Below, one piece after another: positions 1 through 64,000 of a stretch of DNA of 64,000 nt (positions within the stretch are counted from its first letter, which is position 1; every line of letters starts with the position of its first letter). The position numbers and the translations under genes were made by a program. Location: NCBI GenBank assembly GCA_037441525.1, contig JBBISA010000001.1, forward strand, positions 151,198-215,197, written 5' to 3'. Source of the DNA: Bacteroidota bacterium. Its GTDB lineage: Bacteria > Bacteroidota > Bacteroidia > Bacteroidales > UBA7960. Below the pieces are notes generated by a model, which saw nothing but the letters and a program-made list of their open reading frames with translations, was not told where the DNA came from and made no database searches.

Positions 1-269
1 AGGATAAAACGTTAGTAAAAATCAACAACAAATTTAGAAATTTGCCAGGCTATGTGTTCAGGGTTTATACGTCATTTAAAGCAGTGTTTCACTGAATTTT
101 ATAGCTTGTCTTAATTTAGGATCAACCTAATGACAATACAACAAAACACCAATTGATTGCAATGTGTGAAGGTCTTAAAACTTAATAAAATCATTTTCCG
201 GAAAAAGAAAAACCGTAAAAAATGGACAGACCATTACAATATTTCAACGAAAAAGGCTCAGTTTTCTCT

Positions 270-680
270 CTAATGCGGTTCTTTCATAAATTTTTCAAGG
301 GATTGTTCTCCAAAATAATCCTTGAACTGATCGGTAACACTTTTTACCATACCTCCCATTAAGCACTTATCAAATGGGCAAATCTGACGGTCGAGTGGAC
401 ATTCAGGTGAGTCAATTTTTCCCTCGATAGCTTCATAAATATCTAAGAGAGTGAGACTTGCAGGATTTACATTAAGCACAAATCCACCACTTGGTCCTCT
501 TACAGACCGAAGGTAGTTTTGCTTAACGAGCTGTTGCAGCACTTTTGCCAGGTGATTTCGTGAAGCGCCCATTTCACGGGCAATAATATTAACATTGATA
601 TGCGAATCTGATTGAGCTATCAGAACCATCGCATGAATTGCCAGAGATGCTGCTTCAGAAAGGTGGACTATTTTTGCCAT
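270..680 (-). CDS. Rrf2/BadM-family transcriptional regulator, probably Fe-S binding
   Basis: 136-aa ORF. It has an N-terminal winged-helix region typical of Rrf2 (SRNHLAKVLQQLVKQNYLRSVRGPSGGF). A C-terminal Cys triad, CPLDRQICPFDKC (C-x6-C-x4-C), resembles the IscR/NsrR cluster ligands. Confidence 0.85.
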   Translation of the reverse strand: MAKIVHLSEAASLAIHAMVLIAQSDSHINVNIIAREMGASRNHLAKVLQQLVKQNYLRSVRGPSGGFVLNVNPASLTLLDIYEAIEGKIDSPECPLDRQICPFDKCLMGGMVKSVTDQFKDYFGEQSLEKFMKEPH

Positions 681-748
681 AGTATGCGGTAATTCTTTAA
701 TTGTGGATACAGATATGTATAAGTGATTTGATTATTCTAAATTAGTAA

Positions 749-1000
749 TCAGAAAGCCATTTTCCTGACCATTACATCATTCATCTGAAGTATTTCATTT
801 TCAAGTCTGAGGCATTCTTCCCTGTCGCCCATTAGTTCGAGCAGAATTAATCCTGCACTGCCCTGGTTGGGAATATCGAGCTCGTTCAACCCAATACGGG
901 TTTTAATAGTGCAACCATACTTACTGAAAATTTTCTGAAGTTTCAGTGCATTTTTTTCTCTTTCTTTTACCAGTACCCCCAGTATAACAAGCTGTTCCAT
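749..1000 (-). CDS. TM1266-like small putative iron-only hydrogenase system regulator (ACT/NikR-C-like fold), paralog B
   Basis: 83-aa ORF with the pattern ILGVLV...TRIGLNEL...GLILLEL.GD...C..L. This matches my recollection of the TM1266 family found next to hydEFG genes. It lies next to hydG. Confidence 0.65.
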   Translation of the reverse strand: MEQLVILGVLVKEREKNALKLQKIFSKYGCTIKTRIGLNELDIPNQGSAGLILLELMGDREECLRLENEILQMNDVMVRKMAF

Positions 1001-1046
1001 AGTTTATTGTGTTTAGGTTAAAAGATTTAGTGCCTGTATTAGGGTT

Positions 1047-1298
1047 TCAGAGCTTGCTGAATTGCATTGTTTTTACTTCTACTCCACCAATGAATTCAAG
1101 TTCCTTTTGAAGCTGATTGCATTGGTCAGGGTCGCCCTGCAACACAAGGAGTATTGTTCCTACCCGGCTGCATCTTTCACGCGATAATTCATGAAATCCC
1201 AATCTTGTTCGGATTAATGATCCGTAACGGGTTAAAACTTCCTGAGTTCTTCCTGCTTCCTTTATGCGGTCGTAGACCATTATTCCCAATATTTTCAT
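1047..1298 (-). CDS. TM1266-like small putative iron-only hydrogenase system regulator, paralog A
   Basis: 83-aa ORF, the same length and the same conserved pattern as 749..1000 (ILGIMV...TRLGFHEL...GTILLVLQGD...C..L). It lies directly downstream of hydG. Confidence 0.65.
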   Translation of the reverse strand: MKILGIMVYDRIKEAGRTQEVLTRYGSLIRTRLGFHELSRERCSRVGTILLVLQGDPDQCNQLQKELEFIGGVEVKTMQFSKL

Positions 1299-1545
1299 GC
1301 GAATAAAATTAGTTTAAGTTATTGGTAAGATAGCTTGTCCATCTGGTGCACTAAATGGCCTTATTAATTCTTTTTTCTGCCTGTAGAAAAGTATGTTTCA
1401 TTCGAAAATAGTTTTAATGTGGCATAATTGAACCCGCATGATAAAGTTTTATCCATACTCGCTTTTGGCGAATCATGCCCGTTTTCTGTCCATTGCAAGG
1501 TTTTTATCAATTTCTTTTCATTTTAGTTAAACATAATCGCACACC

Positions 1546-2973
1546 TTAGAAATACAAATCGCGCCGGCCTTCCCTGATAAACTGAAGCTTCTCTTTGAGA
1601 TTTTCTATGCTTTGATGAGCCTGCAATTCGTTAAGTTTTTCATCAATAAGTCTGTAACCTTGTTCTTTGGTTGCCGGCGGGGCATAATCTTCAAGATATT
1701 CGGCCATGGTAAGCAAGGCATTGGGCGAACAAAAACGTTTTATAAAACCCGGAACTGAAAACTCCATAAAGTGTTCGCCGGTTCTGCCAAGACGATAACA
1801 TGCAGTGCAGAATGAAGGGATGTAACCGGTTGATATCAACTCGTCCATAATTTCGTTCAGAGAACGATTGTCGTTTATCTGGAATTGCTCCATGGTAAGG
1901 TCCTGATTTTCTCGCTTCCCTTTGGAGTAACCGCCCAATTCTAGATTAGTGCCACCATCAATTTGCGAAACGCCAAAACGTAAAACCTGATCGCGAATGT
2001 TTGCAGGTTCGCGTGCAGTAAGTATCATACCGGTATATGGCACTGCAAGGCGCAGAATAGAGACAAGCCTTACAAACTCATCATCCTTTACAAGGTGGCT
2101 ATGGTCGATGTTAAGGTCCAGTGCATTCTGGATACGCGGAAAACTGATGGTATGAGGGCCAACATTATAAACTGCTTCGAAATGGTTTACATGTCTTACA
2201 AGTCCCATTACTTCGAAACGCCAGTCGTACAGCCCAAACAATGCCCCGATACCTACATCGTCGATACCTGCTTCCTGAGCTCGGTCGAGTGCGGTTAAAC
2301 GCCACTCATAATTGCGCTTTACTCCGCCCAGGTGAACCTTAGCATAGGTAGGTTCGTGATAGGTTTCCTGAAAAATCTGGAAGGTGCCAATTCCTGAGTC
2401 CTTTATGGTTCTGAAACCAGGAATATCGAATGGCGCGGCATTGATGTTAACCCGCCTAATTTCACCATTGATGTGTTTTACTCCATAAACAATTCGAACG
2501 GTTTCGGCAATAAATTCAGCCGAATACTTAGGATGCTCTCCATATACAAGAATAAGTCGTTTGTGCCCCTGATCAATAAGAGCAGTGGTTTCCTGTTTAA
2601 GTTGCTCCTCGTTAAGGGTTATCCTTTTCATCCCTTTGTTTTCGGACCTGAACCCGCAATACTGGCAATTGTTGGTGCATAGGTCGCCCACATAAAGAGG
2701 GGCAAACAAAACAATACGTTCGCCATAAACTTTCTTTTTGAGGGTACGTGCGCCCTCTTTGATCTCTTCTACAAGGTCGGGATCGGTGGCATTGATCAAT
2801 ATTGCTGTTTCCTCGAGGGAGAGTCTTTTCTTGTCGAGCGAAGCCTGAATAACTTCGCGAACACGACTTTTATCAGTCTTTATGGTATTAATGTAGCTCC
2901 AAATCTCATTGGGGTCGATAAAAGGTTTCATCCTTTCATCGCGAATTTTATATATTTCGGGGTGGTATATCAT
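1546..2973 (-). CDS. hydG: [FeFe]-hydrogenase H-cluster radical-SAM maturase HydG
   Basis: 475 aa. It has the radical-SAM motif CTNNCQYC (C-x3-C-x2-C). It also has the HydG-specific C-terminal motif C-x2-C-x22-C (CTACYRLGRTGEHFMEFSVPGFIKRFC), which distinguishes HydG from ThiH. The length is typical for HydG. Confidence 0.9.
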   Translation of the reverse strand: MIYHPEIYKIRDERMKPFIDPNEIWSYINTIKTDKSRVREVIQASLDKKRLSLEETAILINATDPDLVEEIKEGARTLKKKVYGERIVLFAPLYVGDLCTNNCQYCGFRSENKGMKRITLNEEQLKQETTALIDQGHKRLILVYGEHPKYSAEFIAETVRIVYGVKHINGEIRRVNINAAPFDIPGFRTIKDSGIGTFQIFQETYHEPTYAKVHLGGVKRNYEWRLTALDRAQEAGIDDVGIGALFGLYDWRFEVMGLVRHVNHFEAVYNVGPHTISFPRIQNALDLNIDHSHLVKDDEFVRLVSILRLAVPYTGMILTAREPANIRDQVLRFGVSQIDGGTNLELGGYSKGKRENQDLTMEQFQINDNRSLNEIMDELISTGYIPSFCTACYRLGRTGEHFMEFSVPGFIKRFCSPNALLTMAEYLEDYAPPATKEQGYRLIDEKLNELQAHQSIENLKEKLQFIREGRRDLYF

Positions 2974-3053
2974 GCCATTTAAGTAATTCGGTAATTAAGA
3001 TACAAAAATACGGAAATTTGATTCCAGCTTGTGTTAACATTAGTATAATTCTT

Positions 3054-3863
3054 TTAGGTTGACTGAATTTTACTGGTAGAAATTACTTCCGGGGCCAGGT
3101 AGTCAAGTTCAACAGTCAATCCGTCGTAAGCAAGAAAAACATTGGAAGGCAGGGATTGCTGTATCGTTTTATGGATTCCGATGAAGTGACTCAGATGGGT
3201 TATGTAGGCTTTCCCGGGATTGATTTCGGCTATTACTTCAAGGGCCTCTTCCAAAGAAAAGTGGCTGATATGTTTCGATTTTCGCAAGGCGTTGATAACG
3301 AGAATTTCAGAACCTTTCAATTTTTCCTTTTCCTGGGGCGAAATATAATTGGCATCGGTGATATAAGAAAAATTGCCAATGCGGAAACCAAAAACCGGCA
3401 ATCTGTGATGCAAAACTTCGATGGGCATGAACTCTACCCCTTCGGCAAAAAAACTTTCGTTGCCGATAATATGAAATTCGAGCTGGGGGGCTCCAAAGAA
3501 TCGTTTTTCGGTAAATATATAAGGAAACTCGCGATGAATGGAATCGATCACTTCCTGACTGGCAAATATGTCTACGGTTTTATTCAATACATAATTGAAT
3601 GCTCTCACATCGTCGAGACCTGCAATATGGTCGCGGTGCCCGTGGGTAAAAATAATGGCAGTAATATCATCTACTTTCTCTCTGATCATCTGATACCTGA
3701 AATCTGGGCCGCAATCGATAACAAAATTATGTCCTCCCACCTTAATAAGCACCGAAGTACGCAGCCGCCGGTCGTGGGGATCGGCACTGCTGCACACATC
3801 GCAATTACAGGCAACAACCGGCACCCCGGTTGATGTGCCGGTGCCCAGAAAAATTACTTTCAT
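3054..3863 (-). CDS. MBL-fold metallo-hydrolase (PhnP-like)
   Basis: It has the HxHxDH motif (THGHRDH) and an N-terminal GTGTSTGVP...CNCDVC motif. The start was moved to the internal ATG (MKVIFLGTG) at 3863. A paralog lies at 47825..48598. Confidence 0.8.
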   Translation of the reverse strand: MKVIFLGTGTSTGVPVVACNCDVCSSADPHDRRLRTSVLIKVGGHNFVIDCGPDFRYQMIREKVDDITAIIFTHGHRDHIAGLDDVRAFNYVLNKTVDIFASQEVIDSIHREFPYIFTEKRFFGAPQLEFHIIGNESFFAEGVEFMPIEVLHHRLPVFGFRIGNFSYITDANYISPQEKEKLKGSEILVINALRKSKHISHFSLEEALEVIAEINPGKAYITHLSHFIGIHKTIQQSLPSNVFLAYDGLTVELDYLAPEVISTSKIQST

Positions 3864-3899
3864 TTTGTTGCCTGCAATCATAATCAAGGGGTATTTGCA

Positions 3900-4871
3900 T
3901 TAATAGATTAACTCGTCAACATCTTCTCTTGCTTCAATCACTTCATCATTATCAATAGTAAAATCGTAAAATATCTCGCTCCCCTTTATTTTCTTATAAA
4001 ATAAAATTGAACCTTTTTCTCCTTCCAAATTGTGTTTGTCATACAAGAGTGAAAAATCAATTACAGGTTGTCCATTGGTTTCAGAAATTACAGTCATCGA
4101 TTTAAGCATTTTGCCATTTACCAGTAGATTGGTGGCATAAATTCCTTTGGGAGGTATCAGTTTTTCTTCTTCTTCAATGGACATATTAAAATACCTGCCC
4201 CTCGCTCCAGACAGCACAGGACTCACATTATCAGTAATATTGCCAGTTATAATGTATTGATAGTCTAGGTAAGCGTTAGCCCTCATAATATTGCCTTCGA
4301 GAAGGGCTTTTCTGATTTTGGTTGAGCTTACGGTCTCATTCTCAATATCTTTAAGCGGAATATCTTCTACCTTAAAACCCATTTTGTTGCTAAGATCATA
4401 CAGATAGGAAAAATCGCCCGAACGGTTGTAACCGAAATGGTGGTTGTGGCCCACAATAATAACTCGGGCATCCAGATGCCCGATAAGTATTTTTGTTATA
4501 AAATCGTGGGATGAAGTTTTGGAAAATTCTACCGAAAACGGTATAATGACGAGGTTATCGAGCCCGGTTTGGGAAAGCAATTCTATTTTTTCTTCCTGCG
4601 AATTAATTAGTTTTAGGTCTTTCTGGTCGGGATATAGCACCTTTCTGGGGTGCGGATGGAAAGTTACCAGGCATGAATGGCCATTGATTTCCCGGGCAAG
4701 ATGATTCAACCTGTCAATTATGGTTTTGTGCCCTATATGCACGCCATCGAACGATCCGGTTGTGACAACGGTATTTCTGATTATTCCGGCAGCTTCCAGT
4801 GTATCCTTAAAAACTTTCATGTGTGCAGGTTTGGTGGTGCATATAAAATGTTGATTCAAAGATAATTCCAT
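3900..4871 (-). CDS. ribF: Bifunctional riboflavin kinase / FAD synthetase
   Basis: It has the N-terminal nucleotidyltransferase motif GSFDGVHIGH and a C-terminal riboflavin kinase domain, at about 320 aa. Its ATG overlaps the rex stop codon (TAATG), although an internal start at 4820 is also possible. Confidence 0.9.
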   Translation of the reverse strand: MELSLNQHFICTTKPAHMKVFKDTLEAAGIIRNTVVTTGSFDGVHIGHKTIIDRLNHLAREINGHSCLVTFHPHPRKVLYPDQKDLKLINSQEEKIELLSQTGLDNLVIIPFSVEFSKTSSHDFITKILIGHLDARVIIVGHNHHFGYNRSGDFSYLYDLSNKMGFKVEDIPLKDIENETVSSTKIRKALLEGNIMRANAYLDYQYIITGNITDNVSPVLSGARGRYFNMSIEEEEKLIPPKGIYATNLLVNGKMLKSMTVISETNGQPVIDFSLLYDKHNLEGEKGSILFYKKIKGSEIFYDFTIDNDEVIEAREDVDELIY

Positions 4872-5518
4872 TAGTGATTATCGGGCTCATGCTTTACCAT
4901 GAAAGCAAGTTTTTCGAGGGATGTAATGATGTCGTATTCCACGAGGTAGATATTTTCGGGAACAGTAAGGGGTACTGAAGTATAATTAAGGATGCCTTTT
5001 ATTCCGGCATTTATAATCAATCGGGCTGCTTCGTGCGCGCCTTCGGGCGCTACAGTAAGTATAGCTATTCTGATGTCTTCCTTTGGGGCTATTTCGGCGA
5101 TTGAATGGATGTGGTGGCAGGGCACCCCGGCAATGATGCGTTTGGTTTTCTGGGTGTCATTATCGAAGGCAGCTACAATCGACAGGCGGTCTCTTTTTCC
5201 GGAAAAATAACTCGTAATGGCCCGACCCAGATTTCCCATCCCCACAATAGCCACATTCAGGGGCTTGTCACTATCTATAATACTGCCAATAAGCTTTACA
5301 AGGTCTTTGATGATGTAACCTTTACTTTGGCTTCCTGAATAGCCAATTAGCATAAGGTCGCGGCGCACCTGCACAGATGTAAGGTTCATCATTTTGGCAA
5401 GCTCATGGGAGTATACGTTGGCTTTGCCCTGGTTGATTGTGTTGTATAGTATTCTACGATATTGGCTTAACCGTTCGATAGTTTTACCGGGTAGTTCATG
5501 TATTTTTTTGGAATCCAT
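4871..5518 (-). CDS. rex: Redox-sensing transcriptional repressor Rex
   Basis: 215 aa. It has an N-terminal winged helix (ERLSQYRRIL...SHELAKMMNLTSVQVRRDL) and a Rossmann NAD(H) fold (VAIVGMGNLGRAI). Confidence 0.9.
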   Translation of the reverse strand: MDSKKIHELPGKTIERLSQYRRILYNTINQGKANVYSHELAKMMNLTSVQVRRDLMLIGYSGSQSKGYIIKDLVKLIGSIIDSDKPLNVAIVGMGNLGRAITSYFSGKRDRLSIVAAFDNDTQKTKRIIAGVPCHHIHSIAEIAPKEDIRIAILTVAPEGAHEAARLIINAGIKGILNYTSVPLTVPENIYLVEYDIITSLEKLAFMVKHEPDNH

Positions 5519-5553
5519 TTAATATTGTTTTGTGTTGAGTATGTTTTTCATAT

Positions 5554-6678
5554 TTAGTTGGCAGGAAACTTAAGGGTAAATGTACTTCCTGCATCGGGTT
5601 TGCTCTCTACCTGGATGGTGGCGTTGTATAGGTCGGCAATTTTCTTTACCAAAGAAAGGCCCAAACCTGTTCCGCTGATGTTTTTGGTTTGCTCGCTTTT
5701 TATGCGAACAAACTCTTCAAAAAGTTTTTCTATATCCTCTTCCTTCATCCCTATACCTGTATCAGTAACACTTAATAGCACCGAGTCATCGTCATCTTTT
5801 CTGATGTCTATATCTATTCGACCACCATTTTTGTTGTATTTCACAGCATTTGATACAAGATTATTGATTACAATCTCCAATTCCTGACGGTCGGCTCTGA
5901 GAGAGATATTTTCGTTGCAGTTGAGATGGATGTCAACATCTTTCTGGATACTCATGGGTTGCATGATATCAATGGATTGCCGGGCGATTTCGCTTAAAAA
6001 AACAGTTTTAATGTTGCGTGCTTTTTTGCCTGATTCGATGCGGGTAAAGTCGAGAAGATCAAGGATAAGGTTTCGCATTTCCTGCACTCTGGCCATGCTC
6101 CGGTTTATCATTTCAGTATAATCGCCCAGGTAGGGACCATTTCTTTTTTCAAGCATCAGTTTCAGGTAACCTTCAACCGCGTTGAGAGGTGATTTTAACT
6201 CGTGCGAAAGCACTGAAAGAAACTGAAAGCGTATTTGCTTGCCTTCTTGTTGCATTTTGGCGGTTATACGCCTTAAAAAGAGTTGTTTTGCAATATTTTC
6301 GAGACAACTACGAAGCTCTTTTGGGGTAAATGGTTTGGGTACAAAATCGTATGCGCCGCTTTTGGTAGCCTTTACGGCCATATCGAGTGATGCATAAGAA
6401 GTAATCATAACCACTATTGCTTCAAGGGCCTGAGAATTAATATATTCAAGAACTTCAATTCCTTGAATCCCTGGCAGTTTGTTATCGAGAAGAACTATAT
6501 CGAAAATATAGTTGTCGAGCAATTCAATGGCTTCTTCCCCGCTTTCGGCTTCATGCACTTCAAACTCAAAATCTTCATCCATAAAGGGATAGCTGACTGA
6601 AAAACTTTCCAGTATGCGCTTTATTCCACTCCTGATTCCCAATTCATCATCAACTACCAAAAGATTGAGTTTGCCCAT
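5554..6678 (-). CDS. Receiver-histidine kinase fusion (REC-HisKA-HATPase)
   Basis: The N-terminal REC domain shows LLVVDDE...DIVLLDNKLPG...KPF. The H-box is SHELKSPLNAV, the N-box is NAVKYN, G1 is DTGIGM and G2 is GTGLGL. There is no transmembrane segment and no DNA-binding domain. Confidence 0.85.
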   Translation of the reverse strand: MGKLNLLVVDDELGIRSGIKRILESFSVSYPFMDEDFEFEVHEAESGEEAIELLDNYIFDIVLLDNKLPGIQGIEVLEYINSQALEAIVVMITSYASLDMAVKATKSGAYDFVPKPFTPKELRSCLENIAKQLFLRRITAKMQQEGKQIRFQFLSVLSHELKSPLNAVEGYLKLMLEKRNGPYLGDYTEMINRSMARVQEMRNLILDLLDFTRIESGKKARNIKTVFLSEIARQSIDIMQPMSIQKDVDIHLNCNENISLRADRQELEIVINNLVSNAVKYNKNGGRIDIDIRKDDDDSVLLSVTDTGIGMKEEDIEKLFEEFVRIKSEQTKNISGTGLGLSLVKKIADLYNATIQVESKPDAGSTFTLKFPAN

Positions 6679-6687
6679 GCCAACCGA

Positions 6688-7086
6688 TTATATTTTGAGA
6701 AGTTTATTGATTTCCTTTTGCAACTGGTCCATCCTGATACCTTTATCCAGAAACATATCGGCCTTGATCCACTCCCGGTTTTCATCCGATTCCACATCGA
6801 AAAGAAGTCCTGTTTCGGCGGTTACTGCCGAAGCAATAATGATTGGAATATCGGGGTATTTGTTCTTTATAATATGGCACAGAATAAAACCTGTATCCTG
6901 GTTTTCCATCATCAAATCGAGGATAGCCAGATCGGGCTTCATTTTCTCAATAAAATCAACTGCTTCCTTTTGCGACGATGCTTCTGTTACATTAAAACCC
7001 ATATCGTTTAGCGCTATACCGAGCTGAAAAAGGTAATCTGGGTCATCGTCAACAATAAGAATTTTCTTTTTTTCTATTTTTAGCAT
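6688..7086 (-). CDS. Single-domain response regulator (REC only)
   Basis: 132 aa with KILIVDDDPD...DLAILDLMME...DKG. No output domain is present. Confidence 0.85.
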   Translation of the reverse strand: MLKIEKKKILIVDDDPDYLFQLGIALNDMGFNVTEASSQKEAVDFIEKMKPDLAILDLMMENQDTGFILCHIIKNKYPDIPIIIASAVTAETGLLFDVESDENREWIKADMFLDKGIRMDQLQKEINKLLKI

Positions 7087-7120
7087 TTTACCTTAGTTTT
7101 TACAAGTCCTTTTTATTTTT

Positions 7121-9151
7121 TTAAATTGCCCGTGCATTTTGCGCCACACGTGGCAACAAAACCATGAAGCTCGTGCCTGTTTGGCCTTTTTGCGGGTTGT
7201 CGTTTGATTCTACCTTAATATTTCCGTGGTGCATTTTCACAATTCCATAAATTATAGGCAATCCCAAACCTGTACCCTTACCGTCTTCCTTGGTAGTGAA
7301 AAAAGGTTCGAACATCCTTTCCATGTTTTCAGTCGAAATACCTGTACCAGTATCCCTGATAATAAAAACAAGTTCGTTGTCATTACCGGTAGCATCTTCA
7401 ACATTTATAGTCAACCTGCCACCCGATGGCATTGCATCAATGGCATTTTTAATCAGGTTAGAGAAAACCTGTACCATTTGATCGTGATCGCATTGTAAAA
7501 TCTGCTCCTGAGTTCTTATTTCAATAATCAGGTCGATGTTTTGGGGCATTACCAATGCTTTCATACTGTTCTTAATAAGGCTGCGGATATTTACCTCTGC
7601 AATGTCCACCTTGCTTTTTCTGGCAAAGTTAAGCAAACCGCCCACTATTTTCTTGCACCGGTCGGCCTGGTCAACAATAAGTTTCAGGTCTTTGTAATGA
7701 GGCGAATCGGGTTCAATTTCGTCGAGCAAAAGGTGGGCGTACATTATAACAACACCAAGCGGATTATTCACTTCGTGGGCAATACCCGCAGCAAGCTGGC
7801 CCATTGATGCCAGTTTTTCGCTTTGTTTAAGTGCCGCCTGGGTTGATGCCAGTTTTTTATTGCTAATATCGAGCTCTTTTATGTACTCATGCAGTTTATC
7901 GATGGTTGATGGCAGGCACATTTCGGTTTCAGCTATGCCTTTCAAAATGGCAATGGCATGTTCGTGGCACGTATCGTAGCCACATGCAGTACAGTTTAGC
8001 TCATCTTCCGGGCTTTTTATCCCAAGCCTTAACTTTACATTTTTTATTTCTTCTTCCGAAATATCAGTGCTGAACCGCTGATCGTCGGCAATAAAATAAC
8101 GGCTAAGGTCGGTATTGCGAAATTTTTCAAAATCATTTTTCCAGTTCTCTTGTCCTAACCGGGCAAACTGCCGCTTGGCAAAGTTGCTTATGCTTTTGCG
8201 CTTGAAAAAAAACTTGCTTCGATTACTCATGCCAGGTCCGTTAAAGCAGCCATTGCAGCAGAGCAAATCAAAAAGTTTCGCCTCAAGGTATCCCTCCTCA
8301 AATTCGCGCAATACTTCGGTAATGTCTTGCCGACCTTCAGCAACAACTATTTCACCGTTAAGGAAATCTTCCTCCAGATCGACAGTTTGAAGCATACCCC
8401 CACTAATGGGGAAAACAGAGCCTTTACCAGCCAATGGCGGGTCAAACTCAGATGGCTCAACTGCATCGTACTGAAGTTTTTTTTCATCGAACATTCGTCT
8501 CAGTTCAATAAATGAAATAACTTCATTCACCAACCCTTTAAACTGGTTATGTGTGGCCTCTGATTTTTTAGCAATACATGGACCAATAAATACTATTTTT
8601 AGGTCATCACCATGAATCCGCCTGAGCACTTTTGCCGTAGCTATCATGGGCGATACAATGGGAGCCAATGAGCGCACCACCTGTGGATGATGTTTCTCAA
8701 CATAGGTTACAATGGCTGGGCAACTTGTTGAAATATAAGGCTGTTTATGGTTTAATTGAAGTAAAGCTTTGTATTGATTTGCCACTAATTCAGCTCCAAA
8801 AGCAACTTCATTTACATAGTCGAATCCCAGTGCCCTTATCATTCCCACCAGTTTTTGATAGTCAGGAATATCGATAAACTCTGCAGCAATACTTGGAGCA
8901 ATTATGGCGGCCACGATGTTTTCACTCTGAATTAGCTTTTTTACACTGTCAATGGCAAACAGGAACATTTTAGCATCACGATTACATACCTTAACACAGT
9001 TTCCGCAGGCAATACAACGCTCGGGCATGATTTCGGCCTGTCCGTTCATTATACGGATGGCCTTTGCAGGGCACTCGCGAACACAGGTATAACAGACCCT
9101 GCAGCGGTCTTTTACTGTGTAAACGAGCTGGTTCTTATAGTCCATTGCCAT
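7121..9151 (-). CDS. Sensory-type [FeFe]-hydrogenase-like protein fused to a histidine kinase (HydS-like::HisKA-HATPase)
   Basis: There are two N-terminal C-x2-C-x2-C-x3-C ferredoxin motifs. The H-cluster domain has sensor-type motif variants: TSCP instead of TSCCP, GPCIAKKSE instead of MPCxxKxxE, and CCNGCFNGPG instead of MACxxGCxxGGGQP. The HydS-type extra cluster motif C-x2-C-x4-C-x16-C is present (CTACGYDTCHEHAIAILKGIAETEMC). This is followed by a coiled coil, the H-box AHEVNNPL, the N-box KNAIDA, G1 DTGTGI and G2 GTGLGL. Confidence 0.85.
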   Translation of the reverse strand: MAMDYKNQLVYTVKDRCRVCYTCVRECPAKAIRIMNGQAEIMPERCIACGNCVKVCNRDAKMFLFAIDSVKKLIQSENIVAAIIAPSIAAEFIDIPDYQKLVGMIRALGFDYVNEVAFGAELVANQYKALLQLNHKQPYISTSCPAIVTYVEKHHPQVVRSLAPIVSPMIATAKVLRRIHGDDLKIVFIGPCIAKKSEATHNQFKGLVNEVISFIELRRMFDEKKLQYDAVEPSEFDPPLAGKGSVFPISGGMLQTVDLEEDFLNGEIVVAEGRQDITEVLREFEEGYLEAKLFDLLCCNGCFNGPGMSNRSKFFFKRKSISNFAKRQFARLGQENWKNDFEKFRNTDLSRYFIADDQRFSTDISEEEIKNVKLRLGIKSPEDELNCTACGYDTCHEHAIAILKGIAETEMCLPSTIDKLHEYIKELDISNKKLASTQAALKQSEKLASMGQLAAGIAHEVNNPLGVVIMYAHLLLDEIEPDSPHYKDLKLIVDQADRCKKIVGGLLNFARKSKVDIAEVNIRSLIKNSMKALVMPQNIDLIIEIRTQEQILQCDHDQMVQVFSNLIKNAIDAMPSGGRLTINVEDATGNDNELVFIIRDTGTGISTENMERMFEPFFTTKEDGKGTGLGLPIIYGIVKMHHGNIKVESNDNPQKGQTGTSFMVLLPRVAQNARAI

Positions 9152-9199
9152 TGAGTTATTATTCTGAGCAATTCAATCGAAACGCCTTTAAATAATTGA

Positions 9200-10915
9200 C
9201 TATTTCAATACATCCCTTTTATGAAATTGGGTGAAAAATTCACTATCCAGTTCAGGATTTTGTGCTGCCAGCGAGTATTTTACCAAATCCTGGTTCAACC
9301 CTGCCATAATATTTGTTTTCAATTTTTCCAATTCCTGGGCCTGCTTTTTTCTCTGTTTTTGTTTGTCTGTATACATTACTATAGGTTGCCCGCCACCACC
9401 TGCACATCCGCCCGGGCAGGCCATTATCTCAATATAGTGTATATCGTTGCGACCTTCGGCTTTTAGCTGCTCCAGATATTTAGCAGTTTCTGCAATTCCG
9501 CTAACCCAGGCAAAACCATAATCATGTTTGCCTATTTTTACCTTCACTTCTCTTTTGCTACCAGGGTTTTTTGGGGGTGTGAAACGAAATGCACTGGCCG
9601 ATTTACCATTGACCATCAGATTCAACTGGTAAGCAACTGCTTCAGCTTTTCCGCCTGAGTATGACATCTGGAAGCCTGCTGATGAAGCATTGCCCTGGAG
9701 CATATCGGGTTCTTCGGGTTGAAGTTGAAGAATATTTAGTCCGAAACTCCTCATCATTCTTAAAAATTCTCTGACAGTGATAACGGCATCGGTTTCTGAA
9801 ATCCCTTTTTGGGTGTTTTCTTCGCGGGCTGCCTCAAATTTATTTGCCACACAGGCTGACAGTGCTACGGTGTATAGCCTTTCTGGCTCGGTATCCTTGC
9901 AGAGCTCATACTTTACAAGCCTTCCCATTAGCTGCTGTGGTGATTTTATGTTCGAAACATCAGGAAGCATTCCCGGCATAAACTCTTCGGCGTATTCAAC
10001 CCATGACGGACAGCATGATGAAAGCAACGGAACGGTAATTTCTTTTTCAACTCTTTCCTTCAGCCTTGATGCTTCAAGAATTATATTCAGATCACTGGCC
10101 ATTGCCGTATCAAAAACCTTGTTAAACCCTATATGTTTTAAGGCTGCGATGATAAGACCTTCGGGATTGTCGGTTGTTTTGATATTTAGATGTTCGGCTA
10201 CTGATGCAGTAAAACCTGGCGATATCATTGCCACCGTTGTTTTTTTCTGGTTGTTGATAGCTGATTGTACTTTTTCAATATGCGAAATATCGACCAGTGC
10301 ACCGGTGGGGCAATACATAATACATTGCCCGCAATCAATGCAACTCGAAACATTCAAACCTTTATTGAAGGCTGAGTTGACCCGGGTTTTGTTTCCTCTT
10401 GCTACAAATTCAATAGCAGTTACCAACTGCATTTCTTCGCAAACCCTGACGCATCGGTTGCATAAAATACATTTCGATGGGTCGCGATACACACTTGGGC
10501 TCGAATGGTCACGTTGTTCGCTGTTTTTTTTACTGTAATACCTTCTTTCCTTTACATGCAATTCTTCGGCAAGCCATTGCAATTCGCAGTTTCCGTTTCG
10601 CTCGCAGTATAAACAATCGTCGGGGTGGTTGGCCAATAACATTTCCACAATGGCTTTCCGGGCCTTTATTACCCTTTGTGTATTGGTTTTTACTATCATT
10701 CCGGGCTCTACAGGATAGGTGCATGATGTAATAAGGTCCCTTTTCCCTTCCACCTCAACCACACATAGCCTGCATGCGCCGGCTGGTGTAAATCCTGTTA
10801 TCTGACATAAGGTAGGAATTCTGATTCCATTGCGACGGAGTACAGTGAGAAGAATTTCTTCGTCCTGTACCTGCATCTGGGTATTATTTACGTTTATGTT
10901 AAAACTCATTGCCAA
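9200..10915 (-). CDS. hydA: [FeFe]-hydrogenase catalytic subunit, NuoG-like N-terminus (HydA of a HydABC complex)
   Basis: It has an N-terminal plant-type 2Fe-2S domain, a His-ligated cluster motif (HPDDCLYCERNGNC) and two 4Fe-4S motifs (CILCNRCVRVC, CIDCGQCIMYCP). The H-cluster L1 motif is SSCCPSW and L3 is IEIMACPGGCAGGGGQP. L2 is atypical (SACVANKFE). Confidence 0.85.
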   Translation of the reverse strand: MAMSFNINVNNTQMQVQDEEILLTVLRRNGIRIPTLCQITGFTPAGACRLCVVEVEGKRDLITSCTYPVEPGMIVKTNTQRVIKARKAIVEMLLANHPDDCLYCERNGNCELQWLAEELHVKERRYYSKKNSEQRDHSSPSVYRDPSKCILCNRCVRVCEEMQLVTAIEFVARGNKTRVNSAFNKGLNVSSCIDCGQCIMYCPTGALVDISHIEKVQSAINNQKKTTVAMISPGFTASVAEHLNIKTTDNPEGLIIAALKHIGFNKVFDTAMASDLNIILEASRLKERVEKEITVPLLSSCCPSWVEYAEEFMPGMLPDVSNIKSPQQLMGRLVKYELCKDTEPERLYTVALSACVANKFEAAREENTQKGISETDAVITVREFLRMMRSFGLNILQLQPEEPDMLQGNASSAGFQMSYSGGKAEAVAYQLNLMVNGKSASAFRFTPPKNPGSKREVKVKIGKHDYGFAWVSGIAETAKYLEQLKAEGRNDIHYIEIMACPGGCAGGGGQPIVMYTDKQKQRKKQAQELEKLKTNIMAGLNQDLVKYSLAAQNPELDSEFFTQFHKRDVLK

Positions 10916-10920
10916 AAGGG

Positions 10921-12870
10921 TTAATCGACTATAACAGCATTAAACTTACACACCTCAAAACAGGCATTACAGGCAATACATTTATCCTGCACAATAAAAT
11001 GTGGTTGCCGCGGAGAACCAATGATGGCATCCACAGGGCACTTTTTAAAACATGCTGTGCAACCGGTACACATATCCACATCAATGTTGTAGGTTCTGAG
11101 TTCGCGACATACCCCAGCCGGACATTTCCGCTCGAAAACATGTGCGTCGAACTCAGTTTTAAAGTTCGACAAAGTGTTGAGTATGGCATTTGGTGCCGAT
11201 TTGCCAAGAGAGCACAAACTTGAGTCCTTCATTACATCGGCCATATTTTTTAAATGCATTATGCCCTTGAAACGCTCAAGGGTTTGAAACGCATTTTCCT
11301 TCGAAGGCCTGCGGGTTGCTGATTCCACAATTTCGAGCATCAATGCTGTACCTTCGCGGCATGGAATGCATTTTCCGCAACTTTCATTTTTAAAGAAAGC
11401 CGTAAAAAAACGGGCCAGATCAAGCATACAACTGTCTTGGCCTACTACCACACAGGCTCCGCTTCCAAGTTGTGAACCCACCGAACGCAATTCCTGAAAA
11501 TCCACACGCGTATCAATAGTTTTTTCGGTGATATAACTCCCACTGTTTATACCCAGGATGATTGCTTTAAAGGGTGCAACTCCTTTCATGCCACCTCCGA
11601 TTTCTTCAACAATGGTCCTGAAGGTTATTCCCATTTCAACTTCAATGGTGCCATACCTCATTACTTTTCCGCTGAGGGTAAATAGCTTGGTACCTTTGCT
11701 TACCTTATTGCCGATGGTTTTAAACCAATCAGGCCCGTTTTTAATGATCAACGGCACATTTATAAGAGTTTCCAGATTGTTTACAATGGTAGGTTTATTC
11801 CATAAACCCTTTATTGCCGGGAAAGGTGGCTTGTAAACCGGCATCGCTCTTTTTCCTTCAATACTGTTTATCAGCGCGGTTTCTTCTCCGCACACAAAGG
11901 CCCTGGCTCCTTCTTTCACAATCACATCAAGGTTAACACCCGATTCAAAGATGTGATGCCCGATAATTCCAAACTCCCGGGCTTGTTTTATTGCTTCATT
12001 AAGTCTTTCAATTGCCAGTGCAAACTCGCCCCGGGTAAAGATGAATGCCTTGGAGGCTCCTATGGCGTAGGAAGCTATTAAAAGTGCCTCAATTAACTTG
12101 TGAGGATTGCTTTCCATTATCACCCTGTTCATATAACTGCCAGGGTCGCTTTCAACGGCATTACAAACGAAATACTTCTGGTCGCTCACCGCATTGAGCG
12201 ATATTTTCCATTTTTTACCGGCAAGAAAAGCTCCTCCGCCCCTTCCGGCAAGTTCACTCTCTTCAACAATATCGCATACCTGTGAGGGAGTATGGTGGGT
12301 AATTGTATCAGCAAAAGCCTGATAACCTCCTTTTGCAATGTATTGTTCTATCGAAACAGGGTCAATAATGCCACAATTTGCAGTAAGGATTTTTTTCTGT
12401 GGTGCAAAAAATGGCAAATCATTCATAAAAGGAACACCTTCCCAGAGTTGGTGCAATTCGTTGCGGTATTGCCCCAACACATGCTTTTCAGGGAGATTGT
12501 TATTGAGAATTTCATCCAAAAAAGATGGAACATCATCTTTGTAAACATTATGAAATGAAATTCTGGCCTTTCCCGGAAGTTGAATATCTACAATGGGCTC
12601 GGCAGCACAGAAACCGTTACAACCTCCTTTTATAAGGTCAATGTTCAGTCCGTTATCCGCAATGTACTTTTCAATTGCCAGGTAAGTTTTCAGCGCACCC
12701 GCAGCAACACCACAGGTTGCAGTGCCTACAAAAATCAACGGATTAGAAATGCGTTCAAGGGCAATATAAGACAGTTGCCTGGCAATAGCAGGGTCAGCAT
12801 CCCTTTGGGGATTAAGCAGAACCTTTTCGATAAGATACTGCTTTATTTGGGCAGGATCATTAATTTTCAT
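10921..12870 (-). CDS. hydB: NADH-binding flavoprotein subunit of the hydrogenase (NuoF-like)
   Basis: 649 aa. It has an FMN/NADH region (GRGGGAFLAGKKW), the N3-type cluster motif ESCGKCIPCREG, an N-terminal thioredoxin-like Cys motif (GGCNGFCAAEP) and a C-terminal 2x[4Fe-4S] ferredoxin (CTGCTACFKKCP, CIACNACFEVC). Confidence 0.9.
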   Translation of the reverse strand: MKINDPAQIKQYLIEKVLLNPQRDADPAIARQLSYIALERISNPLIFVGTATCGVAAGALKTYLAIEKYIADNGLNIDLIKGGCNGFCAAEPIVDIQLPGKARISFHNVYKDDVPSFLDEILNNNLPEKHVLGQYRNELHQLWEGVPFMNDLPFFAPQKKILTANCGIIDPVSIEQYIAKGGYQAFADTITHHTPSQVCDIVEESELAGRGGGAFLAGKKWKISLNAVSDQKYFVCNAVESDPGSYMNRVIMESNPHKLIEALLIASYAIGASKAFIFTRGEFALAIERLNEAIKQAREFGIIGHHIFESGVNLDVIVKEGARAFVCGEETALINSIEGKRAMPVYKPPFPAIKGLWNKPTIVNNLETLINVPLIIKNGPDWFKTIGNKVSKGTKLFTLSGKVMRYGTIEVEMGITFRTIVEEIGGGMKGVAPFKAIILGINSGSYITEKTIDTRVDFQELRSVGSQLGSGACVVVGQDSCMLDLARFFTAFFKNESCGKCIPCREGTALMLEIVESATRRPSKENAFQTLERFKGIMHLKNMADVMKDSSLCSLGKSAPNAILNTLSNFKTEFDAHVFERKCPAGVCRELRTYNIDVDMCTGCTACFKKCPVDAIIGSPRQPHFIVQDKCIACNACFEVCKFNAVIVD

Positions 12871-13366
12871 AGTCTGTTTCTGGATTTTGCCTGAAATAAC
12901 TGATTAAGTTTTTTACTGAATCCAAATCCAGGTTGGTATAGTATTGCTGGTTAATTTCAATAACCGGGGCAAGTCCGCAGGCCCCAATACATGATACTAC
13001 CTCAAGGCTGAACAAGCCTGATTTGTCAGTTTCGCCACTTTTAATTTTCAGGTGTTTTTCCAGTTCGGTCAATATGTTTGAAGAACCAGCAACATGGCAG
13101 GCAGTACCGTTGCACAGCCTGATATGATATTTTCCCTTGGGTCCGAACCTGAAATTATCATAAAATGTAGCTACCCCAAAAATTTTGTTAACAGAAATAT
13201 CGAGGTACTTTCCCACATGAATAATGATCTCTTCTGATAAAAATCCGAAATGGTCCTGAATTTTGTGCAACATGGGGATCAGATCGTCGCGTTGTCGGTT
13301 GGGAAATTGTTCAAAAATTACCGAGAGTTTCCTATCCATGGGTGTGTGTTGATAAATTCTTAACAA
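12860..13366 (-). CDS. hydC: [2Fe-2S] thioredoxin-like subunit of the hydrogenase (NuoE-like)
   Basis: 168 aa with the NuoE Cys pattern CNGTACH...SCIGACGLAPV. It overlaps hydB by 11 nt. Confidence 0.9.
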   Translation of the reverse strand: MLRIYQHTPMDRKLSVIFEQFPNRQRDDLIPMLHKIQDHFGFLSEEIIIHVGKYLDISVNKIFGVATFYDNFRFGPKGKYHIRLCNGTACHVAGSSNILTELEKHLKIKSGETDKSGLFSLEVVSCIGACGLAPVIEINQQYYTNLDLDSVKNLISYFRQNPETDYEN

Positions 13367-13447
13367 TGAAAGACAGGGTTATATTTAGCTGCTCCAGGGT
13401 TTGATAAATAAGCTGTTATACTGATCATAACCTTCAGGCAGTTGCCA

Positions 13448-13455
13448 CAAATATA
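13448..13455 (-). promoter_or_regulatory. Candidate Bacteroidota -7 promoter box (TATATTTG) for hydCBA
   Basis: The minus strand reads TATATTTG, matching the TAnnTTTG consensus. It lies about 80 nt upstream of the hydC ATG. Confidence 0.35.
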
Positions 13456-13593
13456 AGAAAAATTATAAGTGCCAAGGGTTTATTTAAGGGGCAATCAGGC
13501 CAATTTAGACTTAATCTGATTCAGCATTAAGTGCCCGGGATATTTTGCTGTGAAGTTATTAGCATTTTAACCCGTAGATAATTGGATTATAGT

Positions 13594-13601
13594 TAATTTT
13601 G
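13594..13601 (+). promoter_or_regulatory. Candidate Bacteroidota -7 promoter box (TAATTTTG) for the ferredoxin/hydS/phosphatase operon
   Basis: It matches TAnnTTTG and lies about 60 nt upstream of the ATG at 13663. Confidence 0.35.
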
Positions 13602-13615
13602 TGAAAAAAATAACA

Positions 13616-13631
13616 GGTGAATAGGTTCACC
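13616..13631. promoter_or_regulatory. Candidate Rex operator (GGTGAA-TAGG-TTCACC)
   Basis: The 6-nt arms are perfect inverted repeats with 4-nt spacing. This matches the core GTGAA-N4-TTCAC of the Rex consensus TTGTGAA-N4-TTCACAA. A TTGTGAA half-site also lies at 13599..13605. The palindrome is immediately downstream of the putative -7 box. Confidence 0.5.
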
Positions 13632-13662
13632 ACACAACCAGCATGTAATTCCACTTTCGCTG

Positions 13663-13923
13663 ATGGTACAAAACGTTCAAACAATAGTAATATGTATGGG
13701 GAGCAGTTGCTTTTCGCGAGGCAATAAGAAAACGGTTGCATTTTTACAGCAATACCTTAAAGATCGAAAGCTTGAAGACCATGTTACTCTTAAAGGGGCA
13801 CATTGTATGGGGCATTGTGAGAAGGGCCCTGTAATTAAACTGGATAATGACTTATTTTTTTACTCCGATCAACAAAAACTTGAGGCCTTACTTGATAAAG
13901 CATTTAATGTTAAAGGAGCCTAA
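13663..13923 (+). CDS. Small thioredoxin-like [2Fe-2S] ferredoxin
   Basis: 86 aa. The Cys pattern is C-x4-C ... C-x3-C (CMGSSC ... CMGHCEKGP), typical of the NuoE-C-terminal/thioredoxin-like ferredoxin fold. Confidence 0.75.
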   Translation: MVQNVQTIVICMGSSCFSRGNKKTVAFLQQYLKDRKLEDHVTLKGAHCMGHCEKGPVIKLDNDLFFYSDQQKLEALLDKAFNVKGA

Positions 13924-14107
13924 AATCTATACCATATTACATAGCGGAGTATCAGGGTACGAAAACTTAAATTACCAAGGCTTTAATTATGAAACGAAAA
14001 TATTTGCCAAAGAAAACAATCGGGTTTGCGAGCTCAACAAAATTAAACCTCCATCAAAATTGCAAACATGGAGTTCCATCAGACCTTTTAAAGAAAAATC
14101 CTGACTG

Positions 14108-15964
14108 ATGAAACTTATATCAATCGACCTCGATAAGTGTAATACTTCTTATGCCTGTGTAAGGGCATGCCCGGTAAAGGCTATTACCATCAATAAAAAA
14201 ACTGACCTTCCTGAAGTTAATCACGATCGATGCATAGGATGTGGTGGTTGTCTTGGGGTATGCCAGGCTGGTGCAGTATCATATAAAAGTTCAATAGATG
14301 AAACCCTTGAACTGCTTAAATCTGACCAACAGGTGGCTGCTATTGTTGATCCCAGCATCAGCGGCGAATTTCCGGATATAACCGATTACCGCAGATTTGT
14401 TGAAATGATTAGGGTTTTAGGATTCAACTATGTTAATGAGGTTTCCTTTGGTGTAGATTTGGTGGGTAGGGAATACAACAACCTGTTTACCAACTTTCGT
14501 GGGAAATATTACCTTACATCCAATTGTCCAACAGTAACAGCATACATTGAAAAGTTTTTTCCCGAAATGATCAACAATCTCAGTCCTATTGTTACCCCTA
14601 TGACCGCAACGGCTATGGTGGTAAGAAAGCTTTACGGGAAAGATATAAAGGTTGTTTTTATTGGTCCGTGCATATCGGCAAAGCACGAGGCAATCCGTCA
14701 TGATGGTGAAGCAAAAGTTGATGCAGTGCTCACCTTCCAGGAATTAAGGGAACTTTTTTCACGATTCAATGTAACGGAATCGAAAGTGGAATACTCCGAT
14801 TTTGACAAACCCATTGGCAACCTGGGATCACTTTATCCACTGAGTCGCGGAATACTCGCAGCGGCCGGCCTGGTCGAAAACCTGCTTGGTTCCGATATTT
14901 TTACTGCATCCGGAGCCGGAAACATCCTTGATGCTGTTCAGGAGTTTCATGCCAGGCCAGAAGCGGTAAAAAAACACTTCAATCTTTTTTATTGCGAAGG
15001 ATGTTTAATGGGCCCAGGTACCAGCAACACCAGCCATAAATTTCTCAGAAAAACCCTGGTCGTTGATTATTCACGCAAACGTCTTGAAAAATTTGACGAA
15101 CCAGAGTGGAATAAATACATGGCTGAGTTTTCTGAATTGCAACTTTCGCGTATATTTCTAAACGACGACCAACGCCTTGAAATGCCCTCAGATGACCACA
15201 TTGAAGAAATCCTTAAATCAGTAGGCAAAACACCCAACGAAAAAGGAGCATGTAGCGCTTGCGGATTCAGATCGTGCCGTGATTTTGCCATTGCGGTAAG
15301 CCAGGGCCTTTCAAAACCCGATACATGTCTTACATGGTCGCTCAAAAATAAACAGGATTACATTAAAACCCTGAAAACCAATAACGAAAAACTAAGGAAA
15401 CAACAGATTGAAGCAGAGGAAAACCAAAAACTTCTGAAGGCTGAAAATCAAAAAATCAAAATAAAGTCTGATACTATCTCCTCTTTGTTGCAAAATTTAC
15501 CCTCTGCAGCCGTTATTGTTGACGAAAAACTTAAGGTAATAGAATCTAATCAGTCATTTATCAATATCTTAGGTGATGATGCAAAACTTATAAACGATGT
15601 TATTCCCGGATTAATAGGGGCTGATCTTAAAACTCTCCTGCCCTATAATATCTATAATCTTTTCAGTTTTGTGCTTCAGAAAGATGAAAACATTATTAGC
15701 CGTGATATCCATTTTAATGATGGTTTGTTGAATATCAGTGTATTTTCATTAAAACCAAACAAAATTGTTGGTGCGGTATTAAGAGATATGTATGTTGCTG
15801 AAGTGAGGCAGGAAGAAATTATAAACCGTGTCAATGAAGTGATAGATGAGAACCTGAAAATGGTTCAGCAAATTGCCTTTTCGCTGGGAGAAGGGGCATC
15901 GAAAACGGAAAAAATGCTCAATTCAATAATTGAAACATACAAAAAAATTAAAAAGGCTGATTAA
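14108..15964 (+). CDS. Sensory-type [FeFe]-hydrogenase-like protein with C-terminal PAS domain (HydS-like)
   Basis: It has two N-terminal 4Fe-4S motifs. The H-domain carries sensor-type variants (TSNCP, GPCISAKHE, YCEGCLMGPG). The C-x2-C-x4-C-x16-C motif is present (CSACGFRSCRDFAIAVSQGLSKPDTC). A coiled coil and a PAS-like C-terminus follow (LPSAAVIVDEKLKVIESNQSF...). Confidence 0.85.
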   Translation: MKLISIDLDKCNTSYACVRACPVKAITINKKTDLPEVNHDRCIGCGGCLGVCQAGAVSYKSSIDETLELLKSDQQVAAIVDPSISGEFPDITDYRRFVEMIRVLGFNYVNEVSFGVDLVGREYNNLFTNFRGKYYLTSNCPTVTAYIEKFFPEMINNLSPIVTPMTATAMVVRKLYGKDIKVVFIGPCISAKHEAIRHDGEAKVDAVLTFQELRELFSRFNVTESKVEYSDFDKPIGNLGSLYPLSRGILAAAGLVENLLGSDIFTASGAGNILDAVQEFHARPEAVKKHFNLFYCEGCLMGPGTSNTSHKFLRKTLVVDYSRKRLEKFDEPEWNKYMAEFSELQLSRIFLNDDQRLEMPSDDHIEEILKSVGKTPNEKGACSACGFRSCRDFAIAVSQGLSKPDTCLTWSLKNKQDYIKTLKTNNEKLRKQQIEAEENQKLLKAENQKIKIKSDTISSLLQNLPSAAVIVDEKLKVIESNQSFINILGDDAKLINDVIPGLIGADLKTLLPYNIYNLFSFVLQKDENIISRDIHFNDGLLNISVFSLKPNKIVGAVLRDMYVAEVRQEEIINRVNEVIDENLKMVQQIAFSLGEGASKTEKMLNSIIETYKKIKKAD

Positions 15965-16023
15965 ACAGAGATTGTCAAATTAAAGATATGACATCTAATG
16001 GGTTTATTCGCAATCACATATAA

Positions 16024-17205
16024 ATGGACGAATCGTTTTACATAGAAGTTGGAGTAAATCAGAAAAGCCATTTTGGCGAACGGATTTGTGGTGATGTTTT
16101 CCTTTCGAGAAAGGTTAAGGAGGAAAACAGGACAATTTTGGTACTTTCGGATGGTATGGGTCATGGTGTTAAAGCCAATCTTCTTGCCACTCTTACCGCC
16201 ACTATGGCTCTGAATTTTACCGTTGAGCATAAAGATGTCCATAAAATTGCCGAAATCATTATGAATACCCTGCCCGTTTGCAGCGAGCGAAAAATCAGCT
16301 ATTCCACATTCACAGTGGTTGATATTGAAAGTACCGGACAAACAACCATAATTAATTACGACAACCCCGAGTGCATAATTTTGCGAGGTGAGGAACTTCT
16401 CAAATCCCAATGGCATACCATAACCCTCGAAACAGAATCGCAAAACAAGGAAATCAGAGCATGTACCTTTAAAGCAAAGAAAGAAGACCGGATTATATTG
16501 CTTTCTGACGGCATCACACAATCAGGGCTTGGAAAAGGCAAATACCTACTGGGTTTTGGTTTGGAAAATACTCGCGAATTAGTTTTGTCCAAATTAAAGG
16601 AAAATGCGTCCATTTCTGCCGTAAAACTCTCAGGTGCTCTGGTTAGCAAAGCTCATAGCAACGACGATTATCAACCAAAGGATGATATAAGCACTGTTGT
16701 TGTTTACTTGCGCGAACCCCGAAAATTATTGCTTTGCTCAGGTCCACCCTTCGATACGGCCAAAGATGAATACCTGGCAAACAAAGTAAGAGACTTTAAC
16801 GGGAAAAAAATTTTATCCGGTGGCACCACTGTGGATATTGTGGCGCGTATTCTTAATACTTCTGTAGAAGATACGCTTGAATTCAACGATCCTGATTTGC
16901 CCCCGCTTTCCTACATGGAGGGGATAGACCTTGCCACTGAAGGCATTTTAACCCTGAGCAAGGTGAGTAATATACTCGAAAAATTCAATGAACGTACCGA
17001 ACTTGGCAGAGGCCCTGCAGACCTTATAGTTAAGATGCTGCTCGAAAGTGATGAAATTTACCTGTGTATCGGCACCGCAATTAACATAGCGCATCAAGAC
17101 CCCAACCTTCCGGTTGAATTAGAGATTCGAAGAAGTGTAGCAAGAAAACTATCAATTCAGTTAGAAGAGAAATTTCTTAAGGAAGTTTTTATTGAATTTA
17201 TATAG
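16024..17205 (+). CDS. PP2C/SpoIIE-family serine phosphatase with an uncharacterised ~160-aa C-terminal domain
   Basis: It has the motifs GDVF...LVLSDGMGHGVKA and ILLSDGITQSG, which carry the metal-binding Asp residues of SpoIIE-type PP2C. It lies 60 nt downstream of the hydS-like gene. Confidence 0.85.
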   Translation: MDESFYIEVGVNQKSHFGERICGDVFLSRKVKEENRTILVLSDGMGHGVKANLLATLTATMALNFTVEHKDVHKIAEIIMNTLPVCSERKISYSTFTVVDIESTGQTTIINYDNPECIILRGEELLKSQWHTITLETESQNKEIRACTFKAKKEDRIILLSDGITQSGLGKGKYLLGFGLENTRELVLSKLKENASISAVKLSGALVSKAHSNDDYQPKDDISTVVVYLREPRKLLLCSGPPFDTAKDEYLANKVRDFNGKKILSGGTTVDIVARILNTSVEDTLEFNDPDLPPLSYMEGIDLATEGILTLSKVSNILEKFNERTELGRGPADLIVKMLLESDEIYLCIGTAINIAHQDPNLPVELEIRRSVARKLSIQLEEKFLKEVFIEFI

Positions 17206-17549
17206 CCTCAATTATTAAAGCTAATCTAAATATTTCTATATTTAGTCTGAAAAAAATACGATTTTGCTACGACATTATCTTATTTTAAATTAGTCTAAAT
17301 AACAATTAATAGATTCTTATAAAAAAAATTAATTAAACCAACTTTTCTATTATGCTGATTTTTAGACACAAACAACTTAATTAGTTTTAAATCGAAATAA
17401 ATCAAGTTTTGGTCGACATATTTTGTGTTTGAATTGTAGAGAATTATTTTTACATTTGTTGCGTTGATTTTTATTAGTCAACATTATCCGACAACGCAAA
17501 TACAAAAATCGGCTGTTTACCGGTTGATTTTTTGAAAACTAAAAATTAA

Positions 17550-20282
17550 GTGAAAAGGTTTTTCATTGGCATAGCTGCAATCTTTTCTCTTGTACTGATT
17601 ATACTGACAGGCACTTTGGTGCAACAAGAAACTGCATCCCAACTCCCCAGCAGGCTGCAAACAGGTATAATCAGCGAGATAAACGGAACCTTAACTGTAA
17701 CCGAAAGTTCAGGTTTTATAACATTTTTATCCGAATCCTCTTTCGTAAAAGTTATTGCAACCTTTCTGGGAAATTCCAAACCATTACTGACCAACCGGGT
17801 ATCAACCATAATGGCAAACGATAATAGTGGAATTATTGTAAGTGTTGCAGCAATTATTCTTATTTTATCCATTGCTGTTTTAATTCTGGGGTTCCTTCTG
17901 TACCAAACCATAAAAGCCCGTAAAAGAGCTTATTCAACAGAAAAAAGGTTCAAATCCCTCCTCGAATCGAACCCTTCGGCAATGATGATTTTTCAGAATT
18001 TCAAGCTTAAATTTATTAATTCTTCCCTGGAACAATTAACCGGATTTACACGAGGGGAATTATCGCAAATGGAAATTTGGCAGCTTATTCACCCCAACAG
18101 CCTTTCCAATCCGCAAAATGAAAATATTAACATCGAAGGAAATGGATTTAATTTCAGAGGCGAGTTTCAGATTATAACAAAAACCAAGGACATAAGATGG
18201 ATTGACCTTTCAACCCGTTCTATTGAGTACGACAACCAGCCGGCAGTTTTAGCAACTGCCATTGATATAACATCATCTAAACAAGCCCAGCTTGAATTGA
18301 TAAAGAGCGAGTTCAGATACAAGAATTTCTTCTTTAAAAACTCAGCCGTAATGCTGATTGTAGACCCGGCCACATCAGTGGTTCAGGATGCTAACCAGGC
18401 GGCTATCGACTTTTACGGTTACTCCAGAGAACAACTTATGGGAATGAATCTGAGCGAAATAAATACCACCCATCCCGAAAAGATAAGCGAAAAAGCAAAC
18501 GCCGAACAAAGTGAAACCCGAACATTCTACCTCTGTAATCAAAAACTTGCAAATGGTTCAGTAAGAGAGGTTGAGTTGCATTCAAGTACCATAATCGAAA
18601 AAAATACTATGCTTGATTATTGTATAATATTCGATGTAACTGAGAGAAAAAAAATTGAACAGGAACTGAAACAAGCAAAAGAAATTGCCGAAGAAGCCAA
18701 CCGTGTAAAATCTTTCTTTGTGTCCAATGTAAGTCATGAGATTAGAACACCCCTTAATGCCATTATCGGACTTACCGACCTTGTAATTGAAGGAGAAAAT
18801 CTTTCTGTTGACCAGATGGAAAACATGAAATCCATCAAATATTCATCAGACCACCTGCTCGGAGTAATAAATGACGTGCTGGATTTCTCAAAACTCGAAG
18901 CAGGCAAGGTAGATATTGAAAAACTTGACTTCGACCTGTTCACACTGATGCATGAATCGGTCAGAACAGTTGAATTCAGGGCTCGCGAAAAAGGTATTGA
19001 GTTAATTAGCGAAATTGACAAAAACATACCCCCTGTAATTAAAGGCGACCCATCAAGATTAAGACAAGTTTTGCTCAATCTACTTAGTAATGCAGTAAAA
19101 TTTACTCATGAAGGGCATATCAATATTCAGGTGAAATTGCTAAAATTGAATACTGAACATGTAGAATTGAGATTTTCGGTCTCTGATACAGGTATTGGGA
19201 TTCCTGAAGATAAACAAGGCCAGCTTTTTCAAAGTTTTATTCAGGCCGACACCGATACTGCCCGCAAGTTTGGTGGCACAGGACTTGGGCTTTCTATTTC
19301 GAAAAAACTTGTTGAGTTGCAGGGAGGACATATTGGGCTCAAGAGTATGCAGAATATGGGTTCAACCTTCTGGTTTACACTCGCATTTGACATTAGTGAT
19401 AAAACCTTCATCCCCGATATGAGTAAAATTGGCTCAAAATTGAGGGATCTGAAAGGAATTAATATTTTATTGGTTGAAGACGACCGCATGAATCAGTTTG
19501 TAATGCGCCGTATTATTGAAAAATGGAATACCTCCATTGATATCGCCCAAAATGGACGTGAAGCCATTCAGAAACTTGAAAGAAACAACTACGACCTGGT
19601 GCTGCTCGACCTGCACATGCCAGAAATGAATGGTTATGAAACCGCCCGAAAAGTCAGAGACCCACGCTCAAATGTCCTTAATCATAATATTCAATTAATA
19701 GCCCTTACAGCCGATGTTACTTCTGAAACACGCAAAAAGGTTAAGGATGCTGGCATGAACGATTTCATTACCAAGCCTTGCGACCAGGAGATAATATATG
19801 AAAAAATATTTAGCGCTGCCAGTAATGCCAAAACCGCATTTGTTGAACGAAAATCCCAGGAAATTGCTCCTGAGACCAATCAGATGGCTAATGTTGAAAA
19901 AGCCAAACTTAGAGTAAAAAAATCACTGGAAGATATTTTTGATGACGACCTGGAAGGGATTGTTTCACTCATTACCAAGTTTTTAAAAGAAATACCACGT
20001 ACCATTGTGGGTATAAACGAGTCACTTTTCGATCAGGATATTGATACGGTGGGGAAACTGGTTCATAAGATAAAACCAGGTTATAGCTATATGGGATTCA
20101 GCGAAGTATCCGACATTATCGAACAAATACAGGAATTATCCAAATCAAAATTTAACATTAACGAAATTGAAACACTTTGTCGTGAATTAGATGAAAAATC
20201 AAGAAATATTATCTCTATCCTTAAAGAAGTTCACCGCGATTACCTCAAAAGCAATTCGGTAAAACTTAATTCTGGCAAGTGA
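17550..20282 (+). CDS. Hybrid sensor histidine kinase (TM-periplasmic-TM, 2x PAS, HisKA, HATPase, REC, HPt)
   Basis: GTG start. There are two hydrophobic segments. The H-box is SHEIRTPLNAI, G2 is GTGLGLSISKKL, the REC domain shows ILLVEDD...DLVLLDLHMPEMNG, and a C-terminal HPt-like motif VHKIKPGYSYMG is present. Confidence 0.9.
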   Translation: MKRFFIGIAAIFSLVLIILTGTLVQQETASQLPSRLQTGIISEINGTLTVTESSGFITFLSESSFVKVIATFLGNSKPLLTNRVSTIMANDNSGIIVSVAAIILILSIAVLILGFLLYQTIKARKRAYSTEKRFKSLLESNPSAMMIFQNFKLKFINSSLEQLTGFTRGELSQMEIWQLIHPNSLSNPQNENINIEGNGFNFRGEFQIITKTKDIRWIDLSTRSIEYDNQPAVLATAIDITSSKQAQLELIKSEFRYKNFFFKNSAVMLIVDPATSVVQDANQAAIDFYGYSREQLMGMNLSEINTTHPEKISEKANAEQSETRTFYLCNQKLANGSVREVELHSSTIIEKNTMLDYCIIFDVTERKKIEQELKQAKEIAEEANRVKSFFVSNVSHEIRTPLNAIIGLTDLVIEGENLSVDQMENMKSIKYSSDHLLGVINDVLDFSKLEAGKVDIEKLDFDLFTLMHESVRTVEFRAREKGIELISEIDKNIPPVIKGDPSRLRQVLLNLLSNAVKFTHEGHINIQVKLLKLNTEHVELRFSVSDTGIGIPEDKQGQLFQSFIQADTDTARKFGGTGLGLSISKKLVELQGGHIGLKSMQNMGSTFWFTLAFDISDKTFIPDMSKIGSKLRDLKGINILLVEDDRMNQFVMRRIIEKWNTSIDIAQNGREAIQKLERNNYDLVLLDLHMPEMNGYETARKVRDPRSNVLNHNIQLIALTADVTSETRKKVKDAGMNDFITKPCDQEIIYEKIFSAASNAKTAFVERKSQEIAPETNQMANVEKAKLRVKKSLEDIFDDDLEGIVSLITKFLKEIPRTIVGINESLFDQDIDTVGKLVHKIKPGYSYMGFSEVSDIIEQIQELSKSKFNINEIETLCRELDEKSRNIISILKEVHRDYLKSNSVKLNSGK

Positions 20283-20324
20283 TTTAAACTACACACTTAC
20301 ACTGTTATATATTGTTGTAAATTT

Positions 20325-20359
20325 GGCCTTCGATGAAATATTTGAAGGCCATTATTTTT
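20325..20359 (+). terminator. Intrinsic terminator after the hybrid kinase gene
   Basis: The hairpin GGCCTTC-N12-GAAGGCC is followed by ATTATTTTT. It lies inside the 5' extension of the ribD ORF, which supports the downstream ribD start. Confidence 0.6.
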
Positions 20360-21418
20360 ATGGAAAAATACGATTTTTTTATGCACCGCTGTCTGGAACT
20401 GGCCCAAAACGGGCTGGGAATGGTTGCTCCAAACCCCATGGTGGGTAGTTTAATAGTGCATAATGGTTTAATTATCGGCGAAGGGTATCATCAGAAGTAC
20501 GGCGGCCCACATGCTGAAGTAAACGCAATCGCTTCGGTTAAAAATAAAGAACTTCTTACTCAATCAACACTTTTTGTAAACCTGGAGCCATGTTGCCACT
20601 TTGGAAAAACTCCACCCTGTACCGACCTTATTCTCCAAAGTAGAATCCCTCATGTTGTAATTGGATGTATTGACCCATTCGATGCTGTTGCCGGTAAAGG
20701 TATCTCGAAGCTCAGGAATAACGGTGTAAGAGTTGAAGTGGGCATTTTAAGAAAGGAATCACTCTCGTTAAATAAAAGATTCTTTACTTTTCATGAAAAA
20801 AACCGGCCCTATATTATCCTGAAGTGGGCTCAAACGGCCGATGCATTCATAGATATTGAACGACTGCCCGGAACCCCCGCCAGGCCTACCTGGATAACTT
20901 CAGAAAACCTAAGAATGCTTGTTCATAAATGGAGGACTGAAGAACAGGCAATAATGGTGGGAACAATTACTGCCCTGAAAGACAACCCAAAACTTAATGT
21001 GCGAGAATGGAGTGGTAATCAACCCACACGAATCGTTATAGATGAAGACCTTACACTTTCAAACACCCTTCATCTTTTCGATAATACTCAGAAAACTATC
21101 GTGTTTAACTCCAAAGAAGACCTAATTAAGGAAAATACCCATTGGATTAAATTGAATTTTGCTGACAAGCAATTCCTGGAAATATTGCTGACTGAATTGA
21201 AAAACAGAAAAATACAGTCGGTGATTGTTGAAGGTGGTCAAAAACTATTAAAAGCTTTTATCACCTCCCAAACATGGGATGAAGCAAGAATTTTTCAGGG
21301 AAATAAATTTTTTGAAAACGGTCTAAGAGCACCTACCCTTCCACAACAAGGTTTTTCACAGATATTTATCGGGCAGGAATTACTTTATTGGATTAAGAAT
21401 CCGGATTCTCATTACTGA
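20360..21418 (+). CDS. ribD: Bifunctional diaminohydroxyphosphoribosylaminopyrimidine deaminase / 5-amino-6-(5-phosphoribosylamino)uracil reductase
   Basis: It has the deaminase zinc motifs HAE...PCxxxxxxPPC (HAEVNAI, LEPCCHFGKTPPC) and a C-terminal reductase domain. The start was set at the ATG after the terminator hairpin. Confidence 0.9.
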   Translation: MEKYDFFMHRCLELAQNGLGMVAPNPMVGSLIVHNGLIIGEGYHQKYGGPHAEVNAIASVKNKELLTQSTLFVNLEPCCHFGKTPPCTDLILQSRIPHVVIGCIDPFDAVAGKGISKLRNNGVRVEVGILRKESLSLNKRFFTFHEKNRPYIILKWAQTADAFIDIERLPGTPARPTWITSENLRMLVHKWRTEEQAIMVGTITALKDNPKLNVREWSGNQPTRIVIDEDLTLSNTLHLFDNTQKTIVFNSKEDLIKENTHWIKLNFADKQFLEILLTELKNRKIQSVIVEGGQKLLKAFITSQTWDEARIFQGNKFFENGLRAPTLPQQGFSQIFIGQELLYWIKNPDSHY

Positions 21419-21494
21419 TCCGGCTAACCCCTCTGCAACAGCTTTAAACACATAACCATCCATCTGTTTTGAATAAATTATAAAATAGAACAGT

Positions 21495-22106
21495 ATGTTT
21501 GATGATACCTACAGAACAGTAAAATCGCAATCCCAGGGAGCATTTAAAGAAAAAGGCAGTCGCTTTTTATCTTTTGTTTTTCCTGTATCAAATGAACAGG
21601 ACATTAAAACATATTTAAATGAGCTTCGAAAAACATATTTTGATGCACGGCATAATTGCTATGCATACGCATTAGGTCCGGCTCGTGATGGTTACCGCCA
21701 AAATGATGATGGTGAACCTTCTGGGACAGCTGGTAAACCTATTTATGGGCAAATTTTATCCAACAATATTACAAATGTCCTGATTGTGGTAGTAAGGTAT
21801 TTCGGCGGAACAAAATTAGGCGTGCGCGGACTTATCGATGCCTACAAGGCTGCAGCACAAGACGCCCTGAAAAACAATGAAATCATCGAAAAAATCGTAA
21901 TGGAAGTGTATGAAATCACATTTGCGTATCCCCATACCAACAACGTTATGAAAATTATAAAAGAGAACAATCTAAACATACTTCAAAATGAATTTAACCA
22001 ACTAAGCCGGGTTATGCTTTCAGTAAGAAAAAATAAGGCAGACCAAATTAAATCATATCTTCAATCCTTAAATGGCTTAACAATTGATTTTAAATATACA
22101 TTTTAG
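21495..22106 (+). CDS. yigZ: YigZ/IMPACT-family protein
   Basis: 203 aa with the motifs GSRF...ARHNCYAY...DDGEPSGTAGKPI...VVVRYFGGTKLG. Confidence 0.85.
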   Translation: MFDDTYRTVKSQSQGAFKEKGSRFLSFVFPVSNEQDIKTYLNELRKTYFDARHNCYAYALGPARDGYRQNDDGEPSGTAGKPIYGQILSNNITNVLIVVVRYFGGTKLGVRGLIDAYKAAAQDALKNNEIIEKIVMEVYEITFAYPHTNNVMKIIKENNLNILQNEFNQLSRVMLSVRKNKADQIKSYLQSLNGLTIDFKYTF

Positions 22107-22341
22107 CTATCATAATCACAGCCAGCCTATATTGGAACAATTAATAACCATTGAAATACAGAGAATTGAAAAATATTTCACTCTAACTAAAGCATATTTA
22201 CAACAAAACGCATATATTTTACAATAAAACAAATGTTATTTTTTTGTGTAAAATTTAATAAGCAAACGTTTTTACATTGTTTTTTTGAAAATTAAATAGT
22301 ATTATTGTCAGCCAAAAAATTTCCAAAACACAACAACAAAA

Positions 22342-23115
22342 ATGACGAGGCTCAGGGGTATATTTATACTATCCCTCGTGTTGCTGCTTCAAATTTCTTG
22401 CAAACAGCTACCAGGTGATATAAATTTGGATGGAACCACCATCCTTCTTGACCATAATAGTGCCCCCCATTCCGATTCAATTCAGGAGAAAATCATTTCA
22501 ACCTATCGTGAACAACTATCCAGGAATTTCAACCGGATTGTGGCTTTTTCAGCTGAAATTCTGGAAAAGGGCACACCCGAAGGGAAACTCAACAATTTCG
22601 TCGCAGACCTGGTATTCCTAAAGGGAAAGGCCCTTTATCATCCATCTGATAATAAGCCCATCGATTTCTGTTTGCTCAATTATGGAGGGCTGCGTGTGTC
22701 ACTACCCATGGGAGAAATTACATATTCCAGGGTTTTTGAACTACTTCCTTTTGAAAATGAAATGGTGGTAGTTACTCTTACCGGCCAAAAGACCTTTGAA
22801 TTGTTTCAGTATCTGGCCAAGGCTACAGAAGGTATGCCGGTAGCCGGTTTAAGGCTCACCATCAGAAATAATTCTCCTGAAAGTATCCTTATCAATGGAG
22901 CTGAGTTTGATAGAAACAGGAATTACAAGGTTCTTACATCCGATTACCTGGCAGGTGGCGGTGATTCAATGAATTTTTTTCTGAACCCTGTCTATACCGA
23001 AATTCTTGGTATGAGAGTGCGTGATGCAATATTCGAACACATGGAAACACTGCATACCCGAGGAGAAAGAATCTCAGCCACCCTGGATGGCAGGATACAA
23101 ATTTTAAACCGTTAA
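22342..23115 (+). CDS. 5'-nucleotidase C-terminal (substrate-binding) domain lipoprotein
   Basis: It has a lipoprotein signal (LLLQISC) and typical 5'-nucleotidase_C motifs (NYGGLR...PFENEMVVVTLTG...SDYLAGGGD). Confidence 0.8.
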   Translation: MTRLRGIFILSLVLLLQISCKQLPGDINLDGTTILLDHNSAPHSDSIQEKIISTYREQLSRNFNRIVAFSAEILEKGTPEGKLNNFVADLVFLKGKALYHPSDNKPIDFCLLNYGGLRVSLPMGEITYSRVFELLPFENEMVVVTLTGQKTFELFQYLAKATEGMPVAGLRLTIRNNSPESILINGAEFDRNRNYKVLTSDYLAGGGDSMNFFLNPVYTEILGMRVRDAIFEHMETLHTRGERISATLDGRIQILNR

Positions 23116-23117
23116 CA

Positions 23118-24059
23118 ATGATTATGCAAAATCTTAACCGGAGAACCTTTATTAAAAATACTTTGCTTGGCAGTGCTGCCCTTGTTGCAGGTATAAGGCC
23201 TCTGGTTGGGAATTCTGATGATTTAAGTCATTTATGTATTTTACACACAAACGATACCCATAGTCGTATTGATCCTTACCCAGCAAATGATCCCCGCTTT
23301 CCTCTGATGGGTGGGTATGCCCGCAGGTCTGCGGTTATTGCTGCCATCAGAAAAGAAACAAACGATGTGCTCTTACTCGATGCCGGCGACATTTTTCAGG
23401 GTACCCCCTATTATAATATATATGGAGGGGAACCAGAACTAAGGCTTATGTCTATGATGGGTTACGATGCCGCTACCATGGGAAACCATGAATTCGATAA
23501 CGGTTTGGAGGGGTTTTTAAAAGTTCTGCCTTTTGCTCGCTTCCCTTTCGTAACATCCAATTACGACTTTTCAGATACAATTCTCCATGGCAAAACACAA
23601 TCTTATCTCGTAATTATTAAAGACAATCTGAGAATTGGCATTTACGGATTGGGGATTAAGCTGGAAGGATTGGTAGGCAGAAACCATTTTGGAAATACTT
23701 TGTGGCACGAACCTGTTAAGGTTGCGCAATCCATTGAAATATTGCTGAAAGAGGAAATGAAATGCGATTTAATAATTTGCCTTTCGCACCTGGGATACAA
23801 AAATTCCACACCTCAACCCGATGATATTACTATTGCCAGTAATACCCGTTATACAAACATAATTCTCGGCGGACATACACACACTTTACTCGATTCGCCT
23901 GAAATTGTGCCCAACGCCATCCGGAAAAAAGTCTACATTGGGCAAACCGGTTATGGCGGTGTAAGGTTAGGAAGAATGAATGTTTATTTCAACAATCGTA
24001 ATAAAGAAACTTTTGTCGAAGCCTTTACAACAAAAATTTTAAAAAATCAAGAGTCCTAA
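23118..24059 (+). CDS. Metallophosphoesterase (5'-nucleotidase N-terminal catalytic domain), Tat-type signal
   Basis: It has an RRTFIK twin-arginine signal and the calcineurin-like motifs HTNDTH, DAGD, GNHEF and GGHTH. Confidence 0.8.
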   Translation: MIMQNLNRRTFIKNTLLGSAALVAGIRPLVGNSDDLSHLCILHTNDTHSRIDPYPANDPRFPLMGGYARRSAVIAAIRKETNDVLLLDAGDIFQGTPYYNIYGGEPELRLMSMMGYDAATMGNHEFDNGLEGFLKVLPFARFPFVTSNYDFSDTILHGKTQSYLVIIKDNLRIGIYGLGIKLEGLVGRNHFGNTLWHEPVKVAQSIEILLKEEMKCDLIICLSHLGYKNSTPQPDDITIASNTRYTNIILGGHTHTLLDSPEIVPNAIRKKVYIGQTGYGGVRLGRMNVYFNNRNKETFVEAFTTKILKNQES

Positions 24060-24197
24060 GGTTTTTTTATTCACTATTTTTTTTCAATTTTTGTTCAGAA
24101 GTTTAGGGGGTCACTAAACAATTTCACACAGCTGTAAATCAAGCTCAAAGCATTATTCAGTAAAACAGAAAGAGAAATTTGAATTCGTAATTAAGAA

Positions 24198-25643
24198 ATG
24201 GACAACACTCACGATTTAGTTTGGTTAAGATGCTTAAGCGTTATAAGAGACAATATACCTCAAAACAGTTACAACACATGGTTTGCCCCCATCAAACCTA
24301 CAAAACTTATAAACAATGTTTTAACGATACAGGTACCTAGTCAGTTTTTTTACGAATGGCTGGAAGAACATTATATAGAATTACTCAGAAAAACAATAAA
24401 AAAAGAACTAGGCAGTGATGGAAGGCTGGAATACAGCATTGTTATGGACAGTGCCTGGAATCACGGAAGTAGCCCCTTAACCATCAATGCACCGACGCTT
24501 AATAAAAAAGCATTGAAAAATCCACCGGTAACTATGCCTTTTGACCTAAACAAAGAAAATGGGAAATCGGTACCCAACCCATTCATTATTCCAGGGTTGA
24601 AAAAGCTTGATATTCACCCCCAACTAATCGAAACATACAATTTCGATAACTTTGTGCAGGGCGATTGCAATCGGCTTGCACGAAGCGCGGGTATCGCAGT
24701 GGGGCAAAACCCCGGTAAAACTTCCTTTAATCCTCTGTTGATATACTCTGCCAACGGACTTGGAAAAACTCACCTTGCCCATGCAATTGGTATTGAAGTA
24801 AAAAATAACTTCCCCGAAAAAACTGTGTTGTATGTTTCCTGCGAACAGTTTACCAACCAATTTATTGATGCGGTAAGAAACTCCAATCAAAACGACTTCA
24901 TCCATTTTTATCAGATGATTGATGTTTTGATAGTTGATGATATCCACTCCTTAGCCAACAAACCTAAAACACAGGACGTTTTTTTCTATATTTTCAACCA
25001 GTTGCATCAGAACAGCAAACAAATTATTATAACTTCGGATCAGCCTCCTGTAGAAATGAAGGGAATAGAACCCAGGCTGCTTTCAAGATTTAAATGGGGC
25101 CTGTCTGCCGACCTGCAGGTACCCGATTTTGAAACCCGCGTTGCAATTTTGCAGAAGAAGCTTTATAACGATGGAGTTCAGATGCCACAAAATGTTATTG
25201 ACTTGATTGCAACTACTATTGATACCAATATCCGCGAAATGGAAGGTGCCATGATTTCCATCCTGGCACAATCATCGATGAATAAAAAAGACATCAATAT
25301 AGATTTGGCCAATAGTGTATTGCAGAAATTTGTTAAGAGCACTCCCCGCGAAATCACCATCGAGCATATCCAAAAAACCATTGGTGAATATTTTAGCATT
25401 CCGATTGATAAAATAAACTCAAGTACACGCAAGCGCGAAATCGTACAGGCACGTCAATTGGCAATGTATTTCTCAAAAAGCTACACCAAACACTCATTGG
25501 CTACCATTGGCAGTAAACTTGGCAAAAAAGACCATGCAACAGTTCTGCATGCTTGCAAAACAGTGAAGAACCTTTACGATACCGACCGGGATTTTAAAAA
25601 ACACTTCGATGAAATTGACAGTATTCTGAAAATTAAGGCTTAA
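24198..25643 (+). CDS. dnaA: Chromosomal replication initiator protein DnaA
   Basis: 481 aa. It has Walker A (GLGKTHL), Walker B (LIVDDIH) and the C-terminal DNA-binding domain (RKREIVQARQLAMYF...DHATVLHA). Confidence 0.95.
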   Translation: MDNTHDLVWLRCLSVIRDNIPQNSYNTWFAPIKPTKLINNVLTIQVPSQFFYEWLEEHYIELLRKTIKKELGSDGRLEYSIVMDSAWNHGSSPLTINAPTLNKKALKNPPVTMPFDLNKENGKSVPNPFIIPGLKKLDIHPQLIETYNFDNFVQGDCNRLARSAGIAVGQNPGKTSFNPLLIYSANGLGKTHLAHAIGIEVKNNFPEKTVLYVSCEQFTNQFIDAVRNSNQNDFIHFYQMIDVLIVDDIHSLANKPKTQDVFFYIFNQLHQNSKQIIITSDQPPVEMKGIEPRLLSRFKWGLSADLQVPDFETRVAILQKKLYNDGVQMPQNVIDLIATTIDTNIREMEGAMISILAQSSMNKKDINIDLANSVLQKFVKSTPREITIEHIQKTIGEYFSIPIDKINSSTRKREIVQARQLAMYFSKSYTKHSLATIGSKLGKKDHATVLHACKTVKNLYDTDRDFKKHFDEIDSILKIKA

Positions 25644-25674
25644 GACATTAATGAGGACAAATTGAAAAAATCTT

Positions 25675-25709
25675 ACCCGGGTTATCCTTTAAAGGTATCC
25701 GGGTTTTTA
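25675..25709 (+). terminator. Intrinsic terminator after dnaA
   Basis: A GC-rich hairpin, ACCCGGGT...ATCCGGGT, is followed by TTTTT. Confidence 0.55.
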
Positions 25710-25733
25710 ATAATGACTAATTTGATTATTTAT

Positions 25734-25800
25734 CCCGGATTAGTCTTTAGGAATGCAATGAACTAATGACTTAGCCGGATTTAATCCCAATTTAGAAAAA
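25734..25800 (-). repeat. Copy A of a ~67-nt conserved intergenic element (inverted relative to copy B)
   Basis: Its reverse complement aligns without gaps to 43497..43563, with 58 of 67 identical positions by my manual alignment. The shared core is GGCTAAGTCATTAGTTCA. Confidence 0.6.
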
Positions 25801-25848
25801 CTTAATTTGTAAGCATATTCAAACAAATAATAAAGTTCCATAAAAATA

Positions 25849-26319
25849 ATGAAAATCCTAATGGTTTGCCATGGCAATATTTGCCGAAGCCCCCTTGCAG
25901 AAGGGATTATGAATGAGAAAATTAAAAAGTATAAGCTAAACGCATCCGTCGATTCTGCCGGCACTGCATCATATCATACCGGCGAAATGCCTGACCCGCG
26001 TTCTATTGATGTTGCCCGCAAAAATGGAATAGATATTTCTTATCAACGTGCCCGAAAATTTTCACCCGACGACTTCCATCGATTTGACCGGATATATGCG
26101 ATGGATACTTTTAACTTTAATGACCTTATTTCCATTGCCCGAAAAAGGGAAGATAAGGAAAAGCTTGAGATGATACTAAATGTCTCATCCCCTGGTAAAA
26201 ATCGGTCGGTGCCAGACCCATATTATGGTGGCAACGAGGGTTTTGATAATGTATATAATATGCTCGACGAAGCTTGTGAATTGATTGCTCTTGAAATAAA
26301 ACAGAACCAGACTCAATAA
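25849..26319 (+). CDS. Low-molecular-weight protein-tyrosine phosphatase
   Basis: 156 aa with the CX5R(S) P-loop VCHGNICRSP and a C-terminal DPYY motif. Confidence 0.9.
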   Translation: MKILMVCHGNICRSPLAEGIMNEKIKKYKLNASVDSAGTASYHTGEMPDPRSIDVARKNGIDISYQRARKFSPDDFHRFDRIYAMDTFNFNDLISIARKREDKEKLEMILNVSSPGKNRSVPDPYYGGNEGFDNVYNMLDEACELIALEIKQNQTQ

Positions 26320-26334
26320 TTAACAGCACAGCAA

Positions 26335-27297
26335 ATGTTTCAAGGTATCAAAATACCCACAAAGGAAAACATTATCAATGCATTTGGCAGAATTAGGCCT
26401 TACATAAATGAAACACCCGTTTTAACGAGCCAGACAATTAACAAAATTACGGGGAGCGAACTCTTTTTTAAATGTGAAAACTTTCAAAAAGGGGGAGCGT
26501 TTAAATACAGGGGAGCAACCAATGCCGTTTTAAAACTCGATAAACAATTAGCTGCCAATGGGGTATGCACACACTCATCAGGAAATCATGCCCAGGCTCT
26601 GGCATTAGCGGCTCGAATAAACGGTTTATCGGCATACATTGTAATGCCTGAAAATGCACCCCAGGTTAAGGTAAATGCTGTTAAAGAATATGGGGCTCAA
26701 ATTACTTTTTGCAAACCTACTCTGCAAGCGAGGGAAGAAACATTGGCCGAAATAAAGCAAAAAACCGGCGCAGCTGTGATACACCCCTATAACAATCCTG
26801 ATGTTATTGAAGGGCAAGCCACTTGTTTATTCGAAATGAATCAACAAATTAATTTTCACCCCGATATTGTTATATGTCCGGTAGGTGGTGGTGGATTACT
26901 TAGCGGAACATTGCTTACTGCTAAATATTTTTTAACTGATAGTAAAGTAATTGCCGCTGAGCCAGAAATGGCCAATGATGCCTGGAAATCTCTAAAGGCC
27001 AATAGATTTATCCCTTCCGATAATCCCCAGACAATTGCCGATGGCCTGAAAACATCTCTGGGGACTTTAACATGGCCCTTAATTCAACAGAATGTTACCG
27101 ATATATTTACTACGTCAGAACAGTCAATTATTGAAACCATGTACCTTGTTTGGGAAAGAATGAAGATAATTATTGAACCATCTTCGGCTGTGGCATTGGC
27201 AGTGGTAATAAATAACAGACCATTTTTTACCGGAAAACGAGTTGCGGTAATTTTCTCAGGTGGCAATGTCGACCTTAAACACCTTCCCTGGAATTAG
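26335..27297 (+). CDS. PLP-dependent serine/threonine dehydratase (serine racemase-like, fold type II)
   Basis: It has the PLP-lysine motif GGAFKYRGA, SGNHAQA, and the glycine loop PVGGGGLLSG. Confidence 0.85.
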   Translation: MFQGIKIPTKENIINAFGRIRPYINETPVLTSQTINKITGSELFFKCENFQKGGAFKYRGATNAVLKLDKQLAANGVCTHSSGNHAQALALAARINGLSAYIVMPENAPQVKVNAVKEYGAQITFCKPTLQAREETLAEIKQKTGAAVIHPYNNPDVIEGQATCLFEMNQQINFHPDIVICPVGGGGLLSGTLLTAKYFLTDSKVIAAEPEMANDAWKSLKANRFIPSDNPQTIADGLKTSLGTLTWPLIQQNVTDIFTTSEQSIIETMYLVWERMKIIIEPSSAVALAVVINNRPFFTGKRVAVIFSGGNVDLKHLPWN

Positions 27298-27299
27298 CG

Positions 27300-28028
27300 A
27301 TGAAGACTAAAAACAAATACGGCACACTTTACCTGATACCAGTTGGATTAGGCAATGATGATTTCCGGCGCACAATACCTGCCCATAATTCTTTGATAAT
27401 AAATAACTTAAATGATTTTATTGTCGAGGATATCCGTTCTTCTCGTCGAAATCTCCGCAAAATGGAATTTACAGGTGATTTCGACGCATGTAATTTTTAT
27501 GAATTGAATCAGCATACACACGAAAATGAAATACCCAATTTTTTAAACGGGCTTTTATTGGGGAAAAACGTGGGGCTTATGTCGGAAGCTGGAAATCCTT
27601 GTATTGCAGACCCAGGCAATAAAGTGGTATTACTTGCTCATTTAAAAGGTATTAGAATAGTTCCTCTGGTGGGTCCAAGTTCTATTCTCCTGGCTTTGAT
27701 ATCATCGGGTATGAATGGACAGAGTTTCACTTTTCATGGTTATCTGCCTATCGAAAAAAAAGATAGGCAGCAAAAAATACGTGAGATGCTAAAAACTATC
27801 GCCCATACTTCTCAAACCCAGATATTTATGGAAACACCATACCGTAATAATGCACTTTTAACAGATATTTTGGCCGAATGTAATGACCAGGTTCTGCTTT
27901 GCATTGCATCGGAGTTAACCACTGAATCAGAATCAATAACTACTGAACCTATTGGGTGGTGGAAAAAAAATACGCCCGATCTTCACAAAAAACCGAGCGT
28001 ATTCTTATTAGGAAAAGGTAATCTTTAG
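27300..28028 (+). CDS. SAM-dependent methyltransferase of the tetrapyrrole-methylase (RsmI-like) family
   Basis: 242 aa with N-terminal LYLIPVGLGN and the central motifs SEAGNPCIADPG and GPSS. Confidence 0.7.
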   Translation: MKTKNKYGTLYLIPVGLGNDDFRRTIPAHNSLIINNLNDFIVEDIRSSRRNLRKMEFTGDFDACNFYELNQHTHENEIPNFLNGLLLGKNVGLMSEAGNPCIADPGNKVVLLAHLKGIRIVPLVGPSSILLALISSGMNGQSFTFHGYLPIEKKDRQQKIREMLKTIAHTSQTQIFMETPYRNNALLTDILAECNDQVLLCIASELTTESESITTEPIGWWKKNTPDLHKKPSVFLLGKGNL

Positions 28029-28053
28029 CTTGCTTCAAAACAGTCCATTTGAG

Positions 28054-28923
28054 TTATTTTTTTGATGGGGGCAGAGCAGGTCGCTTGTGTCGGAAAGTGT
28101 AAATGAGTATACCAATGCCCAATAGAATCATTGGGATACTTAAAATCTGCCCCATATTAATTCCAAGGTTTTGCATAACATCAAAATCGAAATCGCCAGG
28201 TCGGGTTCCTTGTGGCTCTTTCCAGAACTCTACCACAAACCGCCAAATAAACAAGGTAATAAGGAAATATCCCGAAAGGAATCCTTCATAAAGTTTTCCA
28301 ATTCTTTTATAATACATCCACATCATGCTTAGGAAAATGAAAAGATATCCAAGTCCCTCATAAATTGCTGTTGGGTGAACCGGGTCTGTAAACCGTGGTT
28401 CGGCACCCCGCATCCATTGTGATACGTTCTCAATAAATCTGAATCCCCAGGGTTTATCAGTTACATAGCCATAAATTTCGTGGTTCATAAGATTTCCCAT
28501 CCTGATGAAGAGTGCCGCAAGAGCAACTGCGATAAGCAACCTGTCAACAGCCCATAAAAATGGTTTGCTGGAAACCTTTTTGTAATACCTTATCATGGCA
28601 ATAATAATTCCGAAAGCTCCGCCGTGGCTTGCAAGCCCACCCTGCCAGATATAAAATATCTCAACAGGATTTGAAATATAGTAATCAAAATCGTAAAAAA
28701 AACAGTGTCCTAAGCGAGCACCAACTACACTGCCAATAGCAATATGAATTAAAAGGCTGTCAATTTCATTCTGTCCAACATTTTCGCGCTTGAATATGCG
28801 CGATATAATTTCGTAGCCAATATAAAACGACAATGCCCAGAAAAGTCCGTACCACCTTACAGAAATAGGCCCAAGAGAGAAAATAACCGGACTCACTTCC
28901 CATGTAATCTGCAATAAAGTCAT
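28054..28923 (-). CDS. lgt: Prolipoprotein diacylglyceryl transferase
   Basis: A polytopic membrane protein with the Lgt motifs ISVRWYGL, GARLGH and GGLASHGG. Confidence 0.9.
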   Translation of the reverse strand: MTLLQITWEVSPVIFSLGPISVRWYGLFWALSFYIGYEIISRIFKRENVGQNEIDSLLIHIAIGSVVGARLGHCFFYDFDYYISNPVEIFYIWQGGLASHGGAFGIIIAMIRYYKKVSSKPFLWAVDRLLIAVALAALFIRMGNLMNHEIYGYVTDKPWGFRFIENVSQWMRGAEPRFTDPVHPTAIYEGLGYLFIFLSMMWMYYKRIGKLYEGFLSGYFLITLFIWRFVVEFWKEPQGTRPGDFDFDVMQNLGINMGQILSIPMILLGIGILIYTFRHKRPALPPSKK

Positions 28924-28937
28924 ATTGAAAAGGTTAA

Positions 28938-30140
28938 TTATTCAAAATCAATAAGTTCAACATCAAAAATAAGAGTTGCATCAGCGGGAATCGGGCCAAT
29001 ACCCCTTTGACCATAAGCCAGGTTAGAGGGAATAATAAAACGATACTTTGCCCCTACCCTCATCAGCGCAACTCCTTCATCCCAGCCTGTAATAACCTGC
29101 CCCTGACCAAGCACAAACCTGAAGGGTTGCCCTCTTTCTACTGAGGAGTCAAACATCTTTCCATCTGGCAAAAATCCTGAATAATGCACTGTAACTATGC
29201 TACCAGTCTCTGGAACACTATTCCTGCCTGCTTCAATTACCATATACTTCAAACCGCTGGGGGTAACCAAAGTATCCTTGTTTAATGTATTAAAGGGCTG
29301 AATTCTGGCAGATTCGATAGCATCAACAATATAAACATCAAAAATAAGGTTTGCTTTGGGTGGAATGGGGCCCCTTCCAAATTCGCCATAGGCCAACTGA
29401 TAAGGAACCCAGAGGCGGGCTTTGTCTCCCACCCTCAGGTAAGATAAACCTTCTTCCCAACCCCTGATTACCATACCACGGCCAAGGGTTAACTCAATAG
29501 GTTGATCTCTTTCGTAAGAAGAATCGAAAATTGAAAAATCTTCAAAAAAGCCAGTGTAATGAACCTTTACTTTCATTCCTGAAAGCAGCTGAACACCTCG
29601 CCCCTTCTCTACAATGGCATAGGACAATCCTGAAGGAGATTCTACTTTTGATGCTCCATCAGGAATTGTCATGGGTTTGGGAGCTGGAATTACATCAATA
29701 ATATTTACATTAAAAATCAGGGTGGAGTTGGCTGGGATATCGCCCACTGATCTGTCGCCGTAACCAAGTTCCGGGGGTATTTTAAGAATCGCTTCATCCC
29801 CTTCACCTAGTAATGTTATGGAAATATCCCAACCACTTATAACCTGTCCGGCACCCACCTTGAAAGAAACAGGTTCTCCCCTTTTATAACTGCTGTCGAT
29901 AAGTGTACTATCTTCAAGCATTAATGTATAATGAACCTTTACAATATCATTAAGAGCCGGCTTGATTCCGTTCCCTGATTTAACAACCATATAACTCAAT
30001 CCAGATTCATGAACAATGAAGGTGGGTTTTGTTTCCTGAATCATAAGTGTTTTGCATGAAGTCATCAGGAAAACAACCAATAATAAAACCCATGAGCCAT
30101 CAATATTTATCTGGGTTATTCTTCCTGTCAGGTTTTTCAT
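28938..30140 (-). CDS. Lipoprotein with three tandem FKBP-type peptidyl-prolyl isomerase domains
   Basis: There are three ~105-aa repeats, each with V.VHY.G....FDSS..R..P..F.LG.G.VI.GW.....M..G........P..LAYG.....IP....L.F.V.. The lipobox is FLMTSC. The start was set at the internal ATG at 30140. Confidence 0.85.
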   Translation of the reverse strand: MKNLTGRITQINIDGSWVLLLVVFLMTSCKTLMIQETKPTFIVHESGLSYMVVKSGNGIKPALNDIVKVHYTLMLEDSTLIDSSYKRGEPVSFKVGAGQVISGWDISITLLGEGDEAILKIPPELGYGDRSVGDIPANSTLIFNVNIIDVIPAPKPMTIPDGASKVESPSGLSYAIVEKGRGVQLLSGMKVKVHYTGFFEDFSIFDSSYERDQPIELTLGRGMVIRGWEEGLSYLRVGDKARLWVPYQLAYGEFGRGPIPPKANLIFDVYIVDAIESARIQPFNTLNKDTLVTPSGLKYMVIEAGRNSVPETGSIVTVHYSGFLPDGKMFDSSVERGQPFRFVLGQGQVITGWDEGVALMRVGAKYRFIIPSNLAYGQRGIGPIPADATLIFDVELIDFE

Positions 30141-30197
30141 AGAATTTAATGCGTTGTTAATCAGAGACCAAATGTTCAAAAATATTGTTTTAGAATT

Positions 30198-31073
30198 CTA
30201 CTTGGCACTTACCAATTCGATATCAAAGATAAGGGTAGAGAAAGGCTTAATAACCGGCCCTCTTTGAGCGTCACCGTATGCAATATGCGAAGGGATAATC
30301 AGTCTGGCTTTTGAACCCACTTTCAGTTTTGAAATTCCTTCATCCCAACCTCTTATCACCTGTCCCTGGCCAATAACAAATTCAAGTGGACCACGACCCA
30401 CGGATGTGTCGAAAACAGTACCATCGAGTACCATACCTGTATAGTTTACCTTGACGGTTTGACCTGAACGCGGCAGTGGTCCTCTGCCTTCTTGTTGAAC
30501 AATAATAATCAAGCCACTTTCTTCCGGCTTAGCAGTAATGTTATTTTCAGCAAGATACTTCTCAAGATTTGTCAGTTCCAACTGTGCTGCAACTTCCTGT
30601 TCCTTGAGCACCTCTTCCCTTTGCTTCTGCATATTTTGTTCATACTCCTCCTGTGTAAAGATTTCATGCATAAAAACATCTACATATAGAGTATCATCTT
30701 CCTTTATAAAAGGGGGTACATTAGGATAGCCAATTGTTACGGTAAAGAAATCAGCTGCTCTGAAAAGAAATGTTATACTGTCTCCCTTGGACATTAAGCG
30801 AAGACCCTCGTAAATATCTCCTGCATAACCTGAAGAGTCAATCCGGATATACTGAGGGGCGCCGCTCATTTTACTTTCAAACAAAACAGAATCCGCCGGA
30901 AAGCGATATGCAAAATCGATCTTTACAATATTATCAATGGATGGTTTTGGTCCTTTATTTTTTGTGTGATGCTTATAAGTTAGTCCGGTATCAGTTGTCT
31001 TATACCCTCCCTGTTGGCATGAAACAGCAATGAACAAAAGAATTAGTGTCGGTAGAATCAGAATTTTTTTCAT
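30198..31073 (-). CDS. FKBP-type peptidyl-prolyl isomerase lipoprotein (FklB/FkpA-like)
   Basis: The lipobox is IAVSC. A central coiled coil precedes a canonical C-terminal FKBP domain (VKVNYTGMVLDGTVFDTS...GQGQVIRGWDEG). Confidence 0.85.
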   Translation of the reverse strand: MKKILILPTLILLFIAVSCQQGGYKTTDTGLTYKHHTKNKGPKPSIDNIVKIDFAYRFPADSVLFESKMSGAPQYIRIDSSGYAGDIYEGLRLMSKGDSITFLFRAADFFTVTIGYPNVPPFIKEDDTLYVDVFMHEIFTQEEYEQNMQKQREEVLKEQEVAAQLELTNLEKYLAENNITAKPEESGLIIIVQQEGRGPLPRSGQTVKVNYTGMVLDGTVFDTSVGRGPLEFVIGQGQVIRGWDEGISKLKVGSKARLIIPSHIAYGDAQRGPVIKPFSTLIFDIELVSAK

Positions 31074-31205
31074 AAAGTTTTACTAGATTTTTTATACCAT
31101 CAATTATAAGGCATCAAACTAAATATGAATGCTTATTGTAAGGCTGGCACGAATGAACAATTTAGATTAATTAAAGTTATATTAATGAATTTATTATATA
31201 GAATT

Positions 31206-31742
31206 TCAGTCTCTTAAGGCAATAAGTTCAATATCATAAATTATTGTTGCCCTTGAAGGGATTTTTAACCCATCGCCAGGCACCCCATGAGCAAGATGCG
31301 ATGGCAAAATTAATTTTGCCTTGTCGCCCACCCGTAACAGGAGAATTCCTTCTTCAAGACCCGATTCAACTCCACCTTTGCCTATCAAAAACTCTCCTGG
31401 TTGGTTTTTCTCCCTCGACGAATAAATTATATCGCCAGTTATCAGACTAATAGTGTAATGGAATACAGCAGTTTTATTGTTCTCAGTATTTCTACCCTTC
31501 CCGGTTTCGTATATCATATAGCGTAATCCTGAACCAGTGTGTTCAACAATCCAACCATTGCGTGCAATGAAGTCCTTTATTTCCTGATCTTCAGCATCAA
31601 TTAAATAGGTATTCGCCAGGAGTAACTGCTCCTTTAATTCCTGTGAATCAGTATTTTTTGTGTTATCTCCATTGTTCCTCCCAACACAAGAAATCCAAAA
31701 GAGCTGGGAAAAAAAAAGTATAATCAGCAATGGTTTAATCAT
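31206..31742 (-). CDS. FKBP-type peptidyl-prolyl isomerase
   Basis: 178 aa with a signal peptide and an FKBP domain (FHYTISLITGDIIYSS...IGKGGVESGLEEG...LAHG). Confidence 0.8.
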   Translation of the reverse strand: MIKPLLIILFFSQLFWISCVGRNNGDNTKNTDSQELKEQLLLANTYLIDAEDQEIKDFIARNGWIVEHTGSGLRYMIYETGKGRNTENNKTAVFHYTISLITGDIIYSSREKNQPGEFLIGKGGVESGLEEGILLLRVGDKAKLILPSHLAHGVPGDGLKIPSRATIIYDIELIALRD

Positions 31743-31778
31743 TTCTGGTTTTAAAGATGATAATTAAAGGGTGCAAAG

Positions 31779-32837
31779 TTAAAGAATATCCTGTACATCT
31801 CTTAACAGAACGAAATCATTGGCAGATAAATCCTTAATAAGTTTCTCAAAATGTGCTATAGTATGCTGCAGCGAATTATGGCTATGCCCGCCTGATGCAT
31901 TTTTATGCCCACCTCCACTATAAAAATTCCGAGCCAAATAATTTACACTCAGGCTGCCTTCTGAGCGAAAGGAAATCTTAATTCTATCTTCCTTTTCAAT
32001 AAATATTGCGGCCAGGCAAATGCCTTTAATGCTAAGCGCATAGTTGACAACGCCTTCGGTATCGCCATCTTCATGATTAAATCGCAATAAATCATCAACA
32101 GATAAATAAATAAATGCAGTTTTACAATCATGCAGTACCCTTAACCTCTCGCTCAGGCAAAAGCCCAGAAGCCTCATTCGATTTTCGGAATATGTATCAT
32201 ATATTAGCCTGTGAATTTTTTCTCCATCAACACCCAACTCTATATACTCTGCCACAATATTGTAGGTTGATGCAAAGTTACAGCTGTAACTAAATGATCC
32301 AGTGTCAGTAACAATTCCTGCATAAAGACAATCGGCAATTTTTTTATCAATTCTGTTTTTTGGATACAAAGCCTTGATGAATAGGTAAATCAACTCTGAG
32401 GTCGATGATACATCTATCACCGAATAAATGATATCAAAATGGGATTTCGGTTCTGGATGATGATCTATCAATACTTTCAATCCCTTTGCACCTCTCATCG
32501 AAGACTCAAGAGATGCTGTCCTGGCAAGATCATTAAAGTCAAGACAAAAAATTATTTCGGTTTGTTCAATAATCTGTTCTGACAAAGATTGATTATCTGG
32601 GGTATCGGCAATAAGTATATTGTCTGCTCCCGGCATCCAGGCAAGAAAAGATGGATAACCACTTGGCAATATGGATTTTACATTTGTAAACCCGTTGTTT
32701 AGCAAAAAATGATAAAGACCAAGTACCGATCCAAGGGCATCGCCATCGGGATTAATATGACTTATAAGCGTAATCCTTACATTTTTATCTGCCAATAAAG
32801 ATATTACCCTTTCTATCCCCTGAAAATTTAAATTCAT
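31779..32837 (-). CDS. nrnA: DHH-family phosphoesterase (NrnA-like oligoribonuclease/pAp phosphatase)
   Basis: It has the motifs HINPDGDALGS, DHH and the DHHA1 motif GGGHKNASGG. Confidence 0.8.
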   Translation of the reverse strand: MNLNFQGIERVISLLADKNVRITLISHINPDGDALGSVLGLYHFLLNNGFTNVKSILPSGYPSFLAWMPGADNILIADTPDNQSLSEQIIEQTEIIFCLDFNDLARTASLESSMRGAKGLKVLIDHHPEPKSHFDIIYSVIDVSSTSELIYLFIKALYPKNRIDKKIADCLYAGIVTDTGSFSYSCNFASTYNIVAEYIELGVDGEKIHRLIYDTYSENRMRLLGFCLSERLRVLHDCKTAFIYLSVDDLLRFNHEDGDTEGVVNYALSIKGICLAAIFIEKEDRIKISFRSEGSLSVNYLARNFYSGGGHKNASGGHSHNSLQHTIAHFEKLIKDLSANDFVLLRDVQDIL

Positions 32838-33028
32838 TTGTTAAAACAAAAATTTGTTAATGGTGTTTATTTAACCATAGAAATTTTGATAATAACCTTA
32901 TAATTGTGCAAAGATATGAAAAATGACCAGCGCAAAACTGTTTCAATCAATACCAAGGATATTTTTAGAATTACTAAGTAAATTTTAAACCATTTCAAAT
33001 TATTCTAACAATAATAAAACAAGAGCCA

Positions 33029-33448
33029 ATGTCAGGAAACACTACACTTATGATTATTAAGCCCGATGCTGTTGCCAATGGGCACGCAGGTGCAATTTTA
33101 GCCATGATTTGCAATGCAGGATTCAAAATTACAGCAATTAAAATGCTTAAACTATCCCTTGACCAAGCTCAGGCTTTCTATAAAATCCATGAAGGCCGTG
33201 ATTTTTATGAACGATTGACTAACTTTATGTCATCGGGGCCTATTGTTGCTGCAATTATTGAAAAGGATAATGCGGTAGCCGATTACAGAAATCTTATTGG
33301 AACTACAGATCCGGCCAAAGCTGATGAAGGGACTGTTAGAAAACTGTATGGAACAAATACTGCTCTTAATGCAGTGCATGGTTCCGACTCTGATGAAAAT
33401 GCAATTATTGAGGCTGCCTTCTTTTTTAATTCATTTGAAAGGTTTTAG
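33029..33448 (+). CDS. ndk: Nucleoside-diphosphate kinase
   Basis: 139 aa with the motifs LMIIKPDAV and NAVHGSDS (active-site His). Confidence 0.95.
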   Translation: MSGNTTLMIIKPDAVANGHAGAILAMICNAGFKITAIKMLKLSLDQAQAFYKIHEGRDFYERLTNFMSSGPIVAAIIEKDNAVADYRNLIGTTDPAKADEGTVRKLYGTNTALNAVHGSDSDENAIIEAAFFFNSFERF

Positions 33449-33954
33449 TCAGGGTTTTCTGAAGGAAAAAACTCATCAAAAGTATTGTCTGAATAAAAGG
33501 CAATTATTCTTTTTATTTTCTTTCTTGCAGTCATCTCCTTTTTTTCAGCTTTAATTTGCTGATTATTAGTGTTTTTATGTTTTAATTCATCAATTCTTTC
33601 CTTTTCAGGAGTTGCTTCTTTAAAGGTAGTTTCTGTTTTGTTCTCTTTTATTTCATTCCTGGAAGGATATTCTTTGGGATCGGCAACAGCTTTTGCATCA
33701 GATGGCGTAAAAGCTTCATCCATATTAGAAAACAATCCGGGTTCTGAGTCAAATATTGAACCTACACCTTTTACAAGCCAGTCAGTGTTGATTTCCGGAT
33801 AATGTTCAAGTACTTTTTGTATGAATTCAAGGCTTGGTTTATTCCTTTCTGATAGAATATGGCTTATAGTCGACCTGGGTACATCTAATTGATCTGCAAA
33901 TTTTGCAGCAGTGAGATGATAGCGATTTAAAATTTCTTGTATTCTGTTTACCAT
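33445..33954 (-). CDS. XRE-type helix-turn-helix domain protein with a low-complexity C-terminus
   Basis: The HTH region is LTAAKFADQLDVPRSTISHILSERNKPS. The start was set at the internal ATG (MVNRIQEIL). Confidence 0.65.
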   Translation of the reverse strand: MVNRIQEILNRYHLTAAKFADQLDVPRSTISHILSERNKPSLEFIQKVLEHYPEINTDWLVKGVGSIFDSEPGLFSNMDEAFTPSDAKAVADPKEYPSRNEIKENKTETTFKEATPEKERIDELKHKNTNNQQIKAEKKEMTARKKIKRIIAFYSDNTFDEFFPSENPD

Positions 33955-34380
33955 TGTGAAAAAGCATTGATAACAAATGTAATAATTATATCTCTTATCG
34001 CGATTTACGCCTGTAACTTTAACAATTGGCAAATAGTTTACAATTGTACACACTTAAATTATTCACTTCTTTGTTTAATTACAAGTTATATATTATTGTT
34101 TACCTGCTATTTAGACATTTTTTTTTTCAATAAGAAAACATTGATCGCAAGGCATCATTCGCAGCCTATAACTTAAACAAATACATCATGTAAGCTTATT
34201 ATAATACAGATAATTAATTGTTTATATATCAATTAAACTATAAAAATTATTGTATTTGGCTAATTTATGAATGTAAACAATATTGTCATCAGTAATTTCT
34301 TGTTGATATTTGTGAAATGCATTAATAAGAGCATATTAAACATTATGAATTACGTTTGTGAACTACTAATGATTCCAGCA

Positions 34381-34432
34381 GTTTACATTATTGAATTGCA
34401 GCTGTTTTATTGAATGTTTACATTATTGAATT
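34381..34432 (+). repeat. Two exact 17-nt direct repeats (GTTTACATTATTGAATT) 35 nt apart
   Basis: The exact copies lie at 34381..34397 and 34416..34432. An inverted partial copy (AATGTAAAC) lies at 34270..34278. All are inside a ~0.9-kb AT-rich non-coding region. Confidence 0.6.
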
Positions 34433-34910
34433 ATTATTTGCAATTATTATTACAATCATTGCCAAATTTTACGCAGCATAATTTCTATAAGATTATTTGG
34501 AACTAAGGTTGAACCCAATAAAACAGTTTCGACTAAATATAGGTCATTTACTCCTACTCTTTTGCTTGTACTATTGTTCAAACTTACTTTCTGATTTAAT
34601 TGGCATTTAGTATGAATACTTTAGAGCTTAATAGATGAGTTTAATTAAATTAATATCAGAATATTACAGCTTTGCAAAGGGCATTTTATCTCTCTGAGAA
34701 TAGCGTATTGTAAATTATCCTGTAAGTTTCCCAGAATATTGAAACCTGAAGCGGGAATCAAAGGAATAAAAATCTATGTTGTGGAAGCTTAATGAGTAAC
34801 TTAGAAATTTGTGCTAAGAAGAATGTCAAATAGTATTTCTAACAATTACATGAATTGCATATTATAAATCATATTTTATCCTAATAATGCAAAAAAACAA
34901 AAGAACCTGA

Positions 34911-36614
34911 TTAAAACTTAACTGCCTTAATAATTTCGGATCGATCCTTAAAATTAACCCTAATGAGATACATGCCCAAATCTAAAACGGAAATATCGGT
35001 AAAAGGCTTTATGATATTCAGTCCGGGATTTACAGCAATTCGATCTTTCATGAGTACTCTTTGGCCACTGGTATTTATTAACTCAACCGTAATATATTCA
35101 TTAGAAAAGGCATAAAAGGAGAGTGACGATTCAGGCCTTAATGGATTATGCAGGAGCCTTATAAATTGGTTATCATGAATTTGTTTTTTGAGCAGAGCCG
35201 ACGCTTTCGAAAAATCAGGGATACCAAAGCCATAAAGCGAATCTGGTTGATGATATCTGTCGGCACTTCTAATAATAGCCTGCTTTATATCGGCAGCGGT
35301 GGCTTCCGGATTTTCTTGCCACAAACATGCCGCCATGCCTGCTATAATAGGTGAAGAAAAAGATGTACCATTGGCAAAAGAAATATCACCCATTGTATTC
35401 ACGATCGCAACACCTTGGCCCTGAGCCATAACCTGCGGTTTTATCCTACGGTCGGGAGTGGGCCCAACCGAACTAAAACTGGCTTTGACTCCTTTATGAT
35501 CAACCCCACCAACAGCCAAAACACCCTGAGCATCGGCCGGAGCACCAATATATTTCCAACTCTGAGTCCCATAGTTTCCACCACTGTTTACAACTAAAAT
35601 TCCACGGCTATAAGCCATATTTGCGGCTCTTGACACCACAGTGCTAGCTCCGTTCAAATCGGAATAGGAGTAGTTTTGGGTAGGGTCATCGAAAGTGCTG
35701 TATCCTAAAGAAGAATTAATTATATCAACCCCAACACTATCGGCAAATTCGGCTCCAGCTAACCAATTATATTCTTCTACCCTATACTCTGTAGCTCCAT
35801 CTTCGGTTCTTAATAACCAGTAAGTGGCCTGTGGTGCTAATCCTTTATAGAAACCATGGTGGTTTGCGGCCATTACTGATAATACAAATGTACCGTGTGA
35901 GTGGCCGTTGTAGAGCTCAGGTTTATTTTGAACGAAATCGTGAAATCCGGCTATCCGGTTGTAAATCCATAAGTCCTGGAATACATTCATAGTATCCACA
36001 GCTCTGAAACCGGCATCCAGAACGGCAATTATTTTCCCTTCACCCCATAATCCTTTCTGGTGTATCGATTCTCCTTTTACCATAAGTATCTGGTTCTGTG
36101 CTGCGCCATAATCTGCAAACTGATGCTGCAGGGAGGTTGCTGAAAAGGGAAAATTTCCTGCGAGTAATCCATTGTTTGGATAACTATCAGAAAATTCATT
36201 TGTTCCGATTACATTCTGTGTCCCTTTTTTATTGGTTGCGGGTTTGGCTAAGGGTCGGGTTATTTCTTTAGAAGCAATGAAATTGAAGTGATTTAGCTGA
36301 GCAAGGGTTTCTTCATCGCGGGCAGAAAACATTGCCCCATTGAACCATCGGCTTGAGTAATAAAAAGTAAAACCATCAAGGCCAATAATTGAATCTATAT
36401 ATGCCCTGTTTACAGGAAAATCATAATAATCAATGGGTATTGCTTGTTTTTGACGACGTTCTATGGCTCTGGGCGAAAGGAATTCATGGGGTCTTGAAAG
36501 GCTAAAGTTATTATGGTTTTTATCTTTAAACTCTACCCAAATCATCAATCCGTTTGAGGAACTGACTGAAAGAGCAACACTTAATAATAATTGGAAAAAC
36601 AGGAACCTCTTCAT
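34911..36614 (-). CDS. Secreted S8 (subtilisin-family) serine peptidase with a T9SS C-terminal sorting domain
   Basis: The catalytic triad motifs are AVLDAGF, HGTFV and GTSFSSP. A signal peptide follows the internal ATG (MKRFLFFQLLL). The C-terminal ~80-aa beta-sandwich tail (...GMYLIRVNF...IKAVKF) is typical of Por secretion CTDs. Confidence 0.85.
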   Translation of the reverse strand: MKRFLFFQLLLSVALSVSSSNGLMIWVEFKDKNHNNFSLSRPHEFLSPRAIERRQKQAIPIDYYDFPVNRAYIDSIIGLDGFTFYYSSRWFNGAMFSARDEETLAQLNHFNFIASKEITRPLAKPATNKKGTQNVIGTNEFSDSYPNNGLLAGNFPFSATSLQHQFADYGAAQNQILMVKGESIHQKGLWGEGKIIAVLDAGFRAVDTMNVFQDLWIYNRIAGFHDFVQNKPELYNGHSHGTFVLSVMAANHHGFYKGLAPQATYWLLRTEDGATEYRVEEYNWLAGAEFADSVGVDIINSSLGYSTFDDPTQNYSYSDLNGASTVVSRAANMAYSRGILVVNSGGNYGTQSWKYIGAPADAQGVLAVGGVDHKGVKASFSSVGPTPDRRIKPQVMAQGQGVAIVNTMGDISFANGTSFSSPIIAGMAACLWQENPEATAADIKQAIIRSADRYHQPDSLYGFGIPDFSKASALLKKQIHDNQFIRLLHNPLRPESSLSFYAFSNEYITVELINTSGQRVLMKDRIAVNPGLNIIKPFTDISVLDLGMYLIRVNFKDRSEIIKAVKF

Positions 36615-36675
36615 ATAAGGATATATTAGTGTCTTAAACAGTTTCGTTTGAACATTGTTCTCTCTCAAAAGCTCT

Positions 36676-37356
36676 TTAATCCTTTCCAAAATCAATGAGA
36701 TGGTATGAGTAATCAACGCCTCTTGTTATCGTACCATCAATTTCCTTTTGCAATGCAACAAACTTTTTAATAATCATACCTACACCTGTAGCATATACTT
36801 CATATTGCAGATCCCTGCCAATAAGGGTAGTAAAATCCTTTTGCAAAACGGTTATTGTGGAATCGAAAAGAAGATTGTCTATGTTGGCAGGTTTGTGCAT
36901 TTCAGTAATCCTGTAATTTTGATGAACAAGATTGTTGTACTGGTTGCCGTTCCAGGTAAGATTGCGTTTAACGGGGAAAGACAATTTAATAAATGTGATG
37001 TTTTCTTCTGTTTTAAGAGCATGATGCATTGTAAGTGAAGACGTCCAGACATTTTTAATGGTCCACGGGTCGTTATTATCTTTTCGGTAAAACCTTTCGA
37101 TTCTCATTCTTTTTTCACCCTGGCTATCGGTAAAAAATGCATCATTTACTTCTTTTACCTGGTATTTGAAACTGATAATCTTACCCAAAAAATCATCATA
37201 CACGATACTATCAACACGATAGACTTTCCACAAGCCTTCTTGATGGGCAAAATATTCGGTACCTGTATAGGCGGGCTCTCCCACCATTGTATCGCATGAG
37301 GTTATAAGAAAAAGAAATAATACTAATAGAAGTGAAGGTTTAAGGTTTATTATCAT
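36676..37356 (-). CDS. Hypothetical lipoprotein
   Basis: 226 aa with the lipobox LITSC. I recognised no other motif. Confidence 0.55.
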   Translation of the reverse strand: MIINLKPSLLLVLFLFLITSCDTMVGEPAYTGTEYFAHQEGLWKVYRVDSIVYDDFLGKIISFKYQVKEVNDAFFTDSQGEKRMRIERFYRKDNNDPWTIKNVWTSSLTMHHALKTEENITFIKLSFPVKRNLTWNGNQYNNLVHQNYRITEMHKPANIDNLLFDSTITVLQKDFTTLIGRDLQYEVYATGVGMIIKKFVALQKEIDGTITRGVDYSYHLIDFGKD

Positions 37357-37404
37357 TAACGCGGGATTTTTCCTACTAAAGATACAAAATGTTTTGGCTG
37401 TATA

Positions 37405-38187
37405 CTACCTGAAACGCCCAATCGAGAAGGGGTCATCGTGGATACTTGGGCCTGGTCGCAAGGGTATTGCTTCATCATCTGTTTTAATATAAATGTCTTC
37501 CCTGATAACGGTACCCTCTTCATAAACAATAATTTTCTGAATTTCTCCCCTTTGACTTAGAAACGTCCACACCTTATCGCTAACATTATTATTATAGTAA
37601 CCGGTTACTCTTGGTTGTCCGGATGGATAAAACACCTCATATTTTCCATGCAGCAAATTGTTTTCAAAATTTGCCCTGATTTGGACAGACCCGGTAATAA
37701 AATACCTTTCATATAGGCCTTGCTGGGCCCCGCGATGCCAAGTTATCAACTCGGCTTGCCGGCCATTGTTATAATAAGTCTTCCAAACCCCATGATTTAC
37801 TCCATCCTGGTAAAAGTTTTCGAGGGTTAAAATCCCTTTATCACTGAAAAACCGCCATAATCCTTCTTTCTGCTGGTCAACAAAAAAACCTTCGCCAAGT
37901 ATGGCTCTGTTTCGGTGATAATAGGTTGCCTTTACAGCTTTTTCGCCTGGTTGATGAATCAATTCTGCCCTTAGTTGACCTTGTGGGTAAAAGTACTTGA
38001 AAACACCCAAAGGCAGATCATCAATAAAATTTCCTTCGTAGCGAATTTTACCGGTGGCGAAATAGCCGCGCCAAAGTCCTTGTCTGCGGCCTGATTCATC
38101 TTTCTGGTTTTCTCTTACTGGTTGCTGAGAAACAGATATACTATGAAAAGAAAAACAAAAAATGAATAGGAAAAGAAAGCGGAGCAT
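37405..38187 (-). CDS. MORN-repeat-variant (YwqK-like) repeat protein, secreted
   Basis: It has a signal peptide and repeated G.W..Y...G......F..G...G motifs. Confidence 0.7.
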   Translation of the reverse strand: MLRFLFLFIFCFSFHSISVSQQPVRENQKDESGRRQGLWRGYFATGKIRYEGNFIDDLPLGVFKYFYPQGQLRAELIHQPGEKAVKATYYHRNRAILGEGFFVDQQKEGLWRFFSDKGILTLENFYQDGVNHGVWKTYYNNGRQAELITWHRGAQQGLYERYFITGSVQIRANFENNLLHGKYEVFYPSGQPRVTGYYNNNVSDKVWTFLSQRGEIQKIIVYEEGTVIREDIYIKTDDEAIPLRPGPSIHDDPFSIGRFR

Positions 38188-38270
38188 GAGGTATTATAAT
38201 TACGAAATATTTACAAATTTAATGAATCAGATTATAGATGAAGCAGGTGTTTTTACTGAAAAACCAATTA

Positions 38271-38840
38271 TTATGATGCAATTTTAAAACCAAGGAACTG
38301 GGCAAAATCCTTTAATGAGTGAAACGCATAATCAATAATATTATGATGTTCACTTATGATTTTTTTATCATGGTTAATAAATATGGTTTTCATTTTCAAG
38401 GCTTTGCCAAACATCATATCTGATACTGAGTCGCCTACCATTACCGATTTACGAAAGTCGATACCTGGAAAGTCTTTGCGTGCCTTAAGACCCATACCTG
38501 GTGAAGGCTTTCGCATAAAGCTTCTGTCAGTTTTCGGGTTTGGGCAGAAATATACTTTATGGATTGTTCCACCAGCTTCTTCAATTTTATCGATCATTCT
38601 GGTGTGAATATTATTCAGGTCATCAATGCTCATAAGTCCTTTGCCAATACCCTGCTGATTGGTAACCACCAAAACGTGTCCAAAGAGTCTTGAAAGATAA
38701 GCGATGCTTTCAACAGCCATTTCGTTCCACACAAAATCTTCGGGTTTTGTTACATATTCATCGGGTTTCCTTACATTAATAACCCCGTCACGATCAAGAA
38801 AAAGAGTCCAATTAATATCTACGCTCAAAGGCTGATTCAT
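38271..38840 (-). CDS. gmhB: D-glycero-D-manno-heptose 1,7-bisphosphate phosphatase (HAD-IIIA)
   Basis: The HAD motifs are FLDRDGVIN, VVTNQQGIG and GDSVSDM. The start was set at the internal ATG. Confidence 0.8.
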   Translation of the reverse strand: MNQPLSVDINWTLFLDRDGVINVRKPDEYVTKPEDFVWNEMAVESIAYLSRLFGHVLVVTNQQGIGKGLMSIDDLNNIHTRMIDKIEEAGGTIHKVYFCPNPKTDRSFMRKPSPGMGLKARKDFPGIDFRKSVMVGDSVSDMMFGKALKMKTIFINHDKKIISEHHNIIDYAFHSLKDFAQFLGFKIAS

Positions 38841-38900
38841 ATTGCAAAAGATGGATTTTGGGCTGGTAGCCATTAATTATTATTCTGGTTTAATGCAATT

Positions 38901-39485
38901 TTATTCTTGCTTTTCAAACAAGGTTTTTTCAACCTGTTCGCAGATAATATGGCCAATCAATATATGGGCCTCCTGTATTCTGGGGGTATTGGTTGAAGTA
39001 ATATTGATAAGCACATTGCAAATATCGGCCATTTTACCCCCGCCATTTCCAGTAAACCCAATAATTGTCATTCCTAAAGTGTGTGCTGCATCAATCGCCT
39101 TTAAAATGTTGGGCGAGTTGCCAGATGTGGAAAGGGCTACCAAAACATCTCCACTTTTTCCCCATGCTTCAACCATTCTTGCAAAAGTAAAATCAAACCC
39201 AAAATCGTTGGCAACAGCGGTGAGAAATGATGTATTAACGTGCAATGCTTCGGCCTGTAAAGGGGGCCGGTTGAAGTAAAACCTTCCTGAAAGTTCTGCC
39301 GCAAGGTGCTGTGCATCGGCAGCACTTCCACCGTTTCCACAAAACAAAACCTTTTTACCATTTTTGTAACAATCAATTATGGTATTTGCGGCAGTTTCGA
39401 TACTTTCCAACTGAAGATTGTTTGACAGAATTTCATTCTTCAAACTTATGGATTCCCTTATAATTCGGGCAATTTCATTTTTCAT
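38901..39485 (-). CDS. gmhA: Sedoheptulose-7-phosphate isomerase (SIS domain)
   Basis: It has the motifs CGNGGSAADAQHLAAEL and STSGNS. The start was set at the internal ATG (MKNEIARI), just after the upstream gene's stop. Confidence 0.85.
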   Translation of the reverse strand: MKNEIARIIRESISLKNEILSNNLQLESIETAANTIIDCYKNGKKVLFCGNGGSAADAQHLAAELSGRFYFNRPPLQAEALHVNTSFLTAVANDFGFDFTFARMVEAWGKSGDVLVALSTSGNSPNILKAIDAAHTLGMTIIGFTGNGGGKMADICNVLINITSTNTPRIQEAHILIGHIICEQVEKTLFEKQE

Positions 39486-39492
39486 TAAGAAG

Positions 39493-40632
39493 TTATTGAG
39501 GTTTAGCGGCTCTGAAAGTGGCATCAACCAGGTTTTTCCAGGAGAATCTTTTTTTCTGATTCTCAACTCCCTTCTTAAATTCTGATTGAAGATTCTTGGT
39601 AAAAAACCTGAAAATAGCATTCGCAACGCTTTTTGCATCGGGTTTAACTACCATACCTGCAACCATGTGGGGAACCATTTCGGGCAATGCACCAACCTTG
39701 GTTACAATCATGGGTATGCCAAAATGATATGCAACCTGGGTAACTCCACTTTGGCTGGCATCTTTATAGGGTTGCACCACACAATCGGATGCGCAGAAAT
39801 AAGCAGCTACCTTTTCGTTAGGTATAAAGTTGGTATGCATTACCAGTTTATTACTTAACGATTTCTCCCTGATTATTTTAACATATTCGGTATCAGAAGA
39901 ATAGTATTCACCCGCCACAATGAGTTTAATTGGCAGGTCGTTGAGCATGGGGTCACCCATGGCTTCGAGCAGGATATCAAGGCCTTTGTATTCTCTGATA
40001 AAACCAAAGAATAACATATACCTATATTCGGGTGAAAGTTTAAGTGCTTTAAGGGCTTCTTCGCGGGTCATCCCCTCTCCGAAATTATCGTATAGTGGAT
40101 GGGGTGAGAAAATTTTGGGTTTATCATGCTTTTCAAGTATTTCAAGTTCTTTAAGAACTGATCTGCTCAAGGTAACAAAGCCGTGACTTTTAGCAATATA
40201 ATAGTGGGTAAGCATGGTATCGCCGAAATGTTTTTCGTGAGGAATGATATTATCGGCGATGGTAACCACCCTGGTAAATTTATTGGTGCGGGCAATGGCA
40301 GCAATTGTTCCAAGACATGGAGCCATAAAGGGCAGCCAATAACGCACTACAAGAATATCAGGGCGTTCATTTTTTATTTTCCAACCGGTTATTAACCAAT
40401 TAAAGGGGTTTATGCTGTTTACTTCTACCCTGATATCCAGGCCGCGTGGTTTGGGGCGCACAGCATATTGGGTTTTGCCGGGAAAAAATATGGATGGATA
40501 TTGCAGTGAAAAAGTGTAAATAATAACCTGATGGCCAAGGCTCATATATTCCTGAGCAAGCCTTTCATTGAAGGTAGAAAGCCCTCCGGCTCTTAATGGA
40601 TAGGCAGAACCTAAAATAATAATCTTTGCCAA
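39493..40632 (-). CDS. Glycosyltransferase, GT4 (GT-B fold)
   Basis: 379 aa with the C-terminal EX7E-like region (QPYKDASQSGVTQVAYHFGIPMIV). Confidence 0.8.
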   Translation of the reverse strand: MAKIIILGSAYPLRAGGLSTFNERLAQEYMSLGHQVIIYTFSLQYPSIFFPGKTQYAVRPKPRGLDIRVEVNSINPFNWLITGWKIKNERPDILVVRYWLPFMAPCLGTIAAIARTNKFTRVVTIADNIIPHEKHFGDTMLTHYYIAKSHGFVTLSRSVLKELEILEKHDKPKIFSPHPLYDNFGEGMTREEALKALKLSPEYRYMLFFGFIREYKGLDILLEAMGDPMLNDLPIKLIVAGEYYSSDTEYVKIIREKSLSNKLVMHTNFIPNEKVAAYFCASDCVVQPYKDASQSGVTQVAYHFGIPMIVTKVGALPEMVPHMVAGMVVKPDAKSVANAIFRFFTKNLQSEFKKGVENQKKRFSWKNLVDATFRAAKPQ

Positions 40633-41582
40633 TTGTCTTCTGTTGTTTTCTCAATAATATATTTGTTTCGGTCGGGCGAAATTCTTGAAATCATTTCGCC
40701 GAGGAAACCTGCCAGAAAAAGCTGGGTTCCTAAAACCATGGACAGTAATCCGAAATAAAAAAGCGGTCTTTCAGTCATACGATACTCATGCCAAAAAAAC
40801 TTTGCATACGCCAGATAAAGAGCAATTATGAACCCTCCGGCAAAAAGAATTGTTCCGAAAAAACCAAACAGGTGCATTGGTTTTCGTCCAAACCTTGTAA
40901 CAAACGAAATAGAAAGAAGGTCGAGGAATCCGTTTATAAACCGTTCAATCCCAAATTTGGTTTTGCCATACTTACGTTTTTGGTGAGCAACACGTTTTTC
41001 GCCAATAGCATTAAATCCTGACCATTTGGCAATTACGGGTATATATCGGTGCATATCGCCATACACTTCAATGCTTTTAACAACTTCGCTCCGATAGGCT
41101 TTCAGGCCACAATTGAAGTCATGTAGTTTAATTCCTGTAGTGATTCGTGTTGCCCAATTGTAAAGCCGCGTGGGAATGGTTTTGGAAACAGGATCCTGTC
41201 TGTTTTTTTTCCAGCCACTCACCAGGTCAAACTTCCCTGATTGAATCATTTCCATCAGTTCTGGTATCTCCTCCGGACTATCCTGAAGGTCGGCATCCAT
41301 GGTAATTATAACGTTGCCTGAGGCTTGGGCAAACCCCATATTGAGGGCTGCTGATTTGCCATAATTACGTCTGAACCTGATCGCCTTTACCAACGGATAT
41401 TTACCCTTAAGGTTTTCAATGATTTTCCAGGAGTTATCTTTACTTCCATCATCAATAAGAATAATTTCAGTATTGTACCTTCCATTTACTACCCGCCATA
41501 TCCACTCAATAAGCTCAGGCAATGACTCCTCTTCGTTATAAAGCGGAATCACCAGCGAAAGCTCTGGATTTGAATTGTCCAT
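40611..41582 (-). CDS. Glycosyltransferase family 2, polyprenyl-phosphate glycosyltransferase-like (GtrB/ArnC type)
   Basis: It has the motifs LSLVIPLYNEE and MDADLQD plus two C-terminal TM helices. The start was set at the internal ATG. Confidence 0.85.
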   Translation of the reverse strand: MDNSNPELSLVIPLYNEEESLPELIEWIWRVVNGRYNTEIILIDDGSKDNSWKIIENLKGKYPLVKAIRFRRNYGKSAALNMGFAQASGNVIITMDADLQDSPEEIPELMEMIQSGKFDLVSGWKKNRQDPVSKTIPTRLYNWATRITTGIKLHDFNCGLKAYRSEVVKSIEVYGDMHRYIPVIAKWSGFNAIGEKRVAHQKRKYGKTKFGIERFINGFLDLLSISFVTRFGRKPMHLFGFFGTILFAGGFIIALYLAYAKFFWHEYRMTERPLFYFGLLSMVLGTQLFLAGFLGEMISRISPDRNKYIIEKTTEDNWQRLLF

Positions 41583-41825
41583 CGGAATATTACTGTTTCG
41601 GATTGAAAAATAAGATGGCAAAATTACTAAATAATCCAAATCATGCAGTATTGCATGGTTAAAAGAAGTTCAAGTTTTGAATAATAGCTGATGGGAACTG
41701 CAATAAAAATTACATTTACACCCGTGAAATGATAAACATCAAAGCAAAATCAGGGTTTATCATAGATTAAGCGAGTAACTGCCCGAAGCAAAAAAAACAA
41801 CTTACAACAAACCGGAATTTTAAAA

Positions 41826-43187
41826 ATGCGCGATCTGACCCAGGGGCCTGAAGGAAAGCAAATTCTCATCTTCGCCATGCCAATGCTATTGGGCAATGTT
41901 TTTCAACAGCTTTACTACATTGTTGATACACTGATAATAGGCCATTATCTGGGCACCAAGGCTCTTGCATCGGCAGGAGCATCTTTCCCTGTAATCTTTG
42001 TACTGATAAGTCTGATGATAGGAATTACAACCGGTATCAATGTAGTTATCAGCCAGTATTTCGGGAATAAGAATTATATTAAGGTGAAACGGGCTATTGA
42101 TACTACCTTTATTTTTCTGTTTATATCATCTATTGGTTTATCAATCCTTGGTTTGGTATTCAGTGAACAGATTTTCAGGTTGATTGGCCTGCCGGAAGAG
42201 TTGTTATATGACGCAATGCAGTATTTTAATGTTTATGTAGCCGGTTTGATTTTCATGTCGGGATACAATGGTACAAGCGCCATTTTGCGTGGTATGGGCG
42301 ATTCTAAAACACCATTATACTTTCTTATTATTTCCACTTTGTTAAATATTGGATTCGATTTGTTATTTGTGGCGGTTTTTGAATGGGGAATCGCAGGGAT
42401 TTCTTTTGCCACTGTTCTTGCCCAAGCCATTGCATTTGGTCTTTCAGTTCTTTATCTTAATCGCTACCACCCTTTAATTAGATTTAGTTTCAGAGGAATT
42501 GGTTTTGATAAAGAGGTATTCCGTCACAGTCATCGTATCGGAATTCCCACAGGCCTACAACACACGTTTGTTTCTTTGGGAATGGCCGCTCTAATGACTA
42601 TTGTAAACATGTTTGGAACACCCACAATAGCAGCATATTCGATTGCCTGGCGTATAGATTCATTTGCTACTCTGCCTGCCATGAACTTCAGTATGGCTTT
42701 ATCTACTTTTGTGGGTCAGAATATTGGAGCAAATAAAATTGAACGTGTTAAGAAAGGGCTGGTAACAACCCTTTTAATGAATTCAGCTTTTTCTATTGTT
42801 GTAACAGTAATAGCGTGGATATGGGGAAGAACGTTGATGGGATTTTTTACCGATGACCAGTTGGTAATTGAGATTGGGTATGATTACCTGGTAATTGTAA
42901 GCTCTTTTTATATCGTTTTCGGAGCTATGTTTGTTATGCAAAGAACACTCAGTGGGGCGGGAGATACGCTGATCCCAATGTTTATTACCCTATTTTCACT
43001 ATGGGCCCTTCGGGTTCCTTTCTCATACATTTTATCACTTCGAATGGGAGAAACAGGTATTTGGTGGGGAATACCCATTGCATGGTGTTTTGGTTTCATT
43101 GCATCATATATTTATTATAAAACCGGAAAATGGAAACATAAATCTGTTGTGAAGCATCAGGAGATGGCCTTTGGAAACACTGATTAA
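41826..43187 (+). CDS. MATE-family efflux transporter
   Basis: 453 aa and about 12 TM segments, with the N-terminal motif ILIFAMPMLLGNVFQQLYYIVDTLIIG. Confidence 0.9.
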   Translation: MRDLTQGPEGKQILIFAMPMLLGNVFQQLYYIVDTLIIGHYLGTKALASAGASFPVIFVLISLMIGITTGINVVISQYFGNKNYIKVKRAIDTTFIFLFISSIGLSILGLVFSEQIFRLIGLPEELLYDAMQYFNVYVAGLIFMSGYNGTSAILRGMGDSKTPLYFLIISTLLNIGFDLLFVAVFEWGIAGISFATVLAQAIAFGLSVLYLNRYHPLIRFSFRGIGFDKEVFRHSHRIGIPTGLQHTFVSLGMAALMTIVNMFGTPTIAAYSIAWRIDSFATLPAMNFSMALSTFVGQNIGANKIERVKKGLVTTLLMNSAFSIVVTVIAWIWGRTLMGFFTDDQLVIEIGYDYLVIVSSFYIVFGAMFVMQRTLSGAGDTLIPMFITLFSLWALRVPFSYILSLRMGETGIWWGIPIAWCFGFIASYIYYKTGKWKHKSVVKHQEMAFGNTD

Positions 43188-43310
43188 TCTGCCTTCCAAT
43201 TTTATTTGTACCCACAGGAATTGATGAGTAAATAAATATTAGGTTTCTGCACTATTATGAAAATGTTAAAGAAAAACTTTAAAAACTATTGTGGACACTA
43301 AAAAACGTGT

Positions 43311-43318
43311 TATCTTTG
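43311..43318 (+). promoter_or_regulatory. Candidate -7 promoter box (TATCTTTG) for tRNA-Arg
   Basis: It matches TAnnTTTG and lies 21 nt upstream of the mature tRNA 5' end. Confidence 0.35.
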
Positions 43319-43338
43319 CACTCGCAAAAGCGAAAACC

Positions 43339-43415
43339 GGCTCTGTAGCTCAATTGAATAGAGCATCTGACTACGGATCAGAAGGTTTCAGGTTTGAATC
43401 CTGACAGAGTCACCA
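43339..43415 (+). tRNA. tRNA-Arg (anticodon ACG), CCA encoded
   Basis: I folded the cloverleaf by hand. The acceptor stem is GGCTCTG/CAGAGTC, the D stem GCTC/GAGC, the anticodon stem TCTGA/TCAGA with loop CTACGGA, and the T arm TCAGG-TTTGAAT-CCTGA. The discriminator is A, followed by CCA. Confidence 0.95.
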
Positions 43416-43422
43416 CAAAATC

Positions 43423-43462
43423 AAAGAGTTGCAATTATTCAAATTGCAACTCTTTTTTTTTT
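43423..43462 (+). terminator. Intrinsic terminator after the tRNA
   Basis: A perfect 13-bp stem, AAAGAGTTGCAAT/ATTGCAACTCTTT, with a 7-nt loop, runs into a T tract. Confidence 0.8.
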
Positions 43463-43496
43463 AACCATAATTTATCCCAAATTTGTCTTTAGCCAT

Positions 43497-43563
43497 TTTT
43501 TCTAAAGCGGGGTTAAACCCGGCTAAGTCATTAGTTCAGTGCATTCATTATGACTAATCCTGG
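43497..43563 (+). repeat. Copy B of the ~67-nt conserved intergenic element
   Basis: It aligns to the reverse complement of 25734..25800 (58/67 identical by manual alignment). Confidence 0.6.
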
Positions 43564-43803
43564 TTTATTATTTCGATTGAACCAGGCAATTGTAAATATT
43601 TGAGGCATTAAAGGCTTGTCGGAATATCTTTTATCGGCTTACCAGCCCATTTCTGCGTTTTTTTATGAAGTACTGATTTTGTTTTTTAGCTGTCTTTCGT
43701 TATCCTATCCTGGAGCAACCAATACCAATGAACCGGTTTTACATGCGGTGCAAAAACAAAAAATGGTCTGTCTTTATTAAAGGTACGATTGCCGAAACAA
43801 GCA

Positions 43804-45276
43804 TCAATTGCTGCGAACAACAGTATTCTCCTTTTCTATTCTGTTGATTTCGCGTGTGAGTTCTCTTACGGCATGTTTGAATTTTTTGAATTTACCTTTC
43901 AGATAGGTCGTGAGAAATAACAGGATAATAACTGCAAGACTCAAAACAATTGCAATAGCAATAAAAATTCTGGCTCGTAAAATATTCTCTCTTTGCATTT
44001 CAACAATTCGAATCTCAAGCTGAGCTAATTCATCATTATAATGAGAAATTTGCAACTGATGATTTCTGCTGATTTCCCGCCTGTTAACCGAATCTCGGAG
44101 GTTTTGATAGCGTTTTAAATAATTGTATGCTTGTTTGAAATCACCCGAACGTGTATAAAACCCATCCAGAGCCATGTAATTATCAAACATCAAATATGTT
44201 AAATTATTATCATTGGCCAATTTCAGGCTATGTTCAAAATATCCGACCGCAGCTGGGTTTTCCTTGCTCATAAAGTTTTTTCCTAACATGAATAGAACTG
44301 TGGCTTCAAACTCCTTATTCTGGTTATCGGTGGAAATATTCAAACATTTTTTAAAATGGCTGTTGGATCTGTCATAGTCATTTTGGTCGGCGGCTATTAT
44401 GCCTAAACGATAATGGAGTTGTCTTTGTATATTAATATCAGGGTTTTCCATTCTTAAATACCCTAATGCATCCAAATAATAGTTTTTAGCATTTTCGGTT
44501 TCCTTCAGCTTTTGGGAAAGATTACCAAGGTTGAGTAATATTTCTGCAATTGATAAATTGTTTCTGTTTACAATGGAGAGTTCTAATTGTAATGCCTGCA
44601 GATAAAATTCAATAGCTTTTGTGCTTTGATTGAGACTTGCCTGTATATCGGCAAAGTCGGTCAGAATCATTACGTGTAGTTGCCGGTTTCCGAGGTCCTC
44701 GGTTATTTTCATTGCCCTGAAATAGTTTACGGTTGCTTCTTCTGGTCTGCCTGCAAAAAATGCTGCTCGGCCCATGTTGGCTAAACTTATGGCCATCCGA
44801 CCTGCATCTTTCTCGGTCTCACTTATCATTAATGCTTTAGAAAATTCATCAAAGGCCGGGATGAAAAGTTTTAACTCGTTAAAAATCTTTCCTAATACTA
44901 TGTAATTATCTGCTGCTATCAATTGTTGGTTAGCTTTTAAATTATGTTCAATTGCCGAGCGATAATGATTAACTGATTTGTCAATCCTGCCGTTGATATG
45001 CTCAATTCTGCCCAGTTCAGAATAGCAAAACCCCAATTCCTTATTCCATCCCATTTTTTGAGCGATTAAATGCATGTCTTCGGCAAGTGCCTTGGCTTTT
45101 ATAAAGTTGGTGTTACCAATCTCGTGCGAAAATTCAACCATCAGGCTATCAAATATTTGCCTGGAATTAAAATCGAAAGAATAAGAGACTTTTTGGCATA
45201 TCAGCATTACCAATGTTATAAGAATAACATTGCATACCATATTTGGCAATGCAACTATTGGCTTGCCTGAAAACAT
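43804..45276 (-). CDS. TPR-repeat protein with a C-terminal coiled coil and a single TM helix
   Basis: It has multiple 34-aa TPR-like repeats (A..Y...A......G........LG..Y). The TM helix IFIAIAIVLSLAVIILLFLTTYL lies near the C-terminus. No catalytic or DNA-binding domain is present. Confidence 0.7.
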   Translation of the reverse strand: MFSGKPIVALPNMVCNVILITLVMLICQKVSYSFDFNSRQIFDSLMVEFSHEIGNTNFIKAKALAEDMHLIAQKMGWNKELGFCYSELGRIEHINGRIDKSVNHYRSAIEHNLKANQQLIAADNYIVLGKIFNELKLFIPAFDEFSKALMISETEKDAGRMAISLANMGRAAFFAGRPEEATVNYFRAMKITEDLGNRQLHVMILTDFADIQASLNQSTKAIEFYLQALQLELSIVNRNNLSIAEILLNLGNLSQKLKETENAKNYYLDALGYLRMENPDINIQRQLHYRLGIIAADQNDYDRSNSHFKKCLNISTDNQNKEFEATVLFMLGKNFMSKENPAAVGYFEHSLKLANDNNLTYLMFDNYMALDGFYTRSGDFKQAYNYLKRYQNLRDSVNRREISRNHQLQISHYNDELAQLEIRIVEMQRENILRARIFIAIAIVLSLAVIILLFLTTYLKGKFKKFKHAVRELTREINRIEKENTVVRSN

Positions 45277-45552
45277 TACCTGTTTTTTTGATTGTTAAAT
45301 ATTGCTGAAAATTGTATAATTTTTCAAAAATTCATTAACAATCAAAAATATAAAAAAAATATCAATCAGGATAATAATTACCCAATTATTTTGATGAAAA
45401 ACCGTCTGAATTTCAATTTTTTCCTGATAACCTGTGTAGAATATATAATTTTAACAGGGCTTGGTCATTAGCATTGTTTACGCACTACCTTTGTTTGAAA
45501 CATATCATCCTAAGGTATTGACAATAATATTATCAGAATGAGAAATCCGGGA

Positions 45553-46455
45553 TCAATGATCAAGTGAATCGTTGAGAGCAATAATTTGATTATAAAGAGG
45601 TTTATTGATCTTAACCAAAGGAAGTCTAACGTTATTCTTACACAAACCCTTTATTTCGAGGAGTGCTTTTACACCAGAGGGGCTACCATCAGCAAAAATA
45701 GCGTCGATAAATGGCACAAGCTTAAGATGAATTTTGCGTGCGCTGGCGAAATCACCGTCAAGGCAGTATCGTATCATTTTCGAATATTCAAAGGGTAATG
45801 CATTGGCAATAACCGATATAACACCATCACCCCCCAAAGCAATAATTGGCAAAGCGAGCATATCATCACCAGAAATAAGAAGAAAACCTTCAGGTCTGTT
45901 TTTCAATATTTTGGAACATTGCGTAAGATTTCCGGAAGCTTCCTTAATTCCGAGAATATTGGGTATTTCGTTGGCAATTTTTAATGTTGTATCGGCATCG
46001 AGGTTGGAACCGGTGCGGCCAGGTACATTATACATTATAACAGGTACCGGGCTTTCTTCGGCAATCATTTTATAGTGGGCATATATACCGCGAGGTTGAG
46101 GTTTGTTGTAATACGGACTAACCGAAAGCAGGGCAGAAACCCCCGTAAAATCAGTATTCCTTATGTGTTTCACTACATTGTATGTATTGTTTCCGCCGAT
46201 ACCAACCACCACAGGAACCCTGTTTTCAATAATTTCAGTACCACATTGCAGTATAGCCGATTTCTCGTCATCGTTAAGGGTAACCGATTCGCCGGTTGTG
46301 CCCATGAATACGATATAATCAACACCGGCATTTATCTGAAAATTGATAAGATTTTCAAAAGACTTAAAGTCGATACTTCCATCGCGGTGAAAGGGGGTTA
46401 CAATGGCCACTCCGGTTCCCCTGAAGGGGTTATTATTCACTATTGTCATTACCAT
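45553..46455 (-). CDS. dapA: 4-hydroxy-tetrahydrodipicolinate synthase
   Basis: 300 aa with the motifs GTTGES and YNVPGRTG and a conserved Lys-containing region (GIKEASG). Confidence 0.9.
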   Translation of the reverse strand: MVMTIVNNNPFRGTGVAIVTPFHRDGSIDFKSFENLINFQINAGVDYIVFMGTTGESVTLNDDEKSAILQCGTEIIENRVPVVVGIGGNNTYNVVKHIRNTDFTGVSALLSVSPYYNKPQPRGIYAHYKMIAEESPVPVIMYNVPGRTGSNLDADTTLKIANEIPNILGIKEASGNLTQCSKILKNRPEGFLLISGDDMLALPIIALGGDGVISVIANALPFEYSKMIRYCLDGDFASARKIHLKLVPFIDAIFADGSPSGVKALLEIKGLCKNNVRLPLVKINKPLYNQIIALNDSLDH

Positions 46456-46993
46456 TAATCATTTTTAAATACAGGAATACTTGTTCTATTTTTGATTTAA
46501 GTGGAGCATCATCCTTCATTTCAATCATCAGGTCATAAATGTCAATATGCTTTTCAGCAAAAAAGCCTGTTTTCATGGCCGAGCCCGAAATTGCCGTCAG
46601 ATATTTTATGTAATAAAACGTTGATGGGGTAAAATCTATCAACACATCGAATGGTTGCGAAATAAAATCTTTCACATTCTGAGCCTTTGGGGCCTGTAAA
46701 ATGCGAAAATTCTTTCTGTTGCAAAATTCAAAGGTTAATTTTGGAAAACAATAATCGGGCATTTTTTTTTGAATTGCAAAGCCCAGGGTTTTTACTTTCC
46801 GCTGATCCTGTTGAAGGTCTTTAACAAGATGGGTAATCAACCGGTAGTTTTCTTCCTGAGATGCATCGTATATTATGCCAAATGATTGTAATTGGTGGTA
46901 TCCCGCCAGTTTCTTGTTGCGGTAATTTTTTTTATGGGCATTTTTTAAAAGCCATAATCTCAAATTTTCTGCAGTTTTGCCAAATATTGTCAC
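46433..46993 (-). CDS. Hypothetical protein (conserved-looking, function unknown)
   Basis: 186-aa ORF with a GTG start that overlaps the dapA start. I recognised no motif. Confidence 0.45.
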   Translation of the reverse strand: MTIFGKTAENLRLWLLKNAHKKNYRNKKLAGYHQLQSFGIIYDASQEENYRLITHLVKDLQQDQRKVKTLGFAIQKKMPDYCFPKLTFEFCNRKNFRILQAPKAQNVKDFISQPFDVLIDFTPSTFYYIKYLTAISGSAMKTGFFAEKHIDIYDLMIEMKDDAPLKSKIEQVFLYLKMINGNDNSE

Positions 46994-47062
46994 GTTGTGT
47001 TATGAGTTTTGAGTTTTAGGGTAAATTGTGTTTTGGGTTCAAAAATACATAAATCTGATTTG

Positions 47063-47578
47063 TTATTTACATTTCAAAATGCTTACCACTTCTCCGAAAT
47101 ACATTCTATGGTAGTCGTGCTCTGGATAGTTATTATTTATCGAAGGCTCGAGGAAATTGACTGGATTAAGATCGCTGAAGTATAGCTTTCTACATTCAAT
47201 AATATATTTTGACTGCGAAAATCCAACTGATTCACCGGATAAAGAGTAAGGTGTTAAACCATTAATTTTCATCTTGTTCACTTCCCGGCCTGAAACTGTG
47301 CCCATTTGGTTAAGTATCTGCCGGTAATTATTATCAAAAAAATTGAGCGAAAAAAAGTTGCTTCTTTCCAGAAATCTGTAGGTATATCTTTGAGGCCTTA
47401 TAAAAATAAAAGCTACTGGTTTGTTCCAGATAACTCCAAATCCACCCCAGCTTGCCGTCATCATGTTGTAGTCGTTTTCAGAACCTGCACAAACAAGCAT
47501 CCAGTCCTTTCCAATAATTCTGAAAGGACATTCATTGAATTCTTCGGCTTTGATTTGATAAAATAAATTTTGCATCAA
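47063..47578 (-). CDS. Flavin reductase-like (FMN-binding split-barrel) protein
   Basis: 171 aa. The pattern NMMTASWGGFGVIWNKPV...IRPQRYT is typical of the flavin_reduct domain. Confidence 0.7.
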   Translation of the reverse strand: MMQNLFYQIKAEEFNECPFRIIGKDWMLVCAGSENDYNMMTASWGGFGVIWNKPVAFIFIRPQRYTYRFLERSNFFSLNFFDNNYRQILNQMGTVSGREVNKMKINGLTPYSLSGESVGFSQSKYIIECRKLYFSDLNPVNFLEPSINNNYPEHDYHRMYFGEVVSILKCK

Positions 47579-47655
47579 GTATTGTTATTCGGCAAATTAG
47601 GGGATAATCGGAAAATTTCAGGACTGCGAAAGTACCCATTTTTCGTGTAAAAATG

Positions 47656-47671
47656 ATCACATGGTTGTGAT
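47656..47671. promoter_or_regulatory. Perfect palindrome ATCACA-TGGT-TGTGAT in a divergent promoter region
   Basis: The inverted repeat was read directly from the sequence. A third AATCACAT copy lies at 47709..47717. Confidence 0.3.
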
Positions 47672-47824
47672 TAATTCAATAATATGGTTAAATATTTAAC
47701 AATACGTGTAATCACATTGATTATTAGCGAAAAACAATCTTATCAATCGATTAAATCGGGTCATGTTAGCAGCATGTGGTAAATTCTTACCTTCGCCTTC
47801 CATTTAAAATGAATAAAAACCCTT

Positions 47825-48598
47825 ATGCCGGCAGTTACAATGATTTTGCTTGGAACAGGCACTTCGCAGGGTATTCCGGTAATAGCTTGCGATTGTAATG
47901 TATGTGCAAGTAGTAACCCTCTTGATAAACGTCTGCGCTCGTCTGCTCTGATAATTACCAACTGCAATACTATATCCATCGATGCGGGGCCTGATTTCAG
48001 ACAACAAATGTTGCGGGAAAATGTAAAGAGGCTTGATGCAATTTTAATTACACACGACCATAAAGACCATATTGGCGGTCTGGACGATATAAGGGCTTAT
48101 AACTGGATTCTGCAAAAGCCTATGGATATATATGCTTCGGAAGAGGCATTGAAAAGAATAAGGATTGAATTTGCCTATGCATTTCATGAAGACAAATACC
48201 CCGGTGTACCGGAAATTAATCTGAAAACCATTGGGAATCATCCTTTCACCATTAATGACGATACTATTATACCCATCAGGGCGTTGCATGGCAATTTGCC
48301 TGTGCTGGGTTTTAGGGTAGGCAATGTTTCTTACCTTACAGATGCAAGTTTAATAGAAGATAAAGAAAAGGAGAAAATGAGAGGCTGTAAGGCAATTATT
48401 ATTAATGGTTTAAGAAAACTGAAGCATCACTCTCATTTCAATCTTGAAGAGGCAGTTGCTTTGCTTAAGGATTTAAATCCTGAAAAAGGCTACATTACTC
48501 ATATTAGCCATCAGCTTGGATTACATGAAGAGGTAAACAGGGAGCTACCCGCTGGTATTGAGCTGGGCTATGATGGGCTTAGGATTACTGTGGATTGA
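47825..48598 (+). CDS. MBL-fold metallo-hydrolase (PhnP-like), paralog of 3054..3863
   Basis: It has THDHKDH and GTGTSQGIP...CDCNVC, and it is collinear with the first copy along its full length. Confidence 0.8.
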   Translation: MPAVTMILLGTGTSQGIPVIACDCNVCASSNPLDKRLRSSALIITNCNTISIDAGPDFRQQMLRENVKRLDAILITHDHKDHIGGLDDIRAYNWILQKPMDIYASEEALKRIRIEFAYAFHEDKYPGVPEINLKTIGNHPFTINDDTIIPIRALHGNLPVLGFRVGNVSYLTDASLIEDKEKEKMRGCKAIIINGLRKLKHHSHFNLEEAVALLKDLNPEKGYITHISHQLGLHEEVNRELPAGIELGYDGLRITVD

Positions 48599-48613
48599 TG
48601 GATAATTAGGATT

Positions 48614-50284
48614 CTATTTTTCGAAAAAAACCCTTTTAAGTATCATGTGATTCAAAGGATTAGTTTCCATTCCTTTGACATAATGGGGTAAAAAACGTAC
48701 AGACTGGTCGTAAAAAAGCGGCACAACGGGTGCCTCAGCAATTACAATACTATCTAAACGCTGGTAATAAAGATACCTCAGGGAATCGTTTACAATTGAC
48801 CTGGTCTTATCGTAAAGCCGATCAAAGGTTGGGTTTGTAAAATGGGTGTAATTGGGGCCCTGCGGGGTATGATTCTTAGAATAAAATAAGGCAAGGTAAT
48901 TTTCGGCATCCGGATAATCGGCAATCCATGACGCCCTGAAAAACGGGGCCTCAGCTTTAGCCATGAGCTCACGCAAGGTAGCAGGAGGCATTACATTGAT
49001 CTTTATTTTTATGCCAATGCGGGCGAGTTCGTGCTGGACATACTGGCCAATATCCATATAGAGTGTTGTAGTTGCCAGTTCGATAGGCTGGAGTCCGTTT
49101 CCATTGGGGAAACCGGCCTCGGCGAGCAATTGCAATGCAAGTTCGGGCTTATAAGTGTAACCACCAGTATTTTCTGAAAAACCAGGCATTCCAACCGGAA
49201 CAAAACCGGCATGAGCTGGTGTGCCCAGATTATTTCGCAGATATCTGAGCATTTTTTCACGGTCGAAGCCATAATTAATCGCCTGCCTTATCTTTTTATC
49301 TCTCATAAGTGCACCTTCACCTGGTTGTTTTTTGTCTATTAAAATACCCAGGTACTCAGTGTTAAGAAAAGGACCAGTTAACTTGTAAAACCGGTTATTG
49401 TATTTTGGATGAAGAGTGCCCTCAGGTGTTAGCAGCTCATCTTTGTAGCTGGCATCAATACGGGTTAGTATATCCAGCTTCCCTTTAATAAATTCAAGAA
49501 AAGCTGTTTGTCTGTCCTGAATAAAAGTTACAGAAATAGCATCAATAAAGGGTAATTGGCTTCCGTTTTCAAACTCAAAATAGTTTTGGTTCTTCCTAAG
49601 AACGAGTTTAACCCCTTCTTTCCAGTATCTGAATCTGAAGGGTCCTGTGCCAACGGGCTGTTTTCTGAAATTCTGGCCATAAGCAGTTATTGCTTCGTGA
49701 GGTACCACTGAGCAGTATTGCATGCATAATAGTCCGGGAAATGGCGGAAAAGGCTCTGAGAGATGAATTTGCAGAACAGAATCAGAAATGGCCTTAATAT
49801 TCAATGATCCATCTGGCAATTTTGCAACCGGGTTCATTACCCAGAGCCCCGGTGAGTTTAGGGTGGGGTTAACAAGCCTTGAAAAACTGAAAACAAAATC
49901 GGAAGCTACTACCCTTCTGCCTTTTCTCCCTGGATATACTTCATCATCATGAAAAAAGACATCATCTCTTAAAAAGAAACTATAGATTAATCCGTCGGGC
50001 GATACCTGCCAATCACGGGCAATTGCTGGCACTGGTTTCAACTGATTGTCGAGTTGCAATAGCCCGTTAAATATTTGCGAAGTAATCCAGATGTTAGCCT
50101 GGTTGCGGGCATAAATGGGGTCCAGGCTGGTAATATTACCATCTTCATTGTACCTGAATACAGTTAACCCGGTGGTATTCTCTGTAAAATTCCGGCACGA
50201 AATACCTGTAAACAAGACAGACAGGGTAATAACCCATACAGGCAGAAATTGAACATTCCCCATCCCTTCTGAAGTAATTTTCAT
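48614..50284 (-). CDS. ABC-transporter substrate-binding protein, family 5 (peptide/nickel type), orphan
   Basis: 556 aa with a signal peptide and SBP_bac_5-like motifs (LDPIYA...WVMNP...). No adjacent permease or ATPase genes are present. Confidence 0.8.
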   Translation of the reverse strand: MKITSEGMGNVQFLPVWVITLSVLFTGISCRNFTENTTGLTVFRYNEDGNITSLDPIYARNQANIWITSQIFNGLLQLDNQLKPVPAIARDWQVSPDGLIYSFFLRDDVFFHDDEVYPGRKGRRVVASDFVFSFSRLVNPTLNSPGLWVMNPVAKLPDGSLNIKAISDSVLQIHLSEPFPPFPGLLCMQYCSVVPHEAITAYGQNFRKQPVGTGPFRFRYWKEGVKLVLRKNQNYFEFENGSQLPFIDAISVTFIQDRQTAFLEFIKGKLDILTRIDASYKDELLTPEGTLHPKYNNRFYKLTGPFLNTEYLGILIDKKQPGEGALMRDKKIRQAINYGFDREKMLRYLRNNLGTPAHAGFVPVGMPGFSENTGGYTYKPELALQLLAEAGFPNGNGLQPIELATTTLYMDIGQYVQHELARIGIKIKINVMPPATLRELMAKAEAPFFRASWIADYPDAENYLALFYSKNHTPQGPNYTHFTNPTFDRLYDKTRSIVNDSLRYLYYQRLDSIVIAEAPVVPLFYDQSVRFLPHYVKGMETNPLNHMILKRVFFEK

Positions 50285-50459
50285 CGGTAAACTATTTACA
50301 TTGTGGTTGCCTGATTTATTATCGGATAAATGCAGGATAACACTATTTTTACAACTTTCATTGATATAGAAACGCTGTTGAGTTTACCATGTAATAATGA
50401 TGGGTTGTATTTTTCTGAAAGCGTATTCCACTCATAAGCCCTTATTTGCCAGATTACAA

Positions 50460-50909
50460 TTATTCTGCTCTGCTGATTTTGCGAAAGTACTTTTTATACT
50501 GAAATTTTCGAGGGTAAAACATCAAAAAAAGAGGAATGTACATTAGTCGATCCCAAATTCTGGACGGTGATTCAAACTCAATATCATCTACTATGAAACA
50601 TGAGCTGGCATCGCGGGCAACAACCCTGTGTATATGTTTCCAATACCTTATACCAAAGGGAACCCTTAAACCGCGGTCAACAAATCCATATTCACGGTGC
50701 GAAAGCCATGACTCTTTGATGATTACAGTCCAGTTGCCAATTATTGGGATTGTGAATTTAATATCAACAATATCGCCTGGATTCTGACCTTCATATTTAT
50801 TCAATCTGGCCACAAAAGGGGGCAAAAGATACAGAAATAATTGCTTATTGAATCCCTGATACACAATCTTAAAGGGTTGCACTATTGTTGTAATAATTCT
50901 CATTCTCAT
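50460..50909 (-). CDS. Hypothetical protein, possibly SRPBCC/START-like
   Basis: ORF with a start at the internal ATG. The fold assignment rests only on weak pattern resemblance. Confidence 0.4.
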   Translation of the reverse strand: MRMRIITTIVQPFKIVYQGFNKQLFLYLLPPFVARLNKYEGQNPGDIVDIKFTIPIIGNWTVIIKESWLSHREYGFVDRGLRVPFGIRYWKHIHRVVARDASSCFIVDDIEFESPSRIWDRLMYIPLFLMFYPRKFQYKKYFRKISRAE

Positions 50910-51036
50910 AATTCTGTGGAGTTTGGCTTCACAACCAGCCTTATTAAAAAGCAAAAAGTAGAACTGGAACCAATCTGCCTATACATAAAACACGCCAGAC
51001 AGAAAAAGTATTGAAGATAAAAGTAATGTATAGAAT

Positions 51037-52146
51037 TTAATTTCTGAAAATCAATAGAGGCAGATTTGCAGAATGGATCAGTTTTTTTGTAAGATCAGGA
51101 TTAAACATACGTTGTAGCAACCCCCGTTTTTTGTTAGTGAGAGCAATAATATCGATATTATTTTTTCCACAAAAAGTTTCTAAACTATTAACAAGGTTTT
51201 CACCTTTGAGCACACTACATTCAACCTGAGCATTAGAATTGATACGTGAAAAGTAATTTTTTAATCCTTCCAATTTAACATCAACCCATTTGTCTTCATT
51301 GGTGCGCGTAATGTGCAGGCAATGTATATTAACCTGAAAAGCAGCTACAATGGTGAAGAGTCTGCGAACGGCAAGGTAATCGGTATCGTCGAAGTCGGTA
51401 ATATAGGCAATATTACTGATTTCCATTATTTTATCGGCATCTGCCTTTTCAGGTATTGCGAGTATTGGCACTTTTACCTGGTCAAGAACCCTGTATACCA
51501 CAGTACCGATTATGTCGCTCTGTTTAACTCCTTTTCCTTTAGTGCCCATAACAATAATGCCGGGTTTAAAGGTTTTAGCCATAAGTGCAATTTCATCCTC
51601 CACAATTCCTTCGCGCAACGAGTAACTTATTTTTAGCTCCGGAAATCCGTCATCAATGGCTTTTTTCCTTATATCGGCAATAAAATTGGTAAGTTTAATT
51701 TTTGCTTGTTCTTCCAGTTCCCGCAGGTTAATATCCATATCCACCTGAATTGAATAGGCGTCGGTTATCGGCACCAGGTCAACAATAGGGGCATAAAAAA
51801 CATGGAGTATTTTAAGGTCGGCATTGTATTTTTGTGCCAGTCGTAATGCATAAAAGCAGGCTGCTTTTGAGTAATGAGAAAAATCGACGGGTACCAGAAT
51901 TCTTCTTAATTCCTTGTGTTCGCGCGTTTCTTTTTCTTCCTGCTGGTTTTTAAGTTCCATGATAATGCGCAGAGCCTTTTCAACATCTGATTCCCTTATT
52001 TGAACCTTAACTCCTTCTGAAACAGCCCCCTGCAATAAATTTACATTTTTCAGAAAACATTCAATGCCCGAACTTTCAAGACGGGCCTTCAGCACTTCTG
52101 CGGCTGTATAATGGTCTGTTGCAATGGTTACCAGTTTGTCTTCCAT
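51037..52146 (-). CDS. Tandem universal stress protein (2x Usp) with a small N-terminal signal-transducing-like domain
   Basis: There are two Usp-like halves (ILVPVDFSHYS...IIVMGTKGKG and a second degenerate copy ...ALTNKKRGLL). The N-terminal ~70 aa resemble DUF2007-type domains. Confidence 0.75.
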   Translation of the reverse strand: MEDKLVTIATDHYTAAEVLKARLESSGIECFLKNVNLLQGAVSEGVKVQIRESDVEKALRIIMELKNQQEEKETREHKELRRILVPVDFSHYSKAACFYALRLAQKYNADLKILHVFYAPIVDLVPITDAYSIQVDMDINLRELEEQAKIKLTNFIADIRKKAIDDGFPELKISYSLREGIVEDEIALMAKTFKPGIIVMGTKGKGVKQSDIIGTVVYRVLDQVKVPILAIPEKADADKIMEISNIAYITDFDDTDYLAVRRLFTIVAAFQVNIHCLHITRTNEDKWVDVKLEGLKNYFSRINSNAQVECSVLKGENLVNSLETFCGKNNIDIIALTNKKRGLLQRMFNPDLTKKLIHSANLPLLIFRN

Positions 52147-52230
52147 GGTTGTGAGAATTAGGATTTATACTTATAAAATCAACAAATCCGACTTTAAAAG
52201 TACTAAAATCAACGTTGATAACCAAAGAAC

Positions 52231-52728
52231 TTATTGAATAGATTTCTTTATTTCAGAACTCATCTGGTGAACTTTTTCTTCGAGGGATTTTTTAAACGAA
52301 ATGATTTTTTCGAGTAAAACAACATCGGATGATGCCAGAATCTGGGCGGCCAGAATGCCTGCATTGCGGGCGCCGTCAAGTGCAACGGTTGCTACTGGCA
52401 CTCCTGCAGGCATTTGAAGTATAGACAGCACCGAATCCCACCCATCGATACTATTTGATGATTTTACGGGCACCCCGATTACCGGCAATGGAGTAAGTGA
52501 GGCAATCATCCCTGGCAAATGGGCTGCACCACCTGCTCCTGCTATTATTACTCTTATACCTCGTTGATGGGCATTCTGGGCAAAATCGAACATTTTTGCC
52601 GGGGTGCGATGGGCTGAAACAATATCAGTTTCTGTATCAATGCCCAATTCTTATTAAACCTTAAGGGCTTCTTCCATTACCCTCATATCGGAAATGCTTC
52701 CCATTACAATGGCGACCTGTGCATTCAT
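52231..52728 (-). pseudogene. purE: N5-carboxyaminoimidazole ribonucleotide mutase (purE) interrupted by two consecutive in-frame TAA codons
   Basis: The minus-strand reading frame gives MNAQVAIVMGSISDMRVMEEALKV-TAA-TAA-ELGIDTETDIVSAHRTP... The total is 166 codons in one frame, and the stops lie at 52651..52656. PurE motifs (GSxSD, SAHRTP, AGGAAHLPG) sit on both sides of the stops. Confidence 0.8.
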
Positions 52729-52877
52729 AACGCTTATTTAGTTAGTTCGTATTTTTTATAAGTGTTTATCGATATGCAGATAAGTATTGCAAGAAACCTG
52801 AGCAAAGATGTAAAAAATCCAAGTATGTTCGTTCCTGGTTAATACAGGCTTTTCGAATCCTAACCCCTAAGAACCCA

Positions 52878-54038
52878 CTATTTCGATATTACTTTAAGAA
52901 TATCCTTCACTTTAAGTGCATTTTCCCTGGCCATTTGGATGGTAGATGCTGTAATGGTTACATGCCCCATTTTACGGTTAGGCCGGGTTTCAGTTTTACC
53001 ATAAAGATGCATATATGCTCCTTCTATACCAAGCATCTGTTCAGCTCCTTCATAAACAACGGGGCCGGAAAAGCCTTCTTCACCTGTTAAATTAACCATT
53101 ATCGCAGGGCGTATCTGTTGGGTGCTTCCAAGCGGAAATCCAAGTATTGCCCTTAGATGTTGTTCAAACTGTGATGTTATACAGGCTTCGATGGTTAAAT
53201 GACCGCTGTTATGAACCCTTGGAGCACATTCATTTATCCAGATGGTACCATCTCGATTAACAAACATTTCAATGGCAAGTACACCTACTATGCCGAGTTT
53301 TCTGATTAGGTCCATTGAAATAGCTGCAGCTGTATCCAATGTACTTTGGAGCAAGCTCGCCGGGCAATATACATATTCAACCAGGTTGGCCACCGGATGG
53401 AATGACATCTCAACAGGAGGAAATGTTTTAATCTCTCCATTCTGATTACGGACTGCCACCAGGGCTATTTCATGTTCAACGGCAGCAAGCTCCTCAATAA
53501 GCCCGGGTGTATCAGGAATATCATTGATTTCGCCAGGATTTCTGATGATTCTTACCCCCCTGCCATCGTATCCGCCTGTGGCTGCCTTCCATACATAAGG
53601 CAACTGAAATGGAATCTTATCAAGCTTTTTGAGCATTTCTGCCCTGCTCCTGAAGCCAAACCATGGCGCAGTTGGTATATTATTGTCCGTGTAAAACTGC
53701 TTCTGAAAAACCTTGTTTTGAATCATTTCAACAATATCCGGCTGGGGAAATACCTTCTTTCCCATTGCCTGCAAATCCCTGAGAGCATGGGTATTTACAC
53801 TTTCGATTTCGATAGTAATGATATCGCAATCCGAACCAAACTTCATTACTGTTTCATAATCATTAAAGTTGCCCTGTACAAATTGTTTACATCCGTTACT
53901 ACATGGAGCATCGGCTGAGGGGTCGAGCACTTTTGTAAAAAGGTCGTAACGGCGGGTAACATCAAGTAGCATTTTGCCCAGTTGGCCACCACCCAAAATG
54001 CCTATTTTCAATGATGTTGAAGAGAAATAGTTTTCCAT
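52878..54038 (-). CDS. purK: 5-(carboxyamino)imidazole ribonucleotide synthase (ATP-grasp)
   Basis: 386 aa with N-terminal IGILGGGQLGKM and an ATP-grasp core. It lies upstream of purE. Confidence 0.9.
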   Translation of the reverse strand: MENYFSSTSLKIGILGGGQLGKMLLDVTRRYDLFTKVLDPSADAPCSNGCKQFVQGNFNDYETVMKFGSDCDIITIEIESVNTHALRDLQAMGKKVFPQPDIVEMIQNKVFQKQFYTDNNIPTAPWFGFRSRAEMLKKLDKIPFQLPYVWKAATGGYDGRGVRIIRNPGEINDIPDTPGLIEELAAVEHEIALVAVRNQNGEIKTFPPVEMSFHPVANLVEYVYCPASLLQSTLDTAAAISMDLIRKLGIVGVLAIEMFVNRDGTIWINECAPRVHNSGHLTIEACITSQFEQHLRAILGFPLGSTQQIRPAIMVNLTGEEGFSGPVVYEGAEQMLGIEGAYMHLYGKTETRPNRKMGHVTITASTIQMARENALKVKDILKVISK

Positions 54039-54238
54039 GAAATATCAGGTATTTGTGCGGCAAAGGTAAAAAATTAAAAGCTATGGTTTTCTGGCATTTA
54101 AAAAGGTAAAATAAATTGCGGTGTTTAAGATTTTGTGAATTCGATGCACCATAGGCTAAAAAAACTATCTTTGCCATGCAACCTAACTGGGTATTAGTAT
54201 TTACCTTATGATTCTTTTGAATAGTGAATATCATTTGT

Positions 54239-55057
54239 ATGATTAGGAATTTTATAAGTTTACTTTTTGTCTTACTGGTTTATTCGTTTGCTTATTCGGG
54301 CAACGGTAATTACCCTTTTGGAGGTCGTGGAGCAGGAATGGGTAACGCAACTGTTACCCTCTACGATTTCTGGGCCATGAGCTATAATCAGGCTGGTTTG
54401 TCACGGCTGAAAAACCCAACGGCAGGTGTTTTTTTCGAAAACCGTTTTTTGGTCAAAGAGCTTAGCTTTGGTGCCGCAGCATTTGCTATTCCTGTAAATG
54501 CAGGAGTTGTGGGCGCCAGTTTCACCTATTTTGGTTTCGAATACTATAACGAAACTAAGGTTGGGCTGGCCTATGCACGCGATTTTGGAGAAAGGTTTTC
54601 TTTTGGTGTGCAGCTCAATTACCAAAATACCGGCATTGGCGAAAGCTATGGAAACCAAGGCAATCTCACATTCGAAGGAGGTGCCATTTTTCATATTCTG
54701 CCCCAACTGGCTATTGGTATGCACGTGTTTAATCCCCTTCGGGCCAAGGTAGGTGACTTTGCCGACGAACGTATCCCAACAGTTTTTAAAACCGGCCTTG
54801 GATATACCTTTTCTGATAAGGCAATGGCCATTCTCGAAATAGAGAAAAGCCTCAATCACGAGCCCATTGTTAAGGCTGGCATAGAATACCGTATTATAGA
54901 ACCAATTTATATCAGGGGTGGGATTGGTACCAACCCATCAACCAACTCCTTTGGCTTTGGACTTAACCTTGGTAATCTGCAATTAGATATGGCCACAAAT
55001 TACCATTATGTTCTGGGTTATTCTCCCCAGGTTAGTTTTATTTACCATTTTAAATAA
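54239..55057 (+). CDS. Predicted outer-membrane beta-barrel protein (PorQ/PorV-like?)
   Basis: It has a signal peptide, the motif GGRGAGMGNA near the N-terminus, an alternating beta-strand pattern and an aromatic C-terminus (SFIYHFK). Confidence 0.55.
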   Translation: MIRNFISLLFVLLVYSFAYSGNGNYPFGGRGAGMGNATVTLYDFWAMSYNQAGLSRLKNPTAGVFFENRFLVKELSFGAAAFAIPVNAGVVGASFTYFGFEYYNETKVGLAYARDFGERFSFGVQLNYQNTGIGESYGNQGNLTFEGGAIFHILPQLAIGMHVFNPLRAKVGDFADERIPTVFKTGLGYTFSDKAMAILEIEKSLNHEPIVKAGIEYRIIEPIYIRGGIGTNPSTNSFGFGLNLGNLQLDMATNYHYVLGYSPQVSFIYHFK

Positions 55058-55088
55058 TCCCACATTTCGGTACTGATAAATCTGGCGA

Positions 55089-57206
55089 ATGAGAAAGGCA
55101 ATCATAACAGTAGCTACCCTTTGTTTCTTTTCCGTGTGCCTTTTGGCACAGGAACCTGAAACATTGGAGCAGAACCCTCCAGTTGTTGTACCCGAAATGC
55201 CTGTGGAAGAAGATGAATTTCAACAGCGTATAGAAGCCCTGATTGAAGATAGTGAAGATGATATTGATGTTTCGGATTTACTTGAAGAACTTGAATTACT
55301 CAGACAACGCCCCTTAAACCTTAACCATTCCACTGCCGACGAGTTGCGCAGGCTTTATCTTTTATCAGAAATACAGATTAACAACCTGATATTGCATAGA
55401 AGTAGATTTGGCAATCTAATAAGTATGCTCGAATTGCAGACTGTAGAAGGTTTCGACGCGCAAACCATTGACAGGATAAGACCTTTTGTTTTTGTAAGTG
55501 AAGTAGCCGCAAGAAGGCAAATGACCTTAGATGATGTGTTGCGGCGGGGGACCAGCCAATTATTTATCAGATACCAGCAATTTGTGGAGGAACAAAAGGG
55601 ATTTTCATCTATCGATCCCGAAGAACTCGAGAAAAATCCCAATGCCCGTTACCTGGGTTCACCTTACCGACTCTATTCCCGTTACCGTTTTACCTATTAC
55701 AACAACCTTAGCGTTGGCATTACAGCGGAAAAAGACCCAGGCGAAGAGTTTTTTAAAGGCTCCCAGCAAAAGGGGTTCGATTTTTACTCTGCCCACTTTT
55801 ATGTTAGGGATTTTGGCAAAATTAAGTCACTGGCTCTGGGCGACTTTCAGGTTCAGTTTGGACAAGGATTGACCTTATGGTCAGGTTTGGCATTTGGTAA
55901 AAGCAGTGAAGCTGTGTATGTGAAAAAAAATGGTTTGGGTCTAAGGCCTTATACTTCGGTTGATGAAAATAACTATATGCGGGGTGCGGGGACTACCCTT
56001 CAATTTGGCAAGCTCGAATTTACCGCCTTTTATTCAGGCAAAAACCGCGATGCTAATGTCATTGAAGTGGATGCCATTACCCAGGAGGCCCTGGTAATTA
56101 ACAGTCTGCAACAAACCGGCCTGCATCGCACCCCGCGCGAACTTAGCAATAAAAACTCGATACGTGAAGAGTATATGGGAGGAAATATTACCTTCAGAAA
56201 TCCCTCTTTGCAGGTGGGTGTTACCGGATATATAATGGAGCTTGGAGCCGAATTCAAGCGAAATCTTTCGTTTTACAATCAATTTGATTTCAACAGCAAA
56301 ACCAATTGGAACCTGGGTACTGATTATAACTATGTTTTCAAAAATTTCAATTTCTTTGGTGAGATAGCCATGGGTAAAAGCGATGGTTATGCATTCCTGA
56401 ACGGGGTTATGATGAGCATCGATCCACGGTTGAGCCTGAGTGTGCTTCACCGGAAATTTTTGGTTGATTACCAGTCGGTGCTTAGCGTTGCATTCTCAGA
56501 AAATACAAGGGTTAGCAACGAAAACGGATTGTTTTTTGGGCTTAATGCCAAACTTAGTCGCACACTAAGCCTAAATGCCTATGCCGACCATTTCTCATTT
56601 CCCTGGATGAAATTCAGAACCTACAGCCCTTCAAGGGGTTACGATTATTTGGCACAGATTAATTATCGTCCCGAAAGGCGTATTGAGATTTACGCACGTT
56701 ATCGTATTAAAAACAAACCTTTGAATTCACCCGATGTGGCTGCTGTAAGATACCTCGATGACCAAACCCGTCAAAACTTTCGCCTTCACTTCAGTTACCC
56801 CATATCCCCATCATTCACCCTAAAAAACCGACTTGAATGGATTGAATATGCACATGGCAATAAAAAGCAAAATGGTTTTCTGATTTACCAGGATATTACC
56901 TACCGTAATTTTGCAAGTCCATTGTCTGTCACTTTCAGGTATGCCCTTTTTGATACCGACGGCTATGATTCAAGGATTTATGCCTACGAAAATGATGTTC
57001 TTTACGCCTTTTCATTCCCTTTTTATTCTGAAAAGGGGCACAGGGCATATATGGTTGTGCGCTACAGGTTGAACCGATTTACTGATATTCAGGCAAGGGT
57101 TGCGCAAACCTTTTATACCAATCGCAACAGCATTGGTAGCGGGTTGGATATGATAAATGGTAACAGCCGCACCGAGATTAAGGGGCTAATCAGGTTTCGG
57201 TTTTAA
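55089..57206 (+). CDS. Secreted helix-hairpin-helix (ComEA-like) domain protein fused to a large predicted beta-barrel
   Basis: It has a signal peptide, an acidic linker and tandem HhH motifs (LNLNHSTADELRRLYLLSEIQINNLILHR...LELQTVEGFDAQTIDRIRPF). About 520 aa of beta-strand-rich sequence follow, ending in GLIRFRF. Confidence 0.65.
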   Translation: MRKAIITVATLCFFSVCLLAQEPETLEQNPPVVVPEMPVEEDEFQQRIEALIEDSEDDIDVSDLLEELELLRQRPLNLNHSTADELRRLYLLSEIQINNLILHRSRFGNLISMLELQTVEGFDAQTIDRIRPFVFVSEVAARRQMTLDDVLRRGTSQLFIRYQQFVEEQKGFSSIDPEELEKNPNARYLGSPYRLYSRYRFTYYNNLSVGITAEKDPGEEFFKGSQQKGFDFYSAHFYVRDFGKIKSLALGDFQVQFGQGLTLWSGLAFGKSSEAVYVKKNGLGLRPYTSVDENNYMRGAGTTLQFGKLEFTAFYSGKNRDANVIEVDAITQEALVINSLQQTGLHRTPRELSNKNSIREEYMGGNITFRNPSLQVGVTGYIMELGAEFKRNLSFYNQFDFNSKTNWNLGTDYNYVFKNFNFFGEIAMGKSDGYAFLNGVMMSIDPRLSLSVLHRKFLVDYQSVLSVAFSENTRVSNENGLFFGLNAKLSRTLSLNAYADHFSFPWMKFRTYSPSRGYDYLAQINYRPERRIEIYARYRIKNKPLNSPDVAAVRYLDDQTRQNFRLHFSYPISPSFTLKNRLEWIEYAHGNKKQNGFLIYQDITYRNFASPLSVTFRYALFDTDGYDSRIYAYENDVLYAFSFPFYSEKGHRAYMVVRYRLNRFTDIQARVAQTFYTNRNSIGSGLDMINGNSRTEIKGLIRFRF

Positions 57207-57332
57207 TAAAAAGATTGGAAGGAGAAAGAATTTTCCACCATTTTTGGCGCCAACCCCATTTTCCATAACTTTGCGGCCACATATCCTAAAAAAACAGAAT
57301 TAACGGATTTACTAACCAAAACCATTTAAAAT

Positions 57333-58898
57333 ATGGATTTAGCATTAGGATTACTTATTTTCGGGTGGATTTTTGTGCTTGTATGGGTGCCCATTGTTAT
57401 AATGAGCCAGCGAAAAGCTCACCCCAAAGCCCTTTTTGCATTGTTTTTTGCAGAAATGTGGGAAAGGTTTTCGTTTTATGGAATGCGGGCACTCCTGATT
57501 CTTTACATGACCAAGGTACTTTTCGATCAAATGGCACAAGGTGAGGCCGACGCCCGCGCTTACGGCATTTATGGTGCTTACAATGCCCTTCTTTATGCAG
57601 CTCCCCTGTTAGGTGGACTGCTGGCCGACCGCATTATGGGTTTCAGGCATGCTATTATTCTGGGGGGTATTTTTATGGCCCTTGGCCAATTTACCCTGGC
57701 TGCTTCGGCAGGTGCGGGACTGGGCGAATTGAGCTTCTTTATTGGCCTTTCATTGTTAACCGTTGGAAACGGCTTTTTCAAGCCCAACATTTCAAGTTTC
57801 CTGGGCACTTTTTATGAAAAGAACGATCCCCGCAAAGACAGAGCATTTACCATTTTTTATATGGGTATAAACATTGGTGCTTTCCTTGCGCCGCTAACCT
57901 GCGGTTACCTCGGCCAACGCATCGACTGGTCGTTAGGATTCCTTGTTGCTGGTGTTGGAATGGTTGCCGGTATTATTGTGTTTTATTTCAGCCGTCATAT
58001 TTTCGAGTCAATGGGAACTCCTCCCAACGTTCAGGAATACAAAAAACCTTTCGTTCTTGGTTTAAGCAGGCAATGGCTTATTATCATCGGTTCCTTCCTT
58101 ATAATCCCTGTATTTTCTCTATTGATAAATGCAGAATTGGTTACAAGCTATATACTTGTAATTGGTGGTGTGGCAATTATCGGATACCTGATTATTACAT
58201 CGCTCAGGGCCGAGGACAAAGCACAGGGACAGCGTATGATCGTATTTATCTTCCTGTTCTTTTTCCATATGATTTTCTGGATGTTATTTGAGCAGGCAGG
58301 AGGATCGCTTAACATATTAACTGATCGTTATGTAAATCTGCATGGGTTAGAGGCATCACAGCTTCAATCTTTAAACCCATTGTATATTATCCTTTTAGCG
58401 CCTGTTTTTTCCTGGATATGGTCGCGGCTAAGCAAAGTGGGCAAGGAACCACGCACCCCAACCAAATTCCTGTTAGGATTGCTGCAAATGGCTGCAGGAT
58501 ATTTTATTATTGTATGGGGTATTCGCAGTGTAATTGGCACCGCCGATCAGGGTACACTGGTTCCGCTTATTTTCCTTTTTGGAATGTATTTGTTTCATAC
58601 CACTGGTGAGTTAAGTCTATCGCCTGTTGGGCTTTCTGTGGTAACTAAACTGGCCCCTGCCAAGGTGGTTGGGTTTGTAATGGGAGCCTGGTTTCTTTCC
58701 ATTGCTTTTGCCCATAAAATTGCCGGCGAACTGGGTAAATTAATTGCTGAGCCACAAGAAACCGCCCTGGCTTCAGATGCACTTAAAGCGTTTGCTGATG
58801 TTTACCTGATGTGGGGTGTTTATATCGTACTGGGAATTGCCTTGATACTGTTATTGCTTTCTCCTATTCTTAAGAAATGGATGCATGGTGTGCATTAA
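57333..58898 (+). CDS. Proton-dependent oligopeptide transporter (POT/PTR2 family)
   Basis: 521 aa and multi-TM. It has the PTR2 signature region ERFSFYGMRALLILYM and FKPNISSFLG. Confidence 0.9.
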   Translation: MDLALGLLIFGWIFVLVWVPIVIMSQRKAHPKALFALFFAEMWERFSFYGMRALLILYMTKVLFDQMAQGEADARAYGIYGAYNALLYAAPLLGGLLADRIMGFRHAIILGGIFMALGQFTLAASAGAGLGELSFFIGLSLLTVGNGFFKPNISSFLGTFYEKNDPRKDRAFTIFYMGINIGAFLAPLTCGYLGQRIDWSLGFLVAGVGMVAGIIVFYFSRHIFESMGTPPNVQEYKKPFVLGLSRQWLIIIGSFLIIPVFSLLINAELVTSYILVIGGVAIIGYLIITSLRAEDKAQGQRMIVFIFLFFFHMIFWMLFEQAGGSLNILTDRYVNLHGLEASQLQSLNPLYIILLAPVFSWIWSRLSKVGKEPRTPTKFLLGLLQMAAGYFIIVWGIRSVIGTADQGTLVPLIFLFGMYLFHTTGELSLSPVGLSVVTKLAPAKVVGFVMGAWFLSIAFAHKIAGELGKLIAEPQETALASDALKAFADVYLMWGVYIVLGIALILLLLSPILKKWMHGVH

Positions 58899-58923
58899 AG
58901 AAATGGGCTTAAAAAAAGAAAAG

Positions 58924-58957
58924 AGGCTGTCTCAAAAGTAGAGGCAGCCTTTTTTTA
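58924..58957. terminator. Bidirectional intrinsic terminator between convergent genes
   Basis: The stem AGGCTGTCTC/GAGGCAGCCT is flanked by an A tract on the 5' side and a T tract on the 3' side. Confidence 0.7.
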
Positions 58958-59021
58958 TAGTTTATTTCATCCGGAAAGTCATTAACAAGTATACAGAACT
59001 AACGACTGAGCGGGTTTTAAC

Positions 59022-62000
59022 CTACCATCCTGGCCAGAAGTTCAATCCGTAAACCATTGGCCATCGTGCATTAAGCGTAAAGGGGAAAGCGATATAAGGT
59101 TCAAGCACCAAGGCACCGAAAAGATTTATTCTAATTGATGGCCCTGTTGAAAATACCGGATACCTGTATTCAGGAGAGATTTTATCGGGATTGAAAGTAA
59201 CTTTTGAACCCTCGTTCCAGGCAAGCCCGGCATCAAGAAACCAGTTGAGTTCGGTAAAGAAAAAACCGCTTGATATGAGTGCAAGCCTTTCAGGGCCGGT
59301 AAAAGGCACTTTCAGTTCAAGGCCACCCATAAGGATGCGGGTTCCCTGTAACTTATTAAAGGAGAATGCACCCTCATTATCAAAAATCTTATCGCGAACC
59401 CGGTATAGCGAGTTATAATCAAACCCCCTTAAAAACCCCGGATAGCCCAGATAAAGTGGATAGAACAGGTTATTGAAAGAATCTTTGCCATACCGGCCAT
59501 AATGGGTTGCCCTGAAGGCAAGGCTGAATGGTTTCCTGAAGAAATACTTTCGGTAATCGGCTGTAAGATTATACATATCAATTTCTCCGAAGAATTTTTC
59601 GGCACTGAACCTGTACCTATGGCCAGTCATTGGTGAAGCCATCCCAAAATATGAATTATCTCCGATGTAACCAAGGCTGGCTCTTTGCAGATTAAATCCA
59701 CTTGGTGCATCGCCCTTGGTTCGATCCTGGAATCGTGGAAAGCCGAATTCATCATAGTAGGTATGGAAAATATCCTGCCTGAAATAATACCATGCATGGC
59801 TGAGACTGGCCTCAATTCTGCGCGTGGTAGAGATGGGATAAAACGCAAACATGCCCATCTGAGTTTCAAAGGTTCGTTGAATTACAAACTGATAATCAAG
59901 ATAGTTGACACCGTTTATTTCTCTCTGCCCCAATGCCAGGTAAGCAAAGGGATATGGAATGTGGGATACCGTTCCACCCCAACTAATGCGTTTCTTCTGG
60001 TTAACATAGGCTACTTGCCCACCAAAATCGTAGATTTCGCCATTAACAGCCAGCATACTGTATAGCTGGTGATTACCAATAATATCGCTAAACATCATAG
60101 CGACACCACCCGACATGCCAGTGCCAAAACGGCTGGTGGCCGCTCCTACTCCACTGCTGCCTATGTAGGTTAATCCAAACTGTGGCCTGAAGGTTTTAAC
60201 CTGGAAAGAATCAACAGGAAATACCGGCGTTCTTGTATCCTGCTCCAGGAACCTGTCAACAACAGGAATTGAGTTTCGAACCAATGGAGCCAGGGTTGCC
60301 GCAGTCATATTTACATCGTAGGGGTTTACTTCAACAGAAGAAAAATCTGATAATCTTGCCTTATAAACAGAATATTTACCTTCATGAAAATAGCTGTAGG
60401 TTACATCGCCTGTATTACGGGCTACTGAAATTGCGGGCGAAAGTTCGGTAATACCGGTTATTCCTGTGAAATAATCGGTCAATCTGAATAACTTTTCATC
60501 TTCCAGGTTATACAGGTAAAGGTTTCTGAAACCATCGCGGTTGGAGAGAAAATAAATGCCTGTTCCGGTTTCGTTGAAAACCGGATTGATATTTTTTGCT
60601 CCGGGAAACAGATCAAGAACCTTCACCGGACGACCGGGAGCTTGCATATCCATCATTCCCACATAAAAACTGTAGCTAAGAGTGTCATGATTATTTTTTT
60701 CGGGCAACAGGTCGGTAGCAAAGGTAAGAAAACGTCCGTCGGGCGACCATGAAGGGTGAATGTATGAATACCTGTCGTTGGTGATTTGCTCAACTTTTCT
60801 GGTTTCCAAATCCAACATGTAAAGGTTACCAACTCCATCAACCAGGCCTGAAAACACCACATGGCGACCATCGGGCGACCAGGCAGGGTTGTTGAGTGAT
60901 GGGATACCCCTAACGGGAATAGTACGCGAACGGCGGGGATTTCTGGCATCAACAATTACCAGTTGATTTTTCCCCTTTTTTACTGCTACATGAATAAACT
61001 TACGGCCATCAGGCGACCAGGTGCCCACCGACTCGAAAAAGTTGAAAGCATCAATGTCTGCACTACGGGTAGTACTTGATAGCTTGCGGATTATACGTCC
61101 GGTTTCGGCATTGGCAAGAAACAGGTCAAGCGAAAACAGGTCGCGCTCTGAAAAGAATGCAATATGCTTACCATCAGGACTTAGCGATGGTGAAATATTA
61201 AGATTACCCGCATTACCTTCGTCGAGCAGTTTTCGTCCAACAGGTACCAACCTTGCCGAATCCTGCATAAATTGCTTAAAATGTGTAATATTTGCAGTTT
61301 TCCAAAGATTAGATACCGTATTGGCATTAAGACCAATAACTCGTTCAATGGCAAGTTCATAACCAAATTTAGCTGTTTCCTTATACAATGGTACAATAAC
61401 ATCGTCGCCCCAGGTGCGGCCAAGAAATGCCACAAACGAATGACCATAGCGATAGGGATTATAGGAATAGTCGCGGGTCATGTCTTTGAGGGATGGGAAT
61501 TTATCTTCCCTTACCGCTTCCCTTATGATCATAGCAGTGTTAGCGTCGACACTACCGATAGAAAAATATTCAGCCATCCCTTCCACCAGCCAAAGCGGAA
61601 GGTTTCGCAAAGAATTCAGAGAAAGAGAATCATCAATAAACAGTGCTCTGAAATGAAAAACGTGCACAAGTTCATGACCAATAACATGGTCGGTTTGGGC
61701 ATTTGATTCGAGCACGGGAATTACGACCCTGTTTTTTAGAGCTTCGGTAACGCCCTGGGTACCCAGTCCTATGGTGCCACTGATTGCAGTTGTTTGTTGA
61801 AAATCGGGATGATTCTGGTAAATAAGAATGGGACTTGGTTTTTCGAATGTATCCTTAAATAGTTTTTGATGCCGGACATACCAATGTTCAAAGCGATTGG
61901 CTAAGCCATTAATCACCGAATCATTATCAAAATAATGGTAAATAGTGAAATTTGGCGACTGATAAACCTTGAAGTCAAATGAGCGGTAGTTGGGTTTATT

Positions 62001-62120
62001 ACGGCCAAAATACTGGCCGTAGGCTCCCGAAATGCCAATGAGCAATAATAAACATATCATTGCCAGCATACGGTGATTCAACCACGAGCTAAACTTAGAA
62101 GTGATTTTTATTATTATCAT
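59022..62120 (-). CDS. Large envelope protein: N-terminal HExxH metallopeptidase-like domain, TolB-like beta-propeller repeats, C-terminal predicted beta-barrel
   Basis: It has GHELVHVFHF (HExxH) and at least four SPDG-type WD40-like repeats (LSPDGKHIAF, WSPDGRKFI, WSPDGRHVVF, WSPDGRFLTF). The C-terminus is rich in Gly and aromatic residues and ends in NFWPGW. The true start is probably the internal ATG at 62069 (MLAMICLLLLIG signal peptide). Confidence 0.7.
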   Translation of the reverse strand: MIIIKITSKFSSWLNHRMLAMICLLLLIGISGAYGQYFGRNKPNYRSFDFKVYQSPNFTIYHYFDNDSVINGLANRFEHWYVRHQKLFKDTFEKPSPILIYQNHPDFQQTTAISGTIGLGTQGVTEALKNRVVIPVLESNAQTDHVIGHELVHVFHFRALFIDDSLSLNSLRNLPLWLVEGMAEYFSIGSVDANTAMIIREAVREDKFPSLKDMTRDYSYNPYRYGHSFVAFLGRTWGDDVIVPLYKETAKFGYELAIERVIGLNANTVSNLWKTANITHFKQFMQDSARLVPVGRKLLDEGNAGNLNISPSLSPDGKHIAFFSERDLFSLDLFLANAETGRIIRKLSSTTRSADIDAFNFFESVGTWSPDGRKFIHVAVKKGKNQLVIVDARNPRRSRTIPVRGIPSLNNPAWSPDGRHVVFSGLVDGVGNLYMLDLETRKVEQITNDRYSYIHPSWSPDGRFLTFATDLLPEKNNHDTLSYSFYVGMMDMQAPGRPVKVLDLFPGAKNINPVFNETGTGIYFLSNRDGFRNLYLYNLEDEKLFRLTDYFTGITGITELSPAISVARNTGDVTYSYFHEGKYSVYKARLSDFSSVEVNPYDVNMTAATLAPLVRNSIPVVDRFLEQDTRTPVFPVDSFQVKTFRPQFGLTYIGSSGVGAATSRFGTGMSGGVAMMFSDIIGNHQLYSMLAVNGEIYDFGGQVAYVNQKKRISWGGTVSHIPYPFAYLALGQREINGVNYLDYQFVIQRTFETQMGMFAFYPISTTRRIEASLSHAWYYFRQDIFHTYYDEFGFPRFQDRTKGDAPSGFNLQRASLGYIGDNSYFGMASPMTGHRYRFSAEKFFGEIDMYNLTADYRKYFFRKPFSLAFRATHYGRYGKDSFNNLFYPLYLGYPGFLRGFDYNSLYRVRDKIFDNEGAFSFNKLQGTRILMGGLELKVPFTGPERLALISSGFFFTELNWFLDAGLAWNEGSKVTFNPDKISPEYRYPVFSTGPSIRINLFGALVLEPYIAFPFTLNARWPMVYGLNFWPGW

Positions 62121-62434
62121 GTTGTTATTTTTTGGGTCAATAATTATGGGGAAATGGTAATATTTAATACAAAAATTATACCATCAGGTTCTTCAAAATT
62201 TTAATTATTATCAATAATTAACAATGGTTTTCAGTGAGTTAATCAGCGTTCATTATTCTTTTGATGCGTAATCGGATTCACTTAATGCGCCATGCATTGG
62301 AATTAGAATTATAATGTATCAATTAACATATTCTTTTGGTAATGCAAACTTATTGATTTTAAAAGATTATTCAGTAGGTTTACTCATGGGCATTATAGAT
62401 TTTTTTTGCAATTTTGCCCCAAACCCAAAAGGCT

Positions 62435-63922
62435 ATGACCGAAAACCTTGAATTATACTTTGATAAGTTCCGAAAAAACATAATTGGCATTAACCAAACC
62501 TTTGTATCACCTTATGGAATAAGGCAACTGGTTTATGCCGACTGGATTGCCAGCGGACGATTGTATAGCCCTATTGAGCAAACGCTTATTGAAAGGTTTG
62601 GTCCCTTTGTGGGAAATACACATACCGAAGCCAGCGAAACCGGCATATTAATGACAAATGCCTACCATTACGCCCACAAAAAAATAAAACAACACGTAAA
62701 TGCTGGTCCTAATGATGTAATTATTACAGCTGGAAGTGGAATGACCACGGTCATTAACAAGTTTCAACGCATACTGGGGCTTCGAATCTGTGGAAAACTA
62801 TCGGCTGGCAAATGCATGCAGCAGACTGAACGGCCTGTTGTGTTTATATCACACATGGAGCACCATTCAAATCATACATCATGGTTTGAAACTACCGCCG
62901 ATGTTGTGGTTGTTGAGCCTGGAAAAGATATGCTAATAGACCTTGATAACCTTAGAGCCCAACTCGAAAAACATAAGGGCAGAAACCTTAAAATTGGTTC
63001 GTTTACAGCATGTTCTAATGTAACAGGAATAAGAACCCCGGTTCATGAGCTTGCCCGCATAATGCATGATTATGGGGGCTTATGCTTTATCGATTATGCA
63101 GCCTCTGCTCCCTACGACGAAATTAACATGCACCCTGCCGACCCAATGGAAAAACTTGATGCAATAATGTTCTCCCCACACAAGTTCCTTGGCGGTCCAG
63201 GCACACCGGGTATATTAATTTTCGATTCTTCGGTATACCATTCTGAGGTGCCCGACAATCCTGGTGGAGGCACCGTGGATTGGACCAACCCATGGGGAGA
63301 ATACAAATACATAGACGATATTGAATTGCGTGAAGATGGCGGCACACCGGGTTTCCTGCAAGCCATTAAAGCTGCTCTCGCCATAAACCTTAAGGACCTG
63401 ATGGGAGCAGAAAACATCCACAAAAGAGAAAATCAACTTCTCGACATTGCCTTTGGTGAGCTCGATAAAATTCCCAGGTTACATATTCTGGCAGACAATA
63501 ATAGGCAGAGGCTTGGTATCATCTCCTTTTATTTCGAGCATATTCATTATAATCTGGTTGTTAAACTGCTCAACGACCGATATGGTGTGCAAGTAAGAGG
63601 GGGTTGTGCATGTGCCGGAACTTATGGACACTATCTGCTTAATGTTGATTATGAACACTCAAAAACCATAACATCTAAAATCAATACTGGCGACCTTTCT
63701 GAAAAACCAGGCTGGGTGAGATTATCTTTGCATCCAACCATGACCAACAGGGAAATTGCCTTTATTTTAATGGCTGTAAAAGAGATTGGGGCTAATATTC
63801 AAAAATGGGAAAAGGATTTCCGATATAATAACCGTACGAATGAATTCAGGCACTATAAAGCTACTGATGATTATTCTGACCTGGTGAGGGATTGGTTTAA
63901 ACTCGAATCGCCTGCCATATAA
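62435..63922 (+). CDS. Class V aminotransferase / cysteine desulfurase-like PLP enzyme
   Basis: About 495 aa. The PLP-lysine motif is FSPHKFLGGPGTPG, with an HxxN region (HMEHHSNH). The start was set at the first ATG; the ORF track begins at an upstream TTG. Confidence 0.8.
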   Translation: MTENLELYFDKFRKNIIGINQTFVSPYGIRQLVYADWIASGRLYSPIEQTLIERFGPFVGNTHTEASETGILMTNAYHYAHKKIKQHVNAGPNDVIITAGSGMTTVINKFQRILGLRICGKLSAGKCMQQTERPVVFISHMEHHSNHTSWFETTADVVVVEPGKDMLIDLDNLRAQLEKHKGRNLKIGSFTACSNVTGIRTPVHELARIMHDYGGLCFIDYAASAPYDEINMHPADPMEKLDAIMFSPHKFLGGPGTPGILIFDSSVYHSEVPDNPGGGTVDWTNPWGEYKYIDDIELREDGGTPGFLQAIKAALAINLKDLMGAENIHKRENQLLDIAFGELDKIPRLHILADNNRQRLGIISFYFEHIHYNLVVKLLNDRYGVQVRGGCACAGTYGHYLLNVDYEHSKTITSKINTGDLSEKPGWVRLSLHPTMTNREIAFILMAVKEIGANIQKWEKDFRYNNRTNEFRHYKATDDYSDLVRDWFKLESPAI

Positions 63923-64000
63923 TATCTCAGGTAGATTATTGATTAAAGAGTCTTTGTAATCGGGCCACCTGGCCTGCCCACCAGAGCTTTGAAAACTCCA

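What the first reader, a model, noticed from the sequence alone, without database searches (positions are those of the whole stretch)
270..17205. HydABC-type [FeFe]-hydrogenase embedded in an unusually dense, multi-input regulatory island
Within 17 kb the sequence encodes hydC-hydB-hydA, a NuoE/F/G-like architecture characteristic of NAD(H)/ferredoxin-coupled, probably bifurcating, enzymes. It also encodes nine regulatory proteins:
- two paralogous H-cluster-domain sensor proteins;
- a receiver-only protein;
- a REC-kinase fusion;
- Rex;
- a PP2C phosphatase;
- two TM1266-like small regulators;
- an Rrf2 Fe-S regulator.
hydG and a small 2Fe-2S ferredoxin are present as well. On the minus strand, hydC through the MBL hydrolase (13366 down to 3054) is co-directional, with gaps of at most ~50 nt or with overlaps. 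The gaps are: hydC/hydB an 11-nt overlap, hydB-hydA 5 nt, hydA-hydS 48 nt, hydS-REC 34 nt, REC-REC/HK 9 nt, then 35 nt, and a TAATG overlap between rex and ribF. Rex, the FAD synthetase and the sensors therefore look co-transcribed with the enzyme they presumably control. Each sensor type has been noted separately in genome surveys. The combination of an H2-type sensor feeding a phosphorelay, a second H2-type sensor paired with a phosphatase, and an NADH sensor at one hydrogenase locus is not a circuit I know to be characterised.
Basis: partly seen in the sequence, partly recalled or inferred. Interest (0 to 1): 0.7.

Follow-up and report, generated by a model that had tools for sequence, protein, structure and literature searches.

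The report
Hydrogenase operon with built-in H2/NADH sensors
An uncultured Bacteroidales genome carries a NADH/ferredoxin-type iron hydrogenase operon that also encodes a hydrogen-sensor kinase, two receiver proteins, the NADH sensor Rex and a second sensor with a phosphatase; this gene layout recurs in many genomes and was noted in a 2024 survey, but nobody has tested how it works.

Summary
One correction: the first sensor is itself fused to a histidine kinase.

- **Sensors.** Both keep the four H-cluster cysteines and the C-terminal Cx2Cx4Cx16C motif. Both lack the proton-relay Cys299 and Met353/Met497, as published group C sensors do.
- **Linkage.** In 80 related genome loci, mostly Bacteroidota and Planctomycetota with single loci from other phyla, hydC-hydB-hydA-hydS(kinase)-REC-REC/kinase is almost invariant. 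Rex occurs in 54 of 73 loci and the Fd-HydS2-PP2C module in about half.
- **Rex operators.** Rex-type sites (TGTKA-N6-TMACA) are about 140-fold enriched upstream of these operons. The window has three.
- **Prior work.** HydDB defines kinase- and phosphatase-linked sensor subtypes. A 2024 survey described hydCBA plus a kinase-type sensor and noted a second sensor in Bacteroidota.

It is therefore a new member of a known, biochemically uncharacterised kind.

Points I did not find discussed in the papers I read:
- The REC and REC-kinase pair is always linked.
- No DNA-binding response regulator occurs where Rex is present; a NarL-type one occurs where Rex is absent.
- HydA active-site residues have drifted in two-sensor lineages (here M353S, P354A, K358N, E282R).

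The parts
12860..13339 (-). hydC, NuoE-like [2Fe-2S] subunit. The ORF extends to TTG 13366; the likely start is ATG 13339.
   Evidence: Pfam 2Fe-2S_thioredx, 163 bits. Called as 159 aa in relatives L082 and L083.
10921..12870 (-). hydB, NuoF-like FMN/NAD subunit with a C-terminal 2x[4Fe-4S] domain and an N-terminal Cys-rich extension.
   Evidence: Pfam Complex1_51K, NADH_4Fe-4S and Fer4_21. NuoF-family NCBIfam match, 425 bits.
9200..10915 (-). hydA, M3-type H-cluster subunit with an atypical second sphere (M353S, P354A, K358N, E282R).
   Evidence: Best solved relative is the T. kivui bifurcating HydA1, 8a6t (405 bits). Residue table. Below the NCBIfam group A cut-offs.
7121..9151 (-). hydS-HK: 2x[4Fe-4S], a sensor-type H-domain, the Cx2Cx4Cx16C cluster (C387-C412), a coiled coil, HisKA (His459) and HATPase.
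   Evidence: Pfam. Motifs. His459 and N569 are invariant in 81 sequences.
6688..7086 (-). Stand-alone receiver protein (D13, D14, D57).
   Evidence: Pfam Response_reg. Present in 79 of 79 loci. The Asp residues are invariant.
5554..6678 (-). REC-HisKA-HATPase hybrid with no sensor domain (D65, T93, K115, His159).
   Evidence: Pfam. Present in 75 of 76 loci. All sites are invariant in 77 sequences.
4871..5518 (-). rex, the NADH/NAD+-sensing repressor.
   Evidence: NCBIfam Rex, 200 bits against a cut-off of 126. The GxGxxG motif is conserved. Present in 54 of 73 loci.
3900..4871 (-). Divergent RibF-like protein: strong FAD-synthetase domain, weak riboflavin-kinase domain. Overlaps the rex stop codon.
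   Evidence: Pfam FAD_syn 162 bits, Flavokinase 19.9 bits. Below all NCBIfam RibF cut-offs. Present in 39 of 69 loci; median approximate Rex-RibF gap is -20 nt.
3054..3887 (-). MBL-fold hydrolase of the PhnP/Apyc1-like type.
   Evidence: Pfam Lactamase_B_2. NCBIfam PRK02113, 291 bits, below its cut-off. Linked in only 15 of 68 loci.
1546..2973 (-). hydG, an H-cluster maturase.
   Evidence: TIGR03955, 502 bits against a cut-off of 312. Present in 41 of 63 loci.
749..1298 (-). Two TM1266-like/CPF_0552 small proteins (749-1000 and 1047-1298).
   Evidence: Present in 16-18 of 61 loci.
270..680 (-). Rrf2-family regulator.
   Evidence: Pfam Rrf2, 94.5 bits. Linked only in the closest relatives, 4 of 60 loci.
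13350..13365 (-). Imperfect Rex-type site, TGTTAAGAATTTATCA, 11 nt upstream of the hydC ATG.
   Evidence: A similar site (right half departs from T[AC]ACA by one base, two in L002/L008) sits at the same position in L002, L003, L008, L082 and L083.
13448..13455 (-). Candidate Bacteroidota -7 promoter element, TATATTTG, for hydC.
   Evidence: Read from the sequence. The block cttatatttgtg is conserved in L082 and L083. The promoter consensus is from my own knowledge.
13594..13631 (+). Candidate -7 element TAATTTTG (13594-13601) overlapping two abutting Rex-type operators: TGTGAAAAAAATAACA (13600-13615) and GGTGAATAGGTTCACC (13616-13631).
   Evidence: This is the only exact GTGAA-N4-TTCAC in 64 kb. 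Motif enrichment across loci. Sequence.
13663..13923 (+). Small thioredoxin-like [2Fe-2S] protein.
   Evidence: Pfam 2Fe-2S_thioredx. Present in 30 of 63 loci, always next to HydS2.
14108..15964 (+). hydS2: 2x[4Fe-4S], a sensor-type H-domain, the Cx2Cx4Cx16C motif and a weak PAS-like C-terminus.
   Evidence: Pfam. PAS hits at E about 0.006. 39% identical to HydS-HK over 440 aa. Residues.
16024..17205 (+). PP2C (SpoIIE/RsbU-type) phosphatase with an unidentified conserved C-terminal domain (about residues 234-393).
   Evidence: Pfam SpoIIE. AF2 model with pLDDT 83. Foldseek hits to SpoIIE, RsbU and RsbX cover only the N-terminal domain.
17550..20282 (+). PAS-PAS-HisKA-HATPase-REC-Hpt hybrid kinase. 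Membership of the system is doubtful.
   Evidence: Pfam. Adjacent only in close relatives L002, L082 and L083.

Best explanation
The locus is one member of a conserved supra-operon. An NADH- and ferredoxin-coupled (HydABC, group A3-like) [FeFe]-hydrogenase is encoded together with its own input sensors.

1. **Rex input (inferred).** At a low NADH/NAD+ ratio Rex binds three operators in the 296-bp divergent region. Two abut at 13600-13631 and overlap the predicted promoter of fd-hydS2-pp2c. One lies in the hydC leader at 13350-13365. Bound Rex represses both transcripts. NADH accumulation releases Rex. Because rex lies inside the hydC operon, it autoregulates.
2. **HydS-HK relay (inferred).** HydS-HK binds an H-cluster with a slowed, sensor-type pocket. 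H2 reduces its Fe-S chain, including the C-terminal Cx2Cx4Cx16C cluster. That cluster sits about 45 residues before the phospho-accepting His459. Its redox state is proposed to switch autokinase activity. Phosphate then passes to the stand-alone REC (Asp57) and/or the REC of the REC-kinase (Asp65), which gates a second kinase. The final target lies outside the cluster or is reached by protein contact.
3. **HydS2 module (inferred).** HydS2 (PAS-type) works with the small [2Fe-2S] protein and controls the SpoIIE/RsbU-type PP2C. This gives a second, Ser/Thr-phosphate output.
4. **Support genes.** HydG, the TM1266-like proteins and the RibF-like protein supply cofactors and maturation.

**Shown:** gene content, motifs, conserved synteny, operator enrichment. 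**Inferred:** H2 responsiveness, direction of kinase control, Rex binding, all targets.
For: - Domain architecture.
- HydA is closest to the solved bifurcating HydA subunits 8a6t, 7q4v and 7p5h.
- Sensor-type residues with intact cluster ligands. They match the published group C/D description.
- Linkage counts: HydC 65/65, HydB 65/66, HydA 72/73, REC 79/79, REC-HK 75/76, Rex 54/73, with median gaps of 7-58 nt.
- Phospho-acceptor His and Asp residues are 100% conserved.
- Rex-type operators: 51 sites in 22.9 kb upstream of the operons against 20 in 1.27 Mb elsewhere. Of the 66 loci scored, none of the 19 in which no rex gene was found has a site; some of those are truncated.
- The only exact GTGAA-N4-TTCAC in the 64-kb window lies in the hydC/fd intergenic region.
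- The PP2C N-terminal domain folds like SpoIIE, RsbU and RsbX.
- Rex-less relatives carry a NarL-type response regulator directly upstream of hydC, which fits a transcriptional output for the relay.
Against: - There is no expression or biochemical data for any member of this cluster type.
- No DNA-binding response regulator is encoded in Rex-containing clusters, so the relay's output is unknown.
- In the window the two perfect operators sit about 260 nt from the hydC ATG. They lie nearer the fd promoter, and the hydC-proximal site is imperfect.
- HydA lacks Lys358, which contacts the distal CN ligand. It falls below the NCBIfam group A cut-offs, so high-rate catalysis and bifurcation are not assured.
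- The PAS assignment for HydS2 is weak (E about 0.006).
- The PP2C substrate and its C-terminal domain are unidentified.
Confidence: 0.6

Rival explanations
1. The H-domain proteins are not H2 sensors. They are either extra subunits of the HydABC complex (the 'BfuT' naming) or sensors of the ferredoxin/NADH redox pool through their Fe-S clusters. H2 itself is not the signal.
For: The survey paper names them T subunits of BfuABC. They carry three accessory [4Fe-4S] sites. The sensory role of group C enzymes is called putative throughout the literature. HydS2 lacks Lys358.
Against: All four H-cluster cysteines are kept across the sensor orthologues aligned (one HydS2 has Asp at C499), while only the catalytic-rate residues are changed. 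Characterised relatives TmHydS and TamHydS bind a functional H-cluster and react with H2. hydG is co-located. A kinase domain and a PP2C partner are signalling outputs, not electron-transfer modules.
Confidence: 0.2
2. The regulators are co-expressed with hydABC but act mainly on other genes, such as fermentation-product pathways, rather than on the hydrogenase operon.
For: In Thermoanaerobacterium, deleting the HydS homologue hfsB changes adhE expression and ethanol yield, while hydrogenase activity actually rose. No DNA-binding response regulator is encoded in the cluster. One further perfect Rex-type palindrome lies elsewhere in the window, at 45214-45229.
Against: Rex-type operators are concentrated at the operon's own promoter region in 41 of 66 loci. 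Linkage of the kinase sensor to hydA is near-absolute (72 of 73 loci). That is most simply explained by action on this operon, though it does not exclude wider regulons.
Confidence: 0.15
3. In this lineage HydABC is losing catalytic function, and the dense island is a relic of relaxed selection.
For: HydA carries M353S, P354A, K358N and E282R. In related two-sensor loci up to five of five canonical residues are replaced. HydA is the least conserved core protein, at 39-57% identity against 50-73% for HydS-HK.
Against: All Fe-S and H-cluster ligands are intact in every orthologue. The ORFs are full length and the operon spacing is tight. K358N is kept in a 72%-identical relative, which argues for a maintained state and against recent decay. 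Natural M353T/G enzymes such as CpII and CpIII are active.
Confidence: 0.05

Closest known systems
'Sub-type V' BfuABC/HydABC cluster with a histidine-kinase-type group C3 sensor (BfuT), described in Hydrogenedentota and Caldithrix; Bacteroidota variant with a second bfuT (PMC11406978)
   Same: Gene order hydC-hydB-hydA followed by an H-domain protein that carries a kinase domain. A second sensor gene upstream of hydC in Bacteroidota. An M3a-type HydA.
   Different: That paper's text contains no occurrence of 'Rex' or 'response regulator', and the passages I read mention no PP2C, RibF or operators. It calls the meaning of two sensors unclear. The window is a different, uncultured Bacteroidales genome.
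Putative sensory [FeFe]-hydrogenases TmHydS (M2f, group C) and TamHydS (M2e, group D)
   Same: N-terminal 2x[4Fe-4S], an H-domain with all Cys ligands, loss of Cys299, altered Met353 and Met497, and the C-terminal Cx2Cx4Cx16C motif. Encoded beside a bifurcating hydrogenase.
   Different: HydS-HK replaces the PAS domain with a directly fused HisKA-HATPase kinase. Neither protein here has been purified. No solved structure of any HydS was found by sequence search.
Solved electron-bifurcating HydABC of Thermoanaerobacter kivui, Acetobacterium woodii and Thermotoga maritima (8a6t, 7q4v, 7p5h)
   Same: Three-subunit NuoE/F/G-like composition. HydA aligns over 530 residues (405 bits to 8a6t). HydB has a C-terminal 2x[4Fe-4S] domain.
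   Different: The L2 motif is S-A-C-V-A-N-K instead of M-P-C-x-x-K-K, and Glu282 is Arg. The protein scores below the NCBIfam A6 and group A cut-offs.
Rex regulons that include hydrogenase genes: proposed Rex plus HydS control of Hnd in Solidesulfovibrio and of hydrogenases in Ruminococcus albus
   Same: A Rex repressor and a HydS-type sensor are proposed to control a bifurcating hydrogenase jointly. The operator core is TGTGA-N6-TCACA.
   Different: Here rex is inside the hydrogenase operon. Most Bacteroidota relatives use a variant half-site, TGTTA/TAACA, often as two sites 17 nt apart.
Partner-switching PP2C phosphatases (SpoIIE, RsbU, RsbX)
   Same: The fold of the N-terminal domain (Foldseek E 6e-14 to 1e-10). 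A Pfam SpoIIE match.
   Different: No STAS or anti-sigma partner is encoded nearby. A conserved 160-residue C-terminal domain has no match so far.

Membership tests
Group A3-type (HydABC/BfuABC) [FeFe]-hydrogenase | HydA carries the four H-cluster cysteines (C300, C355, C499, C503) and the proton-relay C299. | tested here: met
   SSCCPSW, C355 and MACPGGC are present.
Group A3-type (HydABC/BfuABC) [FeFe]-hydrogenase | Canonical L2 motif MPCxxKK and the proton pathway E279/E282/S319/R286. | tested here: not met
   L2 reads SACVANK (M353S, P354A, K358N) and E282 is Arg. E279, S319 and R286 are kept.
Group A3-type (HydABC/BfuABC) [FeFe]-hydrogenase | NuoF-like HydB with an FMN/NAD site and a C-terminal 2x[4Fe-4S] domain, plus a NuoE-like HydC. 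| tested here: met
   Pfam Complex1_51K, NADH_4Fe-4S, Fer4_21 and 2Fe-2S_thioredx.
Group A3-type (HydABC/BfuABC) [FeFe]-hydrogenase | Score above the curated family cut-off. | tested here: not met
   NCBIfam A6: 530.6 bits against 765. TIGR02512 group A: 335 bits against 406.
Group A3-type (HydABC/BfuABC) [FeFe]-hydrogenase | NADH- plus ferredoxin-dependent (bifurcating/confurcating) H2 turnover. | not testable with these tools
   This needs the purified enzyme.
[quoted passage not shown] | H-cluster ligands are kept, but C299, M353 and M497 are replaced. | tested here: met
   HydS-HK has S, G and L at these positions. HydS2 has N, G and F. All four Cys ligands are present.
[quoted passage not shown] | N-terminal 2x[4Fe-4S] and the C-terminal Cx2Cx4Cx16C motif. 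| tested here: met
   Fer4 and PF04060 hits. The motif is present in both proteins and in orthologues.
[quoted passage not shown] | A signalling domain after the C-terminal cluster (PAS in the M2f type). | tested here: inconclusive
   HydS2 has only weak PAS hits, E about 0.006. HydS-HK has HisKA and HATPase instead.
[quoted passage not shown] | Placement in a HydDB subgroup (C1 or C3) by the curated classifier. | not tested
   HydDB is not available here. PMC11406978 reports that kinase-type T subunits classify as C3.
Two-component phosphorelay | H-box His, N and G boxes in the kinases; acidic pocket and phospho-Asp in the receivers. | tested here: met
   His459 and N569 in HydS-HK. His159, D65, T93 and K115 in REC-HK. 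D13, D14 and D57 in REC. All are invariant across 77-81 orthologues.
Two-component phosphorelay | A cognate output response regulator. | tested here: not met
   No output-domain regulator is encoded among the conserved cluster genes here. A NarL-type regulator is found only in loci without rex.
Rex redox-sensing repressor | Winged-helix N-domain plus a Rossmann fold with GxGxxG, scoring above the curated cut-off. | tested here: met
   Pfam Put_DNA-bind_N and CoA_binding. NCBIfam 200 bits against 126. The Gly residues are conserved.
Rex redox-sensing repressor | Palindromic operator (core GTGAA-N4-TTCAC) at regulated promoters. | tested here: met
   Window sites at 13600-13631. About 140-fold enrichment upstream of the operons, and no site in the loci that lack rex. 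Binding itself was not tested.
PP2C (SpoIIE/RsbU-type) phosphatase | PP2C fold with conserved metal-binding Asp motifs. | tested here: met
   Pfam SpoIIE. Foldseek hits 5mqh, 3pu9 and 3ke6. D24, D43-G44, D162-G163 and D220-D221 are invariant in 41 homologues.

The most novel reading that the evidence does not exclude
The HydS-HK, REC and REC-kinase relay has no DNA-binding partner in any Rex-containing cluster. Rex-less relatives put a NarL-type regulator in the same place. The relay may therefore act at the protein level, on Rex or on HydABC itself, forming an H2 x NADH logic gate. In parallel, in the lineage that gained the second sensor, HydA has shed the canonical proton-relay and H-cluster-contact residues. 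HydABC there may have been retuned into a slow or high-affinity enzyme rather than a bulk H2 producer.
Probability: 0.2. Interest if true: 0.7.

Novelty: new member of a known kind. Interest (0 to 1): 0.45.

Why it matters
How anaerobes sense H2 through [FeFe]-type sensors is still an open question. The studied sensors (TmHydS, TamHydS) have no readable output.

A sensor fused directly to a histidine kinase gives a simple assay: autophosphorylation under H2 versus N2. Two always-linked receivers serve as candidate partners. The predicted Rex sites give a second testable input.

The cluster is widespread in Bacteroidota and Planctomycetota from sediments and digesters. It is therefore likely to set how these fermenters respond to H2 build-up and to syntrophic H2 removal.

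The drift of HydA active-site residues in two-sensor lineages offers natural variants for asking which second-sphere residues a working H-cluster really needs.

Tried and rejected
- **ORF 13847-14104.** No family match even at E = 5. It is not called in relatives, where the Fd-HydS2 gap is only 64-93 nt. Treated as not a gene.
- **Sigma-70 promoter scan.** 44 sites found against 50.7 expected. It is uninformative, as expected for Bacteroidota. The one 'terminator' in the intergenic region (13616-13631) is the Rex palindrome itself.
- **Rfam scan.** It found only one tRNA.
- **Single-sequence AlphaFold of the PP2C.** It failed, with pLDDT 30. The alignment-based model was good. Foldseek matched only the N-terminal PP2C domain, so the C-terminal 160 residues remain unidentified.
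- **Zheng et al. 2014 (R. albus HydS).** The paper was not held. I relied on secondary accounts.
- **hydE and hydF.** No hydE or hydF was found in the window. All ORFs of 242 aa or more, plus two shorter ones, were scanned; the remaining shorter ORFs were not.
- **Strict TGTKA-N6-TMACA motif.** It misses the closest relatives L002-L004 and L008. Their hydC-proximal site has a degenerate right half (TTACA or TATCA).
- **Hybrid kinase 17550-20282.** I considered it as part of the relay. It is adjacent only in the nearest relatives, so I left it as doubtful.

Full report
**Observation**

- **Minus strand.** hydC, hydB, hydA, an H-domain sensor, a receiver-only protein, a REC-HisKA-HATPase protein, rex, a RibF-like gene and an MBL hydrolase follow one another. 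Spacing is an 11-nt overlap, then gaps of 5, 48, 34, 9 and 35 nt, a 1-nt overlap and a 12-nt gap. hydG, two TM1266-like genes and an Rrf2 gene follow at wider spacing.
- **Plus strand, divergent.** A small [2Fe-2S] protein, a second H-domain sensor and a PP2C.

Three corrections apply:
- The 676-aa sensor is itself a histidine kinase, with HisKA and HATPase_c at residues 450-668.
- hydC most likely starts at ATG 13339, as called in relatives.
- The ORF at 13847-14104 is probably spurious.

**Organism**

An identical sensor protein, and relatives at 65-83% identity, come from uncultured Bacteroidales assemblies. dnaA lies at 24198-25643.

**Are the two H-domain proteins sensors?**

I aligned them against canonical HydA sequences.

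- Both keep the four H-cluster cysteines.
- C299 is replaced by Ser in HydS-HK and by Asn in HydS2.
- M353 is replaced by Gly in both. M497 is replaced by Leu or Phe.
- Both carry the C-terminal Cx2Cx4Cx16C motif.

This is the published signature of the putative sensory M2f/M2e enzymes. The two proteins are 39% identical over 440 residues. HydS2 ends in a weak PAS-like region. In HydS-HK a coiled coil runs from the last cluster Cys (C412) to the H-box His459. The condition that the sensors cluster with catalytic enzymes and keep intact catalytic motifs is not met.

**Is the linkage conserved?**

A profile-guided scan of one genome per species returned at least 586 confirmed relatives of the kinase-type sensor. 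I kept 80 loci. Most are Bacteroidota and Planctomycetota assemblies, with single loci labelled Hydrogenedentota, Myxococcales, Neomarinimicrobiota and others. tblastn mapping of all window proteins gave the counts below.

| Gene | Loci with it / loci with enough flank |
|---|---|
| HydC | 65/65 |
| HydB | 65/66 |
| HydA | 72/73 |
| REC | 79/79 |
| REC-HK | 75/76 |
| Rex | 54/73 |
| RibF | 39/69 |
| HydG | 41/63 |
| HydS2 | 33/59 |
| PP2C | 28/51 |
| MBL | 15/68 |
| Rrf2 | 4/60 |

- Median gaps inside the core are 7-58 nt.
- Rex lies downstream of the relay in Bacteroidota and upstream of hydC in the Planctomycetota-type loci.
- All phospho-acceptor His and Asp residues are invariant.

The second refutation condition (no conserved linkage) is therefore not met either. 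Co-transcription remains an inference.

**Rex operators**

- The only exact GTGAA-N4-TTCAC in the 64-kb window is at 13617-13630, in the hydC/fd intergenic region.
- It is the second of two abutting 16-bp sites, TGTGAAAAAAATAACA and GGTGAATAGGTTCACC (13600-13631). They overlap a TAATTTTG element that fits the Bacteroidota -7 promoter consensus. That consensus is from my own knowledge.
- A third, imperfect site (13350-13365) lies 11 nt before the hydC ATG. A comparable site sits at the same position in L002, L003, L008, L082 and L083.
- Across 66 loci, TGTKA-N6-TMACA occurs 51 times in 22.9 kb upstream of the first operon gene. It occurs 20 times in the remaining 1.27 Mb.
- Planctomycetota-type loci use the canonical TGTGA/TCACA half-sites upstream of rex. 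Most Bacteroidota loci use TGTTA/TAACA, often as two sites 17 nt apart and 30-90 nt before hydC.
- None of the scored loci in which no rex gene was found has a site.

This supports Rex control, including autoregulation. Binding has not been shown.

**Output of the relay**

No DNA-binding response regulator is encoded in Rex-containing clusters. In Rex-less Bacteroidota loci a REC-GerE (NarL-type) regulator and an extra receiver sit directly upstream of hydC. All six hits for that regulator fall in loci where no rex gene was found. This suggests a transcriptional output there. It leaves the output here open.

**The enzyme**

HydA is closest to the solved bifurcating HydA subunits, at 405 bits to 8a6t. 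HydB and HydC have the expected domains.

HydA is nevertheless atypical:
- Its L2 motif reads S-A-C-V-A-N-K (M353S, P354A, K358N), and Glu282 is Arg.
- K358N recurs in a 72%-identical relative.
- The protein scores below the NCBIfam group A cut-offs.

Across loci, deviation at E279, E282, C299, M353 or K358 occurs in 32 of 33 clusters with HydS2. It occurs in 2 of 24 clusters without HydS2 (Fisher p = 2e-12). Some two-sensor loci have lost all five residues, including C299 to Ala. The loci are related, so this is not a count of independent events. All cluster ligands are kept. Natural M353T/G enzymes are active. K358 contacts the distal CN ligand.

**PP2C**

An alignment-based model (pLDDT 83) matches SpoIIE, RsbU and RsbX phosphatases over the N-terminal domain only. 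The conserved C-terminal domain is unassigned.

**Comparison with the literature**

- HydDB defined kinase-linked, chemotactic and phosphatase-linked group C subtypes, all putative.
- PMC11406978 described hydCBA followed by a kinase-type sensor. It noted that three Bacteroidota genera have a second sensor gene upstream of hydC, with unclear meaning. Its text contains no occurrence of 'Rex' or 'response regulator'.
- Joint Rex and HydS control has been proposed elsewhere.
- No HydS structure was found by sequence search.

**Verdict**

This is a real, conserved and well-read locus. It is a new member of a known but untested kind. hydE and hydF were not found in the window.

Noticed in passing
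window 9200-10915 (HydA); loci L004, L018, L026-L033, L050, L051, L060, L065 and others: HydA of clusters that also carry HydS2 has lost canonical active-site residues. The window has M353S, P354A, K358N and E282R. Relatives go as far as C299A/D/N, M353T and K358M. Clusters without HydS2 are canonical (32 of 33 against 2 of 24).
   Followed up: partly
L070 4293-5720; also L010, L044, L046, L054, L076: Rex-less Bacteroidota versions of the cluster carry a REC-GerE (NarL-type) regulator and an extra receiver directly upstream of hydC. The regulator was not found in any locus that has rex.
   Followed up: partly
window 3900-4871: The RibF-like gene overlaps the rex stop codon. It has a strong FAD-synthetase domain but only a marginal riboflavin-kinase domain, and it scores below all NCBIfam RibF cut-offs. 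It is probably a specialised paralogue. ribD lies nearby at 20333-21418.
   Followed up: partly
window 16024-17205, residues about 234-393: The PP2C has a highly conserved alpha/beta C-terminal domain with no Pfam match and no separate fold match. One invariant block is GTAINxAHQDPNLPVELEIRR.
   Followed up: partly
window 45214-45229: A perfect Rex-type palindrome, TGTTATAAGAATAACA, lies inside the 5' end of a TPR-protein ORF (43804-45276, minus strand). It could be another Rex target or a chance match.
   Followed up: no
window 3054-3887 and 47825-48598: There are two MBL-fold (Lactamase_B_2) hydrolases in the window. The operon copy also matches the Apyc1-like family in precomputed Pfam hits, which hints at a cyclic-nucleotide or phosphodiester substrate.
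   Followed up: no
Planctomycetota-type loci such as L005, L009, L011 and L080 (HydA): The L1 motif is TSCSPGW: the second Cys of the CC pair is Ser, as in the solved Acetobacterium woodii HydA1. In the Bacteroidota loci it is CC or xC.
   Followed up: no
window 24198-25643: dnaA is about 7 kb from the end of the hydrogenase island, so the locus lies near the probable replication origin.
   Followed up: no
window 13924-14107: The Fd-HydS2 spacer is 184 nt here but 64-93 nt in close relatives. The extra sequence holds only the unsupported 85-aa ORF.
   Followed up: partly

Follow-up and report, generated by a model that had tools for sequence, protein, structure and literature searches.

The locus and its genes

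The window, by which we mean the whole 64-kb stretch of DNA that was analysed, comes from an uncultured Bacteroidales bacterium. Three neighbouring genes on its minus strand encode a 676-aa protein, here called HydS-HK (7121–9151), a 132-aa single-domain response regulator (6688–7086) and a 374-aa REC-HisKA-HATPase_c kinase (REC-HK, 5554–6678); all three ORFs stand as first called. HydS-HK consists of a ferredoxin domain, an H-domain, a Cx2Cx4Cx16C cluster, a coiled coil, HisKA and HATPase, an order that follows from Pfam, from homologues and from an AlphaFold model. The Pfam matches are a Fer4 dicluster (residues 11–56, 8e-9), Fe_hyd_lg_C (79–306, 4e-49), the PF04060 'putative Fe-S cluster' (385–414, 5e-8), HisKA (450–512, 1e-13) and HATPase_c (555–668, 1e-25). 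The main observation of the original prediction, a fusion of H-domain and kinase accompanied by two receiver proteins, is confirmed. The sensor motifs it quoted are all present in the translation (STSCP, GPCIAKK, LLCCNGC and C387-x2-C390-x4-C395-x16-C412).

The 132-aa protein has a REC domain (Pfam, 3e-18) and no other, with an acidic pocket (D13–D15), the phospho-acceptor D57, S85/T88 and K114. REC-HK, defined by Pfam and conservation, carries the receiver residues D10-11, D64, T93 and K115, and its H159 and N, G1 and G2 boxes are intact. The key receiver residues of both proteins are at least 95% conserved across orthologues (for the lone receiver in 48 sequences, the one in the window and 47 orthologues). 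As predicted, Pfam finds no DNA-binding output on either protein. Among the large ORFs tested in the 64-kb window we detected no REC or kinase domain beside those described here, and no output regulator was identified within the window.

It had been proposed that these proteins form a phosphorelay. This term is too specific, as Pfam finds no HPt or Spo0B-like step in the three proteins. An HPt is present only in a 910-aa hybrid kinase, and the conservation of the cluster does not extend to this protein. That this kinase belongs to the same relay, as was also suggested, is not supported: it is confined to the closest sub-clade, and 16 more distant loci lack it and have ribD immediately behind a PP2C gene. 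The hybrid kinase is a clade-specific insertion and not a core part.

Directly upstream of HydS-HK lie the syntenic genes of a HydABC-type (NuoE/NuoF-linked) [FeFe]-hydrogenase, assigned by Pfam (9200–13366, minus strand; hydC 12860–13366, hydB 10921–12870, hydA 9200–10915). From hydC through hydB and hydA to HydS-HK the genes are separated by −11, 5 and 48 nt, and the intergenic sequence between them contains no terminator-like site. The next gene after the trio, in the same direction, encodes the NADH/NAD+-sensing repressor Rex (4871–5518, minus strand; NCBIfam, 200 bits, above cut-off), which is in synteny throughout the close loci and also in L051. The gene string carries at its far end the gene for the H-cluster maturase HydG (1546–2973, minus strand; TIGR03955, 502 bits, above cut-off). 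A search for hydE and hydF in the 64-kb window found neither.

Two elements upstream of hydC may be control sites. The palindrome TTAAT-N10-ATTAA (13511–13530, minus strand) is conserved in relatives and is a candidate operator; the relatives have the form TTAAT-N9-ATTAA, which is exact in 18 of 37 upstream regions. In the relatives the conserved block reads TTAATCTAAATAACATTAAG, with its 8-mers found in 21–24 of the 37. The second element, TATATTTG (13448–13455, minus strand), is a conserved column block in the aligned upstream regions, some 84 nt ahead of the hydC start. We take it to be a putative Bacteroidetes-type −7 promoter box, going by the Bacteroides consensus TAnnTTTG.

On the other side of hydCBA from HydS-HK, two divergent genes on the plus strand, absent from the original prediction, encode a second sensory-type hydrogenase of 618 aa (14108–15964) and a 393-aa PP2C/SpoIIE-type phosphatase (16024–17205; Pfam SpoIIE, 7e-17), which matches a serine phosphatase in the PDB and is syntenic in relatives. 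According to Pfam, BLASTP and the secondary-structure topology of an AlphaFold model, the second sensor consists of a ferredoxin domain, an H-domain, the Cx2Cx4Cx16C motif, a 60-residue helix and a PAS-like fold. It is a paralogue of HydS-HK (39% identity over residues 15–447, BLASTP). The two proteins have the cluster-plus-long-helix element in common, which in the paralogue leads into the PAS-like fold.

Sensor, linker and kinase of HydS-HK

The N-terminal 2x[4Fe-4S] ferredoxin domain (residues ~11–60; 8972–9121, minus strand; Pfam Fer4_10) contains eight cysteines (C17, 20, 23, 27, 46, 49, 52 and 56). All eight are kept in 119 of 120 homologues, and the remaining one has a gap at those columns. 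The H-domain (residues ~79–310; 8222–8917, minus strand) was delimited by the Fe_hyd_lg_C match, conservation counts and HMMER alignments to TmHydA, TkHydA1 and CpI, which also give the CpI equivalents of its residues. A missing ligating cysteine had been named as one way in which the prediction could fail. All four ligands are in place: C144, C192, C299 and C302 align with C300, C355, C499 and C503 of CpI and are invariant in 120/120 close homologues.

The second sphere carries the predicted substitutions of sensory HydS proteins, with S143 at the position of CpI C299, G190 at M353 and L297 at M497 (cf. PMC10055695, PMC8163306). The proton-relay cysteine is indeed lost, although not by a deletion that turns TSCCP into TSCP but by a Cys-to-Ser exchange; the second sensor has Asn at this position. 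Other residues of the proton pathway are lost along with it: the equivalents of CpI E279, E282 and R286 are Q, A and a gap, hence neither acidic nor basic. The equivalent of S319 is retained. K195 (CpI K358) and E198 (CpI E361) are also kept and, like A85-P86-S87, invariant in the 120 close homologues. In CpI we take K358, E361 and the APS motif to be the residues that contact or hold the [2Fe] subcluster.

Motif 3 reads DLLCCNGCFNGPG. The canonical spacing is C-x3-C (ExMxCxxGCxxG), whereas HydS-HK has C-x2-C. CCNGC is present where MACxxGC was expected, as predicted, but the invariant pair is C299/C302, one residue closer together than CpI C499/C503, and C298 is an extra cysteine that aligns with CpI A498. 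C298 would restore the x3 spacing, but it is Leu in 4/120 close homologues and not Cys in most distant ones. In the paralogue family of the second sensor, the position of CpI C499 is mostly Asp, Asn or His.

The C-terminal motif Cx2Cx4Cx16C (C387, C390, C395 and C412; 7916–7993, minus strand) matches PF04060 and is invariant in all 120 homologues, in line with the prediction. The same motif has been described for TmHydS and TamHydS (PMC8163306). In the AlphaFold model, the N-terminal half of HydS-HK matches CbA5H, HydA of HydABC and CpI over 407–468 alignment columns, and the C-terminal half matches ZraS. Model confidence is low at residues ~250–320 and in the linker.

This linker, a signalling helix or coiled coil (residues 413–458; 7778–7915, minus strand), spans the sequence from the last cluster cysteine to His459. 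Its heptad core is formed by L413, I417, L420, I424, L427, N431, L434 and L441, and it is modelled as two helices (413–431 and 437–457). Both Pfam and the model agree with the earlier claim that there is no PAS domain and that the helical linker continues straight into a complete HisKA/HATPase core. C412 precedes the phospho-histidine H459 by 47 aa in 248 of 264 homologues. Twelve of the 16 exceptions have distances of 33, 40, 54 or 68 aa, that is 47 ± 7n (binomial p = 7e-8). A distance that is either fixed or mostly off by multiples of seven points to coupling between the cluster and the DHp domain by a rigid coiled coil.

The DHp (HisKA) and catalytic ATP-binding domains, with N, G1, F and G2 boxes, lie at 7148–7804 (minus strand). 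H459 in AHEVNNPL, NLIKNAIDA, DTGTGI, FEPFFTTK and GTGLGL are invariant among homologues; the kinase motifs quoted earlier (AHEVNNPL, KNAIDA, DTGTGI and GTGLGL) are among them. The kinase is closest to the AtoS/ZraS type: ZraS is matched in a PDB search (2.6e-30), and the NCBIfam AtoS/ZraS models match, but below their cut-offs.

Conservation of the trio and its possible role

HydS-HK, the lone receiver and REC-HK occur together in 38/41 close and 7/7 distant loci, which are also the counts for REC-HK itself. The lone receiver directly follows HydS-HK in 44/44 close loci with sequence there and in 7/7 distant ones. The distant loci belong to Armatimonadota, Calditrichia, a cluster labelled Deltaproteobacteria and others. 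Neighbouring genes of the trio often overlap by their start and stop codons, and in most of the loci the trio is right behind hydABC-type genes. In the distant loci L053, L054 and L055, REC and HisKA of REC-HK are separated by a PAS domain according to Pfam; in L056, L057 and L058 REC-HK is longer (488–500 aa) with no PAS match. The lone receiver has 34–46% identity in the best match per locus and HydS-HK 42–43%, and the divergence of REC-HK is comparable. The two receiver proteins hence diverge about as much as HydS-HK, and therefore the trio evolved as a unit. In L058 the trio is followed by a fusion of a REC domain and a formate/nitrite transporter.

What does the trio do? We think it likely that HydS-HK is a cytoplasmic dimeric sensor kinase whose input is a slow, sensory-type [FeFe]-hydrogenase. 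We infer that it binds the cofactor and that its kinase depends on H2. H2 from the co-transcribed HydABC would equilibrate with the H-cluster and alter the redox state or conformation of the H-domain and the adjoining C-terminal [4Fe-4S] domain. C412, the fourth cluster cysteine, would cap a coiled coil of fixed heptad register that runs straight into the His459 DHp helix, so that a change at the cluster could shift the balance between kinase and phosphatase. The phosphoryl group may then pass to D57 of the lone receiver, to D64 of REC-HK, or to both. REC-HK could be a second-tier kinase, and the lone receiver could act through protein-protein contact or as a phosphate sink. The final target would lie outside the window; as H2 accumulates, it should adapt the expression of hydrogenase or the fermentative flow of electrons. 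The same locus probably receives parallel signals from Rex (NADH/NAD+) and from the second HydS-PAS sensor with its PP2C phosphatase. HydS-HK would make it possible to measure hydrogen sensing by cells directly.

One could also argue that the H-domain, as in hydrogenase-like proteins of the Nar1/NARFL type, holds its [4Fe-4S] cluster only. Without a di-iron subsite, HydS-HK would use four or five Fe-S clusters to sense redox (the ferredoxin pool) or O2 damage instead of H2. The non-canonical motif 3, the Leu at M497, the window without hydE and hydF, the loss of some ligand cysteines in a few distant family members (P0136, P0168) and the C499 position of the paralogue family are compatible with this idea. 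So are the doubts of authors who reported that the standard H-cluster motifs were scarcely recognisable in C1 proteins of Hydrogenedentota (PMC11406978). Motif 3, the lack of hydE and hydF in the window, these doubts and the CpI variant M497L, for which PMC10055695 cites that proper [2Fe] insertion is prevented, were counted against H2 sensing; hydG in the same gene string was counted in its favour. The loss of the di-iron site is nevertheless unlikely. The equivalents of K358, E361 and the APS motif are invariant though relevant only to the [2Fe] subsite, hydABC and hydG are joined to the gene in a single string across many phyla, and TamHydS forms an H-cluster despite a natural Leu at the M497 position (PMC8163306).

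Alternatively, HydS-HK could mainly report electron flux through HydABC, by docking and electron exchange via its N-terminal clusters, with the lone receiver acting back on the enzyme post-translationally and no transcriptional output. The trio genes sit tightly inside the hydABC operon, and no DNA-binding regulator is found in the trio, among the genes directly after it in the seven distant loci, or in the 64-kb window. The receiver-transporter fusion of L058 and the strong conservation of the lone receiver (71–87% identity, among the highest in the cluster) would also fit. We regard this explanation as quite unlikely: physical association with HydABC is unsupported, orphan regulators may be encoded elsewhere in the genome, and the catalytic core of REC-HK is intact, which implies a further phospho-acceptor.

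Finally, an error of assembly or gene calling, or a decaying gene that no longer functions, might be suspected behind the fusion; only the metagenome-type assembly speaks for this. The idea is refuted by an identical protein on an independent contig, 48 syntenic genome loci, hundreds of full-length homologues in several phyla (more than 100 of them with identical domain order from independent assemblies) and invariant catalytic residues in both halves.

A bolder proposal, which we consider doubtful, sees the trio as an old means of hydrogen signalling that spans phyla and does not end in a transcription factor. HydABC or some other metabolic protein would instead be the direct target of the phosphorylated lone receiver. 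In the Bacteroidales clade studied here, a second H2 sensor (HydS-PAS with PP2C) would work beside it, its active site tuned differently by Asn at the C299 position and, in most relatives, by Asp, Asn or His at C499. If true, one operon would be under two H2 thresholds via His-Asp and Ser/Thr phosphorylation, in addition to NADH sensing by Rex.

Comparison with known systems

We assign HydS-HK, as a further member, to HydDB [FeFe] group C1, listed as 'histidine kinase-linked (putative)' (PMC5037454), which bears out the earlier statement that such a subgroup had been predicted from genomes and none characterised. The placement rests on architecture, a group C H-domain fused to a histidine kinase in one ORF, and on the descriptions in PMC5037454 and PMC7768429. 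Our literature search turned up no C1 protein that had been studied biochemically, and in papers published between 2022 and 2026 TmHydS and TamHydS are still the only sensory enzymes listed as characterised (PMC8924675, PMC13104023). The C1 example ING2E5A_0849 of Petrimonas mucosa adjoins Hnd/HydABC genes (PMC7768429). Published C1 proteins share with HydS-HK the sensory-type H-domain and its link to a histidine kinase, the neighbouring group A bifurcating-type hydrogenase and the occurrence in Bacteroidales; nothing fundamental differs. No mention of the REC and REC-kinase partners or of the fixed 47-residue helix was found in the C1 literature. The conservation of the trio, this helix, the neighbouring PAS-type HydS with PP2C and the restriction of the 910-aa hybrid kinase to one clade are the new points here.

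HydS of Thermotoga maritima (group C, M2f), a characterised putative sensor, also has two N-terminal [4Fe-4S] clusters, the C-terminal Cx2Cx4Cx16C motif and an H-domain without the proton-relay cysteine and with Gly at M353 (PMC10055695). It differs in that C299 is replaced by Ala and M497 by Ser, as against Ser and Leu in HydS-HK, and in that it continues into a PAS domain with no kinase (PMC10055695). HydS-HK has no PAS domain after the cluster, which separates C1 from the PAS forms. HydS of Thermoanaerobacter mathranii (group D, M2e) resembles HydS-HK in the Leu at M497, the C-terminal four-Cys cluster, the lack of a PAS domain and a kinase-like ATPase gene nearby, but phylogenetically it is in a different group, and no signalling domain is fused to it (PMC8163306, PMC13104023). 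H2 at 1 atm does not reduce its C-terminal cluster (PMC13104023), and therefore the signal may be something other than a redox change of this cluster.

The second sensor (14108–15964) and its PP2C neighbour match the HydS/HfsB systems. Zheng and colleagues are said to have associated these systems with Rex in 2014. Their route is Ser/Thr phosphorylation, in contrast to the His-Asp chemistry of HydS-HK; here both routes flank one hydABC operon. HydS/HfsB occurs with a Ser/Thr kinase and a PP2C phosphatase in Ruminococcus albus and Thermoanaerobacterium (PMC5707799, PMC8924675).

The regulatory [NiFe] hydrogenases have the same working principle as HydS-HK. In HoxBC and HupUV a slow hydrogenase signals H2 to a histidine kinase, which in turn regulates the hydrogenase genes. 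They differ from HydS-HK in a metal site and protein family unrelated to [FeFe], in a separate sensor and kinase joined via PAS, and in a known output, an NtrC-type DNA-binding regulator. The full systems are HoxBC-HoxJ-HoxA of Cupriavidus necator and HupUV-HupT-HupR (PMC5707799).

Parallels also exist for the linker and for the gene set. FixL and the engineered LOV kinase YF1 are sensor kinases coupled by heptad-periodic helical linkers, and their sensor-DHp linker lengths keep the heptad register as in HydS-HK; YF1 (PDB 4gcz) is among its sequence matches. The bacteriophytochrome-ExsF-ExsG set of kinase, lone REC and REC-kinase resembles the trio in being branched or two-tier with no adjacent DNA-binding regulator. 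In place of a PAS or LOV input domain, HydS-HK has an Fe-S/H-cluster module.

Domain structure and active site of the sensor kinase

The three reading frames that the original prediction read as a sensor kinase and two receiver proteins are all present, on the minus strand. The sensor kinase, HydS-HK (7121-9151, -; 676 aa), is a fusion of a sensory-type [FeFe]-hydrogenase with a histidine kinase. Its Pfam domains are, in order, a 2x[4Fe-4S] ferredoxin domain (residues 11-56), the [FeFe]-hydrogenase large-subunit domain (residues 79-306, E = 4e-49), a PF04060 Fe-S motif (residues 385-414), HisKA (residues 450-512) and HATPase_c (residues 555-668). None of the NCBIfam models is specific for this protein; its core is AtoS/ZraS-like, with scores below the cut-offs of those models. 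The nearest solved structures are TmHydA, TkHydA1 and the reference [FeFe]-hydrogenase CpI for the sensor half, and ZraS, LvrB and KinB for the kinase half. The AlphaFold model (mean pLDDT 72) matches CbA5H, the HydA of HydABC and CpI over 407-468 alignment columns, and its C-terminal half matches ZraS; there is no HydS structure among its PDB matches.

One concern was that a careful alignment might reveal a missing H-cluster ligand. When HydS-HK is aligned to the neighbouring HydA, TmHydA, TkHydA1 and CpI, all four ligating cysteines fall on those of CpI: C144 on C300, C192 on C355, C299 on C499 and C302, preceded by a one-residue deletion, on C503. These four cysteines are invariant in 120 close homologues, and so are K195 (CpI K358) and E198 (CpI E361), which hold [2Fe], and A85-P86-S87. 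C298 (CpI A498), which is not at a ligand position, occurs in 116 of the 120. The sensory-type substitutions are also where they were claimed to be. The proton relay is lost with S143 at CpI C299, and in the second sphere G190 replaces M353 and L297 replaces M497. Substitutions at these three positions are the hallmarks of sensory enzymes (PMC10055695), and TamHydS, the characterised sensory enzyme of Thermoanaerobacter mathranii, carries Leu at the M497 position and nonetheless forms an H-cluster (PMC8163306).

Motif 3 deserves a closer look. In a set with one representative per 50%-identity cluster, C-x-G-C is the form in most kinase-fused proteins, and C-x-G-G-C is retained by many group C proteins of the PAS type (about 580 aa). 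Because most kinase-fused representatives share it, the shortened motif is a trait of the lineage and not a defect of the window copy. To our knowledge, no characterised enzyme has the shortened (C-x2-C) form. One could argue that HydS-HK is a Nar1-like Fe-S redox sensor without a di-iron site, the main rival to an H2 sensor. This reading is favoured by the unusual motif 3, but two observations speak against it: residues that serve only the di-iron site are invariant, and the gene consistently occurs together with hydABC and hydG. A mis-assembly of two genes can be ruled out, since an independent contig carries an identical protein, full-length homologues of this architecture (55-83% identity) form more than 100 clusters, and 48 syntenic loci are found in genome assemblies of uncultured Bacteroidales.

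The conserved trio and its output

HydS-HK is followed by a lone receiver protein (REC; 132 aa, 6688-7086, -), which is REC-only according to Pfam, and by REC-HK (374 aa, 5554-6678, -), a REC-HisKA-HATPase protein. Phospho-acceptor and catalytic residues are conserved in both. The kinase core of REC-HK is PhoR/TorS-like (NCBIfam) and that of HydS-HK AtoS/ZraS-like, hence the two kinases probably prefer different receivers.

This trio is a conserved unit. In the close Bacteroidales loci hydA precedes HydS-HK in 46 of 46 cases, the REC comes next in all 44 with sequence available, and REC-HK follows in 38 of 41. Three loci (L029, L031 and L032) have no REC-HK and run from the REC straight to rex. 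Since they keep HydS-HK and the lone REC, the lone REC is the minimal partner. The MBL hydrolase is also absent from L029 and L031; the sequence of L032 ends at rex.

We also compared seven distant loci: a 56%-identity relative (L051), an Armatimonadota chromosome, a Calditrichia MAG, a locus from a protein cluster that carries the NCBI label Deltaproteobacteria and three others. All seven show the order HydS-HK, a REC of 127-146 aa and REC-(PAS)-HisKA-HATPase, often with overlapping start and stop codons. The trio lies directly behind hydABC-type genes in five of them (L051, L054, L055, L056 and L057); in L058 these genes are just downstream of the trio, and in L053 maturase genes take their place upstream. 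Identity to the window proteins is 42-56% for HydS-HK, 34-61% for the best-matching REC and 33-58% for the REC and kinase parts of REC-HK, where all three upper values come from L051 (42-43%, 34-46% and 33-43% without it). From these ranges we conclude that the three proteins evolved together.

Where the signal goes is less obvious. That no output regulator is encoded nearby is borne out within the 64-kb window: a search of all its ORFs with REC and kinase profiles returned only the three known proteins, and Pfam found no regulator in ten further large ORFs. In the seven distant loci there is likewise no DNA-binding response regulator within the trio or directly after it. Separate pairs of kinase and regulator do occur, a few genes further upstream, in L056 and L058: in L056 an OmpR-type regulator precedes hydCBA, and in L058 the regulator is an NtrC-type sigma-54 activator immediately ahead of HydS-HK. 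L056 has two lone RECs. In L058 the trio is followed by a REC fused to a formate/nitrite transporter (11145-12422), a hint that the system can have metabolic outputs besides transcriptional ones.

The 910-aa hybrid kinase (17550-20282) had been proposed as part of the same relay, and this is the one suggestion of the original prediction that our analysis does not support. The gene is confined to the sub-clade nearest to the window, where it sits between a PP2C phosphatase gene and ribD, and it is poorly conserved (40-62% identity). Among more distant loci, 16 have ribD directly after the PP2C gene. Hence, the hybrid kinase is not a core component.

The hydrogenase genes and a second sensor

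On the minus strand the gene order is hydC, hydB, hydA, HydS-HK, REC, REC-HK, rex, ribF, MBL hydrolase, hydG, two TM1266-like small proteins and Rrf2. The string is syntenic across the clade, and its intergenic gaps are short, none with a terminator-like site. The tandem TM1266-like proteins (1047-1298 and 749-1000, -) belong to the CPF_0552 family ("iron-only hydrogenase system regulator, putative"); together with the Rrf2-family regulator that ends the string after hydG (270-680, -) they are syntenic in all relatives. A RibF-like FAD synthetase (3900-4871, -) comes right after rex, followed by the MBL-fold hydrolase (3054-3887, -), an order preserved even in L051. With RibD (20333-21418, +) on the other side, the cluster is bracketed by flavin genes, which may be related to the FMN demand of HydB. 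Neither hydE nor hydF is present in the window. Rfam matched a single feature in the window, a tRNA (43339-43412, +). The cluster is some 11 kb away from dnaA (24198-25643, +), which probably places the locus close to the chromosomal replication origin.

The catalytic HydA (9200-10915, -) is the least conserved protein of the cluster, with 52-72% identity compared to 69-83% for the sensor kinase. At residues 353-359 it reads LSACVANKFE where CpI has MPCTSKKFE. Asn at K358 is common to the closest sub-clade (M[PA]CVANK); Ser at M353 and Ala at P354 are found in the window only. An Fe_hyd_SSU domain was not detected in this HydA.

Upstream of hydC there is a conserved TATATTTG box (13448-13455, -), which we take to be a Bacteroidetes-type -7 box and thus a putative promoter. 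About 65 nt further upstream lies a palindrome, TTAAT-N9/10-ATTAA (13511-13530, -; TTAATCTAAATAACATTAAG in relatives), and a GTTAATTTGCTAAC-like block is conserved as well. These blocks are candidate operators. A Rex operator at hydC is not claimed here: a relaxed Rex-box scan of the window gave 51 matches against 44 +/- 6 in shuffled sequence, which is no excess. The strict core GTGAA-N4-TTCAC occurs once, between the divergent promoters in the hydC upstream region (13617-13630, GTGAATAGGTTCAC); its significance is doubtful because it is absent from all 35 related loci.

Divergently from hydCBA, and upstream of it, run genes for a thioredoxin-like [2Fe-2S] ferredoxin (86 aa, 13663-13923, +), a second sensory-type hydrogenase (618 aa, 14108-15964, +) and a PP2C/SpoIIE phosphatase (16024-17205, +). 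The second sensor is 39% identical to HydS-HK over residues 15-447. It has the motifs TSNCP, GPC and FYCEGC and the same C-terminal cluster, which in the AlphaFold model is followed by a 60-residue helix. Sequence searches found no PAS domain in it; a PAS-like fold at its C-terminus appears only in the AlphaFold topology. Sensor and phosphatase are conserved together in all 35 loci with enough flank, an arrangement that corresponds to the phosphatase-linked HydDB group C3. Hence, one hydABC operon is flanked by two putative types of H2 sensor, and Rex probably adds a third input, which depends on NADH. In the second-sensor family the C499-equivalent (residue 296) is Asp in 21, Asn in 15, His in 5 and Ser in 3 proteins, and Cys only in the window copy (1 of 45). 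In most of its members the second Cys of the first ferredoxin motif is missing as well. Judging from these residues, the family may bind an unusually ligated or degenerate cluster.

Signal transmission and known systems

How sensory [FeFe]-hydrogenases transmit the H2 signal is the question that this protein addresses. In the AlphaFold model of HydS-HK, C412, the fourth Cys of the C-terminal cluster, directly precedes helices 413-431 and 437-457, which lead to His459. The a/d heptad core of this linker consists of L413, I417, L420, I424, L427, N431, L434 and L441. From the cluster Cys to the His there are 47 residues in 248 of 264 homologues. The 16 exceptions, all distant cluster representatives, have spacings of 33 (three), 40 (four), 54 (four), 68 (one), 34, 38, 48 and 49 residues. 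Twelve of the 16 preserve the heptad register (binomial p = 7e-8); of the four that do not, two differ in their type of H-box. A fixed 47-residue spacing in heptad register points to a rigid coiled-coil transmission element. This yields a definite structural hypothesis, which mutations can test.

In the picture that the evidence supports, a slow sensory H-cluster would equilibrate with H2, and the change would reach the DHp domain by way of the C-terminal cluster domain and then the register-locked coiled coil. There it would shift the kinase/phosphatase balance of HydS-HK, whose H-box HEVNN fits the E/DxxN/T phosphatase motif. The lone REC, REC-HK or both would then receive phosphoryl groups, and the output would lie elsewhere. 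The coupling may be conformational and not a redox switch of the C-terminal cluster, since this cluster is not reduced by H2 in TamHydS (PMC13104023).

For the two characterised sensory enzymes, TamHydS and TmHydS of Thermotoga maritima, there is no measurable output, and the 2026 TamHydS study closes by asking for partners (PMC13104023). With the sensor fused to a kinase, H2 sensing becomes open to assay, since both autophosphorylation and phosphotransfer to two defined receivers can be measured. In the environment, the system probably determines at what point fermenting Bacteroidales, and members of several other anaerobic phyla, cease to release electrons as H2, and this timing is relevant to sediments, digesters and guts. 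It could also be used as a genetically encoded H2 biosensor.

HydS-HK is a further member of a kind already predicted from genomes, and its architecture itself will not surprise a specialist. Earlier records of the type (HydDB C1, "histidine kinase-linked, putative") come from Hydrogenedentota (PMC11406978) and from Petrimonas mucosa, an isolate of the Bacteroidales in which it adjoins Hnd genes (PMC7768429). For the group as a whole, a 2022 review describes a sensory function as putative (PMC8924675). In line with the original prediction, we found in the literature no C1 protein that had been studied biochemically or genetically. Our analysis contributes four points: a conserved trio with no transcription factor next to it, a 47-residue coupling locked in heptad register, the C-x2-C motif and the layout with two sensors. 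Knowing the conserved partners also allows a sharper experiment. The functional analogue of the HydS-HK system is the [NiFe] HoxBC-HoxJ-HoxA system.

Follow-up and report, generated by a model that had tools for sequence, protein, structure and literature searches.

Organisation of the locus

The window (the whole stretch of 64,000 nucleotides analysed) contains on its plus strand an operon of three open reading frames (13663-13923, 14108-15964 and 16024-17205), encoding a small ferredoxin, a HydS-like protein and a Ser/Thr phosphatase. This anatomy, first proposed from a reading of the DNA, has been confirmed by ORF coordinates, Pfam matches and motif reading. The first gene (13663-13923) encodes a thioredoxin-like [2Fe-2S] ferredoxin of 86 amino acids (PF01257, 2Fe-2S_thioredx, E 2.7e-10 in Pfam), with cysteines at positions 11, 16, 48 and 52. 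The start of the phosphatase gene lies 60 nt past the end of hydS, both on the plus strand, and co-transcription is predicted.

On the minus strand, a hydrogenase operon runs divergently, starting with hydC (NuoE-like, 12860-13366) and continuing with hydB (NuoF-like flavoprotein subunit, 10921-12870) and hydA (catalytic [FeFe]-hydrogenase subunit, 9200-10915), whose product has an atypical P2 motif (SACVANKFE) and no small-subunit-like domain. The same string of minus-strand genes then includes a second sensor, a HydS-histidine kinase fusion of group C1 type (7121-9151), followed by a stand-alone receiver (6688-7086), a receiver-histidine kinase (5554-6678) and, at its end, the redox-sensing repressor gene rex (4871-5518), after which comes ribF. 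No DNA-binding or enzymatic output domain was found in the relay formed by the HydS-histidine kinase, the receiver and the receiver-histidine kinase. The occurrence of two sensor types flanking one hydrogenase had originally been considered unusual; among the 59 related Bacteroidota loci with enough flank for a comparison of layout, 28 show the identical arrangement, with hydCBA and the three relay genes divergent from the ferredoxin, PAS-bearing HydS and phosphatase genes, and this view is not sustained.

The ferredoxin-HydS-phosphatase triad is syntenic across Bacteroidota in most of the 80 related loci, so that a chance association can be set aside, and it also recurs in distant lineages. 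The ferredoxin gene precedes hydS in 48 of the 59 loci and also at three distant loci (L103, L105 and L106), none of which has a kinase within 10 kb. Downstream of the phosphatase gene, no conserved gene was found among the related loci. Moreover, a natural variant exists in Bellilinea, in which NuoE-NuoF and a PAS-only protein replace the sensor while the ferredoxin and the phosphatase are retained. Since the PAS and ferredoxin parts persist there without the hydrogenase sensor, they appear to be tied to the phosphatase, which suggests that the core of ferredoxin, PAS and phosphatase works as a general redox-signalling cassette.

The sensor protein HydS

HydS (618 aa, 14108-15964, plus strand, as are all the domains given here) was delimited by Pfam matches, motifs and alignment. 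Its N-terminal 2x[4Fe-4S] ferredoxin domain (aa 4-59, 14117-14284) has two Fer4 motifs in Pfam, with matches to Fer4_6, Fer4_10 and Fer4_7, and is followed by an H-cluster domain (aa 75-303, 14330-15016; PF02906, Fe_hyd_lg_C, E 7e-40). The sensor-type motifs that had been reported can all be read in the sequence: TSNCP (aa 137-141), GPCISAKHE (aa 186-194) and FYCEGC (aa 295-300), together with the four-cysteine motif described below. In an alignment with the canonical HydA of the same genome, TSNCP, GPC and CEGC correspond to TSCCP, MPC and CPGGC, and the cluster-ligating cysteines of P1, P2 and P3 are all retained, while the equivalents of CpI C299, M353 and M497 are N, G and F, respectively. 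The same three positions deviate in sensory HydS, including the PAS-bearing HydS of Thermotoga maritima (TmHydS; PMC10055695).

The C-terminal half comprises a four-cysteine motif (C382-x2-C-x4-C-x16-C407, 15251-15328; PF04060, FeS, E 1.2e-5), which is a putative extra [4Fe-4S] site, and a predicted coiled coil at about aa 412-455 (15341-15472), suggested by a heptad-rich K/E/Q stretch with a weak ZapB match. Then follow a PAS domain (about aa 455-557, 15470-15778) and a helical tail (about aa 560-612, 15785-15943). The single sequence gives a weak match to PAS_9 and PAS (E 0.007); a profile of 35 HydS orthologues retrieves only PAS domains from the PDB, those of a histidine kinase (5e-4), Aer2 (1e-3) and DcuS (3e-3, across some 100 residues), in agreement with the PAS domain originally predicted. 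The scores behind this assignment are weak throughout. The helical tail, in which columns of I, Q, I, G, E and E are invariant, is the best-conserved stretch of the C-terminal region and may be where the phosphatase docks.

The phosphatase and its C-terminal domain

The phosphatase (393 aa, 16024-17205, plus strand) consists of two domains. The first is a PP2C/SpoIIE-type Ser/Thr phosphatase domain (aa 1-230, 16024-16713; PF07228, E 6.6e-17 over aa 34-227), in which conservation of the metal-binding aspartates D24, D43, D162 and D220/D221 among relatives reaches 90% or more. Its structural model (pLDDT 93.5) retrieves SpoIIE, RsbU, RsbX, 3pu9 and Rv1364c with Foldseek at E 1e-13 to 1e-10. With the metal ligands kept and a modelled fold matching SpoIIE, RsbU and RsbX, the enzyme looks catalytically intact.

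The second domain (aa 232-393, 16717-17202, plus strand), delimited by model and conservation, is confidently modelled (pLDDT 92) as a Rossmann-like alpha/beta fold and carries the conserved motifs GPP, GGTT (aa 265-268), PP, TEG and GT..N.AHQDP. These last 160 or so residues, for which no relationship had been recognised at the outset, fall in no described family: sequence searches gave no Pfam, NCBIfam or PDB family match, and Foldseek against the PDB gave a best E of only 9e-3 and a TM of at most 0.48. The domain is kept in nearly all relatives, amounting to at least 323 clusters at 50% identity, and the two-domain phosphatase is found in Chloroflexota and Acidobacteriota besides Bacteroidota.

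A candidate partner kinase

In the window, the neighbourhood of the operon holds no kinase, anti-sigma-type HATPase or STAS gene, and to this extent the original prediction that no partner is visible stands. At the level of the genome, however, a search for STAS/RsbW-like proteins yielded a candidate on another contig (C12), where a second hyd locus carries an RsbW-like HATPase_c_2 serine kinase between two DRTGG-like proteins. The gene order is Rex, DRTGG, RsbW-like kinase, HydS-like (459 aa), second DRTGG-like, PHP, HATPase, HydB and HydA. The N, G1 and G2 boxes of the kinase are intact, and both DRTGG-like proteins share a conserved (F/Y)(A/V)SDL(M/L)SDV motif. As for a kinase and antagonist pair immediately outside the window, the kinase found is on a different contig and does not belong to a standard STAS/RsbW pair. 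In relatives the C12-type cluster abuts the phosphatase gene: in L054, L069 (Plebeiibacterium marinum) and L074 it lies directly 3' of that gene in the same orientation, and all three modules are contiguous in L064.

The distribution of the kinase points in the same direction. Among 61 relatives, it is present in 37 of the 41 PP2C-positive genomes and in none of the 20 PP2C-negative ones, and likewise in 0/10 PP2C-negative genomes that still have HydA (Fisher p 8e-8 per genome and 0.0014 per family for the 61 relatives, values which overstate independence because the compared genomes are related). When the sample is widened to 50 PP2C-bearing Bacteroidota genomes, 18 of them, some being incomplete MAGs, have no orthologue of the kinase at E <= 1e-5, and the link is therefore a lead and not a proof. 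Furthermore, a HydBA operon of its own accompanies the kinase, so that the co-occurrence may be confounded and may merely mirror hydrogenase-rich genomes; the C12 cluster, which encodes a PHP phosphoesterase and another GHKL ATPase of its own, may also be self-sufficient.

Two other genes were considered as partners and discarded. The other small RsbW-like kinase (contig C33) does not track the phosphatase across genomes, and the only stand-alone STAS-like gene (contig C26, weak, 105 aa) is almost genus-restricted and does not track it either. All further STAS matches in this genome belong to SulP and MlaE fusion proteins, and the genome-wide STAS search found no stand-alone antagonist alongside either the phosphatase gene or the kinase gene. 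Neither the operon locus nor the C12 locus showed a sigma factor gene. The RsbW-like kinase of C12 is the only kinase both co-distributed with the phosphatase and sometimes adjacent to it; it is the likeliest partner, with a chance that we place somewhat below even.

Comparison with known systems

Judged by architecture and context, the operon is a phosphatase-linked sensory [FeFe]-hydrogenase module of HydDB group C3, a class for which putative H2 sensing through Ser/Thr phosphatases has been described (PMC5037454). This sensor type is already known and widespread, and the operon adds no new kind of system. With group C3 and TmHydS it shares an H-cluster domain with sensor-type substitutions, the extra C-terminal four-cysteine motif, the PAS domain, a co-encoded Ser/Thr phosphatase and an adjoining bifurcating-type HydABC; it differs in its uncultured Bacteroidales host and in having a group C1 HydS-histidine kinase as its companion at this locus.

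The likeness to phosphatase-linked HydS loci noted in the original prediction holds, by architecture and context, for hfsB/hfsC. In the hfsABCD operon of Thermoanaerobacterium saccharolyticum (Shaw 2009), the PAS-bearing hydrogenase HfsB is followed by the serine phosphatase HfsC (ACU11596.1, compared here solely through its domain description in the papers), and deletions of the two affect fermentation in opposite ways (PMC5707799, PMC11837493), genetics which supports a regulatory role there. Unlike hfsABCD, the present operon starts with a small [2Fe-2S] ferredoxin and has no HfsD-like hydrogenase after the phosphatase.

The RsbU/RsbV/RsbW and SpoIIE/SpoIIAA/SpoIIAB partner-switching modules share with it the PP2C subfamily, as judged by fold, and a RsbW/SpoIIAB-like GHKL serine kinase genomically linked to the phosphatase, here in relatives. 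In contrast to those modules, neither a STAS antagonist nor a sigma factor is seen in the module, the kinase being flanked by DRTGG-like proteins, and the phosphatase has its regulatory domain at the C-terminus, a domain from no described family, in place of an N-terminal RsbT-binding or PAS/coiled-coil region. The C12 cluster, for its part, has the same kind of content as the regulatory cluster of Thermoanaerobacter and Caldanaerobacter, in which a histidine-kinase-like ATPase and a 'group D' hydrogenase-like protein lie upstream of bifurcating HydABC (PMC3608648). No literature link between that type of cluster and the phosphatase of the PAS-HydS module was found; the link proposed here derives from adjacency and co-occurrence in Bacteroidota.

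Proposed mechanism and alternative explanations

Taken as a whole, the operon is best explained as a C3 H2-sensing module acting through its PP2C phosphatase, with the C12 kinase as a candidate partner, a reading for which the genomic evidence makes a better than even case. By analogy with TmHydS, HydS would bind an H-cluster without the residues for fast catalysis and, those residues being lost, H2 would set the redox state of its iron-sulfur chain, the small ferredoxin possibly serving as electron outlet or inlet. The redox change would pass from the four-cysteine cluster through the coiled coil, the PAS domain and the helical tail to the phosphatase, which may be switched on or off by direct contact with HydS, while the Rossmann-like domain may serve for docking or may bind a phosphate-bearing ligand. 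The phosphatase would then strip Ser/Thr phosphate put on by a kinase encoded outside the operon. If this is the C12 kinase, its likely targets would be the two small DRTGG-like proteins flanking it, and the pair would form a partner-switch-like circuit adjusting the genes for hydrogenase and fermentation to the level of H2, parallel to the HydS-histidine kinase relay on the other side of hydCBA. The strongest form of this proposal, a new H2-responsive circuit in which DRTGG-like proteins with their SDL(M/L)SDV serine motif replace STAS antagonists, with the C-terminal domain as a new module for docking or ligand sensing, is rather unlikely to hold in all its parts. To our knowledge, DRTGG proteins have not been described as phospho-acceptors.

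The phosphatase might instead have a target unrelated to the C12 cluster, such as the substrate of a Hanks-type kinase, or AdhE, PFOR, Rex or HydABC, and the kinase link would then be a side effect, both genes accompanying hydrogenase operons. Such a target would suit the three Pkinase genes on contig C83 of the same genome, the genomes that lack the RsbW-like kinase (the 18 of 50), the distant loci without a nearby kinase, and the altered adhE expression and ADH activity of Thermoanaerobacterium hfs deletions (PMC5707799, PMC11837493). Nevertheless, a Hanks kinase lies near the operon in 0/80 loci, nothing conserved follows the phosphatase gene, and co-distribution combined with occasional adjacency is peculiar to the RsbW-like kinase; we regard an unrelated target as fairly unlikely. 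Clearly less probable is that the phosphatase modulates the neighbouring His-Asp relay or serves as its output, its C-terminal domain docking the phosphorylated stand-alone receiver, as in PP2C proteins under receiver control such as RsbY or RssB. The relay lacks an output of its own, it is the divergent neighbour of the operon in the 28 loci mentioned, and RssB is among the PP2C proteins to which Foldseek relates the PP2C domain; against this, the triad occurs without the relay in about half of the Bacteroidota loci and in all distant loci examined, the C-terminal domain is unlike receiver-binding modules, and the triad has its own sensor, so that a second input is not needed.

The least probable of the alternatives, by a little, is that HydS is no sensor at all: it would be a working ferredoxin-linked Hfs-type hydrogenase, with the ferredoxin as redox partner and the phosphatase regulating the enzyme post-translationally. 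The complete set of H-cluster cysteine ligands and the dedicated, co-encoded ferredoxin are what such an enzyme would have, and the hfs operon was first described as encoding the main H2-producing hydrogenase of T. saccharolyticum (PMC5707799, PMC11837493). That hydrogenase activity rose, and did not fall, on deletion of hfsB in Thermoanaerobacterium nevertheless speaks for a sensor, as do the replacement of the proton-transfer cysteine (CpI C299) by Asn and of the two methionines by Gly and Phe, a deviation characteristic of sensory HydS (PMC10055695), the signalling features represented by the PAS domain and the coiled coil, and the retention of the module in Bellilinea without its hydrogenase part.

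Relevance for H2 sensing

Sensory [FeFe]-hydrogenases have been studied by spectroscopy, and the operon bears on their signalling partners and on the way in which fermenting anaerobes sense H2 and adjust their hydrogenase and fermentation genes. The sensing module described above, acting through its phosphatase, would, if its partner-switch-like circuit proved true, supply the missing downstream pathway for these sensors in several phyla. The comparison yields a testable set of candidate kinase and substrates for the HydS-linked phosphatase. A second handle is the conserved, unannotated domain of 160 residues present in nearly every phosphatase of the HydS-linked type, and a third is the natural variant of Bellilinea, with its hydrogenase sensor swapped for a NuoEF-like module. 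Cultured hosts are at hand, since Plebeiibacterium marinum and Marinifilum flexuosum carry all the genes together or duplicated.

Composition of the operon and nature of HydS

The operon consists of three open reading frames, located where the original prediction had placed them: a ferredoxin of 86 aa (13663-13923, +), a HydS protein of 618 aa (14108-15964, +) and a PP2C phosphatase of 393 aa (16024-17205, +). The first is classified by Pfam as a thioredoxin-like [2Fe-2S] ferredoxin. In HydS, Pfam recognises two [4Fe-4S] motifs, an [FeFe]-hydrogenase large-subunit domain and the PF04060 four-Cys motif, and the motifs quoted earlier for this protein (TSNCP, GPCISAKHE, FYCEGC and C-x2-C-x4-C-x16-C) can all be read in it. 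The alignment of HydS against a canonical HydA of the same genome, encoded on contig C12, reveals that the cluster-ligating cysteines have been retained and that the equivalents of CpI C299, M353 and M497 are Asn, Gly and Phe; these three positions have been given as deviating in the sensory enzyme of Thermotoga (PMC10055695). The PAS domain gives a weak match when the single sequence is used (E 0.007), and the PDB matches of a C-terminal profile built from 35 orthologues are exclusively PAS domains, namely those of a histidine kinase, Aer2, DcuS and YtvA. The best-kept portion of this C-terminal region is a helical tail of about 55 residues that follows the PAS domain. As read from its sequence, HydS is a sensor-type H-cluster protein provided with a PAS domain.

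Genomic surroundings and conservation of the gene order

According to the gene calls, a string of genes on the minus strand diverges from the operon, comprising hydC, hydB, hydA and a HydS-histidine-kinase fusion (HydS-HK, group C1 type), followed by a stand-alone receiver, a receiver-histidine kinase, rex, ribF, a metallo-beta-lactamase-fold gene and hydG. Conservation was analysed in 80 Bacteroidota loci by ORF clustering and tblastn mapping, 59 of them having at least 9 kb of upstream sequence. The order ferredoxin-HydS-PP2C is conserved, HydS being found upstream of the phosphatase in 50/59 loci and the ferredoxin in 48/59. The operon possesses both a dedicated small ferredoxin and a conserved gene order. 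The complete divergent hydC-hydB-hydA-HydS-HK layout occurs in 28 of the 59 loci, 26 of which also carry the receiver. The presence of two sensor types round one hydrogenase had been considered unusual; this recurrence contradicts that view, and the two-sensor arrangement is therefore standard for the lineage. Moreover, a paper on Hydrogenedentota places C1 and C3 genes both beside A3 hydrogenases.

No conserved gene was found 3' of the phosphatase across the 80 loci. A hybrid PAS-PAS-HisKA-HATPase-REC-Hpt kinase (17550-20282, +) starts 344 nt past the phosphatase gene and is followed by ribD; it recurs in just 3/80 related loci and probably lies outside the module.

More distant loci exhibit three variants of the arrangement: hydCBA-ferredoxin-HydS-PP2C as a single operon, the three genes on their own amid housekeeping genes and, in a Bellilinea sp. 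(GCA_026003575.1, locus L106, 6940-11167), a series formed by NuoE, NuoF, a small ferredoxin, a PAS-only protein of 164 aa and a two-domain PP2C, in which no hydrogenase domain was found. Since these variants keep the same parts, the invariant core comprises the ferredoxin, a PAS-type transmitter and the two-domain PP2C, and the Bellilinea module suggests a redox-sensing version of the same cassette, perhaps responding to NADH. Furthermore, a tandem duplication (HydS, PP2C, ferredoxin, HydS, PP2C) was observed at about 4800-11200 in three related loci, L055 and L060 (both Marinifilum) and L078 (Labilibaculum), where the first HydS copy shows only some 30% identity to the HydS of the window.

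As regards the non-coding sequence, a perfect palindrome with a perfect Rex core, GGTGAATAGGTTCACC, is located at 13616-13631, 32 nt 5' of the ferredoxin start codon. It was rejected as a Rex operator of the operon, being missing at the same position in 49/49 other loci with the ferredoxin gene. When the minus strand is scored, the palindrome looks like a terminator, with a hairpin plus T-run, and, on account of both this score and its lack of conservation, it is not counted in the module. The spacer between the ferredoxin and hydS genes (13924-14107) measures 184 nt, the median in related loci being 18 nt, and the loci whose spacer is long share no common sequence in it. The 85-aa ORF overlapping this spacer (13847-14104) belongs to no Pfam family and is probably spurious. 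Rfam gave no match to any riboswitch or RNA element at E <= 1 across 13300-17600.

The phosphatase and its C-terminal domain

The SpoIIE/PP2C domain occupies residues 34-227 of the phosphatase according to Pfam, with NCBIfam being concordant. A word-indexed search returned more than 6,500 relatives, the top ones being proteins of 394 aa from Bacteroidales MAGs, and an exhaustive search of representatives at 50% identity gave 323 clusters at E <= 1e-30, of which almost all measure 380-410 aa and match over the full length. The C-terminal 160 residues are, for this reason, an integral and conserved part of the family. Members with both domains are found in Bacteroidota, Chloroflexota (Bellilinea caldifistulae) and Acidobacteriota, and their annotation is invariably just "SpoIIE family protein phosphatase".

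The AlphaFold2 model of the two-domain protein, calculated with 85 sequences, is confident (pLDDT 93.5, pTM 0.89). The structural matches of its N-terminal domain are SpoIIE, RsbU-type, RsbX and other PP2C phosphatases (E 1e-13 to 1e-10), and its metal-binding Asp residues show a conservation of at least 90%. When the C-terminal domain is modelled by itself (pLDDT 92), it adopts a three-layer alpha/beta Rossmann-like fold, and the PDB structures that match it best are phosphoglycerate kinase, UbiX, methylglyoxal synthase and FwdB domains (E about 0.01, TM <=0.48); in the model these amount to fold-class similarity and nothing closer. The domain has no match in Pfam or NCBIfam, no significant match in a PDB profile search and no STAS structure among its top 50 Foldseek matches. 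Two more specific identities were discarded, namely a SIS-type isomerase or asparaginase (PDB profile E 0.4-1.2, not significant) and a relative of the DRTGG domain (hhalign probability 0.6%). The claim that this C-terminus resembles nothing known was consequently borne out, no described family having emerged from the Pfam, PDB profile and Foldseek searches, and it applies to the whole family rather than to this gene alone; nor was any description of the domain found in open-access papers. The PP2C is intact and carries a unique, conserved C-terminal domain. The conserved motifs of the latter, GPP, GGTT (at a strand-to-helix junction), TEG and GT..N.AHQDP, hint at a binding site that may accept a phosphate group, the GGTT loop being the predicted position of the phosphate.

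Search for a kinase and STAS partner

As had been predicted, neither a Ser/Thr kinase nor an RsbW-like ATPase nor a STAS protein is encoded in the window as a partner for the phosphatase. The search was extended to the entire genome (4.2 Mb, completeness 99.7%), where an RsbW-like kinase was indeed found on contig C12. A convincing STAS partner did not appear: the three STAS matches are a SulP transporter tail, an MlaE fusion and, on contig C26, a protein of 105 aa that stays below the threshold, is almost genus-restricted and was discarded as a partner. The gene of the latter (30253-30570, -; locus L110), the sole stand-alone STAS-like gene, falls under the Pfam cut-off and adjoins a single-domain receiver and two proteins of about 620 aa without Pfam match. 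The genome also encodes three Hanks kinases, on contig C83, and two further SpoIIE phosphatases, an 868-aa ORF farther along the window's own contig and a TPR-SpoIIE protein on contig C44. There are two small RsbW-like kinases, on C33 (beside ybeY and gidA) and on C12; that on C33 was rejected as unspecific, since it occurs in 10 PP2C-negative genomes.

The C12 kinase (158 aa), a serine kinase of the HATPase_c_2 type with intact N, G1 and G2 boxes, belongs to a cluster ordered as rex, a DRTGG protein (114 aa), the kinase, a HydS-like protein (459 aa), a DRTGG-like protein (131 aa), a PHP phosphoesterase, an HATPase_c protein, a small NuoE-like protein, hydB, hydA and hydC. A cluster of this kind has been described in Thermoanaerobacter, where it precedes the bifurcating hydrogenase genes (PMC3608648). 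The 459-aa protein retains the four-Cys motif and has altered H-cluster motifs. The two DRTGG-like proteins (13373-13717, -, and 11068-11463, -, in the C12 locus L012) have in common (F/Y)(A/V)SDL(M/L)SDV, strictly conserved in orthologues, the serines of which are candidate phospho-acceptors.

The connection between this cluster and the phosphatase rests on two observations, namely their adjacency in relatives and their co-occurrence. In L054, L069 (Plebeiibacterium marinum) and L074, ferredoxin, HydS, PP2C, DRTGG, kinase, HydS-like, DRTGG-like, PHP and so on follow one another on a single strand; in L064 three modules, namely the window-type locus, the operon and the C12-type cluster, are contiguous, and in L035 and L084 the clusters likewise lie side by side. 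Among 61 relatives, the phosphatase is present in 41 genomes and the C12-type kinase in 37, all of them inside those 41, and none of the ten HydA-positive, PP2C-negative genomes has the kinase (Fisher p 8e-8 per genome and 0.0014 counting each family once, the genomes compared being related). This co-occurrence may also reflect hydrogenase-rich genomes, since the kinase is accompanied by a hydrogenase operon of its own; moreover, in a wider set the kinase is missing from 18/50 PP2C-bearing Bacteroidota genomes, none was found nearby in the distant loci, and the C12 cluster carries a PHP phosphoesterase of its own. Sampling at class level (201 Bacteroidia genomes) is uninformative on this point, the phosphatase occurring there in the window's own genome only. 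In view of these absences, of the kinase's own operon, of the kinship of the genomes and of the PHP protein, the C12 kinase is proposed as a tentative partner of the phosphatase, with somewhat less than even confidence. No link between a PAS-HydS phosphatase and an RsbW-like kinase/DRTGG cluster was found in open-access papers.

Class of the module and proposed mechanism

Judged by its architecture and gene context, the operon falls into HydDB group C3 (hfsB/hfsC-like), a class already known and uncharacterised, which is here met in a new host lineage; it does not represent a system of a new kind. In the mechanism proposed, H2 would set the redox state of HydS, with which the small ferredoxin would exchange electrons, and this state would be relayed through the four-Cys cluster, coiled coil, PAS domain and tail to the phosphatase. 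The latter would counter a serine kinase acting on a small regulatory protein, and the output might tune the hydrogenase and fermentation genes. In Thermoanaerobacterium, deletion of the PAS hydrogenase led to higher ethanol yield and hydrogenase activity, and deletion of the phosphatase did not raise the ethanol yield and diverted flux to lactate (PMC5707799, PMC11837493); these genetic data are compatible with a regulatory role.

Hydrogenase paralogues and flavin genes

In total, the genome encodes three paralogues of HydA and three proteins of the HydS type. The catalytic HydA of the window (9200-10915, -) has an atypical P2 motif, LSACVANKFE in place of MPCxxKxxE, and lacks the small-subunit-like C-terminal domain PF02256, unlike both C12 paralogues. 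These two HydA genes (591 and 617 aa) belong to a second hydrogenase region, at about 44000-63000 of C12 (L012), with its own rex and the regulatory cluster of the RsbW-like kinase described above.

Finally, riboflavin and flavin genes recur beside hydrogenase genes, with ribD 3' of the operon (20333-21418) and ribF within the hyd/rex string (3900-4871), a proximity that may have to do with the FMN requirement of HydB or may be due to chance. In one distant genome (L103, 11444-14960), a full ribD-ribE-ribBA-ribH operon comes straight after the PP2C gene.
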